From contig CM069149.1 of the NCBI GenBank assembly GCA_035221665.1, positions 40,424,001 through 40,488,000 on the forward strand: a DNA stretch of 64,000 nucleotides, written 5' to 3'. A program made the position numbers and the translations under genes. The notes below the pieces were generated by a model. That model was not told the origin of the DNA. It searched no databases and saw only the letters and a program-made list of their open reading frames with translations. Below are positions 1 through 64,000 of the stretch, one piece after another (within the stretch, counting starts at the first letter, position 1; the number at the start of each line of letters is the position of its first letter). This stretch comes from Okamejei kenojei. Its lineage: Eukaryota.

Positions 1-496
1 TTTATTTGAGGGTGGAAATTGGTAGCGAGAAAAGACCAGGATAAACCAAGGTCGGCAACAGATTACCTCAGGCTGGATGGTTTGGCAAATTGTTGGCTAG
101 GGAAAGTGTGATCTCAAGAGAGAAACAATGTGGAGAACTGTGCCACTGATTAAGCAAGTCAGATGGGGGGGGGGAGAAGGGAGAAGGGGAGCGTTGAGAC
201 ATTGTACAATGAAAAGTCAATATAAATCAGCATATGTCTTACATTGCCACGGGCGTAAACTCTGCTTAATCCCTTCCCTCTTTTCCTCAGGTCTGCTTCC
301 TTCTCAAATAAACATCTCTTTAAACTCACCAGCATCTGCCTGAACAGGTTATATTGCTCTTCTGAAGTGTCTATGTAACTTTTTTTGTATATTGTTACCA
401 ATGTGGTGCCTATGTGGTCAATGTCACGGACGATATTGAGGCTTTTCCCCTCAGTTATCAAACTCCTGAACAGCCCTTTCATAAGCTAGGGTACGT

Positions 497-1115
497 TGAA
501 TTGAATTGAATACATTTTATTAGCCAAGTATGTACAAGGGTTTCGGCCCGAAACGTTGCCTATCTCCTTCGCTCCATAGATAATGCTGCACCCGCTGAGT
601 TTCTTCAGCATTTTGCTTTTATACAAGGAATTTGCTTTGGTGCTTTGCACAATATACAGTAGACAATTAAAAATAAAACATTATAATTTAAACATGTGAA
701 GAATTAAATAAAATACCAGAGCAAAAGGAGGCTACAGACTTTTGGCTGTTGAGTAGAGCAACTGCTCATGGAAAAAGAAGCCGTTTTTATGTCTGGCTGT
801 GGCGGCTTTGACAGTCCGGAGTCACCTCGCAGAGGGAAGTGCTTCAAAGAGTTTGTGGCCAGGGTGAGAGGGGTCAGAGATGATATTACCCACCCGCTTC
901 CAGGCCCTTGCAGTGTACAGTTCGTCGATGGGGGAAAGGTTGCAGCCAACAACCTTCTCGGCTGATCGAACGAAGCGCTGCAGACTCCGGATGTCATGCT
1001 TGGTGGCTGTGCCAAACCAGACCGTGATGGAGAAGGTGAGGACAGACACTATGATGGCAGTATAAAACTGGACCATCATTGCCTGTGGCAGATTGCGTTT
1101 TCTCAGCTGCCGCAA
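497..1115 (-). mobile_element. Rex1/Babar-type LINE 3' fragment (RT C-terminal region and 3' tail)
   Basis: ORF 822-1115 reads LRQLRKRNLPQAMMVQFYTAIIVSVLTFSITVWFG...DPSHPGHKLFEALPS, typical of the Rex1/Babar post-RT region; short TTGAA repeat tail near 497-512. Confidence 0.85.
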
Positions 1116-1912
1116 TGACTCAGTGCCGCAGATTGTGTTTTCTCTGCTGTCTCAGTGGACCACCACCGGGTGGCGCCTGCAACCTGCTGCCTCGCGAGCA
1201 GTCGGTCTTGTCCCTTCTCTGTTTTTATTATTTTAAGTATGTCTTGAATGTTTGTTTTAATGTTTCTTGGTATGTTTTATGTGAGGGGTGCGGGGAGTGG
1301 GGGGGGGGGGGGGATCAGGGGGATCGGGGGAAACCCTTTTCAGTCACTTACCTCAACGGCGATGCGATCTTTCTCCGTGTCGCATCTCCGTCTCCCTTGC
1401 GGCCTACAACGTGGAGTGGTGCGGCCTTTCCTGGAGACCGGCCCAGAGCTTCAAGCCGCAGGTGCGGCGCGGATTTACCATTGTGGACTTACCATCGCGG
1501 AGCCTGAGATGTTTTGCCGAAGATCGCCAGTGTTGGAGCTCCGACCCCGAGGCCTGTGGACTTTAACACCAGTAAGAAGCGGCCGACTCGGGAGTTCCGA
1601 GTGTTCCGATCCATCCCAATGCCGGAGTTTCGATCATCCCGACGAGAGGGCTTGAACAGCGGACCGTCGGCAACAGCCCCGTTCAAAGGCCCCAACCACG
1701 GATGAATAAAGGAGGAAGATGACTGGACTTTATTGCCTTTCATCACAGTGTGGAATGTTGATTCCACTGTGGAGGATGCTTATGTTAAACTTCATTTTAT
1801 GTTCTGTGTGTGTTTTTGCTTTTTACTTAGTATGGCTGTATGAAAACTCAAATTTCACTGTACCGTAATTGGTACGTGTGACAATTAAATTGAATCTTGT
1901 ATCTTGAATCTT
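1116..1912 (+). mobile_element. GC-rich non-autonomous retroelement inserted into the Rex1 fragment
   Basis: Removing 1116-1912 rejoins the Rex1 frame (MYL|LRQL). Ends in a LINE-like tail (AATTTCACTGTACC...GTGACAATTAAA) plus ATCTTGA repeats. A related copy lies at about 23990-24290 on the - strand. Confidence 0.7.
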
Positions 1913-2070
1913 GAGGTACATCAGCTGTTGGGCCTTTTTGAGTATGGAGTCGATGGTGGCCTCCCATATAAGGTCCATGGAGATGATGGTTCCAAGGAAC
2001 TTAAATGACTCCACAAATGTGGCTGTGGTGTTGTTGATGGTGAGTAGGGGGAAGGAATTCCTATTCACCT
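1913..2070 (-). mobile_element. Rex1/Babar LINE fragment (upstream part, FKFLG motif)
   Basis: VESFKFLGTIISMDLIWEATIDSILKKAQQLMYL, continuous with the 822-1115 ORF once the insert is removed. Confidence 0.85.
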
Positions 2071-2539
2071 CTACCCAATTGTGGACATTGGACTTTGTCT
2101 CTGGAACTGATGATCTATTGTGCTATTAACGGCATTATTGTGGGCTGAAGGGCCTGTTCCTGTGCTGTACCGTTCTATGTTCTGTTTTCTAATGCTGAGA
2201 ACTGTATTGTGCACTCTGTATCATCCCCTTTGCCCCACTTGTTGTACTTGAGTATGACCTGATTGTATTTATGTCTAGTTTTAATTGATCTGACCATAAT
2301 AAACCTAAACAAAGGAAGGGAGATGCACAGAAGGCTGAAGTCAGAAGAGTGGATTATTCTGGAGAAGACATTGAGGATAGGAGATAAGGAGATACGAGAT
2401 TCAGCAGAGTGCGGATTTAAATATGTGACATTGAGAAACAAGGACCCAATATAGGTCAGGAAGAGCTGAAGTGATGGATGAAGACAACATTCAAGTTAAC
2501 AGCACTTTGTAATGGAAAAAACAAACTGTTGGTGGAACT

Positions 2540-2815
2540 TGTGTAAGAAGGAACTGCAGATGCTGGTTTAAACCGAAGATAGACACAAGAAGCTGGATAA
2601 ACTCAGCGGAACAAGCAGCATCCCTGGAGAGAAGGAACGGGTGCCGTTTCGGGTCGAGACCCTTCTTCAGACTGGTTAGGGATAAGGGAAACGAGAGATA
2701 TACTGTGGACGGTGATGTGGAGAGATAAAGACCGATGAATGAAAGATATGCAAGAATGTAACCATGAGACAGGAAACAGGCCATTGTTAGCTGTTTGGAG
2801 GGTGAAGATGAGAAG
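2540..2815 (-). mobile_element. Penelope-like element terminal repeat fragment with degenerate hammerhead motif
   Basis: Reverse complement contains CTGAAGAAGGGTCTCGACCCGAAAC and the CAGCATCTGCAGTTCCTTC tail shared by the other copies. Confidence 0.75.
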
Positions 2816-3381
2816 GGTTTGTCGGGTCAGGCAGCATCGTTTAGAACAATGGAGAGATGACCTTTCCGATTGGGAACTTTCCTTAGTTCGAAGTTGTTAA
2901 ACCAGCTAAGTTCCTCAGAGGACAAAAAGTCAGAAGACCCGTGTGCATTTAAATAAAGGATAACTCAGTAGCTTTTTCTAGATCCCTAACAATATACTGG
3001 CACTATATTCCGAGGACATTCAACTTTCCTGGCAACTTTAAGACCAGAGATTTTCTTTTCAGCAACTAATATTCCAGTGCAGTTAGAATTGAAGAAAATT
3101 ATTGGAAATTAACATGTATTGATGTTAAATGCTACGTGCATTTGTTTTAATAGTAAAAACTGTAATTGATTCTGTTGTTCCTGGTGAAATATGAAAATGA
3201 CTTCCCTTTCCAGTATATTGAACTGTACTTATATTTCAAGTACATGTTTTATAATAGGAATAGGAATACTTTATTGTCGCGTGACGAGGCACAGTGAAAT
3301 TGTTTGCTTGCACACACAATGTATACAATAGCTACAAGAGGCACAAGATCTTTTTTTTTTAATGGTTTGTGTTTACTGCAG

Positions 3382-3508
3382 CTCTTTATGGAATCTGGAA
3401 AAAAAAACACACGAAGGTCATATCGTTAAAAACGAGGAACTACAAACATTCCTGAAACCAATTTTTAACCAAGGTTCCCCGAACGTTGTGCTATTTCTTC
3501 AGAATGAG
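3382..3508 (+). CDS. ATP6AP1-like: ATP6AP1-like exon 2
   Basis: tgcag|C...GAG|gttagt; SLWNLEKKTHEGHIVKNEELQTFLKPIFNQGSPNVVLFLQNE, matching Ac45 DLW...THEGHI...NVLLFLQDK. Confidence 0.93.
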
Positions 3509-3604
3509 GTTAGTGAAGGCTATTTATAACATCAAAGTTTATGCCACAGTTTTTGTTTAGTGCACTGTGATGTGTACTCCTTGACCCTTCTGTTTGCTTC
3601 ATAG

Positions 3605-3673
3605 CTTAGTGTTGAAGATTTCACACAGTATGGCCCTGAAAATGGAGATGATGAAACATTCGGCAATGTACAG
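3605..3673 (+). CDS. ATP6AP1-like: ATP6AP1-like exon 3
   Basis: catag|CTT...CAG|gtaaat; LSVEDFTQYGPENGDDETFGNVQ (Ac45 LSIEDFTAYG). Confidence 0.93.
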
Positions 3674-4129
3674 GTAAATATGGCCATGCTACTGTCAGTT
3701 GCCATTTGGCTGAATATGAAATTGAACTAATGTAAGTGGAGTTGAGGTTTCAACACTTGTAACCACCGGTTATAAAGTCAAAAACATACTGTAGTTTCTG
3801 TCCTGAGAATTCCATTACATTGCAATAACGTGTGAAAGATATTTAAAAAAACATTAAAAATGGGAGAACAAAATCGCATTGCATTTGTATAGATCCGTTC
3901 ATTTAGTTTAGTTTTGTTTAGAGATACAGCATGAAAGCAGGCCTTTGGCCCATCGAGTCTGTGCCGACCAGCGATCACCTGTACACTAGTTCTGTCCTAC
4001 ACAGAAGACAATTAACCTACAAACCTGCATGTTTTTACAATGTGGGAAGAAATCAGAGCACCCAGATTGTCCTTTCTTGTTTTACCCAGAATCTGCAGTT
4101 CTTTGGTTCTACCATTTGCAGGCATCTTT

Positions 4130-4262
4130 ACAGTCTGAAGAAGGGTCTCGACCCGAAACCTCACCAATTCCTTCTCTCCAGAGATGCTGCCTGTCCCACT
4201 GAATCACTCCAGCATTTTGTGTCTATCTTCGGTTTAAATCAGCATCCGCAGTTCCTTCTGAC
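4130..4262 (+). mobile_element. Penelope-like terminal repeat with hammerhead-like core (4135-4162)
   Basis: CTGAAGAAGGGTCTCGACCCGAAACCTC directly upstream of the Penelope RT remnant. Confidence 0.75.
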
Positions 4263-4283
4263 ATGTTTATTTTATTGATATCA

Positions 4284-5778
4284 TAGACCCATTGTTTCTG
4301 CTGGTTCTTGTCCCACCTAACTTATTTCCACATATCTCGACTACATCCTATCCCCCCTAGTCAAATCCCTCCCAACCTATGTCCAAGACACCTCACACGC
4401 TCTTTGTCTCCTTCATGACTTCCGTTTTCCAGGCCTCCCACTCCCTCATCTTCACTATGGATGTCCAGTCACTCTACACCTCTATCCCCTACCAGGAGGG
4501 TCTTAAAGCCCCCTGTTTCTTCCTCGACCGTAGAACCAACCAATACCCGTCTATTAATATTCTCCTCCGAGCTGGTCCTTTTCCTTTGACTCATCCCATT
4601 TCCTCCAAATCCAAGGCGTAGCTATGGGCACACGCATGGGCCACAGCCATGCCTGCCTCTTTGTAGGGTACGTCGAACAATCCTTGTTTGAGGCGTACCG
4701 TGGCCCCATCCCCGAACTCTACCTTCGCTACATTGATGACTGCATTGGTGCTACCTCCTGCACCCATGCAGAACTCACTGACTTCATCCATGTTCACCAC
4801 TAACTTCCATCCGACACTCAAATTCACCTGGACCTCTAGACCTCATCATCTCCATCGCAGGTAATAGACTACTGACCAACATCTACTACAAACCCACTGA
4901 CTCCCATGGCTATCTGGACTATACTTCTTCCCTCCCTGCTTCCTGTAAGGACTATCCCCTACTCCCAATTCCTCCGTCTACGCCACATCTGCATTCAGGA
5001 TGAGGTGTTCCAAACCAGGGCATTGGAGATGTCCTCATTCTTTAGGGAACAAGGGTTTGCCTCTTCGACTATAGTATCTCACCAGGGTCTCCTCTATATT
5101 CCGTAGCTCCACTCTCACTCCCCATCCCCCCCAACTCATAACAAGGACAGAGTCCCCCTTGTCCTCACCTTCCACCCTACCAGCCATCACATACAACAGA
5201 TAAGCCTCCAACATGTTCGCCACCTACAATGGGATCCCACCACTGGGCACATCTTCCCATCTCCTCCCCTTTCTGCTTTCCGCAGAGACCATTCCCTCTG
5301 TAACTCCCTGGTCAATTTGTCCCTTCCCACCCAAAGCACCCCCTCCCCTGGTACATTCCCTTGAAACCTCAGGAAATGCTACACTTGTAGCTTTACCTCC
5401 CCCCTCGACTCCATCCAAGGACCCAAGCAGTCTTTCCAGGTGAGGCAGAGGTTCACCTGCACCTCCTCCAACCTGATCTATTGCATCCGCTGTTCCAGGT
5501 GTCAACTGCTCTGCATCGGTGCGACCAAACGCAGGCTTGGCAATCGCTTCGCCCAACACCTCCGCTCAGTTCGCAATAACCAACCTGATCTCCCTGTAGC
5601 TCAGCACTTAAACTCCCCCTCCCAAATCCGACCTAAAAGTCTTTATTTTGCTTGGGTGGTTTACACCCTAACTGTATGAACATTGACCTCCAATTTCAGG
5701 TGGGCTGCCTCACCGCTGAGTTTCAGCTTTTTTTGTCTACCTTCAATTTTTCCAGCATCTGCAGTTCTTTCTTGAATA
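4284..5778 (+). mobile_element. Degenerate Penelope-like retroelement (RT plus GIY-YIG endonuclease)
   Basis: RT motifs IFTMDVQSLYTSIP, GVAMG and LRYIDD (about 4720-4740); TIPYSQFLRL; GIY-YIG-type NLIYCIRCSRCQLLCIGATKRRLGNRFAQHLRSV. Many frameshifts. Confidence 0.9.
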
Positions 5779-5925
5779 TATAAGAGCAGCTTTTATTATT
5801 TAATATGAAGCAAATTTTAGTTTAACACCCTTCCAAGATAAATGTGAGTCGCTCTGTACTGCATGTCTCATTCACTAACCCACTCCAGAGAATTATATTG
5901 TCGCTATTAATTTCCTTAGCATTGA

Positions 5926-7661
5926 CAGAGACTCCAACCCCAAGCACCTTCTGATCTGGAGATTCTCCCGCCTGGATCCCCTAGGAAACTGGAGACTCCA
6001 AACTCATGTGCCCTGGAAGCTCTAGGGTTCCTCTCTGGTGCTATCTTAGGCTTATTTTTGAACATATGATCACACTAAATTAGTAACAATCCAATGCTTC
6101 AAATCATATATAATTGCTTAATAAAGATTCTTCATTTTGGTTTCTTGGAACATCTTACCACAGAGATGTGAGAGAATTAGAGAAAGCAGTGATCTCTGGA
6201 GTAAGGTTTTTCCCAGTTGGTTATTAACAATTTCACTGCTTCTGAAAATTTTCTGATTTGTTAAATTCTGATCAGTACTTACCAACTCATAAAATCCAAC
6301 GTTTAATGTTAAGTCACTCAGTGAGCCATTCATAACCCGGCAAAATATGATTTACTAAATTAGTTTCAATGTCATTTATCATGCAAGTCTTCCATATCCA
6401 TAGTCCTTGTCTTCCTTTTCTTTAGACAGAAGTATATTCTTGGTTGTATTTTTTTGTTGCTACCTTTGCTGCCCTTATCAAACTTTTTGGAGGGATGAAT
6501 TTGTAGCTGGGCTCATCGCAATTGACCTTGCAGCTGAGAATTGCAGCAGTGGCATGGCTGGTCAGTTTTGCAATCTCACTATCTGGGAACATTGCTTTGC
6601 ATAAATCTGTAAAGCTGTCCCCCAGACTGAATGGCAAGTTAGACTCGGCGATCCACTGGCAGACCAAGATTTCTGCCTTTGTCACTCTGTCTTGACAGGA
6701 ATCAGTCTCCTTCGATTGGCCAAAATAATCCGCCATTCTTGCCTGCCTGCCCTCTCTTTTGACGGCATGGAGTTTTGCATGGTGGCTTGCCAGGCTCACA
6801 TGCTTAACCATATCACTGATGCCCCCATGCTTCACGGAAAATGTAGTAACACAATACGTGCAAAAACAGTTGAGGTGCCGGTGTCCTTCTGATGAGGAGT
6901 CAGCCCACGAAATCGGTCTTCTCGGAACCACTCTGGTTTCCATGAGCACAAATACTTCTTTTTAGTTTTAATACTGCTACTAGTACTTCTAGTACTTCGC
7001 CGTCGCCTCCGGCATTCTTCCGTTTGGCAGACATGACTTTACTCGATCTCTAGAACTTGAAGTCTAGTCTAGGCTGTCAAGTGCATAGCCGGCCCAATGC
7101 ATGCATATGCAGCTAGCTACGTAGCTACGTAGCTACGTGTATGTAGCTAATAATACACGTACACACGTACGAGCTAGCTTCGCTCGATCTACATCTACCT
7201 TAGATAATCTGGACCATAAAACACGCGTGTACTGCATCAAGGCCCACGGTCACGGAGTCGCGTCGGATCGGAGTGTGATGCTAAAGCAAATAGAGCTACA
7301 TTATATACACGGTGCTGTGTGTATCGAACGCGGGCCGGGGGGGGGGGGGGGGGGGGGGGGTAGAGCGCCTAGCATGCACATTATACATGTATGCACTACA
7401 TGCATTTAAACGTATATAGTATCGCGTGTGCGCATTTGGTGATTTATACACCGTGGAAATGCATGAAAATTAAATTCCACTTTTCAAAAAGGAGATTGGG
7501 CGGGAGAAAGAACATTTCAAGCGGGAGAAAATACATCTTAAATGGGAGACACAAAGCCAGGGCGGGAGAAATTAAATCTCAAGCGGGAGAGCGGGAGATT
7601 TTGCGAAAATGGCCTTTCGGCGGGAGATCTCCCGCCGAAAGCGGGAGAGTTGGAGTCACTG
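5926..7661 (-). mobile_element. Internally deleted hAT-like DNA transposon with zinc-finger transposase N-terminus
   Basis: TIRs CAGAGACTCCAAC and GTTGGAGTCACTG; flanking duplication GCATTGA (5919-5925, 7662-7668); repeated GCGGGAGA subterminal motifs at 7500-7650. ORF 6422-6949 has CTYC..FSVKHGGISDMVKH..LASH and NLPFSLGD...MFPDSEIAK. Confidence 0.85.
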
Positions 7662-8851
7662 GCATTGATCAAATACATGGACTGCTAAGTCTATGACGCG
7701 TAACCAGATTTTTCAAGACAGAATAAGATCGTCATGAATTCAGCATTTAAAAACTGATGAATAATGAAAATGAGTTTTCTCATTTTATGTATCTGGTCAC
7801 TGATGCAGCAGATGTCACTGCCAACACTGATTAAGATGAATGATTTACCTCAATTAATCCAGGTTTAAACACAACCTACAAGAGACTGATTACTCATAAA
7901 CTGTGAAATGTTGTATCAGCTAACTTTCTAATCTATGACAAATCATTAAGTCAACTACTACAAGCAAATATTCCTTGCTGTGGCGGCACAGGTAACTGGG
8001 TACACCTCTCCTTTGGTCAAGTTCCACTTATGCAATGAGGTGTGACTGAAGTCTTTACCTCAGGGTGGCTACGTTACATGTAGGGAAATGAAAAATGGCT
8101 TGCAAGGTATCACGGGCTGCACATTAGATGATAAGGTAATAAGTGATAGGCCATTCGAGCCATTCTACTCTGCTATTCAATCATGGCTGATCTATCTCTC
8201 CCTTCTAACCCCATTCTCCTGCCTTCTCCCCATAACATTGGGCCAGAATGTCTGCTGCCCGCACTATCTCTATAACGACACTTACTTTTTTTTTGGTCTA
8301 ATGGAACCAAACATATTTTCAAGCCTTGAGCAAAACACAAACTGCTGGAGGAACTCAGCGGGGCAGGCGGCATCTGTGGAGGGAAATGGATATATGACGT
8401 TTCGGGGTGGGACCTTTCATGAGTCTGAAGATGGGTCAAGATGTGAAAGGTCACCTGTGCGTTTTCCTTCACAGATGCTGGCAGACATGCTGAGTTTCTC
8501 CAGTGCTTTGTGTTTCGCTCAAGGTTGCAGCACCTGCAGTTACTTGTGTCTCCAGTTTTTTAAGACTTGTCGCCACTGCTGTGTTTTAAAGCGATGTGGT
8601 TTGTGAGCAGTGACGGGGCATCAAGTGTTGGATCCCATTACCATGTGCTCAAACCAGCCTGAGGGCCCTTGACAGGTTTAGACTTTAGACTGGAGATACA
8701 GTGAGGAAACAGGGCCTTTAGCCCACTGAGTCAGTGCCGACCAGCGATCACCCCATACACTACCACTGTCCTACACCCTAGGGACATTTTACAATTTTAC
8801 CAAATCCAATTGACCTAAAAACCTATATGTCATAAGATCATAATTGATAGT

Positions 8852-9250
8852 AGTAGAATTAGGCCATTTAGCCCATTGAGTCTACTCCGCCATTCAATCA
8901 TGGCTGATCTATCTCTCCCTCCTAACCTCATTCTCCTGCCTTCTCCTCATGAACTCTGACACCTGTACTAATCAAGAATCTATCTATCTCTGCCTTAAAT
9001 ATATCCACTAACTTTGCCTCCACAGCCTTCTGTGGCAAGAAATCCACAGATTCACCACCCTCTGACTAAAGAAATTCCTCCTCATCTGCTTCCAAAAAGA
9101 ACGTCCTTAAATTCTGAGGCTATGACCTCTAGTCCTAGACGCTCCCACTAGTGGAAACATGCCTCTCCACATCCGCTGTATCCAAGCCTTTCACTATTCT
9201 GTACATTTCAATGAGGTCCCCCCCCCTCATTCTTTTAAACTCCAGCGATT
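8852..9250 (-). mobile_element. CR1/HER1-type LINE 3' fragment
   Basis: Reverse complement encodes the conserved ESRTRGHSLRI...RRNFFSQRVVNL region plus the 3' UTR seen in other copies. Confidence 0.8.
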
Positions 9251-11491
9251 ATAGGCCCCAGTGGCTCTTTGGAGTGTGGGAGGAAACCGGGGCACCCAGA
9301 GAAAACCCACGTGGTCACAGGGTGAACATACAAACTCCGTACAGACAGCACCCGTGGTCAGATTTGAACCCAGGTCTCTGGCGCTGTAAGGCAGCAACTC
9401 TACTGCTGCGCCACCGTGCCGGCCCTTATTGGGGGTCAATAGACAAGTTCAAAAACAGTTAAATATATTTTATTATGCAAATATGAAAAATTATATTAAA
9501 ATAACAAATTTAGTTAAAATACATTTAAGTGATAGAAATGAAAAACATTGAGATTTAAAAAAATAAATAAAGAAAATCACTTGCGTAGGAAGGAACTGCA
9601 AATACTGATTTATAACGAAGATAGACACAAAATGCTGCGGTAACTCAACGGGTTAGGCAGCATCTCTGGAGAAATGGAATAGGTGACATTTCGGGTTGGA
9701 CTCTCAATCTGAAGAAGGGTCTGGACCCAAAACGTCACCGATTCCTTTTCTCCAGTTATGCTGCCTGACCCGCTGAGTTACTCCAGCACTTCGTGTCTAC
9801 TTTAAAGAAAACCAATTTGATCCTTTTCATTTTGGGTTGACAATCCCATTAGAATGGGCGGGACAACATTAGAAATGCCAGCCTTGGCTGACAATTAGTT
9901 GAGAAGCTGGATGTGAATTGCATCTGAAGGAAAGAGACAAAGTGATGGGAGTAACTCAGTGGGTCAGGTCGCATCTCCGGAGAACGTGCATAGGTGACGT
10001 TTTGGGTCAGGACCCTTCTTCAGACTTCCCTTCCGGCCTGCAGCTGAGTCTTCTGAGTTAAACCCTTAGACAATGCTGATGGTCCAGTGTGGGTCGAGAG
10101 GTTATATGTGCCAGCATCTCAGTGTATTTCAATTTAGTGTATTGTCATGGTACCGAGGTACAGTGAAAAGCTTTTGTTGCGTGCTAACCAGTCAGCGGAA
10201 AGACAATACATGATTACAATCGAGCCATTCGCAGTGTACAGATACATGATAAGGGATTTACGTTTAGTGCAAGGTAAAGCCAGTAAAGTCTGAAAGGAGA
10301 TCAAGAAGATCATAGTTAAAGTAAGAAATATTGCTGTAGATGCAGAAATTCAAATATGTAGAGCGATTGTAATATGTGATTGTAGATCAGCTTCTGTGGC
10401 CAGCAGGCACATAGTCGCCTGGGTTGGGCACCATCTTGGTCCATTTCAGCTCAACTCAGCGCAGGCATAGAAGTCAGTTCGTTCGCTCGTGGGTCAGACG
10501 ATGTATAGCTCGCTGTTGGCTTCTGTCGTCGTCCAACATGTTGAGAGAATTGGTCGCCGTTTCTGAGGATCGCCGCGAGGAGGCTTCTGTCATGATCTCC
10601 ACAGAGGTCAGTGACAAGTGTGTTACTGCACGCCTTTGTGTCAATTAGCTTGGAGCTTCTTACTGCAAGCTAACGGAAAACGGCGAGGGAAAGAAAAGAA
10701 TCTTAGCAATTGTTACTACTGGAAGGGGTTTCAACTGTTCCTTCCCAACCCAATTTACTTGAAGCTTTTATTCTGATTTATCTACAGATCAGGCACTTAT
10801 TTAGTTTGAAACAACAGAATCAATTTGAAAGGGAGTCAAAGAAAACTCTGTTCAGGAATGTATTAAGTAATCATGTAATATGAATCAAGCAAGATGGCAG
10901 CGACTTCACTGTGATTTAATAGGTGATGCATCAATTCAATCGCAGTAATGGAAAACAAACTTTCAGATGCAGCTGAAGAACAGGAACATAATGGGAAAAA
11001 AAATGTATAGTCTGGAAATCCGATTAGACTGGCAGCACAACTTTTAATTAATTTAAACTTATTTTATTCTTATGTATGTGGTGTTGCTGGCAAGGTTAGC
11101 ATTCGTTATCTATCTCTAATTGTTCTTGAGTGGCCCAGCCGTAGAGTTGCTGCCTCACAGCGCCAGAGACCCGGGCTCAATGCTGACTACTGGTGCTGTC
11201 TGTACGGAGTTTGTACGTTCTCCCCATGACCACACGGCTTTTTTCCCGGTATAGACAGTACAGTGATGGTGTCAAAAGTTGTATCTAATATCCAGCTAAG
11301 GCTTGAGCTAAGACTTCTGAAGATTCAGAATGAATGGGTATTTTTACATTGATTTCCTCTAATTACAATCAAATATTACACACATGTATTTAGTCAGTTT
11401 TAAAGAAGGAACTGCTGGAGAATCGAGGGTACACAAAAAGCTGGAGAAACTCAGCGGGTGCAGCAGCATCTAAGGAGCGAAGGAGATAGGC

Positions 11492-11519
11492 GACGTTTCG
11501 GGTCGAGACCCTTCTTCAG
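11492..11519 (-). ncRNA. Minimal type I hammerhead ribozyme core (intact), Penelope-associated
   Basis: Reverse complement CUGAAGA-A-GGGUC-UC-GACCC-GAAA-CG-UC: CUGANGA box, 5-bp stem II, GAAA box, GUC cleavage triplet, palindromic ACGU in place of stem III. Confidence 0.7.
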
Positions 11520-11724
11520 TTTATCAGCTTACCCTGCCATCTACATGGATTTGTGAATATGCACTTTCAGCCTAAATGCCTTGATTAAGCATACAAGCTG
11601 CGTCCACCTCAAAATAGCATCATTTCTGTTCATGTGCTTCTCTAGGATTTTCCCCTGCAATTAAATCATTTTAGACTTAAATACACATTTACCATCATCA
11701 AGGCATTTAGGTTGAATTGAAGCA

Positions 11725-12276
11725 GTTTCACCAAGGCCTGCTGGATCTCCTGGTTGCTATCTGCGTTAACGCATCTTCCCATTCACATACTGACCTTGCT
11801 GCCCTAGACCTCCTCCATTGCCAGAATGGAGCCACGTGTAAACTAGTGGAATAACCTCTCATGTTCCGCTGGACATTGAATTCTCCAATTTTGGATAGTG
11901 CCCCCTTTTCTTCCCCCACTCCACTCTTTGCCCCACTTGGGCTTACATCCATTTCTCTCACAATCTCGGCCAACTTTCTCCTTCCCCTTCATCCCCTTCC
12001 ACCTTCCTCTGGCTTCACATTTCTCACTTCTTCTTTCTTTACCTCACATTCCATTGTCTTTTTATCTCCAGCCTTTGTCCACCCATATCCCAGTCAACCC
12101 CATCCCCCCCCCCCCCCACCCCCATCTCCTTCCATAACCTGTCACTTGCTGGACTTTGACCCACCCCAACCTTCTTCAGTCTGAAGAAAGGTCTCAATCC
12201 CAAACGTCACCCATTCCTTCTCACCAGACATGCTGTCACACCTGTTGAGTTACTGCCCCATTTTGTGTCTATCTTA
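11725..12276 (+). mobile_element. Old Penelope-like 3' fragment
   Basis: Degenerate endonuclease C-terminal region, pyrimidine-rich spacer and CTGAAGA...AAACGTCAC motif at 12181-12210. Confidence 0.7.
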
Positions 12277-12623
12277 ACTTATTTGTTTGGGACACCGTTT
12301 CTTACCTGACCCAGGCATAATATACACATGTATAAATGCACCAATCTTCATTATAACAATGCTTTGGGCCAAATGGTTTACTTATCCTTTTTGCATTGGT
12401 TTTGCTATATTTTTAATGGATAAATCAAATATAATTTAGTTGTTCAATAGTGCTTTATTAGTCACAGATGCAACTGCACAGTAAAATTATTTTTGAATAT
12501 ATTTTACATGCAGGCACTGTCTTTATTGGCGCCTGCATGTGTAATATATGCAAAGACGGGTCGACCCGCGTGCTCTATGTACTGGAGCAGTTTCCGCGAA
12601 TACCCTCTCCTCTCCTTACTTTA

Positions 12624-13373
12624 TTAAACCAAGTGGGACCCGTTGGGCCCTGTTCCCCCAACGCTATATTCCACCACTCACCCACAGACCCCCACTGCGC
12701 AGGCGCAGCTGACGGGTTCCCGTTGTGACACCAGAGTTCCCCATTATGGAGTGAGTCACAGCAACTCTCCCCAACTGCGCCTCGCCGTCTCTCTTCCTAC
12801 CCCTATCCTCTTCCATTCCCCCTCATCCCCCAGCACTCACTCCCCCTCCTATTCACTCTCGCTCTTATTTCCCCTCTCCTCTCCCCCCTCCCCCACTCCC
12901 TCCTTCACCTCTCCCTCACTCTCCTTTCCCCTACCCTCAGTCACTCCCTCCCTCCCTCCCTCCATCGCCTCCTTCCCTCCATAACCCCTCTCCCCTCCCT
13001 ACCACCTTCCTCTCCCTCTATCCCCCTGCTCCCCTACTCCTCACCTCCCCGCTATCCCCCTCAATGAAAATTGCGAAGTTTTTTTGGTAAATGAAACCCC
13101 CCCCCCCCCCAAGAATTTGAATAAAACGGAGTTTTATGTAAATGAGTATCGGGATCCCATTGTGATGTCATACGCTGCTAACGGGCAGTGCAAGTGGAAG
13201 TGATTTTTGTCAAAATGGTTTTTGTAAAGTTTATAATGTGAATAACTTATAAAATATGCAACCAATCTGAACGAAACTTGCCACAGCGCACCACAGGATA
13301 ATGGTGAGTAAGGTCGGCCAAAAATTGTAGCGCTATCATGTACAGTTTTGCTGTAAGTTCAGGATCACACTCA

Positions 13374-13437
<64 letters not shown>

Positions 13438-13504
13438 ACGCACACGCACACGCGCACGCACACATACAAACAAACAAGATGAGAGCTTTTGTAATATATA
13501 AAGA
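12624..13504 (-). mobile_element. Non-autonomous Helitron-like element
   Basis: On the - strand: A|TC start (ATCTTTATATATTACAAAAG), GTTT then (GT)n microsatellite near the 5' end, 3' GC hairpin GGGCCC-AAC-GGGTCCC (12635-12650), ending GGT-TTAA|T (degenerate CTAG). Inserted between A and T with no TSD. Confidence 0.7.
13376..13466. repeat. (CA)n/(CACG)n microsatellite inside the Helitron
   Basis: Direct inspection. Confidence 0.95.
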
Positions 13505-14098
13505 TAATTATTAATATATTTTTTAAATAAGTTACATTAAATTAATTTACCTAATTTTTTCTCCACATGAATAAAATAAAATATATCTGAACAGATGCAC
13601 TTTTCAAATATTGGCAGAGTTGGTTCATTTCTCACCTCTTCTTCCACCTGCATTAAAATGCGATAAACTGCAATTTGCTTGCTGATCAAGGAATACATAC
13701 TGGTGAAATTGAACATATTTCTCATTGGCCTAATTGAATTAAAGAAAATTAAATCATGCTTCTTTGCAGACAAAATCTCAATCTTAATCCATGTTTAGCA
13801 TTACCACAACATCACCCTGCTATACTGTGTGGCACGGGTTTACTCCGGGCGCTGCAGTCTCCCCCCTCCCCCCCCCAAAGACGTACAGGTTTGTAGGTTA
13901 ATTCGGTAAAATTGTGAATTGTCCCTCATGTGTAGGATGGTGCTGGGGTACGGGGTGATCGCTGGTCGGCGCTGACTCGGTGGGCTGAAGGACCTGTTTC
14001 CACACTGTACATCTAAAGTCTAAAGTAAAGTCTAAAGTGCAACGGATTGGTACAGATTTTGTTCTGAGTTTGATCAGTGAAATGCATTTTCTTTCCAG

Positions 14099-14280
14099 CA
14101 ATTCCTGGAAACTTCAAACTCATCCCTGGTTCTGCCAGCGGTAGATTGGAGGGCCATTAAATATCTAAAGGAAAATCTAACTTGGACCGAAATACACAAT
14201 GACTTTGATCATGAAATGGAACTGGAAATGGATCCTTCAAAACCAAACCTGTTTGTAGTAAAGTTGGCACCTGTTGATCG
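14099..14280 (+). CDS. ATP6AP1-like: ATP6AP1-like exon 4
   Basis: ttccag|CAA...CG|gtacgt; QFLETSNSSLVLPAVDWRAIKYLKENL...LFVVKLAPVD. Confidence 0.93.
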
Positions 14281-14682
14281 GTACGTGTTATAATAATTCA
14301 CCTTATCTGAATGATACATTCATATCCACTTATCAAATTAAATGAAGTGTCTGGCTAATACTGTTATAGACTTATTCCATGACTTCACACCTTTCATTAT
14401 CACTGAAACTAAGTGTTGTGCCATCAAATAAACTTGTACATTGCTGAATTCCAAGATGTTGAACTGAATGGAAATGATGCAATTTATAATTTTTTATCTG
14501 ATTCCAGTTTTTGATCAACAATAACAGATAACATTGGAAAACTTCAATCCTGAAAAAGCAATCCCATAGTCAATAGGATTCCCTACATTAACCTTTAATT
14601 TTAATCTCAATACAATCATCTGATGCTGTAAGTCTTATTTCTGAAGATAACTATCCAAAAATGTTTACAATATACCCCCAAA

Positions 14683-14972
14683 ACGGTGGTGCGGCAGTGG
14701 AGTTGCTGCCTTACAGCGAATGCAGTGCCGGAGACCCGGGTTCGATCCCGACTATGGGTGCTGTGTGTATGGAGTTTGTACGTTCTCCCCGTGACCTGCG
14801 TGGGTTTTCTCCGACATCTTCGGTTTCCTCCCACACTCCAAAGACGTATAGGTTTGTAGGTTAATTGGCTTTGTAACTGTAAAAATTGTCCCTAGTGTGT
14901 GTAGGATAGTGTTAATGTGCGGGGATCATTGGTGGGCTGAAGGGCCTGTTTCCATGCTGTATCTCTAAACAA
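14683..14972 (+). mobile_element. tRNA-derived V-SINE (HE1-like), full length
   Basis: A box GGTGCGGCAGTGG, B box GGTTCGATCCC, V-domain GGAGTTTGTACGTTCTCCCCGTGACC, LINE-like tail GGGCCTGTTTCCATGCTGTATCTCTAAAC. Confidence 0.85.
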
Positions 14973-15519
14973 ACAAAACCAGAAAAAATACAAATATTTC
15001 CAGTATTCATATTCATCAGCCCGATACCAAAAATAAAATTATCCGCTGAGTTACTCCAGCGCTTTGGGTCTTTTTTTATAAATCAGCATCTGCAGTTCCT
15101 TGTATCTAAAATAATCACTGTTCCTTTACACATTTTCAAGTGGATAGGTTCATTCTTTGCTGTTAATGATGCTGTTTTTTCAAAAAAAGATGATAATGAT
15201 TATGTTGGTTTTAAGACTTTCATTCCTCCTGGTAAAATTAATGAGGGCCTTCTCAGTAGATGTTTCCTTAGCTGCACTGATCAATTATCACACTTTGTAA
15301 TTTGATGCTGCACTCCTGTGATAAACTGCCTGGTTTTTCAGAGCTACTGCATCCTTTAAACAGCTCGTGAATCAGTTGTTTTTCTCCCTCCATTCACCCA
15401 CTCGTGTTCAGTCGCATTCCTTTAAATACGACTGATTTTTCGTGTTGATTATATCATCCCCACTTGACAAACTCGAATGTTGCTCATTATTAACTAACAA
15501 ATGAAATGTTTAATTTTTT

Positions 15520-15817
15520 TAGTTTAGAGATAGAGTGCGGTAACTGGCCCTTTGGCCCACCGGGTCCGCACCGACCAGCGATCCCCGCACACTGACACTA
15601 TCCCACACACACTAGAGACAATTTTACATTTATACCAAAAAAGCCAATTAACATACAAACGTGTACATCTTTGGTGTGTGGGAGGAAACTGAAGAAAACC
15701 CACACAGGTCACAGGGAGAACGTGTAAACTCCGTTCAGAAAAGCACCCGTAGTCAGGATCGAACCTGGGTCTCTGGCTCTGTAAGGCAGTAGCTCTCCCG
15801 TTGTGCCACCGTGCCGT
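15520..15817 (-). mobile_element. tRNA-derived V-SINE
   Basis: Reverse complement of the same SINE consensus. Confidence 0.85.
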
Positions 15818-17495
15818 CTTGATGCCTGAGCGGTTTATTTTAATGTGCACAATGATGTCCTGTTACTTACATCGAACCAAATATATTTAGCAAAGAAGTA
15901 CAATAATAACATTTGAATGATGAAAAGGACAGGTATTTGGATAGGATAGTTTTGGAGTGATACCGGCCAAACCCTGACAATTTCCTTAGTCAGAGGGTGG
16001 TGAATCTGTGGAAGTTCTTGCCACTGAAGGCTGTGGAGGACAAGTCGATGGATATTTCGGATGGAGGAGATAGACAGATTCTTGATTAGTACAGATGAAT
16101 TATCATTAAAGTTTAATGTTTTATGTGTCATTCCTAACTGTCACTGCATGTCATGTCATTACTTGCAGGTGGAGCACCAAGGCAAATTACTTGTATGTGA
16201 ATACTTGGCCAATAAACGTATTAATTAATTCATTAATGTCACGGGTTATGGAGAGAAGGCGGGAGAATGGGGTTGAGACGGAAAGATAGATTAGCCATGA
16301 TTGAATGGCGGTGTGGATTTGTTGGGTCAAATGACCTAATTCTGCTCGCATAACTTATGAATCTATGAAATGAATTGAGCTTAGATTGGGATAAGTATGG
16401 GGATGAGTATAGATGAGTTGGGCAGAAGGGCCTGTTTCTGTGCTGTATAACTCTATGATTATGACAAACGTACATCTTTCTGAAGAAGGGCTGTTACAGA
16501 TGTTCCCCCCCATGTTATATCAGTTAGGGGATGGGATAGTCTAGTATCAGTTAATTGTGCACTATTACCATGTTTAATAAAGATGTTATTCAGAATCCTC
16601 TTCTGAACTGTAAAAAAACCAAGACCTTTCTAATATTTGCATCCTATAAATAATTTATTTATTTTAGTTCTGAAAATGTAAACATAGAAAGTTCAGCTTT
16701 TAAAATCACAAAGAGAACATTTCATTCCACACTCATTGCATTTCATCTCGTAACTGTATCCATGTTTGTGTTTACAGCTACTGTGAGACGCAGCATTCAA
16801 TTAAAAATATCCCAGGGAAACGTTGAAATATTGCGCTTTATATTACTTGAGATGTTTCCTATTGAAAATGAATCATGAGTTCATAGAAATACATCTATGC
16901 AATTGACAGGTGTCTATTGGTGCAAAATCTAACTATGTCAGTTCGTAGAAACACATGTTTAATACTCCATTGATATAGGAGAACATTGGATTTATAAACT
17001 TTCGTAATGTGTTCTGGGAATTACCAGACTGGTATGTTGGAATCTGCAACTGCACCTTGGAGGGAGTGATAGAAATGGGAATCCCAGTGCATTCCAAGCT
17101 GAATTTTCTCATTACAAAATGCAGCTAAATCAAAAAAACCTGCAACAGTCCTTCATCGGAAAGATGTATGCTTAAGTGTTACTCAGAGAGTTTTACAGCA
17201 CGGAAAGCAGGCTCTTCTGCCCAATATGTACCACATTCCATTTTATATTATATCATGAGTGTCATAGCAACGTAGACAGCCAGAACCTTTTTTTCCCCAG
17301 GGTGGAAATGCCTAAGACTGGGGCACAGGTTTAAGGTGAGAGGGGCAAAATTTAACAGAGACGTATGCCCAAAGGAGCAGTGGGTGCCAGGCACACACTT
17401 CCAGGAGTGGTGATGGAGGCTGATATGATATTTAAAAGGCTTTTAGTTAGGCACATGGATGTGCAGGGGAATGGAGGGATCTGGATCACATATTC

Positions 17496-17803
17496 GGGCG
17501 GCACAGTGGCGCAGTGGTAGAGTTGCTGCCTTGCAGCGCTGGAGACCCGGGTTCGATCCTGACTACGGGCGCTGTCTGTACGGAGTTTGTACGTTCTCCC
17601 CGTGACCGGGTGGGTTTTCTCCGAGATCTTCGGTGCCCTCCCACACTCCAAAGACGTGCAGGTTTCTAGGTGAATTGGCTTGGTGTGAGTGTAAATTGTC
17701 CCCTGTGTGGGTAGGATGGTGTTAATGTGCGGGGATCGCTGGTCGGTGCGGACTCGATGGAGGCCTGTTTCCGTGCTGTATCTCTAAACTAAACTAAACT
17801 AAA
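17496..17803 (+). mobile_element. tRNA-derived V-SINE, full length; about 25 further copies or fragments across the window (e.g. 24695, 27725, 34127, 36432, 37370, 38945, 41720, 44985, 47430, 49590, 54906, 58150, 58885, 63540)
   Basis: GGCGGCACAGTGGCGCAGTGGTAGAGTTGCTGCC...GGTTCGATCC...V-domain...(CTAAA)n tail. Confidence 0.88.
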
Positions 17804-18024
17804 CATGCAGGCAGAAATTAGTTTAATCTAACATCATTTTTGGCATGTCCTGTACTGCCCTATGGTTTATGTTTATGATCAACTTAATTATTTGTCTTTG
17901 TTGCTAAATTACAGGTGTTACTTACAATTATAAACTCTCAACTCAATGCAGTATCCAAAATGTCATGTCAAAAATATTTGCATGCTGCACAACTTGTTCT
18001 ATATCTCTCTACATTTATATTATT

Positions 18025-18562
18025 TTGAGTATTGTGTTCAGTTCTGGGCACCATGTTATAGGAAATATGTTGTCAAGCTGGAAAGGGTACAGAGAAGGTT
18101 CACAAGAATGTTGCCAGGACTGGAGTGTCTGAGCTACAGGGAGAGGTTGAGTAGACTGGGACTCTATTCCTTGGAGCGCAGGAGGATGAGGGGTGATCTT
18201 ATAGAGGTGTACAAAATCATGAGAGGAATTGATCGGGTAGATGCACAGAGCCTCTTGCCCAGAGTAGGTGAATAAAGGACCAGAGGACATAGGTTTAAGG
18301 TGACATGGAAAAGATTTAATAGGAATCTGATGGTTCACTTTTTCACACAAAGGGTGGTAGGTGTATGGAACAAGCTGCCGGTGGGGGTTGTTGAGGCTGG
18401 GACTACCCCAACATTTAAGAAACTGTTAGACAGGTACATGGACAGGACAGGTTTGGATGGATATGGACCAAATGCAGGCAGGTGGGACCAAGTGTAGCTG
18501 GTACATTTTAGCCGGTGGGGGCAAATTGGGCCAAAGGGCCCGTTTCCACGCTGTATGACTCT
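18025..18562 (+). mobile_element. CR1/HER1-type LINE 3' fragment
   Basis: EYCVQFWAPCYRKYVVKLERVQRRFTRMLPGL...LYSLERRRMRGDLIEVYKIM. Confidence 0.9.
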
Positions 18563-18963
18563 ACATCACCATCTATATCTCTCGGTTCCCTTTCCCCCCA
18601 CTCTCAGTGTGAAGAAGGGTCGCGACCCGAAACGTCACCCATCCCTGCTCTCCAGAGATGCTGCCTGTCCCGCTGAGTTACTCCAGCCTATCTTCGGTTT
18701 AAACCAGCATCTGCAGTTCCTTCCTACACATAGATTCATTGAAAGCTTGGCTTGCAGCATGGTCGAATTAATTCTTCATCCTCACTCTAATAAAAAAACG
18801 AAATGATCTTGTTATTTACATTTCTCGTGGTATGGCGAAGATTTAGATATTGGTTTAAATATGCAAAAAAAAAAGTGTCATTTCGTGAACAATATATATT
18901 AGTTTTGTTTAAGATTGCCACTCAAGATTAAAAAAAAGTCATTTGTCTCTATCTTATGAACAG

Positions 18964-19004
18964 CACGATTAATGTCAAAATGGCACAGAGTCTGAGCAAC
19001 AACG
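18964..19004 (+). CDS. ATP6AP1-like: ATP6AP1-like exon 5 (41 nt)
   Basis: aacag|C...G|gtaaga; (R)TINVKMAQSLSNN(D). Phase 2 to 1 bridges exons 4 and 6 exactly. Confidence 0.85.
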
Positions 19005-19668
19005 GTAAGACTGATTTTGATGTTACGTTTTTTTTTGGCTAAGACGAAACTTACTGTCGTTGCCCACCCAGTAGGTTTGATAGATCAATATTCTATGGAG
19101 CATTATAAACATTGTACATTTGAAGCTGGATGAAATGCTTTGGTTTAGATATTGAATTACGTGCTGCTGTTTTTGCGTAGCTCGTGCTTAAATGGGAGTC
19201 ATTTGCAAAGGTAAATTGGGGATATAAATGTGAATATTATAAAGTTAATAATGTTCTTCCATGCTTCTATTGTGCTAATGCCTGATACAATTGGTGTATA
19301 TATGCACCTGAATTATATTTGTGATTATTTATCTCATATATTTGTGGCCAATGAACAGATTCAACCGTAAAAGCATTCATTGTGCTTGTGAGATCTATTT
19401 TAATAGACTTACAATGCTTGAAAACTAAATTGGATCGAGTCATAGAATCATACAGGGTGGAAACAGGCCTCCTTGGCCCAACTTGCCCGCTCTGGCCAAC
19501 ATGTCCCATCTACACCAGTCACACCTGTCTGTGTTTGGCCCATATCCATCCAAACCTGTCCTACCCATGTACCTGTCTAACTGTTTCTTAAACGTTGGGA
19601 TAGTGCCTTACAGTGATGGAGATGGGAGGCCTTATAGTGAAATACTTACCTAGTACTGATGTTTTTAT

Positions 19669-19850
19669 GTTTAAGAAGGAAACTGCAGATGCTGGAAAAT
19701 CGAAGGTAGACAAAAGTGCTGGAGAAACTCAGCGGGTGCAGCAGCATCTATGGAGCGAAGGAAATAGGCAACGTCTCGTCAGACTGCCTATTTCCTTCGC
19801 TCCATAGATACTGCTGCACCCGCTGAGTTTCTCCAGCACTTTTGTCTACC
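19669..19850. mobile_element. Fold-back (inverted) Penelope terminal-repeat element with target-site duplication
   Basis: Arms of about 65 bp GGTAGACAAAAGTGCTGGAGAAACTCAGCGGGTGCAGCAGCATCTATGGAGCGAAGGAAATAGGCA and its reverse complement; TGATGTTT duplicated at 19657 and 19853. Confidence 0.8.
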
Positions 19851-20034
19851 ATTGATGTTTCTATCATTTGAGCTCCCTAACCTTGTTGTGACCCTAAGCT
19901 ACTTACCCATTCTCACCTGATAGCCATGTGAGCATGTCCACTCACCCCGCCCTTCTCCATTCATACAATCCCTCACCTGATCCATCTAGTGATATGCTAT
20001 TCATCCTTCCACCTATTTGCTTTCTGAATACCTA

Positions 20035-20552
20035 CCCTATCTGAGGAAGGATGTGCTGGCTCTGGAGAGGGTCCAGAGGGAGGTTTACAAGAATGATCCC
20101 AGGAATGAGTAGGTTAACCTATAATGAGCGTTTGTCGGCACTGGGCCTGTACTCGCTGGAGTTTAGAAGAAAGATGGGGGACCTCATTGAAACATACAGA
20201 ATAGTCAAAGGCGTAGATAGAGTTTCCATTAGTGGGAGAGTCTGCGACTCGAGGTCATAGCCTTAGAATTAAAAGACATTCTTTTAGGAAGGAGATGAGG
20301 AGGAATTTCTTTAATCAGAGGGTGGTGAATCTGTGGAATTCTTTGCCTCAGAAAGCTGTGGAGGCCAAATCAGTGGAAATTGTTAAGGTAGAGATAGATA
20401 GATTCTTGATTAGCACAGGTGTCAGAGGTTATGGGGAGAAGGCAGGGGAATGGGGTTAGTAGGGAGAGATAGATCAGCCATGCTTCAATGGCAGAGTAGA
20501 TTTGATGGGCCAAATGGCCTAATTCTACTCCTATTCCTTTGACCTTATGACC
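20035..20552 (+). mobile_element. CR1/HER1-type LINE 3' fragment
   Basis: FTRMIPGMSRLTYNERLSALGLYSLEFRR...RGHSLRI...NFFNQRVVNLWNSLPQ. Confidence 0.88.
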
Positions 20553-21437
20553 TCAATAATCTGCCTCTCATAACCTACACTGACAAAGGGCCTTCGTCCT
20601 GAAGTGTGACAAAGAATCTATGACCTGGAATGTTTCCTCTGTCCATGGATCCTGCCTGACCTGGTGTGTGAGTGAACAGGATTTTCTGTGATTATTTCAG
20701 AATTTCAGCATCTGCAGTTTTGCCTTTTTGGATTTTCTTTCCGACACTGATCCCTTCCCAACCCAACACCTGATCTCCTCCAACATGCCATTGGATCCAC
20801 ATTTGAAAACCGTGATTTTCGCTTCTCACCCCCAAGGTTCAGAACTTGTTTCTCATCCTACCTATATTCTGAATCTCTCTCCGCCATGACACCCCCCTTT
20901 CCCAGTCATAGACCAAGATGCACCTGATTTTACAATCTGCAGTGGATTATGGCTTGTGTGCCAACCACTTTGAGCCGTGCCACACAGAAACAGGCCCTTT
21001 GGCCCAACTCATCCATGCTAACCAAAAAGCCGCATCTTGCCCACATTTGGCCCATATCCTCTAAACCTATCCTAACCATTGTACCTGTCCAAGTGAATAC
21101 AACCACCTCAACTATCTCCCCTGGCAGAAGATGGACACAAAATGCTGGAGTAACTTAGTGGGTCAAGCAGCATCTCTGGAGAAAAAGCGTATGTGACATT
21201 TCAAGTTGGAACCCTTCTTCAGTTTGAAGATTGTATGAAGAACGGGTTCCAGCCCAAAATGTCACCTACTCCGTTTCTCCAGAGATGCTGCCCGACCCGC
21301 TGAGAGGCTCCGGCATTTTGTGTCTATCTTCGGTGTAAACCAGCATCTGCTATTCATTCCTACACATATCTCCTCTGGCAGCTCGTTGCATGTGCCCACC
21401 ACATGTGCCCAGCACCCTCTGAGTGAACACGTATTGT

Positions 21438-22428
21438 CAGGTCCGGCCTTAAGCCAATTGGACCAATTGCTCCCAATTGGGCCCCGCGCTAGAGTAATCT
21501 ACTCTCGGCTTGGGTAGATCTACCCTGGGTGGAAGGGGGAGAGACGGGTGGAGAGAGAATAGAGGGGTAGAGGGGTAACAAAGGGGTAGACAGGGAGGTG
21601 GGTGGGGAAGGGGGAGGTGGATCGTTCCCTCACGGTCCACTCCAGTCGCCGTGCTTCACGCACACACCCCTGGCTCCCTCCCTCTCTCTAAGTTAATTAG
21701 AGAGGTAATTCAAGAGCTCTCCCGAGTTTAAAAATAAATCAAACTCGTGGTAACCACGTAAATGTACGTAGCAGGTACGTCGGAACTCGGGACATCTCTT
21801 AGCTGCTCGTAACACTAACGGCAGGTACTCGGGAAAAGTGGTAAGCTCGTGAAGACTCGTGAAGATTTTTCAACATGTTGAAAAATGTCCACGAGAGCCC
21901 CGAGTACCTACGAGCGGCCATTACCGTAATTCTCCGAGTTCGAATCAGGGGAAACTCGGGAGAACTCTTGAATTAGCTCGTACAGTGGGACAGCCACTTT
22001 AGGATGGGATAGAAGCACAAAGGGTAGGATGGGGCTGAAGCCCAAAATTTAATGCCTGGACTGGTTTTTCACCAATGGTTATTGGTTTTCCAGGATCTAG
22101 TTAATTAAATTACTTTTTTTTTCATTTCACAGTCACTAAACAAGTGGTATTGAAACTATGTACTTTTCAGAGGTGATCTACACATTTGTTACTTCTAGGC
22201 TTACATGTGTGCAATTTTATATTAAAATGTAGCTTAGATTTGTTTGGTCCATTAACTCGCAGGCACTTTTTAAGCACACATTTTGATTACTTTCCATTCC
22301 ACCATAGAGATATAAAGTCTATAATAGACATTATTTGTATTTCTATGCTTCTACAGACCTTGACTGGGAACCTGGGGCTCACCAAAATTGTTCCCAATTG
22401 GACCCCGCACCTCCTAAGGCCGGCCCTG
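21438..22428. mobile_element. Non-autonomous hAT-type element
   Basis: TIRs CAGGTCCGGCCTTAAG and CCTAAGGCCGGCCCTG; 8-bp TSD CGTATTGT (21430-37) / CATATTGT (22429-36); subterminal CCAATTGG repeats at both ends. Confidence 0.85.
21702..21998. mobile_element. PIF/Harbinger-like MITE (left TIR truncated) nested in the hAT element
   Basis: GAGGTAATTCAAGAGCTCTCCCGAGTTT is inverted at about 21953-21980; right end GTGGGACAGCCAC followed by TTTA. Confidence 0.7.
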
Positions 22429-23191
22429 CATATTGTTCCTTTAGAGGTTCCCTTTAATTTCTGGACAGTGGCCTTGTCTGTGGAAGACAGGAGATCAGTG
22501 TTATTAATGGAGATTAGGAACCGATTAATATTGCAGATCATGACAATATGCATAACCTTCCATCAAGATATGAAATTGATAAGATGGGGTAGATTATGAA
22601 AAAAGCGGGCTTGAAATGCTTTATTGTGTTCTTAAACAGCAGTGTGTTCATATCCCTAATGACACCTCACATTTAACAGCCTTCTTCCCATTAAGATGCC
22701 CATTAAAAAACAAGCTAAGTGATATTTTAAAAATTAATCTGTTCAACAGCTGTCTTGGGAGTGCTCTCCTGCGTATGTTTATGATTTAGAAAACCAATGA
22801 TTAGATGTTAAGGTTTGCATCAAAGAAACGATGAACTAAAATAAAATTGAACCAGCAGGTTTGGAATGGAAATGAAGCTGGATATTTTCAGTGCCTTGTC
22901 ACACTGCATCTTTAATTACTTTTGTCACAGTTTAGACTTTACTTTAGAGGCACAGCACGCCAACAAGCCCTTCGGCCCTACGAGTCCGTGTCGACCAGCA
23001 ATCGCCCCGTACACTAGCACTATCCTGCATGCTAGGGAGAATTTACAATTTTACCGAAGCCAATTAACCTACAAATCTGTACATCTTCGGAGTGTGGGAG
23101 GAACCCGGAGAAAGCCCATGTGGTCACAGGGAGAATGTACAAATTCTGTGCAGACAGCAGCTGTAGACAGGATCAAACCCAGGCGCTGTAA

Positions 23192-23498
23192 TGCCCCTGT
23201 CCCACTTAGGAAAGCTGAACGGAAACCTCTGGAGACTTTGCGCCCCACCCAAGGTTTCCGTGCAGTTCCCGGAGGTTTTTGTCCTTCGGCAACCACCTTC
23301 AACTAGCATCGCAACCGGCTTCGACTAAAAAATTACCGATTTTAAAAACGGAAACCACTTTTAGACCATTAGGGAGACTAACAAAAACCTCCGGGAACCT
23401 CCGGGAACCGCACGGAAAGCTTGGGTGGGGCGCAAAGTCTCCAGAGGTTTCCGTTCAGGTTTCCTAGGTGCGACAGGGCTGCAGGTGGGACAGGGGCA
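23192..23498. mobile_element. PIF/Harbinger-like MITE inserted into a V-SINE
   Basis: TIR TGCCCCTGTCCCAC and long inner inverted arms; TAA TSD at 23189-91 and 23499-501. Removing it restores the SINE sequence CTGTAAGGCAGC. Confidence 0.88.
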
Positions 23499-25456
23499 TA
23501 AGGCAGCAACTCTACCTCTGCAGCACACTGCCGCCCCAGTTTTAATATGGCCTGGGCGTTAAACTTTACCGAGTTTCTCAGGAACACCAATGTTCTTTCA
23601 AAAGGAAAGAAGTCAATGCTGAAATGTGTTTAACTCAGTGCAAATTATTTTAAGGTTAAATACTAACTGTAGATAATTATTTCTTCACAATGCAAACACT
23701 TAGCAACATCTTACACTCTGAAGTTAAATAGGTGAACTATTTCCCGCCAAAGATTATATTATCCACTTTTATAAATAACTTGTAAATCACCATTATTGTT
23801 CCACGATACCTTAGAAATGTGTTTTGTTCTTATTTGGAGACTGTGGGAATGATTTAAGCACTTGCTGGAACTGATCCTAACTGGTCATAACTGGTAGCCT
23901 ACAGGTTACATCTGAGTTGGGTTTTTGTATGCATTCCAGTTCAATTAATAATTATAAAGTCAGAGAGATTGTAATTGTAATTAATTTATTAGTCAAGTAT
24001 GCGAAACATACAAATAATTTGATTTGCCATACAGCCATACCAAAATAGCACCAAGACACACAACTACATAAAAATCAACATAAACATCCACCACAGTGCA
24101 CTGTGATGGAAGGCAATAATGTATTATCTTCATACCTCCATTTCTCCCGTGGTCGGGGCCATCAAAGCTCCCGCAGTCGGGCCATCGAAGATCTGGCGAT
24201 CGGGGAGGTCAACGCTCCTGCAGTTGGAGCTCCCGAAGTCGATCCCTAACCAAGGGTCCGCGAGCTCCATGATGTTAAGTCTGCAGGCTCCTGGATACAG
24301 CACGGAAACAAACCCTTTGGCCACACGGTCCAGGGCAACCATCACCCATCCATTTACACTGACTGTGCATGAAACCTAACAATTTGTCCCACTCTCCCTA
24401 CTATAATCAGACTGAATAAGTTCCCGACCCGAGATGTCACTTGTACAGAGATGCTGCCTGACCTGCAGAGTTCCTCCAGCGTTGTGTGTCTATCTTTTGC
24501 ATGAATCCTATATTTTTCTTTATTCTCCCCACATTCTTATCACCCCTGCCTCCTATTGTACCACTCGCCTGCACATGTTTTTACTAAAGTGGTAACCTTC
24601 ATGTCAAGACTAATGATGTGGATATAGAAGATCAATTCTCTTAATAAGCTGATAATTCATAACCTAGCATATTTAAATATATTCCTAGCCATGGCGGCAT
24701 GATAGCACATTAGTACAGTTGCTGCCTTACAGCGCTTACAGTGCTAGGGACCCGGGTTCGATCCTGACTACGGGTGCTGTCTGTGCAGAGTCTGTACGTT
24801 CTCCCTGTGACCATATGGATTTTCTCCGAGATCTTCGGTTTCCTCCCACACTCCAAAGACATACAGGTTTGTAGGTTAATTGGCTTGGTATAAATGTAAA
24901 ATTGTCCCTAGTGTGCGGAGGATAGTGTTAATGTGCGGGGATCGCTGGTCGGTGCGGACTCAGTGGGCCGAAGGACCTGTTTCAGTGCTGTATCTCTAAA
25001 CTAAACAATAATGATAATGATTTACAAGTCTGTTGCCAGTATGTTGTGTTTACTAATGGTATAAGAGCACTTAACTAACAAATGTATATGGAGAGAAATT
25101 CTCAAAACATTCAAAGCCCTTTAAACAAAGCATCGCCATCCAAACAATATATAACAAGACCATACAAAATGTATTATGATTCAAATATAAAAATTCAAAT
25201 GCAGCATTGAGCATGTTACTGAATAATTTCTCAAGTTTGAAGCTCATTTTAGTCTGTGGTCAAATCCATTAATCTAACGACACACTACGAAAATAGTGCC
25301 GCAATAAATAGTATATTTATTCAGTAACAGCCAGGATTTATTTCCCTCATTTCACCAAAGCAAATGCAGTTTGATTGTGTTCGGGTCAACTGACCTATTT
25401 TTGTTTTAAATTGTGTATGTTTTGAACCTCGTATATCATTTGAATCCCATTTCTAG

Positions 25457-25542
25457 ATAAGGTAATCGGGGAGATAACTAATACTTTGATACGGAAAGGA
25501 GTGCAATTTTCTGCTATTTACACAGCTTCGAGACCTTCTGTG
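25457..25542 (+). CDS. ATP6AP1-like: ATP6AP1-like exon 6
   Basis: ttctag|AT...GTG|gtgagt; DKVIGEITNTLIRKGVQFSAIYTASRPSV (Ac45 DEVIGQVL...YTAALTAVRPSR). Confidence 0.92.
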
Positions 25543-25829
25543 GTGAGTAATGACACGAAATACAGATTTCCGAGTTCCACTTATGCGAGGAAATGCATCC
25601 AGATTTTCTCTCTGCCCATTGGGCCATCCGTGGCTAATGTGGACTTTATCAGATACAAAAGGTTTCTTCTTCATGTTCCATTGAATTATTTAGATGTTAT
25701 CAGTGCCTCTTTAAAACGATGTCTCTTGTTTTCTTGTTTTCCTTGCAAACTTAATGGTAACCCGTTTAAGCTTTGGATCCCAGAGAGGTGGGAGTGGAAC
25801 AGAGGATTAAGCAGTAGCAAGTTATTAGT

Positions 25830-26265
25830 CTAAATCAAAAGAGTTTATTGTCATGTGTCCCTGACAGGACAATGAAATTCTTTCTTTGCATAGCTCAACA
25901 GAACATAGTAGGCATTGACTACAGTTGTATACTTAAATACACACATTAATTAATAAATTAATAAAGTGCAAATAACAGATGGAGGGGTATTAATGTTCAG
26001 AGTTTTGTCCGAGCCAGGTTTAATAGCCTGATGGCGGTGGGGAAGTAGCTATTCCTGAACCGGGTCGTTGCAGTTCTCAGGCTCCTGTACCTTCTACCCG
26101 AAGGTAGCAGGGAGATGAGTGTGTGGCCAGGGTGGTGTGGGTCCTTGATGATGCTGCCAGCCTTTTTGAGGCAACGGCTGTGGTAGATCCCCTCGATGGA
26201 AGGAAGGTCAGAGCCGATGATGGACTGGGCAGTGTTTACTACGGACTGGGCAGTGTTTACTACTG
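25830..26265 (-). mobile_element. Rex1/Babar LINE 3' fragment
   Basis: IIGSDLPSIEGIYHSRCLKKAGSIIKDPHHPGHTLISLLPSGRRYRSLRTATTRFRNSYFPTAIRLLN; 21-bp tandem duplication at 26222-26263. Confidence 0.88.
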
Positions 26266-26532
26266 TTATTACCGGCAATAACAAAATGATTTGTGATCCT
26301 GTGATAAGGAAAGTGACGTGCATTGAGGTACAGTGAAAAGCTTTTTTGTAACATGTCGGAAAGACTATACATGATTGCAATCAAGCTGTCCACAGTGTAC
26401 AGATACAGAATAAAGGGAAGAACTATCTTTAGTTCTTTACTAGATGTTATCTTGCACTAAACGTTATACCATTTATCCTGTATCTGTACACTGTGGATGG
26501 CTTGATAGTAATCATATCTTTGCATGTAATGC

Positions 26533-26738
26533 TTAAGAAAGAACTGCAGATGCTGGAAAAATCGAAGGTAGACAAAAATGATGGAGAAACTCAGTGGGTG
26601 AGGCAGCATCTATGGAGCGAAGGAATAGGTGACATTTCGGGTCGAGTCTGAAGAAGGGTCTCGACCCGAAACATCACCTATTCCTTCGCTCCATAGATGC
26701 TGCCTCACCCGCTGAGTTTCTCCAGCATTTTTGTCTAC
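26533..26738. mobile_element. Fold-back Penelope terminal-repeat element with 15-bp TSD and hammerhead core at its centre
   Basis: TSD CTTTGCATGTAATGC (26518-32, 26739-53); near-perfect arms of about 80 bp; CTGAAGAAGGGTCTCGACCCGAAACATC at 26648-26675. Confidence 0.85.
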
Positions 26739-28620
26739 CTTTGCATGTAATGCAATCTTTACGCTGACTGGATAGCATACAACAACAACAACAACAAAAG
26801 ATTTTCACCGTACCTCAGTACATGTGACAATAATGAACTAGACTAAGGTGAAGTCTGATTATGTTGGCTGCTTTTCCAAGGCAGCCCGAAGTGTGAATGG
26901 AGTCAATGGTGGGGAGTGTGGGCTTTGTGAAGAGCAGAATTGCTAACTGCAGTCACAAAAGTTTGTGAGATTAAGTTTTATTTTGGCTAATGGTTAATCT
27001 GAGTAACCATAAACATTATTAACCAAGATTTTCACTGAGAGAAAGCAGGTGCTCGTGATTTTGCCAAGCTATCCTGGCAGACTGTGGGGCCGTTGGCTTG
27101 TCTAATTCAGCAGAGGGAATCAGAATTTGATGATGAATATGGAACATTCACAAACAGTGCGAGCAAATATCAGACAATGGTGGGGAGTCTGGTCTGTGTG
27201 AAGAGCAGAATTGCTAACTGCTTGGCACACCACACTCCCCACCATTGACTCCATCTACACTTCAGTTTGCCTTGGGAAAGCAGCCAACATAATCAGACTT
27301 CAGCTTAGATTAGTTCCAGCCCTGCATTCGCTGTAAGGCAGCAACTGTACTGCTGTGCCACCGTGCCACCCTGTGAAAGTGAAAGCAGAGATGGTGTATT
27401 TACAAGGTTTTTATCAGGAGGTTTTCTTCAATTCATTGCCATGAGCATGGAACAATTGGGAATGAGCTGACAGAAAAGGAGCAAAGAAACTAAGCAGAGA
27501 CCAAATCAGTACCGCAGGGAATTGAGGGAATCATCAACCATCTTTGGGACAGAATGGAACGAGAAATTTCAGCATTTGGAAGCCTTTGCTTCCAATAGTT
27601 GATCTACTTCTTGATCTCATGGTTTTATTTTAAATAAATAAAGAATTGTATTTGTTTAGGCTAACTACATCTAGCATTATGTTATTGCAGATTCAATACT
27701 TCATAAAATATGTTGGAAAGTGTGTGGCACGGTAGCGCAGTGGTAGAGCACCAGAGACCCTGATTCGATGCCGACTACAGGTGCTGTCTGTACGGAGTTT
27801 GTACGTTCTCCCTGTGACCGTGTGTGTTTTCAGTTTACTCCCACACACCAAAGACTAACAGTTTTGTAGGTTGATTGGCTTGGTATAAATGTAAATTGTC
27901 CCAAGTATGTGTGGGATAGCGTTAATGTGCAGGGTTCGCTGGTTGGCGTGGTCTCGGTGGGCCAAAGGGCCTGTTTCCGTGTTGTATCTCAAAACTCAAT
28001 TAAACTTAGAAAGCCGGTTTAAAGCAATAAAATCTATAAAGATTATTAAATACATCAAATTCTATAATATATTAAAAAAAGTATTGGAAGTGACTTTTAA
28101 ATAATATTTTTTACTCTTTCTTCTCTCGGTATTAAATATGGTATATATCAGTGGTTTGCTGTGTGGTATTTTGTTACCAAATCCACACAATGGTTAAAGA
28201 AATAGATGCTGACTGCATCAAGGTGACTTATTGTGTACACAGTAACTCTATGCAAGAGCAATTCAAGGTTTAACCTTGGTTCTGCATCTTAAAATAGCTC
28301 TTTCTTCAAATACTTATCTTGCCATCTCTTAAAACAGTCAATGCTCTCAGCCTCAATCATCTCTTGTGAACGACTGTGAAGAAATCTTCCCAACAACTTA
28401 TTTCTCATTCTTTTAGTGGTATTTTTAATTGCTGATCACACCTTATTTTCTTTTGAAAATGGTGACTCTGAATACTGTCTCAGTGGACTGCTGCCATACA
28501 CTTGTGCTATATCTGAGATGCTTACCTAACATGTATCTAAGTGCTTATGTATAGTGATACTTGTCCTGAACTGTAGACAAAAATGAAATTAATGGTGCCT
28601 CGGTGCAGGTGACAAATAAA

Positions 28621-28716
28621 GCATATTCCATACTATAAAGTACCATACCATGCTATAAAGTACCGTAACATACCCTGCCATAAAGTACCATGCCATAAAG
28701 TACCATACCATGCCAA
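28621..28716. repeat. Degenerate minisatellite (ATAAAGTACCATACCATGC-like units)
   Basis: About 4-5 imperfect tandem units. Confidence 0.75.
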
Positions 28717-31700
28717 ATATTTTTTCTTCTTTTCTCTGAAGGAAAACTGTAAGAAATATATACCTTTCATCTTTGCTGCAATGGAAATAATTGTGAAGCC
28801 TTAATTCTCTCCACATTACTATGGTTTCCACTTAGTTAAACACCATGCCCTATATTACGCTTTCTGTAACGTGGCAGCCAAAATCATAAGATCATACGTG
28901 ATAGGAGTAAAATTAGGCCAAAAAGTAGATATTTGAAAGAAATGTGGCTGCAATGTGTGATGATGGCAGGTTTAACATCAAGTGATGTCTCTTTGTAAAC
29001 ATATGTAGTATATTAATTATGAAATTCAGTGTGAAACATAGAGCTCTACAGCATGTAAACGTGTCCATGCTGACCAAGGTGGTATGCTGGGCGCTTGACA
29101 GCACTGGGCCTCTACTCACTAGAGTCTAGAAAGTTGAGGGGGGATCTTATTGAAATGTACAGAATAATGAAAGGCACAGATAGAGGGATGTGGAAAGGAT
29201 GCTTCCACTGGTGGGAGAGTCTTGGACCAGAGTTCATAGCCGCAGAATTCAAGGGTGCTCTTTTAGAAAGGAGGTGATGAGGGAATTCTTTAGTCAGAGT
29301 TTAATCTGTGGAACTCATTGCCACAGAGGGCTGTGGAGGCCAAGTCTGTGGATATTTTTAAGGCAGAGATAGACAATTTCTTGATTAGAACGGGTGTCGA
29401 GGGTTATGTGGAGAAGGCAGGAAAACGGGATTAGGAGGCAGAGATCAGCCATGATTGAATGGCGAAGTTGACTCGATGCCCTAATTCTACTCCTATAACT
29501 TGTGAATTTGTGCACTTGTTATTCCCATTTGCCTGCATTTTGCTTAGAAACTTCTAAAATGTGCTATCCACATACTGTATTTATCCAATTGTCCTTTGAG
29601 GAACAAACAAGGACAATTGTATTTAATGTTAACAGCCAGGCTAACTTTAATATTATAAGTAGAAACAGTAGTAAAGACAATGTTTAGTTTTTGATCACAT
29701 TGTACTTTAATCACTCTGGTAGCAATGAATTTGTTCTTATTAAATAAAACCATGAACATAAAATCACACAAATATTGTCCTTAATTCTTTGCTGCAAACA
29801 AGATAAGCTGTCTTTTCATTGAGTGTATTCTTTCAATCATATGTTAATATCAGTAAAACACATGAATAATTTCTTCAAATTGGTAACCTAAAACTCGCCC
29901 TAGTTAATGGGAAAGATTAATGGAGCGACAATTGTACTGTTTTTACACAGCAGATTTTTGGGATTCAATGGAGCCGAGATAATTAACTAATGTTTACAGT
30001 GAGAATTCCTGAATCTTTCACCTGGAACAGATATCCTATCATATCTGCAATTTTCTTTGGTGTTGTACTGTAAAAATGAGTAAGAATCAGCTATATTTGT
30101 TTTACCCATCAGCTACGAAGGTTTAGAATTGTGTTTACCAGATTTTCAAATACTATTATGGAAGTAGGATAGAACAGTGGCACAGCAGTAGAGTTGCTGC
30201 CTTACAGTGCTAGAGAGACCCGGATTCAATCCTGTCAGCGGGTGGTGTCTGTCGGGAGTTTGTACATTCTCTGCTTGGGTTTTCTCTGGGAAGCTCCAGT
30301 TCCTCTTTCCATTGGTTTGAGGAGCCATTTGCAATCCCCATTGCTGATTTTACGTTGAGCATGTAATCGGGACTAAGACAAGGTTTCTGACTCATCCTTA
30401 TGAGTGTGCTGTGTTGAACCTGTGTAAAGGCTATTTGAAAATGGATGTCTCTTACAAATATTGCGACACAAATCCAGGCCAATCCTGAAGAAGGATTGTT
30501 AGGGGTTGGCACAGATGATGGGGATGGCTTCCCAATACCCAGGACGGCAGCAATGAATTGTCTCCCTTGAATTCTCGTAAGCATGGACAGGTACTGTATT
30601 AGCTGCAGTTGTAAGCGCCTAAATTGATCTAACATTGCCATCTCCAACTTTGCCACAGGGAAAACGATATCACTTCCACCACGAGGGCAGCATCCAATGC
30701 ACAATAGATATTGACCTCAGTTACTTAGTCTGGTTGTTCATAAGTTACAGGAGCAGAATTAGGCCATTCGGCCCATCACGTCTACTCCGCAATTCCATCA
30801 AGGCTGATCTACCTTTCCCTCTCGACCCCATACTCCTGCCTCCTCCCCATAACCCCTGACACACGCACTGATCAAGAATCTTTCAATCTCCGCCTTAAAA
30901 ATATCCATTGACTTGGCCTCCACAGCCATCTGTGGCAATGAATTCCACAGATTCACCCTCTGACTAAAGAAATTCCTTCTCATCTCCTTGCTGAAGGAAC
31001 ATTATTTTATTCTGAGGCGATGGCCTCTGGTCCTAGACTCACCCACTAGTGCAAACATCCTCTCCACATCCACTCTATTCAGTAATATTGAAGCACTGAC
31101 ATTGAATATGTTAACACCATAACGTGGATAAAAGTAGAATGCCTAAAATCGCTATTAGACTGTCTTAAATTGGCTAGATTAAAGTAACTGTATTGAAAGA
31201 TGTTTTATTAATTGTCTCTGAATCAAGCATGTGCAATTTGCTGGGTTCATTTTCCATTGCTTGTGTAAAGGAATGGTTGCAGAATTTTAGTATATTGTTA
31301 AATAAGTCCTATGTCCAGAGGATTTCGGTCCAAAGTGAGGGGGGAAAGATTTAATAGGAACCTGAAGGGTCATGTCATGTGATAGTACCAGAATTAGGCC
31401 ATTCGGCCCATCAAGTCTACTCCACCATTCAATCATGGCTGATCTATCTCTCCCTCCTAACCCCATTACCCCTGACACGCATACTAATCAAGAATTTGCC
31501 TTAAAAATATCCATTGACTTGGCTTCCACAGACTTCTGTGGCAAAGAATTCCACAGATTCACCAACCTCTGACTAAAGGAATTCCTCCTCATCTCCTTCC
31601 TAAAGGAACATCCTTTAATTCTGAGGCTATGACCTCTAGTCCTAGACTCTCCCACAAGTGGAAACATCCTCTCCACATCCACTCTATCCAAGCCACAGGG

Positions 31701-32218
31701 TAACCTTTTCACAAAAAGGATGGAGGGTGTATGGAACAAGCTATCCAGAGGTAGTTGAGACCGGTATTTTTGTGACAGTAAGAAACATTTAGACTGGCAC
31801 GTGGATAGGACAGGTTTAAAAGGTATAGAAGTGTGAACACGCACATCTCCAGATTCGGGGACAGTTTCTTCCCAGCTGTGATTAAACAACTGAACCGTCC
31901 AACATAACGTCAATCCCTTATCATGTATCTGTACACTGCGAATGGCTCGATTGCAAACGTTTATTGTCTTTCCGCTGACTGGTCAGCACCCAACAAAAGC
32001 TTTTCGCTGCACCCCGGTACACGTGACAATAAACTAAACTGAACTGTAGAAGTATAATTGGGCCAAATGCAGGTGGGTGGTACACATGTAGGTCAAGTTG
32101 GGTCGGAGGGACTGTTTCCACGCTGTATGACTCTCTTCATTCCCGAGTCATGAGTTGCATCAACTAAATGCTCCTGCCTTCAGTAGCTTTGTCTGACATT
32201 CTCGTTTCAATCTTCCAG

Positions 32219-32460
32219 GTTATTAGAGGCAGCGCTGATAGAATGCTTCACACTGGGCGGCGATTGATGGCCGCGGATTCAACTCGTCCCATGCCGTACC
32301 CACCAGTGAATGTGACAAATGGCACAGACACTTGCATTCTCTTTCACGCTGCCAGCCTGCAACTAAAAGTCAATGGAACACTCATCGACTTGACCAATGA
32401 AACCTTTATTTCCAGATCGGTGGACACCGATAGTTCCATGTGTTCAACCGCAAATGTCAC
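32219..32460 (+). CDS. ATP6AP1-like: ATP6AP1-like exon 7
   Basis: ttccag|GTT...AC|gtaagt; VIRGSADRMLHTGRRLMAADSTRPMPYPPVNVTNGTDTCILF...DLTNETF...SMCSTANV; several N-glycosylation sequons. Confidence 0.93.
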
Positions 32461-33249
32461 GTAAGTTGAAGAAATAACGCTAGTAAACCTAAATATCAGC
32501 CCACAGAGGTTTTCCTTCACAAACGCACGCTGTGATTTAAGACTATAATGGATTTAGACACCTATTCCTTTTTAACTATGTGGGCTGCACAGCGGTAGAG
32601 TTGCTGCTTTAAAGCGACAGTGACCAGGGTTCTATCCTAACTACGGGTGTGCTGCTCTCCCTGTGAACACGTGGGTTTTCAGCTCACATTTCCTCCCACT
32701 CTCAAAAAATGTGCAAGTGTGTAGGTTCTGTAAATTGTCCCTAGTGTGTAGGATAATGTTAGTCTATGGGATGATCGATGGCTGGCACGGACTCGGTGGG
32801 CTGAAGGGCCTGTTTCCGCGCTGTATCTCTAAAGTCTAAAGCAATAATCCTATTGAATGGCAGAGCAAACTCAACAGCTGCTGTCTACATTCTCCGGTGG
32901 ACCAGATACCCATGGCATGAACTGTTTATTTAACAATTAGATGGTTTGTCAGCCTACTTAGTCAATGGCCATACGCTGAATTCCTTTTCCCAAAAGAACG
33001 CGAGTCTTTTTTTCAAAATACTAGTCTTTTTTTTCACGAAAGCCTCATCGATATTAACACTTAATTCTAATTGTATTTATCTGTGTTCCATTTCCTCAAT
33101 TGGCACCTGAGATTTGAATGTGATTCATTTTGCCTGTAGATTATTGAACAATAATATAACTACACTACACTGCCTGACGTGTAAACATCTGCTCAACTCT
33201 TGTTTTTATAAATATTCTTTTTTCACACTTTTAATGTTCTGTATTTCAG

Positions 33250-33312
33250 GTTATCACTCAAGTATTCACTCCAACAAAGTCCAAGTCTCAGTCTTAAGAC
33301 TCTAGAAATCCG
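33250..33312 (+). CDS. ATP6AP1-like: ATP6AP1-like exon 8
   Basis: tttcag|G...CG|gtaagt; LSLKYSLQQSPSLSLKTLEI(R), phase 2 to 2. Confidence 0.88.
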
Positions 33313-33866
33313 GTAAGTCACTATCATTTTATAAATTCATAAGTTATCAGAGCAGAACCACTTGGAGCAGAATTAGGCCATTCGGCCCCATCAGATTTAC
33401 TCCACCATTCAATCATTGCTGATCTATCTTCCCCTCTGCCGATTATGGGTGCTGTCTGTACAGAGTTTGTACGTTCTCCCCTTGACGTGCGTGGGCTTTC
33501 TCCAGGTGCTCCGGCTTCCTCCCACACTCCAACGACGTACAGGCTTGTTGGCTAATTGGCTATAGTAAAATTGTAAATCGCCCCTTATGTGTGTAGAATA
33601 GTGGTAGTGCGTGGGGATTGTTGGTCAGCGCGAACTCGGCCGGCCAATGGGCTTGTTTCCTGGCTGTATCTCTAAACTAAACTAAAAAAAAAATCCAAGA
33701 GACCGTAACTTATCAATTCTGCTTCTGAATAACAATATATATATATATATATATATTTTTTTTTTGTTGTTGTGAAGTTACAGCCAATATAACGTGGTTT
33801 GAACACACAATAATTCACGAAACAATTTTTTCAAACATTATTTACTGATTCTGCTTTCCTTCCAAG

Positions 33867-34104
33867 GTTTATGATGAGGAATCGTTTCTACAAAGTATCA
33901 GCTCGGCACTGGTTTACCTTGGATTTTGTTGAGATAGTGCAGGATGAAGTGAATGTTGCAGTGTTTAATGTATCCAGCGTCTCAGCCCCACATCAATATT
34001 CCTTCCACTGTCAGCTGGTCGGAACCAGTGGGCTCTCTGGAGCATTGCTTATTCCGGCTAATGATGCTGCTGGAGCCTGGACCATCACAATTTCTGAGTT
34101 TCAG
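33867..34104 (+). CDS. ATP6AP1-like: ATP6AP1-like exon 9
   Basis: tccaag|G...CAG|gtaagt; FMMRNRFYKVSARHWFTLD...APHQYSFHC...WTITISEFQ. Confidence 0.95.
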
Positions 34105-34735
34105 GTAAGTTGGTAATATATATGTGCAGTGGCGCAGTGGGTAGAGCTGCTGCCTCACAGCGCCAGAGATCTGGATTTGATCCTGACCTCGGGTGCTGTC
34201 TGTGTGTGGTGAGCACGTTCTCCTTGTGACCACATGGATTTTCTCCGGGTGCTCCGGTTTTCTCCCATGTCCCAAAGACACACGGGTTTGTAGGTTAATT
34301 GGCCTCAATAAATTGACTTTAGTGTGCAGGGAGTGGACGAGAAAGTGGGATAACAAAAAACAAGTGAAAGAGTGATCGATGGTCAGCATGTAATCTGAGG
34401 GCTGAAGGGCCTGACACCATACTATATCTCTAAGCTCTGAAATGAATGGCATGGTCTTCAGCAATGGTTGGTCCCTGTAAACGTTCAGATGTGGGCATTA
34501 ACATTGGACCTGAAGGAGCAGTCTAAGGTGAATGCCTCACCCCTGTGTCCAATTTTATGCTTTAACTCTGAATCACAATTCCAAACCCATTTAATAAAAT
34601 GTACAAGGATGGCATTGTTCTAACGTTCTGTACGAAGCCAAAGATAACCTTTTATGCAACTGGGTCTGGTCGTAATTAAAAATACTAATCTGTACTTCAT
34701 CTGTTCTTTTTTTTTATCTCTTCTTGCTTCAACAG

Positions 34736-34945
34736 ATTCAGGGTTTCAACGTGGAGGACAACCGATTTGCTTATGCCAGTGACTGTTCTTCCTTCTTCAC
34801 AAGGGCTATTTGGATGGCCCTGGTGACATCACTGATTCTTTTGTACATCCTCACCTTTGGCATACACATGATTATGCAATTGACAACAAACGACCGCTTT
34901 GATGATCCCAAAGGCCAGGCCTTAATAGTTCCCCAGACTGACTAG
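34736..34945 (+). CDS. ATP6AP1-like: ATP6AP1-like exon 10 (TM helix, cytosolic tail, stop)
   Basis: caacag|ATT; IQGFNVEDNRFAYASDCSSFFTRAIWMALVTSLILLYILTFGIHMIMQLTTNDRFDDPKGQALIVPQTD*. Confidence 0.95.
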   Translation: MQGFNVEDNRFAYASDCSSFFTRAIWMALVTSLILLYILTFGIHMIMQLTTNDRFDDPKGQALIVPQTD

Positions 34946-34984
34946 GTCCACGTGAGTTCTCAAACTCTCTCTCTCGTGTTAACT

Positions 34985-35210
34985 GGTGTAGGGAGGAACT
35001 GCAGTCACTGGTTGACACCAAAGACAGACACAAAATGCTGGATTAACTCAGAGGGTCGGACAGCATCTCTGGAGAACATGGATAGGTGAATTTTTGTGTT
35101 GAGACCTTCTTCAAAAGAAAGATATCGACCCGAAACGTCACCTATCCATTTTCTTCAGAGATGCTGCCTGACCTGTTCAGTTACTCCAACATCTTATGTC
35201 TATCTTCTGT
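34985..35210. mobile_element. Fold-back Penelope terminal-repeat element just downstream of the ATP6AP1-like stop codon
   Basis: Inverted arms at about 35021-35104 and 35125-35206; TGTTAACT duplicated at 34977-84 and 35211-18. Confidence 0.78.
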
Positions 35211-35399
35211 TGTTAACTAAATCGAATTATTGCTGAATATGTTAATACAGATTTCCCCGTTCACAGAATAATGCGCTTAGTCAAAATTTTGAGTGTTCGT
35301 TTTTGAGTGTTAGTATATTCCAGTTTGAACATGAATTAATTCTGTAGTTTTTAGCATCTGATGGATAAAGTTGACTGGAAAGGATGATGTACAGATCAC

Positions 35400-35770
35400 T
35401 TAATCATAGAGTCATACAGCATGGAAACAGGCCCTTCAGCCCAACTTGCCCACACTGTCCAACATGTCCTATCTACACTAGTCCCACTTGCCTGCATTTG
35501 ACCCATATCCCTCTAAACCTATCCTATCCATGTACCTGTCTAAATGCTTCTTAAACGTCACGATAGTCCCTGCCTCAACTACCTCCTCTGGCAGCTCGTT
35601 CCAAACACCCACCACCCTTTGCATGAATAAGTTACCCCTCAGATTCCTATAAAATCTTATCCCCTTCAATTTAAACCTATGCCCCCTGGTTCTCGATTCC
35701 CCTACTCTGGGCAAGAGACTTTGTGTATCTACCCAATCTATTCCTCTCGTGATTTTATATACCTCTATAA
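35400..35770 (-). mobile_element. CR1/HER1-type LINE 3' fragment
   Basis: IEVYKITRGIDWVDTQSLLPRVGESRTRGHRFKLKG...RVVGVWNELPEEVVEAG. Confidence 0.88.
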
Positions 35771-38700
35771 AATCAACATGATTATAAACGTTTTTCATTG
35801 GACCAAAGTGTAGCTTTAAGGAGAAGCATCCTACCTGGAAAGGAGATGAAGAAAACATTTGCGGGCGGCAGGCACAGTGGCACAGCTGGTAGATTCAGAC
35901 CTCAGGTGCTGTCTGTGTGGAGTTTGCATGCTCTCCCTGTGACCGTGTGGGTTTCCTCCCCCACGTCACAGACGTGTGGGTTGGTAGGTTAATCGGTCTC
36001 TGTAAATTGCCCCTAGTGTGCAGGGAGTGGATGAGAAAGTGGGATAACATGGAACCAGTGTGAACAAGAGATCGGTGGTTGGATGGACTCGATAGCCAAA
36101 AGACCTTTTTTAGGTCTACAGCGTGGAAACAAGCTGTTTGACCATCGATCACCCGTACGCTAATTCAATGTTATCCCACTTTTGCATCCTACATACTAGG
36201 AGCAATTTACGGAGGCAGAGAGCAGTCCTGAAATACCATCTGCTTCATCGGGGACCCTCGGACTTTACTGGCTCTACCTGGCACTAAACGTTATTCCCTT
36301 ATCATGCATCTGAACACTGCGAAAGGCTCGATTGTAATCATGTATTGTCTTTCCAGCTGTCTGGCTAGAACGCAACAAAAGCTTTTCACTGTACCTTGGT
36401 ATGCGTGACAATAAGCAAAACTAAACTAAAATGGTACAGCTGGTAGACCTGCTACCTCACAGTGCCAGCGACCTGGGTTCGATCCTGACCTCAGGCGGTT
36501 CTGAGTGTGTGGGGTTTGCACGTTCTCCCTGTGGTCAATGTTGTTTTACTCCGGGTGCTCCGGTTTCCCCCCCGCATCCTGAAGACGTGCGGGTTTGTAG
36601 GTTGATTGGCCTTTGTAAATAGCCTCCAAGATGCCGCGAGTAGATGAGAAAGTGAAATGACGTAGAATTAGTGCGTGAACGGATGATTGACGGTCAGTGA
36701 GGACTCGAAGGGCCGATGGGTCTGTTAACATGCTGTATCTCGAAACTAAATTAAGAAGGATCGCAAGTAGGACATTTTGATAGATTAAGTAGTTTTGATA
36801 CAAAAAGAGTAAAGGAAAGTAATGAGAAGATAGCATGAGAAAATGTGGATAAAATGTCTCCCTTTGAAATTAATTTGAATGAGAACCAAAACTGATGTTC
36901 TGAAATATTGTAAAGGGGATAAAAAAGCAAGTCTTCAAAGCACCACAGCACCAGTGAGCAAGGTTAGTTGTGACATGAATGAAACATTTTATATAAATTA
37001 TAGACCTCTACATTTTGCGGATGCAACTCAAAACTCACTTACATTTGTTTTTTCAGACAAGCTAATCATGATGAAGATATATAAGATGGCCAAAAGCCAA
37101 TGAAAACATTCTTTTGAAGGAAAGATTGAACCAAAACATTTTAAATTAAGAATACAAATTTGGAATGGATTAGCTAATGAAATTAATTCTGGTGGAGTCA
37201 CAAGTCAGTAATCCACGTACAAATTGTATATTATAATCACATTCGCAAATACAATGTTAGCACAATTAGGATTTAGATTTATATCTAACAAAGTACTGGC
37301 AAATTTCGAATATCAATTTGCGAAGGTCCTTCGCATAATCAAATTTTGCTCTGCTCCTGCAATAGTTTAGTTTAGTTTAGAGATACAGAGCAGAAACAGG
37401 CCCTTCGTCACATCGAGTCCGCACCGACCAGCGATCCCTATATACTAGCACTATCCTACACACTGGGGAACAATTTTTTACCAAAGCCAACTAACCTACA
37501 AACCTGTACGTGTTTGGAGTGTGGGAGGAAACCGGAGCACCTGGAGAAAGCCCAAGTGGTCACGGGGAGAACGTGCAAACTCCATACAGACAACACCCGT
37601 AGTCGTTATGGAACCCGGCTTTCTGGTGCTGTAAGGCAGCAACTCTACCGCTGTGCCAGTGAGCGGCCCAATGCAAATGATTGCTTCACTAATTTCCAAT
37701 GTGGAAGGTGCTATTTCAGGGATGCTCTTCTGCAGTTAGTAGACACTGAATACTTAAATTGTGTTCTTATTTTTGAAGCTCTTCTACACAACCGACTACT
37801 CGGCTCGCAGTTAAATAATGTAACTCAGTCAAATTACCTCTGGGAGAAAGGAAAACGTATCAGTTATAGTGCAGATGGATTGATTTTGTGTGCAAATTTA
37901 ACTTCATATTATTCAGTTAAGGTGAGGGGAAGGCGGGGGGGGGGGGGGGGGGGGGGTGGGAAAGATTAAAACAAAACTTTGGGATAACCTTTTTCACACA
38001 AAGGGTGGTGGATGTCTGGAACGAGCTGCAAGAGGTGGTAGTTGATGCTGGGACCATTCCCACGTTTAAGAAACATTTAGACAGGTACATGGATGGATGG
38101 GACAGGTTTAGAGGGACACTGTAATGGGTGAAAGACAGGCAGGTGGGATATATTGGCCGATGTAGGTAAGTTGGGTCGAGTGGCCAGTTCCTAAGCTGTA
38201 TGTCTCTAGGAAAAATGTTAATCAGGGAACAATGTTATTATTGTTATGTTAATGTTAATTATTACCTTAATTGTTACCATGTTATTATTCCTTCAGCATG
38301 CACGCGGAGTACTGTATGCCATGAGTGTAACACTACAGTGGCAGTAACATAAGGATTTTTGTTATGTTCTTTGCACAGATCCTAAAATCACAATTAAATA
38401 TATTTTGGGCACTGCAAAACAGAACAGTTGTTTTGTGATTATTTTTTTTTTTAAGAAAAAATATAATTTTCAGTGAAGATAGATACAGAATGCTGGAGAA
38501 ACTCCGCGGGTCAGGCAGCATCTCTGGAGAAAAGGAATAGGTTACGATTCGGTTCAAATCCCTTCTTCAGACAGAACCCTTCTTCAGACTCCTTCTCCCA
38601 CCGGCCCACTACTCGCGTCCGTTGATGCCAGTGGCTCCCTCCTGCCTTTGGGGCTTCCGAGCTTCCCCCTCCCTGTAGGCAGCAGCCAACCGGGTCTTCG

Positions 38701-41700
38701 TTTTCGGCCGGTCGCCGGGACCGCTCTTGCATGGTACCCCAGATTGTGCAACACTCTAGCCCCAGTTCCCATCACTATGGAGGATACCTAGTTTTATCTT
38801 CATAGTTTTATCAACATTGCAGATTAGGGAAAACGTGTGGGCATGGAGTAAACTCCCTCGTACTGGGATCCAGAATGGTGCCAGGACCATCTTTCTCCAA
38901 CCAGGCCGCGAGTCTCGATTCTACCACCTGCCACTCAGGGCATCACAGTGGTGCATAGCAGAGGTAGAGTTGCTGCCTTACAGCACCAGAGACCCGGGTC
39001 CGACCCCGACTACGGGTGCTGTCTGTGCGGAGTTTGTACGTTCTCCCCGTGACCGCGTCGGTTCCCTACGGGTGCTCCGGTTTCCTCCCACATCCCAAAG
39101 ACGTGAATGTTTGTAGGTCAATTGTAAATTGTCCCAAGCGGGTAGGGTGGAACTAGTGCATGGGTAACCGCTGGTCAGCGTGGTTCGGTGGGCCGAACGA
39201 CCTGTTTCCACGCTGTGTCTCCAAAAATATTTTCAATTGAAGACCCAACAAGCAGAAGGGCATGAGACGCGTGATTTATTTAATCCTTCACTAATCCTTT
39301 TGCCGTATATCCTTCTATTTCAATAAACGTAATTTATTTGTAACTTTGGAGTGTTTATTCCCCATCATTGATTCAAAACGTTGAAACCGGCTGGCATCAT
39401 TGCAGTAGCTGAATCTGCCCCAGGTTCTGAGCAACTTGTACACTTGTGCAAGTTCTGTACTCTTCCAATCAATAAAATACCCAGAGTAGAAATCATTGTG
39501 ACAATAAACTGAACTAAACAAAAGAAAAAGTAAATCCAGGACAGCCTGTTTTTTTTTTTAATGGAGGTAATGCCCAACTTAGTATGTAGTTAGTATTTTA
39601 AGGCAGCAATAAGAAGAATTGATGAAGATAGACACAAAATGCTGGAGTGACTCGGCAGGGTCAGGCAGCATCTCTGGAGAAAAGAGATAGGTGACGTTTC
39701 AGGTCGAAATCCGAGTCAGGGGAGAGGGAAACTAGAGATATGAAGAGGCACAAAGAACAAATGAATGAATGGTATGCAAAAGGACAAATTAAAGCCAGCA
39801 ACAGTAATCCTACACAGAAGGATTGATGAGTTGACTTTAACGGGTCTTTGACAAAGATTTCATATGAGACTCTGATCAGTAGAATAAAGGCTTGTGTGTT
39901 CCAAGTGGAAGTAGCAAGTTGAATTTTGAACTTTGAATTTTCTCAATTCTGTTAACCCTTGCTGTCTCCTCCCCTTCCCACCTCTCCCTCAGCCCTTGGG
40001 CCCTGGCATTCCCTCTCTCTCTATCTCTCCCCCACCCAAGTCGCACTAGCTTCTCATTTTCACACTACAAACAGTTTACAATGGCTTGTTTCCATTATCA
40101 TCGATACTTTTTTGCATATCTTTCATTCATTGTTCTTTATCTCTCCACATCACCATCTATATTTCTCGTTTCCCTGATCCCTAACCAGTCTGAAGAAGTC
40201 GCCTATCTCCTTCGCTCCTTAGATGCTGCTGCACCCGCTGAGTTTCTCCAGCCTTTTGTGTACCCTCGATTCTCCAGCATCTGCAGTTCCTTCTTTAACA
40301 AACTGGTTAATATTTGCAGGAAGCAGAGGTTAGTGGTTGATTGGTAGTTTAGTGCCTGAAGGACTGTTCAGCATATTATGCTATCACCATCATGTTAGCA
40401 GTGCTAATTTGGAACGCAGTGGTGGAGCCAATATTGCAGGTTAGATTCCTATGGAGGACCAGATGTTGAGCAGCAGGATGGAAGCTCTCCAGTAGAGCTG
40501 GGAAAGCGACAATCAATTATGTGCAAGTTTGTTGCTGATTAACTTGCAGAGGAATATGGCGAAGGGACATGGATCAGGCAACCTGCCAGCAGTGGGAGTT
40601 GAGGAAGGAGGAGAGGAGCCGGTGGGTGGTCCCCTCCAACGGCGATGACATTTCGCTGTATTCTCCACAATGCCACAGAGGGCTTCACTTCACTGGCTTC
40701 AGGATCATTGACTTCTGCAACTCGCCCCCGATATACGGGATAGAACTAGTGTACGGGTGATCGCTGGTCGGTGCGGACCGACTCGATGGGCCGAAGGGCC
40801 TGTTTTCATGATGCACCTCTAACCCAAACTAAACTCTAAACTAAAGTAAGCCTCAGCAGCTGGTTCGAGATTCCTGTCTGGAATCCGTGCTGAAGAACAG
40901 AGCCAATGCTAAACAAATGGCGTTGTGGCGACTTCATGCCCACGTGGCTTCTAGCTACAGCTTGTTCCCGCTGCCTAGTAGCGAGCAGCCTCACGTGAGG
41001 GTCGAGAGAAGAGAGCTGAATAACAACTCCACGGTCAGACGGACTAATTGGCCCTATCTGCGCACGAGTAGTAATGAGGAGATTGTCTGTGGAATTCTCT
41101 GCCTCAGAGGGTGGTGGAGGCAGGTTCTCTGGATGCTTTCAAGAGAGAGCTAGATAGGGCTCTTAAAAATAGCAGAGTCAGGGGATATGGGGAGAAGGCA
41201 GGAACGGGGAACTGATTGGGGACGATCAGCCATGATCACATTGAATGGCGGTGCTGGCTCGAATGGCCTACTCCTGCACCTATTGTCTATTGTCTATTGT
41301 CTATTGTCTATTGAGATTTTATTAAACGAGCAATGAGGTGTTTGGCAAAGCTTGGTGTCGCTTGTCCTTTACTTTCAGCCGTGAGATTTAGTGGATTCTA
41401 CAGCGTTCTGCCACACAACAGCCTGATGGAGTCTGGTCAACTCAGAACCTGGGGCGGATTCAGCTACTGCAATTATGCTTCTGCATCATGGTCTCTTCTG
41501 GAGACTCCCTGCGATAAGTGGAAGAATGGGTCTCGGAATCCAAGGAAATCTATTGTATGAACCCTCATCAGTAAACTGCATACTGGACCACAGTGATGGA
41601 GGAGGTGGAACGGGGAAAAAGAGAGCAGCCAATGTCAGGATCGCCCACCTGGCTTGGCTCTTGGCTCTCAGACAATCTTCATTGTGTTTCCCAAATGTAT

Positions 41701-42649
41701 AATTCATTGGGGCATGCGCTACGGTGCGATGGCGCAGCGGTGGAGATGACCCGGGTTCGATCCTGACGGCTGTGCAGCCTGCAAGGAGTTTGTACGTTCT
41801 CCCCGTGACCTGCTTGGGTTTTCTCCAGGATCTCCTGTTTCCTCCCACACTCCAAAGGCATACGGGTTTCCAGGTTAATTGGCTTGGTTTAATTGTAAAT
41901 TGTCCCTCTTGTGTGTAGGATAGTGTTAGTGTGCAAGGATCGCTGGTCGGCACGGGCCGAAGGGCTTGTTTCCCCGCTGTATCTCTAAACTAAACTAAAT
42001 TACACAGTCACTTGTGCATGTCCCTTTCTACCTTAATTCTAATATAATAATAATTGGAGCCCACTTGCCCACAATAACTCACGCACTTGAACGACAAAAA
42101 CTGAGCAACTTTCATCTCGTCACTGCCAACTCCGTACACACAACGTCTACAGTCAGGATCGAACCTGGGTCTCTGGCACTGTAAGGCAGCAACACTACCG
42201 CCACACGACCATGCCACAATGGAGAAAGCCCAGGACAGAAAGGTCAGTAAGGGAAAGGGAAGAGGAGTTAAAATCTGGAATAGCAACTTCCCCACAGACA
42301 TCAGGCTATTAAACTTGGCTTCGTCAAAACTCTGAACATTAATACCCCTTTATCTGTTAATTGCACTTTATCAATTTATTTATTCATGTGTGTATTTGCG
42401 TATATAATGGTATATGGACACACTGATCTGTTTTGTAGTCAATGCCTACTATGTTCTGTTGTGCTGAAGCAAAGAAAGAATTTCACTGTCCTGTCAGGGA
42501 CACACGACAATAAACTCTTTTGACTCTTTTGACTCTTTGACTCCATCTATCCTTTGGTGTGCCTTTGCCTGTCCTATCACTGGCAGGGCTGCCCCAGTGG
42601 ATGGTAGAAGGATGGCAAATGGCCTTTCAGATTAGTTTCAGGCAGCTCT

Positions 42650-43345
42650 AGACAATAGGTGCAGGAGTAGGCCTTCAAGCCAGCACCGCCATTCACTGAT
42701 CTGAAAATGGCTGATCATCCACACTCAGTACCCCGTTCCTGCCTTTTCCCCACATCTCCTGATTTCGCTATCTTTAAGAGCTCTATCCAACTCTCTCTTG
42801 AAAGCATATGGAGAATTGGCCTCCACTGCCTTCTGAGGCAGAGAATTCCACACATTCACAACTCTCTGGGTGAAAAACGTTTTCCGCATCTCCGTTCTAA
42901 ATGGCCTGCCCCTTATTCTTAAACTGTGGCCCCTGTTTCTGGACTCCCCCAACATCGGGAACGTGTTTCCTGCGTCTAGCGTGTCCAAACAAGCCCAGCT
43001 GCTCCATTCTATCAATATTTAATAGTCCCGCCATCCAAGGAATTAACCTCGTGAATCTACGCTGCACTCCCTCAAGAGCAAGAATGTCTTTCCTCAAATT
43101 TGGAGAGCTAAACTGCACACAATATTCCAGGTGTGGTCTCACTAGGGTCCTGCACAACTGCAGAAGGACGACTGCTCCAATACTCAACTCCTCTTGTTAA
43201 GAAGGCTAACATGCCATTCACTCTCTTCACTGCCTGCTGTACCTGCATGCTTACTTTCAGTGACTGATGAACAAGGACCCCCAGATCTCGTTACACTTCC
43301 CCTTTTCCCAATTTGACACCATTCGGATAATAATCTGCCTTCCTG
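42650..43345 (-). mobile_element. CR1-type LINE fragment
   Basis: [36 protein letters not shown]...RGHSLRIRGRPFRTEMRKTFFTQRVVNVWNSLP. Confidence 0.9.
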
Positions 43346-46084
43346 TTTTTGCCACCAAAGAGCAAGGCCCTCAGAATAAAATATTCAGGCAATAGAATAG
43401 GTACCCAAAAGGTATAAGTACCCAAAGGCAACTGTCAGGACCCTAGTGCAGTGGGTGACATTAGAAATGGAGTCATGCAGAATATTGCTGGTTCATTCTC
43501 ACTTGCACTTAAGCAGTAAATGCTTGCATTTGCGAGTTCACGTTGTAGGAGTAGAATTAGGCCATTTGGCCCATCGATTCTGCTCCGCCATTCAATTATG
43601 GATGATCTCTGCCTCTTAATCCCATTTTCCTGCCTTCTCCCCAGAACCCTTGACACCCGTTCTAATCTAGAATTTGCCATCTCTGCCTTGTCGAAAATAT
43701 TGCCACCACTTGCTAAACAATTGCATTGACCAGTCAGGTCAATTGGTCTATATTGTTCCTTATTGTGAAGAATAAGTCTTCAGAAGTGACCCAACCCTAA
43801 ATCATTCCCTGTCCATGTTCTCCGGAGGTGCTGCCTGACCAGTCGAGTTACTCCAGCACGTTGTGTCTTTTTTTTTGTAACCCAGCATCTGCAGTTCCTT
43901 TTTTTCTACTTGTTGCTTATTCTGTTGGATAAGGAAAACACAACAATTCCAACCAACCACTCTGGCAGAGTTTAGTTTAGTTTAGAGATATAGTGCGGAA
44001 ACAGGCCCTCTAGCTCACTGAGTCTACGCCCACCAGTGCTCCCCGCACACTAACACACTTCTGCTTCTGCTTGCTACTGCACAACTGCCAACAGCTGGGC
44101 AATCTCGTGCAGGTTTCGCTCGCATGGGCACTGGTTGCAAAAAGGGTTATTTAGATTTTTATGTGGGCAGGTTTGGTGAGATGATCCATGTCCAAGTTGT
44201 CGAGCTGTGACTTGAAGAGTGACAAGGCTGGTGCACATCTGGTGGTGTCGGGAAGGATGCTCCACTCTGGGATAGGCCATGGATATAGTGACTGTAGATA
44301 GCTATTTTTGTTTGCTCTAATTCTATTATTAGATAAAATTACCTACAAATTGTCTTGTAGATTTCTGGGTATTGGATTGAATGAGGTGAGATATGTTACT
44401 GGGGATGTTGCCATGAGTCTCCTTGTAGACAGTACGTAAGTGGGCTTTGGTGTGTTTTGACTCCAGTGACTCCCAGCCAAGGCCTACACGCACTTGTGAC
44501 AATTTACAATTATACCAAGCCAAGTAACCTTTGGAGTGTGGGAGGAAAACTGGAGATCCCGGAGAAAACCCGCACAGGTCACGGGAAGAACGTGCAAACT
44601 CCGTACAGACAACGCCTACAGTCAGGATCGAACCTGGGTCTCTGGCACTGTAAGGCAGCAACACTACCGCTGCACCACCGTGCCACAATGGAGAAAGCCC
44701 AGGACAGAAAGGTCAGTAAGGGAATGGGAAGAGGAGTTAAAATGGTTAGTTATGTGTCCTTTTATGTAAACCAGCATCTGCAGTTCCTTGTTCCTACATT
44801 ATTAGAAATAAGTTCCTAGTGGAAACTCCATCAACTTTAAGTATGCAACACCACAATCTGCTTTATGGATTATATATGACTGCCCTATTGAAAAGAAAAA
44901 CTAGTACTTCAATCTAGGATACAGATGACATAGCGTAGATAGATAAATTCATCCCAAAACTCTGTAATCCTGTGCGTAAAAGTGGGCGGCACGGTGGCGT
45001 AGCAGTAGAGCGTCAAAGACCCGGGTTCGATCTTGACTACGGGTGCTTGTCTATACGGATTTTGTACGTTCTCCTCGTAACCTGCATGGGTTTTCTCCGG
45101 GATCTTTGGTTTCCTCCCACACTCCAAAGACGTAGAGTTTTGCAAACGAATTGGCTTGGTATAGAAGCAAATTGTCCCTCCTGTGTGTAGGAGAGCGTTA
45201 GTGTGCGGGGATCGCTGGTCGGCGCGGATTCGGTGGGCCAAAGAGCGTGTTTCCGCGCTGTATCTCCAACCTAACCTACACCAAGTTCAAATGGTGATTT
45301 GACCCTTTGCGACCCACATACCTCCACCTAGCTCAATTTTCTTGCAAGGGTTCATTGAGATATAACTGCTCTTAACTCCCATTTATTCCAATGCTATTTA
45401 TAACGCTCTTGGGACATGGTGAAACATCTCGTTAAAATCCGTCAACATCATCTCTTCGACACTCCTTGTTGACTCCTCAAATACTTCAATTAAATCGTTC
45501 AATTGTGACTTTCCCAGGGTTAATCTAGATTTACCTGCTGTTGACTCATGGTACTCTGCTTTCAACAGCCCCAGTAAGTTTGGTCTATCTTGATAAAGGA
45601 AATATAGAGCTATTTAGAAAGGGGACACAAAGCATTCTTTTTGGAACAGCTTGTATCAGTAAATCACTCCCTTTATTCTCGAGACATAGATTGTTTGAGT
45701 TATGCACACCAGATTCAAAGAATTCCACAGGATAGGCAAACCTGCAAAAATTCCTAACTGTTTCAGAGCCTGATCGGTCGTCTTCTAATTTTACTCAATA
45801 AGGAGCCATTCTTTTGTAAAATGTAAAATATTTGAGGAAGGGAATTTTTTTTTCATCTTGCAACAGCGCTATTAAATCATTCTCCTTGGAACAAACCCAT
45901 TTGGCCCAGCAATGTATTTTTTAGGGGTGATTGAGGCTGGATAGGATTGCACTGTGGTAGAATAAAGACACTCCTGTGCACTGTAAATCACAAGCACTCT
46001 CTCTCTGTTCATTGTGGAGACTTTTGCCAGCTCCTTGAAACAAGGTAAAGTTAGCAAGGTGGATGGTGTTTTCTTAATTTTCAA

Positions 46085-47245
46085 GTCAGGAGAGTCATTG
46101 GTGATTAATCTGTGGAATTCATTGCCACAGAAGGCAATGGAGGCCAAGTTAATGTATATTTTTAAGGTGGAGATTGACAGATTCGTGTCAGGGGTATATG
46201 GGGAGAATGATTTGGATAAGGGGATTGAAGGCTTTGTGACCAAGTTTGCAGATGATGTTAAGATAGGTGGAGGGGCAGGCAGTGTAGAGGAAGCAAGGAC
46301 TCTGTAGAAGGACTTGGACAGGTTCGGGGAGTGGGCAGAGAAGTGGCAGATTAAATTCAGTGCAGCAAAGTGTGGAGTCAGGCATTTTGGTAATAAATAG
46401 AGAGAGAATCCAGAATTCTGAGGTGCAAAGGGAGTGGTGGTGCAAGACTCCCAAAAAGTTAATTTGCAAGACGAATCAGTAGTAAGGAAGGCAAATTAAA
46501 TGCTAGCATTCATATCAAGAGGACCTGAAGACAAAAACAGGGATGTGATGCTGAGACTCTATAAGGCCCTGGGTCAGGCCGCATTTGGAGAACTGTGAGC
46601 AGTTGTGGGCCCCATATCTGAGGAAGGATGTGCTGGCTCTCGAGACGGTCCAGAGGAGGTTTACGAAAATGATTCCAGGAATGAGTGGGTTAGCATATGA
46701 TGAGCGTTTGACAGCACTGGGCCCCTACTCGCTGGAGCGTAGAAGGTTGAGGGGGGACCTCATTGAAACTTACAGCATAATGAAAGGCATAGATAGAGTG
46801 GATGTGGAAAGAAATGTTTCCACTGGAAGGAGAATCTAGGACCAGAGGTCATAGCTTCAGAATTAAAGGGCGCTCTTTTAGAAAGGAGGAACTTCTTTAG
46901 TCACAGGGTAGTTAATCTGTGGAATTCATTTCCACAGGGGGCTGTGGAGGCCGTCAGTGGATATTTTTAAGGCAGAGATAGACAAATTCTTGATTAGAAC
47001 AGGTGTCAAGGATTACGGGGTGAAGGCCAGAAAATGGGATTAGGAGGCAGAGATCAGCAATGATTGAATGGTGGAGTAAACTCAATGGGCCGAATGGCCT
47101 AATTCTACTCCTATAACTTGTAACTTGTGAACTTGTGAGAAGGCAGGAGAATGGGGTTGAGAGGGAAAGATAAATCAGCCATGATTGAATGGCAGAGTAG
47201 ACTTGATGGGCCGAATGTCCTAATTCTGCTCCCATCACTTATGAA
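46085..47245 (+). mobile_element. CR1-type LINE fragments including RT KFADD motif, with duplicated 3' end
   Basis: NDLDKGIEGFVTKFADDVKIGG; LWAPYLRKDVLALETVQRRFTKMIPG; two tandem 3' UTRs at about 47020-47245. Confidence 0.88.
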
Positions 47246-48772
47246 CTTCCTACAACAAAACAATGACATTCTTACTTGCTGCAGCTTAACAGGCCGGTAA
47301 ACGCAATGACAACATTGTTACATAATACTTAAAATACTACAAATGAATACCGTGATATCAGGGACCCGTTATCATGTAAAAACCGAAGTCCGTAGTGCAA
47401 GCGAGGGCTCAGTTCACAGAAGGGATAGCATGGTGGTGCAATGGTAGAGCTGCTGGCGCACAGCACCAGAGATCTGGGTTCAAACCTAACTACGGGTGCT
47501 GTCTGTGTGGAGTTTGTGCGTTCTCTCTGTGACCACGCGGGTTGTTTCCGGGTGCTCCGGTTTCCTTCCACATCCCAAAGACGTGCTGGTTTGTAGCTGA
47601 ATTGGCTTGTGTAAATCACCCCTAGTGTGAAGAACTGGTGTGTGTCTGATCGCTGGTCAGCGTGGACTCAGTGGGCCGAAAGGCACGTTTCCCCGTTGTA
47701 TCTCGAAACTATCCAAACTCTCTAAACTCTAAAGGTCATAGATGCTGATGTTAGTGCTGTGCAGTGTTCAAGAGCCTGATGGTTGTTGGGAAGAAGCTGT
47801 TCTTGAACCTGGTGACCATGGTTTTCAGGCTCCTGGACCAACTTGTCGATGGGAGCAGGGAAATGAGAAAACGTCCAGGGTGGTGTGGTTCTTTGATGAT
47901 AATGGGTACCTTTTGAGGCAGCACTACTAATAGATCCCTTTTACGGTGGGGAGGTCAGTCCCTGTGATGGACCAGGCAATATGTATCACTATAGTCTACT
48001 ACACTCCTGGGCATTCCAATTACTGAACCAGGCCGTGATGTACCCAGTTAGTGTGCTCTCCCTGAACCACCCTTGTAACATGTACAAAGTACCAATTTGC
48101 TGGCTTGTTTTCCAAAGAAAAAAAGGTTGGACATTTTACGAAAAGTATTTGTGTCGCGGGGAACTGCAGATGCTGGTTTAAACTGAAGACAGACACTAAA
48201 AGCTGGAGTAACTCAGCAGGTCAGGCAGCACCTCTTGAGAAAAGGGACAGGTGACGTTTTGGGTCGAGACCCTTCTTCAGACTGAGAGTCAGGGGAGAGG
48301 AAAACGAAATATAGACAGTATATGAATGGAAGTTATGCAAAAAGCAATGATAATCAAGGAAATGTGGTCCATTGTCAGCTGTGGGATAAGTTATATCGAG
48401 TTATACAGGTCGACAGTAAAACTAGTGCGGCAACTAGTGCGGGAAATGTATGAGGTTGGCCAATGCTATTTCAGCCAGAAATACTTTGCAGAATTACAAT
48501 GTTTTCACACAAGATTGTGCAGTGCATTTCAGTTCAGTTTATTGTCACATGAACTGAGGTACAGTGGAAAGCAAAATACATAATTAAAATAAGATAGTAA
48601 ATCAATAGTATTGCAATAAACAACTGAGAACTTGCCCTTTCATCAGAGATTTAGCAAATGGGCATCTAATTAACAAAGATTAATTTTCAACCAGCTCAGG
48701 GGTCGAGTTCTATTATTTGTCACTGAGCCAGCTGGAGGGGAGGTGTGTCTTAAAGATTAACTCGTGAAGCAC

Positions 48773-48780
48773 TATTTAAG
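48773..48780 (+). promoter_or_regulatory. Candidate TATA-like box of the SLC13A1-like gene
   Basis: TATTTAAG about 60 nt upstream of a Kozak-context ATG (GCCATGG) in repeat-free sequence. Confidence 0.4.
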
Positions 48781-48834
48781 CTTCAGAAGAACCATTGACT
48801 TGGAGCAGTTAGCTCTGACAATTCGCCTCAAGCC

Positions 48835-48933
48835 ATGGGTTTACCCAGTCATGTCTGGTGCTTCCGAAAGTTGATCATTATTTTGTTCGTTCCTCTGTTA
48901 TTCCTGCCGCTGCCTCACATCGTCAAGACTAAA
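48835..48933 (+). CDS. SLC13A1: SLC13A1-like exon 1
   Basis: MGLPSHVWCFRKLIIILFVPLLFLPLPHIVKTK|gtaaga, 99 nt. Confidence 0.88.
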
Positions 48934-51535
48934 GTAAGAGATTTGTTGGCCAAATATCTACTGCGCTAAATAGACTTGTTTTGCTTTTCCACCTTTGCTG
49001 CTATTAATCTTATGGTCAGCATAATGGTCAGCATTATGTTGAAATGATCTTTTCTACATCACGGCAGCTTGCCAACAGACTACTTTCTCTATGAGGGACC
49101 ATTAATGCAGGGATTTATTTTTAAGATGATTTTAATTTTGATTTCAGCACCATCTGCGTTATATTGTACCATATTGTCATTTATATTGTCATTTCCAGAT
49201 TTTAAAAAAAAATGTTGAAGGTAAATGTTCTGGTAATGCAAAATCATCTCAAATCAAATCTATGAAATCAAAACAAAATGATATTCTGAAATGTAATTTT
49301 CAATTCCCTAATACAGACTAGGCAAACAAAGAAGTGTATGTCCCGGTCCCAAGATCAAGTGTTTTAATTACATTTTGTGTTAAAAAGTATTTTAAAATGT
49401 CAATGGCAACACCAATTTGAAGGGTCTATGGTCAATAAGGTTTAGTCTACTTGCCTGAGTTGTCTCCTGCCTTCTTCTATGCTCACTGTGATACACTTGT
49501 CACTGTCACCTAGTCCAATTTCTAGATATTACTGGACTGTGAGTTTCATGAAACCTACAGCTCGAAATCATGATAATCGATAAAGGGCAGCGGGGTGGTG
49601 CAGCGGTAGAGCTATTTCCTTACAGCGCCAAAGTCCCAGGTTCAACCCTGACTACGGGTGCTGTCTGGACAGAGTTTGTCCGTTCTCCCCGTGACCTGCG
49701 TGGGTTTTCTCCAAGATCTTCGGATTCCTCCCACACTCCCAAGACGTACAGGTTTGTAGGTTAATTGGCTTGGTATAAATGTAAATTGTCCCTAGTGTGT
49801 GTCGGATAGTGTTAATGTGCGGGGATCGCTGGTCAGTGCAGACTCATTGGGCCGCAGGGCCTGTTTCCGTGCTGTATCTCTAAACTAAACTAAACTGCAG
49901 AATGGCAATAGATTCCACAAGATACTCCACCTACTTTACTAATGCAGCAAAGACACAGAACACAATTGGGCTGTATCTCTAAACCAAACTAAACTAGAAA
50001 GTCAATTCTTAATGAATGAATAGAAATGTCTTTTATTTTTTTGGGGGTTAAAGTGTTGGCATGGGATCGGGGGATGTCGGGTGTCATGGCTGTTGTGACT
50101 GTGTGCTGGGATTATCTGGTACAAATATACCTCTCTTTATTTAAATTCTTTCTGGTAGCTGATTTTCACAAAAGAGAAGCCTTCTTGACTTGTTGCGACT
50201 CAAACAGTGCTTGAATACAGAAAATGTTTTGAAGCACAATATTTTGTGTACAAGGAAACTGATACCGGGATGCATTTTCAACTGAGCCTTGCCTGGTCCA
50301 AGGTTCTGAAGTTTTCAAAGCTGAATGGAAGTCAACTTACACAGCTTTGAATTCCTGATTCAAGGAATTGTAACAAGCAGACTGACACTGATCAGGTTTG
50401 CAACCAAAGAAGGCATACGTAGAGCATAGAACCGTACAGCATAGGCACAGGCCCGCAATGTCGAACAACTAATATCCTCTGCATGCACGTGTTCAAAATT
50501 GACGGTCCCTTTGTGGAATTGACGGAAGTGACAGTGGGTGGGAATGGAAAGTTGACGTTTTGGGTTGAGACCCTTCTTCAGAATTCTCCAATCTGTCGCT
50601 CCTATTGATAGCAGATTTAAGAAGGTCCTTCCCTGGATGAAACCGCTTCTGAACTTTGAGAAACGTGGTTGGGTTTAGAGAAAAAAGGAAACAATGACAA
50701 AACCAAACATTGGTAACTCTGGTGTACCTTTTCAAAGCAGCTCTATGCAAAAGTAGGTATCTTTTTATAATACGGACATTTAGGTATAACATGAAAATAT
50801 GTATTCATTGAGATTCTCAAATGAAAATCAAGTGAGTTCTGGCCAACTGGTAATGAAATTGATTTAGCTCACTGCAACATCTAAAATCAAACTAACTGCA
50901 TGATTTTGCAGTCTCTTGCCCAGAGTAAGTGAATCGAGGACACGAGGACATAGGTTTAAGGTGAAGGGGAAAAGGTTTAGGAGGAATGTGAGGGGTAACT
51001 TTTTCACACAAAGGGTGGTGGGTGTATGGAACAAGCTGCTATAGGAGGTAGTTGAGGCAGGGACTATCCCAACGTTTAAGAAACAGTAGGACAGGTACAT
51101 GGATAGGCCGGGTTTGGAGGGATATGGACCAAATGTGGGCAGTTGGGATTAGTGTAGTTGGGACATGTTGGTCAGTGTGGGCACGTTGGGTCAAAGGGTT
51201 TGTTTCCACACTCTGTCACTCTATGACTATGATTTATGACCAGCTGCAAACTTTCTGATTTGGATTTGCATGTCTGGAATTCGCTTTCTTAAAATTATTC
51301 AGCAAAATTAAGAAGTCAAGAATTCACAGAATCTTTTTTTTTGGGAGCAAACTTAATTCAAAGTTAACACTTGGAGGGTTGAACTGCAGAGTTCTGTTGA
51401 TGTTATAGTGGCGATGGTTAGTTCATTGATGATACAGCAAGTGAATCTCAGGAATAACAAAAACAGCTCTATCTTTTTTTGAATTTGCAATTGATATTGA
51501 TTCTACTGTTTGTTATTCTCTCTCCTGGTCAAAAG

Positions 51536-51665
51536 GAGTCTGAATGTGTTTTCGCAATGCTGGTTGTGGCGGTATTTTGGCTAACTGAAGCCATGCCGCT
51601 TTCTGCAACAGCTTTACTCCCGGCACTCATGTACCCTCTCTTTGGCAATCATGAAATCCTCGGAG
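51536..51665 (+). CDS. SLC13A1: SLC13A1-like exon 2 (130 nt, frameshifted)
   Basis: aaaag|GAG; ESECVFAMLVVAVFWLTEAMPLSATALLPALMYPLFG, extra A at 51647/8, then IMKSSE|gtgagt in the shifted frame. Confidence 0.9.
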
Positions 51666-52233
51666 GTGAGTTACGGTACAAACCTTATGCAAATGAACAC
51701 TCCACTAACAAGCAAAACAAAGATTAGTCTGAAGAAGGGTCTCGCCCCGAAATGCCACCCATTCCTTCTCTCCAGAGATGCTGCCTGTCCCGCTGAGTTA
51801 CTCCAGCTTTTTTGTGTCTATCTTCAGTTTAAAGCAGCATCTGCAGTTCCTTCCTGCACAAGATAAGGGAATAAAATTTAGTGCATGGTAAAGCCAGTAA
51901 ATAGTCTGAGGGTCACCAATGAGGTAGATAGTAGATCAGGGCTGCTCTCTAGTTGCGGTACGATGGTTCAGTTGCCTGATAACAGCTGGGAAGAAACTGT
52001 CATCTGCGATCGCGCATTACAATAATTCCGCTCTTTTAAATCTCCATCCCGACAGCAACATTTCTTCTGTACACTGTGGATGGATCAATAGTATCATGTA
52101 TTTTCTTTCTGCCAACTGGTTAGCACACAACTAAAATTTCTCGCTGTATCTTGTGACTATAAACAAAACTAAATTAAACAACAAAAATGTAAAACAACAT
52201 TGTCCCAGATAATGTGGTCAGGAGCAAGGTAAC

Positions 52234-52477
52234 TTCAGATAGCCCTTGCCTTTTCTCTCCATTCCCTTTCCATTTCCCATTCCCCCACCAGTCTTACTGT
52301 CTCCGCCTACATTCTATCTTTGTCCCGCCCCCTCCCCTGACATCAGTCTGAAGAAGGGTCTCGACCCGAAACGTCGCCCATTCCTTCTCTCCAGAGATGC
52401 CGCCTCACCCGCTGAGTTACTCCAGCATTTTGTGTCTACCTTCGATTTAAACCAGCATCTACAGGTCTTTCTGACAC
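52234..52477 (+). mobile_element. Penelope-like 3' fragment with 11-bp TSD
   Basis: AGCAAGGTAAC duplicated at 52223-33 and 52478-88; contains an intact hammerhead core. Confidence 0.8.
52348..52375 (+). ncRNA. Minimal type I hammerhead ribozyme core (intact, sense to the SLC13A1-like pre-mRNA)
   Basis: CUGAAGA-A-GGGUC-UC-GACCC-GAAA-CG-UC. Confidence 0.72.
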
Positions 52478-53515
52478 AGCAAGGTAACGACTTTTGTTGT
52501 TAACTCTAACAAATGCTTATTTTGGCATTGGTTATAGACTTTCTCCATTATGATGTGACTTAGATTTGACACCATCAGTGACACTAAACAGCTTTGTTTA
52601 ATGCAAGACTGGTTTAACAGTCAATTAAGATTGGCCAGTTTTCATAGGCAAAAATGCAGTCACTAATTTATACTGTCGTACACAAGCGAAATTAAGTGGG
52701 ATGTAAAAAAAAGACACAAATAGAAATATTAACTTAAAAAACCCCAATTAATTTTAAGATTTTAATAATTGTTGATTTTTTAATGTTTTGAGTTCTGAGA
52801 GAGTCCACATTTATAAACTATGTTTAATAATAATAATAAGATATTTTATTGTCATTACACCTAAATGCAACGAGATTTGGTTTGCAACTTCCATCTGATG
52901 TCATAACTTAATCGACAAATAAAATTTAGGTTTAGATACCCCGAGAACAAGGTTTGTAAAACGAACATTAGACCAGTAAAGTCAAAACAGACTAAAGTGC
53001 AGATGTGTCTGTGCGACGTGACCACCCGAGTTTTCAGGGCAATAGAGAGTGCTCAGCAATAAAAATGTCTTGGGATTCCATTAAAACCCGATTCATCTTA
53101 TTCAACAAACTTTAACCTGTTTAAGAACTTTTACAGCAAAAATAGCATTTAAGGATTGGGTTTCATGTCAATTCTCTGCTTCTCTGCTAATTAAGTGCTT
53201 GAGAATTGCCAGTGTATGTACTGTACATAGAGGGTAATGTCCCAATTTCTTTGCATCATTGTTCCTGAAAGACTGATGTGGCTATAGGCTTTGGACATTA
53301 ATAAGTGCATACTATTCAGCTGCCATTACCATCGCAGATTCTAGACCCACAATTTAATTAACTTTAATTAGCTGGTCGGCGTGGACTCGGTGGGCCGAAG
53401 GGCCTGCTTCCGCCACGTATCTCTAAAGTTCATTGCATTCAACTTTGCTAAATATGAGATTAATTATTCTGTGGAGCCTTTCTGGTTTTGCATCACCTTG
53501 TTCTACATTTAACAG

Positions 53516-53700
53516 GCTAATGATGGGGTTTATGCTCAGTTGCGTTTTCCTCTCGATGTGGCTCAGTAACACCTCCACTGCAGCTATGGTGATGTCCATC
53601 GTTGAGGCCGTTCTTCGACAGATCGTGAAGGCAGAGGCGGTGACCGATGCGGCTCACAACACGATGAATGGATTCACAAACCAGGCCTTGGAAGTGAATG
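53516..53700 (+). CDS. SLC13A1: SLC13A1-like exon 4 (first SNT motif)
   Basis: aacag|G...G|gtgaga; LMMGFMLSCVFLSMWLSNTSTAAMVMSIVEAVLRQIVKAEA...NGFTNQALEVN. Confidence 0.92.
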
Positions 53701-53820
53701 GTGAGATGTGAGAGAGAGAGCACGCTCAGTTTGGTGCTCAAGTTATCTTACTTCTTTTAGTTATTTGGTTTGATCTCTACACCTACATTCACGCTGCCTC
53801 TGTTACCCTTTAAATCAAAG

Positions 53821-53941
53821 AGAAAGATGAAGAAGTGATGAAGAAGTTGGAAGAAAAAGAACAAGTCGAACTTGAGTGGCGTACAAAGGAATTAGTAAAG
53901 GAAAATGAACGGATGAAGGAAAAAAACAAAGAGATGAATGG
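53821..53941 (+). CDS. SLC13A1: SLC13A1-like candidate exon 5 (charged loop)
   Basis: tcaaag|AG...GG|gtagtg; open frame EKDEEVMKKLEEKEQVELEWRTKELVKENERMKEKNKEMNG; phase 1 to 2. Confidence 0.7.
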
Positions 53942-55242
53942 GTAGTGTATTAAACAAAAATTATTACTATGTGGTCAGCTCACACGTTGTTCCTTTCCTA
54001 TCTTATGTGAGCTGATTAATTTCCTTATTCACAATGCAAAGTTTACAGGACAACCCAATATGATAGAGTGGACGTGGAGAGGATGTTTCCACTGGTGGGA
54101 GAGTCTAGGACCCGAGGCCATAGCCTCAGAATTAAAGGACCCACCTTCAGAAAGGAGCTGAAGATGAATTTCTTCAGTCAGAGGGTGGTGAATCTGTGGA
54201 ATTCATTGCCACAGAAGGTTGTGGAGGCCAAGTCAATTGATATTTTTAAAGCAGAGATTGATGGATTCTGGATTAGTACAGGTGTCAGGGGTTATGGGGA
54301 GAAGACAGGAAGATGGGGTTGAAAGGGAAAGATAGATCAACCATGATTGAATGGCCGAGTAGACTTGATGGGCCGAATGGCCTAATTCTGCTCCTATAAC
54401 ATGATTGCTAATATTTTGAAGAGCAGTTAATTTATGAAAATTCTGAAAGTCATTTTGAGTTGATGACTTAGCTCCTACATCCTGTAAACCAGTCGCAAGG
54501 GATATCAAGGGTTTAGATGGCTGCGAACCCGGACTGCCAACCTGGTCAGCATGGATAGGTTGGGCTGAAGTGCCTGTGCTCGTTTGATGCGATGATGATA
54601 TTACTTAGGCTGTTGGAACTGGTCTTCATGCTGTTTCCTGTTCAGACCAGGTGAAGTTTATTGAATACGCTAGTTCACACTGTTCACGGCTCTGATGTTT
54701 GCTGCAAGTGTCGCTTACAAGCAGTTAATTTGCTTGTTGAAGTTGTCTGTAATTTTATTTCATGGGTTGATTCCACTTAAAGGTAGGATTTTCTCATCAT
54801 GTTTGTCTATTTCATTAAAATGTGACTGAAAGTTTCGCTTTGATAGAGAAAGATAAAACTGATATTGAACTTTCTTCAGCAGTAGTGTCATTAATATAAG
54901 TACGTGGGTGGCACAGTGGTGGAGCGGTAGAGTTGTTGCCTCACAGCGCCAGGGCCTGGATTCCATCCTGACTGCAGGTGCTGTCTGGATGGAGTTTGTG
55001 CGTTCTCCCTGTGACTGTGTGGGTTTTCTCCGGGTGTTCCAGTTTCCTCCCACATTCGAAAGTCGTGCAGATTTGTAAGTTAATTGACTTCTGTGCATTG
55101 TCACTAGTGTGTGGGATAGAACTAGTGTATGGGTATGGTATGGTACTTTATTTGATCACTTGGTGATCATTGGTCGGATTCGGTAGGCCGAAGGGACTGT
55201 TTTCATGCTGCATCTCTAAACTAAACTAAACTAAATTAAAGG

Positions 55243-55826
55243 ATTGGGTGAGATCAAACGTAGACTGGGCGATCATTTGACACCTTCGTTCTGTCCATCT
55301 GGACCTAACTGATCTCCTGTCTTCTAAGCATTTTAACTCCCCCTCCCATTCCCACACTGACCTTTCCGTCCTGGGCCTCCTCCACTGTCAGAGTGAGGCC
55401 AAACGCAAATTGTAGGAACAGCGCCTCATATTTCGCTTGGGCAGCTTACACCCCAGTGGTATGAATATTGATTCCTCTAACCAAGTAACCCTTGTATCCC
55501 CCCCCCTCTCTCCATCCCTCCCCCACCCAAGTCGTATCAGCTTCAAAGTTGTTTTGTTGAGTCTCATTATCTGTAACTCATTCCTATCTAGCTCACAGCT
55601 AACGATGGCCTGTTTCCTTTATCATCGTCACGTTTTTGTATATCTTTCATTCATTTGTTCCATATCTCTTTACATCTCCGTCTATATCCCTGCTGTTCAT
55701 CATTGTTTCCCTCTCCCCTGACTCACAGTCTGAAGAAGGGTCTCGAACCGAAACGTCACCTATTCCTTTTCCCCAGAGATGCTGTTCGACCCACTGAGTT
55801 ACTCCAACTCTTTTGCGTCTATCTTC
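55243..55826 (+). mobile_element. Penelope-like 3' fragment (endonuclease C-terminus plus terminal repeat, hammerhead core 55730-55757)
   Basis: IGEIKRRLGDH...HFNSPSHSHTDLSVLGLLHC...LIFRLGSLHPSGMNID, then CTGAAGAAGGGTCTCGAACCGAAACGTC. Confidence 0.85.
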
Positions 55827-56122
55827 TAATTAAGGATTGCTCTGATGTGCGGAACAAATAATGTGAGCCGAAGTGCCTGTTCCTGTGTTGAACTGTTCTA
55901 TGCTCTGTGACAAATAACAGGCTGCGCATGATGAGAACCTGTGATTCAAATCCTTTCAGAAGACAAAATAAAATGCGCAAATAAGCGTTTCAATGTTGCG
56001 ATGAGTTTTCACTATATCTGCGAATACCACAAAGTGCAAACGACCTCGCCGATCGCGGTTCTAGCAGATTGACTTCACAATTGATGATGTTATCATCCTC
56101 TGATACATTTGTCTCATAACAG

Positions 56123-56159
56123 CCTAATCAAGAGCAATGATCACAGTCAGGAGAAAATG
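56123..56159 (+). CDS. SLC13A1: SLC13A1-like candidate exon 6
   Basis: taacag|C CTA ATC AAG AGC AAT GAT CAC AGT CAG GAG AAA ATG|gtttgc; phase 2 to 0 bridges exons 5 and 7. Little motif support. Confidence 0.5.
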
Positions 56160-57139
56160 GTTTGCAATGATTCACTGTAACTAGTCTGCAAGCCAAACGA
56201 CATTTGAGTTTACATTGTAAAATTGCTGCTTTGACATGCGTGTCAGATTTTAATTGCGACTCAAATGTGCTGCTATCGAAGATTACATACTATGCCCTTC
56301 ACATTTCAATTGTAGCATGAGTCATAAATTATAGGGCAATACATTAAGATAGACGTTCGAAAAATGTGAAGGAATTTGCATATTTAGTGGTTTAATAATT
56401 TGTCTACAATGCCTTTCACTATCCCCTTCCATAGTCTTATGTGACTTTATTCAATGGAAAGATGCATTAGTTTGGCTTTGGTTCAGTTTAGCAACGTAAC
56501 ACGGAAATTTGCCTTTTTGGCCCATTGAGTCCATGTTGACCATCGATCACCCATTCACACTAGTTCTATGTTATCTCATTTTTACATCCACTTAGGTTAA
56601 GTTTGGTTTGGTCTACTTGGGTTTGGTTTGGTTCAGTTTAACAAAGCAGCACAGAAATTGGCCCTCTCATCCCACTGAGTCCATGCCCAACATCGATCAC
56701 TGGTTCACACGCGTTCTATGTTATCCCACTTTCTCATCCACTTCCGACACACTGGGGGCAATTTTTGCAGCAGCCAATTAATTCACGGACCTGCACGTCT
56801 TTGAGGTGGGAGGAAAGTAGAACACCCAGAGGAAACCCAAGTAGTCACAGGGAGAATGTGCAAACTCCACACGGACAGCACCCAAGGTCAGGGTCGAACC
56901 CGTGTCTCTGGTGCTGTGAGGCAGCAGCTGTGCCAAGATACCACCCATAATTCCAGTTATAGTTTGGATGTCAATTTAATTCCAATTACACTTGCTTTAA
57001 CTTTCTCTAAGAACCCATTTGGGAGGTCAAAGGTTCATGCTCAAGGAGCACTTAGGCCATTTGGCACATCTTTCCCTCTCAACCCTATTCTCCTGCCTTC
57101 CCCCCATAACTCCTGACAGGCGTATTAATCCAACATTGA

Positions 57140-57947
57140 AACATAGACATAGAAACATAGAAAATAGGTGCAGGAGTAGGCCATTCGGCCCTTCGAGCCT
57201 GCACCGCCATTCAATATGATCATGGCTGATCATTCAACTCAGTACCTGCCTTCTCTCCATATCCTCTGATCTCTTTAGCCACAAGGGCCACATCTAACTC
57301 CCTCTTAAATATAGCCAATGAACTGGCCTCAACTACCTTCTATGGCAGAGAATTCCAGAGACTCACCACTCTCTGTGTGAAAAATGTTTTCCTCATCTCG
57401 GACCTAAAGGAATTCCCCCTTATCCTTAAACTGTGACCCCTTGTTCTGGACCTCCCCAACATCGGAAACAATCTTCCTGCATCTAGCCTGCCCAACCCCT
57501 TAAGAATTTTGTACGTTTCTATAAGATCCCCCCCTCAATCTTCTAAATTCTAGCGAGTACAAGCCGAGTATATCCAGTCTTTCCTCAAATGAAAGTCCTG
57601 ACATCCCAGGAATCAGTCTGGTGAAACTTCTCTGTACCCCCTCTATGGCAAGAATGTTTTTCCTCAGATTTGGAGACCAAAACTGTACGCAATAATCCAG
57701 GGGTGGTCTCACCAAAACCCTGTACAACTGCAGTAGAACCTCCCTGCTCCTATACTCAAATCCTTTTGCTATGAATGCCAACATACCATTAGCTTTCTTC
57801 TCCGCCTGCTGCACCTGCATGCCTACTTTCAATGACTGGTGTACAATGACACCCAGGTCTTGTTGCAGCTCCCCTTTTCCTAATCGGCCACCATTCAGAT
57901 AATAGTCTACCCTCCTGTTTTTGCCACCAAAGTGGATAACCTCACAC
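57140..57947 (-). mobile_element. CR1-type LINE fragment
   Basis: CEVIHFGGKNRRVDYYLNG...DLGVIVHQSLK...[23 protein letters not shown]. Confidence 0.9.
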
Positions 57948-59186
57948 ATGTGTCAATCTCTGCCCTAAAAAGCATGAAGCTGCAATTTCTTATAGTTTCA
58001 TAGCTTCTTTTACCCAGCATCCATGCATACTCTAACTAGAACTCGGCCTCAATAGGACAAGCTAATGCTAGACACAGTCAGCCCAATCTGCCATTTGCAT
58101 TACCACCTGGCCTGTGCAAAAGTTATCAATCGGTCTACTGACACGTTAGTAGTTTAGTTTGGTTTAGAGAAACATTGTGGAAACAGGCCCTTCGGCCCAC
58201 CGAGTCCGCACCTACCAGCAATCCCCGCATATAAACACAACCTTACGCACACTAGGGACAATTTACATTTACTCCTAGCCAATTAAGCTACAAATCTGTA
58301 CATCTTTGGAGCGTGGGAGATCTCGGACTCCATATAGACAGCACCTGTAGTTGGGATCGAACGCGCGCTGCAAGGCAGCAACTCTACCGCTGCGCCACCG
58401 TGCCTCTCTAAAAAGTACCTGGAATGTTAACTGTGTTTCTTTCTCCACCAATGCCACCTGACATGCTGATTATTTCCTGAATTATTTTGTTTTAATTTCT
58501 GCATTTGCAGTAGATGTCTCACTGATTGTGTTTGGCTGCCCAGTCATTCTATTGGTGAAGATATTCAAGAATGCAAAATCGAATCAGAAGAGGTAACTAA
58601 TTTTCCTAATAACACTTGCTTAACTTGAATTACAATCCCAATCCTCTGTTTTGCTGTCAGTCTTAAGAATTCTACCATTTTGGCTGTGAAGTTGTAAACT
58701 TGCAAGTTTAATTTCTTTCTTGGCATCAGATTTCTTCCATAATTAAGCATTCCCTTCTGCCCTGAGATTGTTCAATATGGAACATTGGTTCACTCGATTG
58801 CTCAGTCTTCTGAAATGAACTTGAATTTTGGCAAACTATTCGAATATAGTTGTATAATGGTTGCTTCAAGATTTGTGTAGTTCTGAGATACAACACGGAA
58901 ATAGGCCCTTCGGCACACTGAGTCCACATTGACTAGCGATCACCTCGCACACTATCACTATCTTACACACTGGTGGGAAAAATGTACAATTTTTACCGGT
59001 CAATTTGCCTTCAAACCTGTACATCTTTGGAATGTGGGAGGATGCGGGAGATCCCGGAGAAAACCCAGGCGGGTCGCGGGGAGAGCGCACAAACTCCATA
59101 CAGACAGCACTTGTAGACAGGATTGAACCCGGGACTCTGGCTCTGTGAGGCAGCAACACTAATGCTGTGCCGCCGTGCCCCTATAA

Positions 59187-59577
59187 AGCCCCTGTCCCAC
59201 TTAGGAGACCTAAACAGCAACCTCTGGTGACCTTGCCCTCCACCCAAGATTTCCATAAAGTCACCGGAGGTTTTGGTCACTCTCCCTAATGGTCGAAAGT
59301 GGTTTCTGCATGGTCGAGGCTTCATCTAGGTCGCTGCTATTTTTTCAGCATGTTTAAAACCGGCCTCGACTAAAAATAGGTTGCCGTTTTAAAAATCGAT
59401 CAATTTTTTAGTCGCAGGTCTTGTCGAAGCCACTTTTCTTCATAGTTGAGGAAGGTTTTCAACATATGCGTGGGAGGTGGTAGGAGGTTGCAGGTTACCT
59501 CGACCTTGATTTTCTTTTTGGGTGACGGGCAAGGTCACCAGAGGTTGCTGTTTAGGTCTCCTAAGTGGGACAGGGGC
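59187..59577. mobile_element. PIF/Harbinger-like MITE with 51-bp perfect TIRs
   Basis: GCCCCTGTCCCACTTAGGAGACCTAAACAGCAACCTCTGGTGACCTTGCCC (59188-59238) is exactly inverted at 59527-59577; TAA on the left flank. Confidence 0.88.
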
Positions 59578-59765
59578 GTCACCACCTACAGTCCATTTGT
59601 ACAAATTCCAGTACTAATAGAGTAGAGAAGTCTGTTTTTATCGTTTCTCGCCAGTGCAGAAAAATGTAAAGCACTTAAGACATTTGGGATCTTCTGACCA
59701 TTGCACCAGCATGGTTTAACTAACCCATCACAGATCTGAAGCCATCCCTGCTCCATTTTTCCAAG

Positions 59766-60195
59766 TGTGTAGGAAAGAACTGCAGATGCTGGTTTAAATT
59801 GAAGATAGACACAAAATGCTGGAGTCATTCAACGGGCCAGGCAGTCTCTCTGGAGAGAAGGAATGGGTGACATTTCGGGTCGAGACCCTTCTTCAGGCTG
59901 ATGTCAGCGAAGTTGGGGGTACATAGGTAAGGAAGTGTAAGATGTGAAAACACGATAAAGGGAATGGAGATCAAGGAAAATGTAGAATAGATGATTGTTA
60001 GTTGGGAGAAGTTGAAACAACAAAGCAAACAGATAAAATATAGTCAGAGACAGTAAGACTAGTCAGAGAACTGGGAAGGGGGAGGGGATGGAGAATGAGG
60101 GAAAGCAAGGGTTACTTGAAGTTAGAGCTGGGTTGTAAGCTGCCCAAACAAAATATGAGATGGTGTTCCTCCAATTTGCGCTGGGCCTCACTCTT
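59766..60195 (-). mobile_element. Penelope-like 3' fragment
   Basis: Reverse complement matches the 55243-55826 copy, including the hammerhead-like motif at about 59868-59897. Confidence 0.8.
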
Positions 60196-61010
60196 CCAAA
60201 TGTTATGTTGATGGAAGAAGCGGACTTAATCACTGCAAACCATTGTCTTCTCGATCATCTGTTCTATCCATAAAACAGTACCATTGACATAACGTATAGA
60301 AAACACAGCAAAAATACCCAAAGGTGCAGGGTAAAAATGTAAAGCACTGAGCACTGAAGGCTGGAATTGCAGGAATGGAGAATTTTCAGGGAAGTTTAGT
60401 TTTAGAATACAAGTCAGAAAGAATCCTAAGACAATACATGATTGCAATGAAACCATCCACATTGTATAGACACAGGATAAAGGGTCTAACGTTTGGTGAT
60501 TAAGACATGCTGCTGTTGGAGTAGGGGTTTAAAAGAGTGGAGCGATTGTAACGAAGTGATTGCAGATCCACGTCTGGGACCAGCGCGCAGAGAGTAACTT
60601 GCCTTAGGTGCCATCTTGTCCAGCTTCAGTGTTTCAGTCTTTCTTCTTTGCAGAATTCTCCCTCTTATTTTGGTGCCTCAATCGAAAACACACCCTGCAT
60701 TTATCTGATTGTTGACATAAATTAAAAATGATTGCAATTTGTAAATCATAAAACAATTGTATTTGGAACTGTACTCGGATCTGATGATAAAGCACAGACA
60801 CCAAAATCCTATACTTCCAGAGATGTGTGGTGCTTCCGTCACCGTTCCCGTTGGAAACCCGCGCCACTGCTCCGCTAATGTGTTCAACGATGGTGAATGA
60901 ATGAACGAACTGTGGCCTGCTGTCTTCCCACATCCAGGTGCCACATGGAGTGTAAAATGTATCAGAATATTTCCCAATGATACTCTAGTGGGTTTTTTTT
61001 TCTCCAATAG

Positions 61011-61165
61011 GCTGCAAAAGAAGGTGTGAGCAAATATAAAAGTGAGAAAGATAGTAACTTATGCAAAGGAATCTGTCTCTGCATTGCTTACTCTTCCACT
61101 ATCGGAGGATTAACTACAATCACTGGCACCTCCACTAACCTTATTTTTGCTGAGGAATTCAACAT
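61011..61165 (+). CDS. SLC13A1: SLC13A1-like exon 7
   Basis: caatag|GCT...AT|gtgagt; AAKEGVSKYKSEKDSNLCKGICLCIAYSSTIGGLTTITGTSTNLIFAEEFN. Confidence 0.93.
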
Positions 61166-62113
61166 GTGAGTATTTCGCACCATTTTATATATATTTATTG
61201 AACTTGCCCAGTGAATTCTGTCTCCTTTCCTATTACAGTTTAGTAAAACTCATTAAGATGCAGTTAGTGGATTGAAATAGTAGTCTGCCTGCTTTGTGTA
61301 CTGTATATGGTGAGGGCAAAGGACACAGTAAATGGCAAGACTCTGAACAGCATTTTCCCAACTCCTGACATCAAGTTAACTGGTCTATAGTTCCATTTTC
61401 TCTCTCCTTCTAAAAAAAAATAAAACACATGTTACCTTAAAATCAATGATCAATGGAATTTAGGAAGATGATAACTAAGCTCTGAAGTATTGAGTCCAGA
61501 AGTTGGGAGGTCATGTTGCAGCTGTATAAGACATTGGTGAGGCTGCATTTGGAGTATTGTGTTCAGTTCTGGGCACCATGTTATAGGAAAGATGTTGTCA
61601 AGCTGGAAGAGGGTGCAGAGAAGATACACACGGATGTTTCCAGGACTCGAGGGCCAGAGCTATGAGGTAGAACAGGCTGGGACTCTAGTCCTTGGAGTGC
61701 AGGAGGATGAGGGGTGATCATATAGAGGTGTACGATATCATGAGAGGAATAGATAGGGTGGGTGTGGGCAGGTTGAGCCGAAGGGCTTGTTTCCACGCTG
61801 TATGACTCTATGACTCCATGCATGCACTGTCTCTGGGGTAAATGAAAAAAAAAAAAAAAAATTGGGAATGGTGGATATCTGAAAGTTAAACAAAAAAAAC
61901 AGAAAATGCTGGGAACACTCAACAGACCAGGCAGCATCTGTGTAAAAAGGAACACGGTTAACAGTTCAGGTTGAATTTTTTGACTTACCTGATGAAATGT
62001 TAAATCGGTTCCTTCTTCCACGGATGTGCTGATTGCCCCATAATCTTCTGTATTTGTTGTTATCTCCACAGCCAGCTTTTTCCAAAATCTTGGCTCACAG
62101 GTTATTAGCTGGT

Positions 62114-62303
62114 AGACAAAAGTGCTTGAGAAACTCAGCGGGTGCAGCAGCATCTATGGAGCGAAGGAAATAGGCAATGTTTCGGGCCCGAAAAGGTTGC
62201 CTATTTCCTTCGCTCCATAGATGCTGCTGCACCCGCTGATTTTTTTTTCTGGCACTTTTGTCTACCTTCAATTTTCCAGCTTCTGCAGTTCCTTCTTAAA
62301 CAA
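62114..62303. mobile_element. Fold-back Penelope terminal-repeat element with 13-bp TSD
   Basis: GTTATTAGCTGGT duplicated at 62101-13 and 62304-16; inverted arms around 62185. Confidence 0.8.
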
Positions 62304-62905
62304 GTTATTAGCTGGTGGGAATTTATCTGATGCCAATTCTGTTAATTTCTCTCATCTTTGCCTGTAAACTACCCACATTCTGTTTTGTTAATGTATTTGT
62401 TTTTATCTGCAAATGGTATTGAAGTCTGTTTTTTTAATAATTGTACCAGAAATAGTCAGATCAAGTGAGTCACAAATTCACAGGTTATAGTAGTAGAATT
62501 AGGCCAATCGGCCCATTGAGTCTACTCCGCCATTCAATCATGGCCGATCTCTGCCTCCTAATCCCATTTTCCTGCCTTCTCCCCCAATAACCCTTGCCAC
62601 CCGTTCTAATCGCGAATTTGTCTATCTCTGCCTTAAAAATATCCACTGACTTGGCCTCCACAGTCATCTGGGGCAATGAGTTCCACAGATTAACTACCCT
62701 CTGACTACAGAAGTTCCTTCTCACCTCTTTAATTCTGTGCCCTTTAATTCTGAGTGTGACCTCTGGTCCTAGACTCTCCCACCAGTGAACAAATCCTTTC
62801 CACATTCACTCTATCTGTGCCTTTTATTATTCAGTCAGTTGAGATTTGTAAAATTTTGTTTGAAATGAATAAGCAACCTTTTCCATAATATCATGTCTCA
62901 CTTAG

Positions 62906-63025
62906 GCACTACCCCAAATGCCACTGTATAAACTTTGGGTCTTGGTTCATTCTAGTCTTCCCGAAGACTGTGATCATTGTGGTTTTATCTTGGGTCTGGC
63001 TGCACGTGCTTTACTTTGGATTCAA
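62906..63025 (+). CDS. SLC13A1: SLC13A1-like exon 8
   Basis: cttag|G...AA|gtaagt; HYPKCHCINFGSWFILVFPKTVIIVVLSWVWLHVLYFGF, 120 nt. Confidence 0.92.
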
Positions 63026-63847
63026 GTAAGTAATCTGTTGACATTTTCACAGTCACTCCCAAAGAAGTAACATCTGCTCTTAGTTTCTTGTGCTCATAAA
63101 TTCTAGTAGTTAGAATCAATGATAGTCTGATGGTTTCCATTGGGGTAGTTCAGGACATCACTCTAGTTGTGGTAGGAAGGTTCTGTTCCCTGATAACAGC
63201 TGGGAAGAAACTTGATGGGCCGAATGGCCTAATGCTGCGCCTAAGGCTTATGAACATGAACTTTCTGTTTCTTTGTTCCATCGAGCGAAGAAACAGAAAG
63301 TTCATAAGTGATAGGAGCAGAATTAGGCCATTCAGCCCATCAGTCTACTCTGGCATTCAATCATGCCTGATCTTATCCCTCTCAACCCCATTCTCCTGCC
63401 TTCCCCCCGTAACCCGTGACACATTGTCTGAGGAAGGGGGAAAATCTAATCGCACATGGACCATAATATTAGCACATCAATGCTCTTCCATGTGGATTAT
63501 TAGCATTAATTTCCAGTCTATGGAATCTAAGCAGTTTCAAACTGTGGCATTGCTGGCAGAACTGCTGTCTCACAGCGCCAGAGACCTGGGTTCAATCCTG
63601 ACCTCAGGTTCTGTCCGTGTGGAGTTTGCGCATCTTCCCTCTAATCACTTGGGTTTCCTTTAGGTGCTCCGGTTTGTAGGTTAATTGGCCACTGTAAATT
63701 GCCTCTAGTGTGTAGGGAGTGGATGTGAATGTGGGATAACATAGAACTAGTATGAAGGGGTGATGCGTGGTTGCCGTGGGCTCTGCGCTGAAGGGCCTGT
63801 TTTCATGCTGTATCTTTCGGTTCAATTCAATTAAAAAAATAATCATT

Positions 63848-64000
63848 AGGAGCAGGGAGGTTCCACTTCAGTTGTACAGGGTCTTGGTGAGACCACACCT
63901 GGAGTATTGCGTACAGTTTTGGTCTCCAAATCTGAGGAAGGACATTATTGCCATAGAGGGAGTACAGAGAAGGTTCACCAGACTGATTCCTGGGATGTCA
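63848..64000 (+). mobile_element. CR1-type LINE fragment (runs off window)
   Basis: [42 protein letters not shown]. Confidence 0.88.

Follow-up and report, generated by a model that had tools for sequence, protein, structure and literature searches.

The insertions that carry a recurrent hammerhead motif in a 64-kb stretch of skate DNA (hereafter the window) are most probably (probability about 0.8) truncated 3′ pseudo-LTRs (pLTRs) of Neptune-type Penelope-like retroelements (PLEs), of several subfamilies, in this batoid genome, whose host genes match skates best. Judged by its sequence, the repeated motif is the minimal hammerhead ribozyme class of PLE ends, described in 2014, and the window's copies, neutral remnants derived from uncleaved RNA, do not form a family of working ribozymes. 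Copies tend to begin three bases before the ribozyme core, and the element's RNA may carry the hammerhead at its 5′ end.

Repeat census

A search of the window with an HMM of the repeat gave 39 matches, from which four weak ones (2886, 20622, 44753 and 58417) were dropped; the 35 arms kept lie in 28 insertions (Table 1) and occupy 5,189 bp, or 8% of the window. The repeat unit is 100–135 bp long and exists in several subfamilies, the second of which has a U-G pair at 10.4–11.4 and U at 17. Its 3′ end falls at one of two places, +95 to +100 or +120 to +135 from C3, and genome-wide 3′ ends occur at 52442/52443 among the loose ends listed. The preliminary description had counted about 20 motifs, correctly, since C3–N17 is spanned by 20 of the 35 arms. 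The recurrence is real: with up to three mismatches allowed, the window contains 13 occurrences of the 28-nt motif, against none in 100 shuffles, and a looser hammerhead pattern matches six times, again with none in shuffles. All 14 coordinates named earlier hold a copy, 13 with at most three mismatches and 12181 with more. Two candidates were discarded: an apparent start at −3 of the copy at 527, where that stretch is target DNA, and a CTGATGA...GAAA at 6889, which lies outside the repeat, has neither helix I nor palindrome and is taken as chance.

Evidence beyond the window comes from contigs of sequencing runs (for example X1 and X9), in which summed depth is no measure of copy number. In run X1, 216,280 of 21,777,634 contigs match the repeat at 85% or more. 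Short units far outnumber coding copies. The expectation of a very large genome-wide family thus holds for copy number, but not for working ribozymes, given a null result for core and stem II conservation and a single whole arm among 32 (below).

Table 1. Insertions and related features in the window (positions relative to C3 where signed)
Position	Strand	Feature	Details
536..622	+	Short copy starting within core	Second subfamily (U-G pair 10.4–11.4, U at 17)
2540..2794	-	Copy extended 135 nt upstream	TATA at −29; U16.1 mutated; tail
4132..4263	+	Short copy, start at −3, tail	Broken helix III palindrome
4284..5773	+	RT-EN remnant, 5′-truncated, frameshifted	YIDD; C-x4-C-x2-C linker, first Cys now stop; CCHH GIY-YIG
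5698-5773	+	Own 3′ end of the 4284..5773 remnant	Tail present; hammerhead lost
8335..8545	.	Head-to-head pair	One arm tailed; weak target duplication
9579..9803	.	Head-to-head pair	Motif 9709, G12 mutated; one arm tailed; 9-bp duplication
9925..10026	-	Short copy, start at −3	G12 mutated; tail absent
11403..11519	-	Copy beginning at C3	Core intact, without helix I
12154..12277	+	Copy with motif 12181	G12 mutated; endonuclease fragment upstream (11714-11869); 5′ limit uncertain
15042..15101	+	3′ fragment	Tail, without hammerhead
18551..18730	+	Copy preceded by TATA (−32)	C3 mutated; tail
19668..19856	.	Head-to-head pair	One arm from −3 (internal deletion), other from about the cut site (sole arm of this kind); 12-bp duplication
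21126..21366	.	Head-to-head pair	Both arms begin near C3; 15-bp duplication
24383..24496	+	Degenerate copy	13-bp duplication
26534..26741	.	Head-to-head pair, motif 26648	15–18-bp duplication; long hairpin, sub-threshold Rfam pre-miRNA score
34986..35208	.	Head-to-head pair	8-bp duplication
38474..38590	-	Copy with duplicated 5′ start	
39623..39781	-	Copy, first half of core deleted	
40011..40304	+	Copy extended far upstream	TATA at −29; helix II deleted; tail
43775..43903	+	Degenerate copy, start at −3	Tail; 12-bp duplication
48160..48383	-	Copy preceded by TATA (−30), start site TCAGTC	G12 mutated; tail
50540..50582	-	Fragment	G12 mutated
51726..51862	+	Short copy, start at −3	U16.1 mutated; tail
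52230..52478	+	Whole insertion around the 52348 hammerhead	3′ UTR, hammerhead, tail; 11-bp target duplication; SLC13A1 intron, sense strand
52345..52377	+	Sole minimal hammerhead with every feature	Helix I 52346-47/52376-77 (2 bp); C3 52348; extra A 52355; helix II 52356-59/52364-67; GAAA 52368-71; palindromic CG 52372-73; predicted cut after C52375
55247..55831	+	Single 5′-truncated insertion	GIY-YIG endonuclease remnant, 3′ UTR, hammerhead 55730 (helix II mismatch), tail absent; 8-bp target duplication
59769..60194	-	Insertion of endonuclease C-terminus, 3′ UTR, hammerhead 59896 (without helix I) and tail	Weak 10-bp duplication
61897..61974	-	Old degenerate copy	
62104..62306	.	Head-to-head pair	Both arms begin at +17; 13–17-bp duplication

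Architecture of the hammerhead

Every element of the minimal hammerhead is present (CUGANGA, an extra base, a helix II with G10.1–C11.1, GAAA and UH), and helix III is reduced to the palindrome A15.1-C-G-U16.1 in 52348 and in the majority of copies, in agreement with the type I minimal form first proposed. Helix I comprises only 2 bp, as had been noticed, with 82.5% of cells paired. Helix II has 4 bp and a CUCG loop, in place of the stem of 5 bp with a 2-nt loop drawn earlier; a 5-bp stem closed by a 2-nt loop is an implausible RNA structure. Both core boxes and UH are kept in 8 of 32 aligned arms and every feature in one only, 52348, for which cleavage is still predicted after C52375. The motif at 11492(-), also reported as intact, has a whole core but a helix I of 0 bp, because that copy begins at the core. 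Hammerheads are absent from the 25 Rfam matches to the window at E ≤ 10; sub-threshold miRNA-like matches to the inverted pairs were rejected as hairpin artefacts.

The motif fits the consensus for minimal hammerheads of metazoan PLE pLTRs published by Cervera and De la Peña (2014, PMC4209133). The two share CUGANGA-H, G10.1–C11.1, GAAA, a palindromic 15.2–16.2, UH and the position within the pLTR, and the published copies are likewise mostly solitary and truncated or paired on opposite strands. Such motifs are present in fish Xena, Poseidon and Neptune elements, although cartilaginous fish are not among the entries of Fig. S3 covered here. Helix I is typically 3–5 bp there, the 2 bp found here being shared with Drosophila virilis, Culex and Oikopleura, whereas a helix II of only 4 bp sets the skate motif apart; its copy number is probably far above the 4,000 of coelacanth and 9,000 of Xenopus.

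Relation to Penelope-like elements

The Penelope-like origin suggested at the outset is supported by the location of the motif in the pLTR, by target duplications and by two insertions (55247-55831 and 60194-59769) in which endonuclease, 3′ UTR and motif follow each other collinearly. The further link drawn at 4284 is mere adjacency: motif 4135 sits upstream of this 5′-truncated RT-EN copy, whose own end (5698-5773) has no motif. At 4284-5690, RT is followed by GIY-YIG with CCHH in one ORF order, and the remnant shows 44% identity over 366 aa to homologue P0015; the Pfam GIY-YIG match (E = 0.018) is below the cut-off. The RT-EN linker CX2-5CxxC, whole in homologues P0001, P0015 and P0021, reads stop-x4-C-x2-C in the window, and the assignment to Neptune is based on this motif, with its first Cys a stop in the window copy, and not on an RT tree.

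Target duplications at a null P ≤ 0.035 accompany six of seven head-to-head pairs and 4 of 21 other units; a fifth low-P case among the latter (4270-5773) was not counted, as it consists of tail matching tail. Exactly one arm is tailed in all seven head-to-head pairs (P = 0.007, given that 11 of 20 single insertions are tailed). Neptune-clade PLEs (Craig et al. 2021, PMC8557442; Arkhipova et al. 2013, PMC3846280) have the same C-terminal GIY-YIG with CCHH and CX2-5CxxC linker, an inverted 5′-truncated arm, a 30–40-bp tail at one end and target duplications of about 8–10 bp. By contrast, the window holds no full-length element with two direct pLTRs, microsatellite targeting was not seen in its insertion flanks, and Nematis is not set apart by a tree.

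Among the elements compared, PAc, a Poseidon of Anolis carolinensis (Frangieh et al. 2024, PMC11167929), has the same GAAACGUC end as the skate repeat. Its tail is likewise delimited by two internal RT start sites, with the hammerhead lying just upstream of them; both strands are extended and the template is uncleaved RNA. It differs in belonging to a clade without the linker finger, in its 3-bp helix I and in an ORF that starts in helix II. A conserved ORF was not seen in the 134-nt skate unit, and one starting inside the repeat was rejected because subfamilies differ by 2 nt there.

Decay of the copies

Across the aligned arms, with subfamily-variable flank sites left out, non-CpG mismatches affect 17/247 core and 146/1489 flank positions (p = 0.16); with these sites left in, the core is better conserved (17/247 versus 246/1779; p = 0.004 in an earlier version), which may reflect selection in the source elements. 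G12 is lost in 9 of 29 arms, and CpG sites have changed alike within the hammerhead (29/116) and elsewhere (24/110). Among only 20 close copies, helix changes include one two-sided case in 120 cells, and the observed values are reached by 122–215 of 500 shuffles. The refutation test proposed beforehand, which looks for surplus conservation or covariation in core and stem II, is null in the window; at metagenome loci L001–L003 no hammerhead was found downstream of the endonuclease match, hence no cross-clade covariation was available. Because the core decays as the flanks do and covariation was not seen in this small set, the copies are neutral remnants, and because nearly all run through the cut site, they derive from uncleaved RNA.

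That host transcripts are cut by the dispersed copies, as working ribozymes, is very unlikely. Their number is very large, a quarter of the arms (8/32) keep both core boxes and UH, and one Xenopus dimer is reported to cleave strongly in vitro; however, only 1 of 32 arms is whole, published minimal motifs cleave weakly or only with protein, and the other eight of nine Xenopus dimers did not cleave at all. In folding calculations, uncalibrated against known active motifs, the core of 52348 is predicted to pair with downstream bases 8 kcal/mol below the hammerhead fold, the dimeric hammerhead would reach −6.7 against −19.8 kcal/mol for the best dimer, and the head-to-head pairs fold as long hairpins. 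Single arms in two host genes number 9 sense and 5 antisense, so that sense copies are not depleted. The tolerance of the intact 52348 motif in an SLC13A1 intron is a weak argument, since SLC13A1 may be broken, and we draw no inference from the relatively higher depth downstream of the cut site in X18/X20, whose data are contigs and whose RNA origin is a guess.

Genomic copies are mostly dead, and cutting was probably confined to source elements, as a dimer or with protein help. That the motif is non-catalytic even there, and retained as a promoter or protein-binding element resembling a hammerhead, appears unlikely. A helix I of only 2 bp would agree with it, as would published transposition in vitro without cleavage and an ACGT 27–30 nt after the proposed start, comparable to the central ACGT of RGACGTGY, a downstream promoter element in Drosophila retroelements. 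Against it, subfamilies differ where changes are tolerated (loop II, replacement of U-A by U-G in both helices, and U for C at 17), subfamily-variable sites number 0/10 in the core versus 10/62 in the flanks (though p = 0.34), and the Anolis motif, which shares GAAACGUC, is cleaved in the presence of protein.

The 5′ boundary and a proposed copying route

Arm starts cluster at −4 to +4 of C3 (15 of 35), compared with 3 and 7 across the 26 nt that flank this interval on each side and a single start at the cut site; starts were curated by hand, and microhomology blurs several by 1–4 nt. Upstream flanks of arms starting at this hot spot are unrelated (agreement 0.28 versus 0.30 at random). Among the loose ends listed, 5′ ends with unrelated flanks fall at 52345/52346 in 716 and 782 contigs of X1 and 728 and 803 of X9; none of the 24 loose-end rows listed falls at the cut site, which is not proof of absence there. 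Such a pile-up of PLE copies at the hammerhead core was not found in the literature searched and goes unmentioned for PAc in the portion of PMC11167929 covered. Hot-spot starts occur in at least four sequence types and so arose repeatedly. In one subfamily the start is an initiator-like TCAGTC with TATA about 30 nt upstream: an exact TATA lies at −29 to −32 in four of nine copies with upstream sequence, though not in the 52348/59896 subfamily, and TCAKTY matches at the modal start, against backgrounds of 2.2% (TATA) and 0.14% (TCAKTY) of sites. These matches amount to about one observation because the copies share ancestry.

The following route is built on the Anolis element. The RT-EN protein would nick both target strands, and cDNA would be primed on uncleaved RNA at two internal sites about 35 nt apart, yielding single arms or head-to-head pairs with one tailed arm. 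Should the RNA begin at the A that lies three bases ahead of C3, which we judge about as likely as its rivals, cDNA primed at the first pLTR would reach the RNA's 5′ end and run off after some 98 or 134 nt; the genome would then be flooded by run-off copies of this kind. We tentatively suggest, as a possibility well short of probable, that transcription from this A uses the TATA near −30, the TCAGTC initiator and an ACGT at +27 to +30 serving as both helix III and downstream promoter element; that the hammerhead is a 5′-terminal, protein- or dimer-gated switch clipping a 31-nt capped leader; and that the 100–135-bp copies are run-off cDNAs recording the RNA start and two priming sites.

The same boundary is also an excellent splice acceptor, and a competing account, possible though doubtful, takes the polypyrimidine and CAG as the end of a 5′ UTR intron at which bound splicing factors stop reverse transcriptase. 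At least 75% pyrimidine precedes the AG in seven of nine long copies, the published consensus is U-rich upstream, introns are reported to be retained in PLE copies, and the D. virilis Penelope intron ends at 491 with C3 at 496. A block by splicing factors is speculation, however; starts include the AG instead of the base after it, the TATA and TCAKTY matches point to a promoter, and no upstream exon is shared among the loose ends listed (agreement 0.31–0.33). Copying from spliced RNA with a shared first exon was rejected, as the loose ends share no sequence.

We also consider it rather unlikely that the 98/134-nt unit has master copies of its own and spreads by itself as a non-autonomous element of SINE-like or retrozyme-like type. 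The excess of short units over coding copies would fit, and a preprint (bioRxiv 10.64898/2026.07.22.740005) derives from pLTRs its non-LTR retrozymes, short units with type I hammerheads reported in one chondrichthyan. Those retrozymes form tandem arrays, whereas skate copies are single or head-to-head, and none of the 28 insertions consists of whole units arrayed head to tail. Joints of that orientation, leading from 52435-52443 back to 52343-52346, do exist genome-wide (5–22 contigs each in X1), but they are rare among the 216,280 contigs and do not lie at the cut site, unlike those of a ribozyme-made circle. The repeated origin of hot-spot starts and the lack of an upstream TATA in short copies also argue against this reading.

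Significance

As a ribozyme discovery the family is ordinary, its class being known since 2014 and its copies decaying, although for a vertebrate hammerhead-motif family it may rank with the largest. That each inverted pair has one tailed arm supports coupled priming at two sites in vivo for a Neptune-type element, and the sharp 5′ boundary beside the core bears on where PLE RNA starts and what its hammerhead does. If true, the reading with an RNA start at the core and a clipped leader would assign PLE hammerheads a role that can be tested, and would map the transposition intermediate at genome scale.

The motif heads a repeat from a probable Neptune-type pLTR

The 28-nt hammerhead motif occurs in 13 copies at ≤3 mismatches in the window, versus none in 100 shuffles, and each of the 14 positions named in the preliminary description contains a copy. 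The motif forms the start of a longer repeat, the 100–135-bp 3' pseudo-LTR (pLTR) of a Penelope-like element (PLE) that is probably of Neptune type. An HMM of this repeat gave 39 matches in the window; with four weak matches excluded, 35 copies ('arms') in 28 insertions were kept, amounting to 8% of the window.

Physical linkage of the motif to Penelope RT/GIY-YIG sequence had been proposed at 4284 and 55243. It is real at the latter, where endonuclease, UTR and motif share one insertion, and a second insertion is linked in the same way (see table); at 4284, the 4135 motif merely adjoins an RT-endonuclease remnant whose own 3' end has lost the motif. This remnant has YIDD, a CCHH GIY-YIG domain and a C-x4-C-x2-C linker, the first cysteine of which is a stop in this copy, while homologues keep the linker whole. 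In the accessible text of Craig et al. 2021 (PMC8557442), a CX2-5CxxC-type linker is present in Neptune and Nematis and denied for Penelope/Poseidon; in that of the retrozyme preprint (bioRxiv 10.64898/2026.07.22.740005), Neptune and Poseidon are found in vertebrates and Nematis is not. The remnant lies in a run of three pieces, an arrangement that possibly arose by insertion into the element's own end.

Counted from hammerhead position C3, the 3' ends of the repeat lie either between +95 and +100 or between +120 and +135, and genome-wide contigs have matching 3' loose ends (points where a match breaks off) at 52442/52443, among the matches listed. The head-to-head pairs represent seven insertions, six with a significant target duplication (8–18 bp), and in every pair just one arm carries the tail, an optional extra ~35 nt at the 3' end (P = 0.007). 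This pattern is characteristic of PLE tails according to the accessible parts of Craig 2021 (PMC8557442) and Arkhipova 2013 (PMC3846280); Frangieh et al. (PMC11167929, accessible parts) attribute it to a pair of internal sites at which RT starts.

Features of the window
Feature	Position (nt)	Strand	Observation
ATP6AP1-like gene (V-ATPase accessory subunit S1)	~3380-34942	+	six exon matches
SLC13A1	48835-63080	+	apparently damaged
RT-endonuclease (RT-EN) remnant, 5'-truncated	4284-5690		44% over 366 aa to protein homologue P0015
Endonuclease, then UTR, then motif	55247-55831		8-bp target duplication
Second linked insertion, endonuclease to motif	60194-59769		true link to PLE
Same-strand run of three pieces	4068-5773		different subfamilies: tail remnant, short copy, RT-EN copy
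Head-to-head pairs	8335-8545, 9579-9803, 19668-19856, 21126-21366, 26534-26741, 34986-35208, 62104-62306		mostly intronic
Brief duplication at 5' junction	38570-38590	-	first 8–15 nt of repeat
Brief duplication at 5' junction	21222-21235, 43765-43775		first 8–15 nt of repeat
179-aa frame	6422-6961	-	
SINE-like family	e.g. 54900-55240		very abundant
LINE-like 3' ends	17934, 57500

Hammerhead fit and folding

The motif, correctly spotted in the preliminary description, belongs to an already known class of PLE hammerheads and conforms to the consensus that Cervera and De la Pena published (PMC4209133, accessible part): CUGANGA-H, G10.1-C11.1, GAAA, palindrome and UH. Stem I is indeed short, helix I having 2 bp, the length published there for D. 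virilis, Culex and Oikopleura. Subfamilies differ in ways compatible with the fold: U-A pairs become U-G in both helices, position 17 changes from C to U, and loop II varies. The Rfam scan of the window detected no hammerhead. Among the 32 arms aligned (those at 5698, 15042 and 61974 having the motif missing or too degraded), 20 cover the core fully, eight keep both boxes and UH intact, and one, at 52348 (+), has every feature, its cleavage being predicted after C52375. The copy at 11492, previously taken as intact, has a perfect core but lacks helix I.

At 52348, the core pairs with bases 35–50 nt downstream in a structure 8 kcal/mol lower than the hammerhead fold, and dimer folding gives −6.7 kcal/mol for the dimeric hammerhead versus −19.8 kcal/mol for the best dimer fold, on a scale that omits tertiary contacts and is uncalibrated against known active motifs. 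This preference for other pairings accords with published weak or protein-dependent cleavage: in the portions available, minimal monomers are uncut and dimer cleavage is low (PMC4209133), one of nine Xenopus dimers was active in a published test, and cleavage is protein-dependent and dispensable for insertion (Frangieh et al., PMC11167929).

Copies begin at the hammerhead core

Fifteen of the 35 arms start within 4 nt of C3, including seven at the A of −3, whereas the neighbouring 26-nt stretches hold three starts on one side and seven on the other (binomial P = 3 × 10^-7 for the pile-up; starts hand-curated). The upstream DNA of these arms is mutually unrelated, and the arms represent four or more sequence types. 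Contigs repeat the pattern: in sequencing run X1, 716 have a loose 5' end at 52345 and 782 at 52346, their flanks being unrelated, and in run X9 the numbers are 728 and 803, respectively (24 of 1,177 rows listed). Where upstream DNA is retained, the start site reads YCAGTC or nearly so, and four of nine such copies have TATA at −29 to −32. Initiators have the consensus TCAKTY, with TATA spaced at about −30. A rotifer pLTR has TATA plus initiator (Arkhipova 2013, PMC3846280, in part).

A possible reading, with a probability of about 0.3, is that the element RNA starts at the A of −3, just before C3. The pile-up site could be a splice acceptor rather than an RNA start, a similarly tentative proposal: a pyrimidine tract precedes the start site, and the D. 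virilis intron is reported to end 5 nt upstream of C3. Were the RNA to start near −3, cDNA synthesis primed at the first pLTR would reach its 5' end and run out of template after ~98 or 134 nt, and copies of these lengths are the commonest form; the ribozyme cut would fall 31 nt from the cap. A start at the cut site (about +28) is seen in only one arm of 35, indicating that the templates were uncleaved. The brief duplications at 5' junctions look as if RT had restarted at the template end.

In the accessible Fig. S3 of PMC4209133, YAG or TCAGT/TCATT stands shortly before helix I in many listed PLE hammerheads (fugu, Xenopus, snake, Nasonia, Nematostella and Drosophila among them), as judged by eye and without a control count. 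Search listings, which cover subscription literature thinly, held no paper on a 5' pile-up at the hammerhead core or on batoid PLE hammerheads; Fig. S2 of Frangieh et al. (PMC11167929, accessible in part), which maps genomic ends, may show a similar 5' pattern, and supplements to the partly accessible retrozyme preprint (bioRxiv 10.64898/2026.07.22.740005) may list the repeat family for its one chondrichthyan.

Decay and copy number

After insertion, the core decays at a flank-like rate (17/247 versus 146/1489, p = 0.16, excluding 10 subfamily-variable flank sites and two misaligned rows); G12, which lies in a CpG, has disappeared from 9 of the 29 arms and from ~14% of depth in both runs. With those 10 sites included, the core is better conserved (17/247 versus 246/1779), which is compatible with selection in source elements; per site, subfamily variability does not differ significantly (core 0/10, flank 10/62, p = 0.34). 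Covariation among the 20 close copies was no higher than in shuffles. Given flank-like decay and a single fully featured arm, the very large ribozyme family envisaged earlier is overstated.

A 331-nt stretch carrying the repeat is matched at ≥85% by 216,280 of 21,777,634 contigs in X1 and 183,164 of 14,890,344 in X9; from these matches and one insertion per 2.3 kb in the window, genome-wide copies can fairly be put, indirectly, at 10^5 to 10^6. Published motif numbers are ~4,000 in coelacanth and ~9,000 in Xenopus (Cervera, PMC4209133, accessible part).

Setting in host genes

The best named hits of the host genes come from skates, which makes the host a batoid. Within-window repeats cover ~40% of the window, the SINE-like family and the LINE-like 3' ends being among them. 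The 179-aa frame resembles the start of a hAT-type transposase; a Pfam search with it gave no match. SLC13A1 has a 1-nt frameshift close to the end of exon 2 (~51646), and its exon for residues ~77–120 is unmatched between 51660 and 53511 and in the rest of the window, so that it is either a pseudogene or affected by assembly error. Copies of the repeat are mostly intronic. Inverted pairs form hairpins with arms of 70–130 bp, which might give rise to double-stranded RNA, editing or small RNAs; three of the pairs score, sub-threshold, as pre-miRNAs in Rfam.

What the first reader, a model, noticed from the sequence alone, without database searches (positions are those of the whole stretch)
48835..63025. 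Apparent inactivation of the sulfate re-absorber SLC13A1 (NaS1) in a probable marine elasmobranch
Seen: exon 2 is 130 nt because of an extra A (TTT GGC A ATC ATG AAA). No exon encoding the family-conserved YFKD...EKWNLHKRIAL segment is visible between 51666 and 53515. Splicing exon 2 to exon 4 gives GGC-TAA (stop at 53518-20). Even without the extra A, the exon 2-4 join is out of frame and hits a TAA inside exon 4. Known: SLC13A1 mediates renal and intestinal Na+-dependent sulfate uptake, and seawater fish must excrete sulfate. Inference: a recent loss of a sulfate-salvage gene made dispensable by seawater. The remaining exons are well preserved, so the loss would be young.
Basis: partly seen in the sequence, partly recalled or inferred. 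Interest (0 to 1): 0.8.

Follow-up and report, generated by a model that had tools for sequence, protein, structure and literature searches.

The report
Skate has lost kidney sulfate transporter
In this skate genome the single gene for the kidney and gut sulfate re-absorber SLC13A1 is broken by two frameshifts and a missing exon, while a close relative lacks both frameshifts; the likely reason is that sulfate-rich seawater made salvaging sulfate optional.

Summary
Confirmed and extended. The gene is the only SLC13A1 in the assembly; it sits inside the skate SLC13A1 clade (100/99). Exon 2 has +1 A, exon 3 is absent from the whole assembly, and exon 12 (past the window) has a second +1. The spliced product stops after 77 residues. 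Contigs of run X3 carry the +A and cross the candidate exon-3 breakpoint unbroken, so these two are not assembly errors; the exon-12 +1 rests on the assembly alone. Organism B (2.4% distant) lacks both frameshifts and has at least 336 extra bases at that breakpoint. Seawater looks permissive, not sufficient: several marine relatives keep the gene. Nine of 20 chondrichthyans with SLC13A4 on record show no SLC13A1 protein, which hints at repeated loss. Ten literature searches found no report of this.

The parts
48835..48933 (+). SLC13A1 exon 1 (99 nt, ATG at 48835)
51536..51665 (+). exon 2, 130 nt; one A too many at 51647/51648 (frameshift 1)
   Evidence: X3 contig 51203-51753 has 0 gaps, X6 shows '51647 left out 1'
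53363..53371 (+). candidate breakpoint of the deletion that removed exon 3 (137 nt, size inferred from the alignment). Unique sequence ends at 53363, 7 nt repeating the neighbouring motif follow, and a 5'-truncated repeat tail starts at 53371
   Evidence: an X6 contig matches 53028-53363 then runs on for 336 unlike letters; an X3 contig 53001-53398 crosses with 0 gaps; junction. That exon 3 lies in the missing piece is inferred.
53516..53700 (+). exon 4 (185 nt, first SNT motif); premature TAA at 53518-53520 in the spliced product; P149S and Q156R at conserved columns
53821..53941 (+). exon 5 (121 nt; weak donor GTAGTG), joined to exon 4 in X17/X18 contigs
58544..58592 (+). exon 6 (49 nt)
61011..61165 (+). 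exon 7 (155 nt)
62906..63025 (+). exon 8 (120 nt; M314K)
63026..64000 (+). start of intron 8. The gene continues beyond the window (continued numbering n = G000:C19:40424000+n): exon 9 66513-66611, exon 10 72317-72418, exon 11 74019-74116 (non-consensus donor GTTGAG), exon 12 76047-76157 (111 nt, one G too many at 76077 = frameshift 2; W454L = human W433; S457P), exon 13 76983-77144 (L>P, P520H), exon 14 79453-79590, exon 15 86852-86989 (natural TAG)
32267..34939 (+). upstream neighbour: three exons of an ATP6AP1-like (V-ATPase S1) gene, used as a synteny marker
   Evidence: tblastn with the N-terminal part of the fused turtle model P0034

Best explanation
This is the skate's only SLC13A1 (NaS1) gene, broken by a +1 insertion in exon 2, loss of exon 3 and a +1 insertion in exon 12, and it is likely a unitary pseudogene that decayed because sulfate-rich seawater made kidney and gut sulfate salvage dispensable. 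Shown: the lesions, the orthology, the single copy, the excess of amino-acid changes, and an unbroken frame at both insertion sites in organism B. Predicted: the spliced message stops after 77 residues and would be removed by nonsense-mediated decay. Any product would lack exon 3 (human residues about 77-122: end of the first scaffold half and helix H4c with R107), and the exon-2 frameshift cuts off both SNT motifs. Inferred: selection lapsed about when the lineage split from B, the 5' lesions came first, and 3' lesions are still accumulating (exon 12 is damaged differently in the assembly and in X3). Odds: null allele about 0.95; seawater as the permissive cause about 0.6.
For: Orthology: best hits of exon 7 are skate SLC13A1 at 94-96%; the tree places the gene with 3 skates at 100/99, with A1 and A4 each on one side of a branch at 100/100; neighbours are an NDUFA5 exon 116 kb upstream, an IQUB-like exon (name recalled) and an ATP6AP1-like gene. 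Single copy: of 68 matches to Leucoraja SLC13A1, 12 of the 13 at 68% identity or more lie in this locus, and the other is a C26 paralogue exon. The exon-3 peptide gives 8 matches: 7 paralogue exons on C19, C20 and C26 and 1 at E 5.6, none at this locus. Reads: X3 has the +A on a contig that also carries a non-window base 14 nt away (51661), so a second haplotype bears it; X3 crosses the 53363 junction with 35 letters on the far side. B lacks the +A (X6) and the +G (X6 and X8), and keeps ancestral W, S, L, P. Relaxed selection: 18 of 432 private changes against 4/418, 3/417 and 6/420 (pooled Fisher p 1.1e-4, against the worst skate p 0.02), and against 1 of 500 in the same genome's SLC13A4 (p 1.5e-5). 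All 3 private exon substitutions of X3 listed in exons 2 and 13 change a residue. W454L hits human W433, a dimer contact (PMC11584011 passages). Physiology: slc13a1 is at 0.3-0.5 TPM in seawater stingray kidney and 12.8-fold up in fresh water (PMC9396271 passages).
Against: Six marine species (habitat recalled) keep exons 2, 3 and 12 in frame, with 2-6 changes at 251 conserved columns, and B lacks both frameshifts, so seawater alone does not remove the gene. Run X1, labelled the same organism as X3, has the ancestral L and P in exon 13 (8 differences in 446 letters), and its exon 2/3 state was not tested, so an intact allele may still exist. The exon-12 +G is covered by neither X1 nor X3. The same assembly shows an unverified +1 C in exon 8 of otherwise conserved SLC13A4, so lone indels here can be errors. 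Exon 3 itself was not seen in B. The locus is still transcribed and spliced at low depth (X17, X18). No physiology was measured. X3 or X1 may come from the assembled animal, so they are not sure to be independent individuals.
Confidence: 0.75

Rival explanations
1. The null allele is real but not fixed: intact and broken alleles still segregate under the label 'organism A', or that label covers two close species.
For: X1's exon 13 encodes the ancestral residues; its contig has 8 differences in 446 letters, 7 are listed and all 7 are shared with B. X1 differs from the window by 9 of 679 letters in three listed pieces, against 27 of 4766 for X3.
Against: X1 holds 0.71 of the words of 48700-54000, as much as X3 (0.69), which implies 75-88% of the unique words: it is close to the window across exons 1-5. 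X3 shows no contig break at the deletion junction, which suggests it is homozygous there (inference).
Confidence: 0.25
2. The loss is real but salinity is incidental: the gene is weakly expressed and covered by SLC13A4 or SLC26 exchangers in skates, and was lost by drift.
For: Marine relatives keep it. All three annotated skate models miss exon 5 (0-2% identity) and most of exon 6, as expected where transcripts are scarce. Stingray kidney in seawater has slc13a4 at 84-209 TPM against 0.3-0.5 for slc13a1 (PMC9396271).
Against: The species with no SLC13A1 protein (9 of 20) or a damaged model (Narcine, Pristiophorus) are all marine (recalled), while the three euryhaline species (Hemitrygon from the paper; Pristis and Hypanus recalled) have complete models. 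The gene is induced in fresh water.
Confidence: 0.3
3. Assembly artefact: an indel error plus a collapsed stretch between repeats.
For: Intron 2 is repeat-rich. One unverified +1 sits in SLC13A4 exon 8: 1 of 7 paralogue genes checked, and sensitivity was lower for the other six.
Against: X3 contigs reproduce the +A and the junction. There is no N in the locus. Eighteen private amino-acid changes are not an indel-error pattern; X3 shares two tested in exon 13 and B lacks them.
Confidence: 0.03
4. A dead duplicate, with an intact SLC13A1 elsewhere in the genome.
For: The genome does hold tandem duplicates of another SLC13 gene on C26, and the assembly may be incomplete.
Against: No second locus or 22 (74 of 101 candidates scored). 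The gene sits among its expected neighbours and on the same contig as SLC13A4, as in at least four other batoids, whose A1 and A4 proteins share a contig length.
Confidence: 0.02
5. A shortened protein still works, through exon skipping or a restart in exon 4.
For: Exon 4-5 spliced contigs exist. A 344-codon frame opens in exon 4.
Against: That frame lacks exons 1-3 and goes out of frame in exon 12, before the second SNT motif; both motifs are needed for transport (PMC11584011). The 10 longest of the 16 open exon-skip products all drop exons 4, 7, 9 and 11.
Confidence: 0.02

Closest known systems
SLC13A1 / NaS1 (DASS family, Pfam PF00939; human structures 8y5u, 8w6h)
   Same: Same exon order, neighbours and sequence; 90-92% identical to three skate SLC13A1 models over 519-528 columns
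   Different: Two frameshifts, exon 3 absent, stop after 77 aa, changes at invariant residues
Unitary pseudogenes of ion transporters in vertebrates, e.g. slc26a12p in birds and turtles, slc12a10 in mammals (PMC11145369, passages)
   Same: Single-copy transporter gene decayed in place in some lineages
   Different: A different gene, whose loss causes disease in mammals; here a close relative without the frameshifts and two differently damaged haplotypes date the decay
SLC13A1 loss-of-function in dogs and humans (PMC3530542, PMC11803892, PMC10092256; listing and start of abstract only)
   Same: Null alleles of the same gene
   Different: There they cause low blood sulfate and skeletal dysplasia; here the null is apparently tolerated in an animal with a cartilage skeleton (tolerance inferred)
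SLC13A4 / NaS2 (paralogue at C19:47.76-47.81 Mb)
   Same: Na-sulfate cotransporter on the same chromosome; its exon 3 is the best match to the missing exon (74%)
   Different: Separate clade; strongly conserved in this genome apart from one unverified +1

Membership tests
SLC13A1 orthologue | Groups with SLC13A1, not SLC13A4, in a tree | tested here: met
   with 3 skate A1 at 100/99; A1 and A4 sides 100/100 (30 rows; SLC13A2/3/5 not included)
SLC13A1 orthologue | Conserved neighbourhood | tested here: met
   NDUFA5 116 kb upstream on the same strand (human order recalled); ATP6AP1-like gene adjacent, as in turtle model P0034; IQUB-like exon named from memory
SLC13A1 orthologue | Both SNT-type motifs present in sequence | tested here: met
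   exon 4 and exon 13 motifs are readable but lie downstream of the first stop; X3 has V>D just before the second
Functional NaS1 transporter | One open frame of about 600 aa with both scaffold halves and the transport domain | tested here: not met
   stop after 77 aa; exon 3 absent
Functional NaS1 transporter | Na-dependent sulfate uptake | not testable with these tools
   needs expression assay
Unitary pseudogene | Disabling lesions at the orthologous locus | tested here: met
Unitary pseudogene | No intact copy elsewhere in the genome | tested here: met
   (assembly only; 74 of 101 candidates scored)
Unitary pseudogene | Relaxed purifying selection | tested here: met
   18/432 against 3-6 in skates and 1/500 in SLC13A4; protein-level count, no codon model
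Unitary pseudogene | Fixed in the species | tested here: inconclusive
   X3 shares the 5' lesions; X1 untested there and ancestral in exon 13
Processed (retro) pseudogene | No introns, away from the parent locus | tested here: not met
   14 exons with introns over 38 kb at the syntenic site

The most novel reading that the evidence does not exclude
SLC13A1 has been lost again and again in marine sharks, rays and chimaeras: no protein in 9 of 20 annotated species across carpet, mackerel and ground sharks and Callorhinchus, damaged models in Narcine and Pristiophorus, and decay in progress in this skate. It stays complete in the euryhaline sawfish and stingrays. Losing the sulfate re-absorber would then be a one-way step that helps bar most cartilaginous fishes from fresh water, and this skate would show the step while it happens.
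Probability: 0.4. Interest if true: 0.8.

Novelty: new member of a known kind. Interest (0 to 1): 0.6.

Why it matters
Loss of SLC13A1 causes low blood sulfate and skeletal dysplasia in dogs and people (PMC3530542, PMC11803892, PMC10092256; titles and abstracts' opening lines). A fish with a cartilage skeleton that lives without it would be a natural knockout showing that seawater can replace renal sulfate salvage. With a relative only 2.4% distant that lacks both frameshifts, plasma sulfate, urine sulfate and low-salinity tolerance can be compared in a close pair. The patchy absence across sharks makes a long-standing question testable from genomes alone: why so few cartilaginous fishes enter fresh water.

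Tried and rejected
No RNA holder was listed on record as RNA. X17 and X18 give no cover over exons 1-2 or the exon 2-4 join, so they say nothing on the lesions. X1 gave no cover over exon 12. Cryptic exons in intron 2: mechanical AG..GT candidates exist, several in repeats, and none resembles exon 3. Two unnamed skate-like SLC13A4 proteins (P0193, P0195) were compared with this genome's SLC13A4 to test its +1; they differ from it at a residue beside the site and match the Leucoraja model there, so they do not bear on it. Frameshift screen of five C26 copies and SLC13A3: 0 candidates in 6 genes, at only about 30-70% query identity. A Pfam scan of neighbour exons failed on frame; tblastn served instead. 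The elephant-fish sulfate paper PMC4967232 was not held. Earlier-findings look-ups returned nothing. Literature: 10 searches pairing slc13a1 or NaS1 with pseudogen, cartilaginous, elasmobranch, shark, gene loss, lost, inactivating mutations and others; no listed title or abstract start reports a loss in cartilaginous fishes. Subscription journals are mostly not held. No supplements were opened; the lost-gene tables of PMC13221643 and Table S2 of PMC9396271 may bear on novelty. No fold was run, because the frame is broken at residue 71.
Full report
Observation. The window is G000:C19:40424001-40488000 of a 2.76-Gb assembly. Exon bounds were read from the sequence and checked for AG/GT and phase: e1 48835-48933, e2 51536-51665 (130 nt), e4 53516-53700, e5 53821-53941, e6 58544-58592, e7 61011-61165, e8 62906-63025. 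Past the window, in continued numbering, e9-e15 end at a TAG at 86989. Exon numbers follow the recalled 15-exon human gene. The spliced product stops at 53518 after 77 residues; without the extra A it stops at 53567 after 93. New: exon 12 is 111 nt, with one G too many at 76077.

Identity. Exon 7 retrieves SLC13A1 of Amblyraja (96%), Leucoraja and Rhinoraja (94%) first (best 120 of 394). A 30-row tree puts the read-through with these three skates at 100/99 and separates SLC13A1 from SLC13A4 at 100/100. An NDUFA5 exon lies 116 kb upstream. An ATP6AP1-like gene lies at 32267-34939 and matches the part of a turtle model that is fused to SLC13A1. So the animal is a skate and the locus is the orthologue.

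No spare copy. The 46-residue exon-3 peptide finds 8 places: SLC13A4 at 74%, five C26 copies, SLC13A3 on C20 and one chance-level hit; none lies here. The paralogue hits act as a positive control. Full-length Leucoraja SLC13A1 gives 68 matches; 12 of the 13 at 68% identity or more belong to this one locus, and the other is a C26 paralogue exon (74 of 101 candidates scored).

Not an assembly error. Six of the 24 listed runs were laid, all as contigs. X3 (organism A; 27 differences in 4766 letters) spans 51203-51753 with no gap, so it has the extra A, on a haplotype that differs from the window 14 nt away. It also crosses 53363 unbroken up to 53398. X6 (organism B; 92 in 3776, 2.4%) shows '51647 left out 1', and its contig matches 53028-53363 and then runs on for 336 unlike letters. 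The window has there a 7-nt copy of the neighbouring motif and a 5'-truncated repeat tail. This looks like a deletion from unique sequence into a repeat; that exon 3 sits in the lost piece is inferred, not seen. At exon 12, X6 and X8 both lack the extra G, and in exons 12-13 they keep W, S, L and P where the window has L, P, P and H. X3 has no cover at 76069-76113. Depth arithmetic (13+31 = 44 letters, the unlaid head of its contig) implies a separate 45-nt deletion there, which is out of frame against B's 110-nt exon. The exon-12 +G therefore rests on the assembly alone. The assembly also shows an unverified +1 in SLC13A4 exon 8, while six other paralogue genes show none. Either A sample may be the assembled animal.

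Against a fixed loss. X1, also labelled organism A, has the ancestral exon-13 residues. Its exon 2/3 state was not tested. Its word share suggests it is close to the window over exons 1-5, which fits 5' lesions first and 3' decay later, but an intact allele is not excluded.

Selection. Where the other skates and Pristis agree, the window differs at 18 of 432 columns; Amblyraja 4/418, Leucoraja 3/417, Rhinoraja 6/420 (p 1.1e-4 pooled). The same genome's SLC13A4 differs at 1 of 500 (p 1.5e-5); in that control Rhinoraja has 19 of 518, so it is the more distant skate. At 222 columns conserved in 40 bony vertebrates the window has 11 changes, including P149S, W454L and P520H. W454 is human W433 by the alignment, a dimer contact in the cryo-EM structure (PMC11584011, passages). 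The excess, about 1.4% per non-synonymous site, is close to half the distance to B (1.2%, a rough yardstick), so constraint lapsed about when the two split.

Transcript. One contig each in X17 and X18 joins exon 4 to exon 5 across the 120-nt GT..AG intron, at depth 2.8 and 3.5 (arithmetic). The tool rates these runs as probably DNA, but the join points to spliced RNA. It confirms exon 5 and residual transcription; it does not cover the lesions.

Mechanism. NaS1 takes up sulfate with sodium at the apical side of proximal tubule and intestine. In eels it serves freshwater reabsorption, though its general role in teleosts is debated (PMC8098666, passages); in salmon it was found only in intestine and was not regulated by salinity (PMC8495805, passages). 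In red stingray kidney it is 0.3-0.5 TPM in seawater and 12.8-fold higher in fresh water (PMC9396271, passages). A marine skate must excrete sulfate, so salvage is likely nearly idle and null alleles drift. This makes seawater permissive. It is not sufficient, since six marine species keep conserved models, and saltwater turtles show positive selection rather than loss (PMC13221643, passages).

Wider pattern. SLC13A4 is on record for 20 chondrichthyan species (only 15 of 26 members of the largest cluster were listed). Eleven of them, plus Pristiophorus, have an SLC13A1 protein. Nine do not: two Scyliorhinus, Mustelus, Cetorhinus, Rhincodon, two Chiloscyllium, Hemiscyllium and Callorhinchus. 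Both searches listed only the best 120 hits but reached down to mammals. Narcine (named low quality; 19 of 236 conserved columns changed) and Pristiophorus (21 of 243; exon 9 missing) look damaged, and Heterodontus lacks a normal exon 1. Missing annotation is not proof of loss; no other genome could be read here.

Verdict. A real, read-supported unitary pseudogene of SLC13A1 in a skate: a new case of a known kind of event, not found in ten literature searches, with a testable lead to repeated loss in marine cartilaginous fishes. Interest 0.6.

Noticed in passing
L010 about 1850 (G000:C19 about 47796850), SLC13A4 exon 8: One extra C shifts the frame of SLC13A4, which is otherwise almost unchanged (1 private change in 500). 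Either an assembly error or a very fresh hit on the second sodium-sulfate cotransporter; if real, this skate would lack both.
   Followed up: partly
G000:C26:25433000-25660000 (L015-L038): Five tandem SLC13A2/5-like genes; no frameshift candidate found; 500 N lie in the region and the first copy shows fewer exons. Two copies have SDT in place of the first SNT motif.
   Followed up: partly
window 53942 and continued coordinate 74117: Weak donors after exon 5 (GTAGTG) and exon 11 (GTTGAG). All three annotated skate models omit exon 5, although X17/X18 show it joined to exon 4 here.
   Followed up: partly
window 32267-34939: Three exons of an ATP6AP1-like (V-ATPase S1) gene directly upstream of SLC13A1; a turtle annotation (P0034) fuses the two neighbours.
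   Followed up: partly
G000:C38:7252161-7252361: An uninterrupted full-length NDUFA5 domain match away from the intron-containing gene on C19, probably a retrocopy.
   Followed up: no
P0125: An alligator protein named SLC13A4 groups with SLC13A1 (97/93): a misnamed record.
   Followed up: yes
window 6425-6961, minus strand: A 179-aa stop-free stretch that does not look like the usual repeats, possibly a DNA-transposon remnant (resemblance recalled).
   Followed up: no
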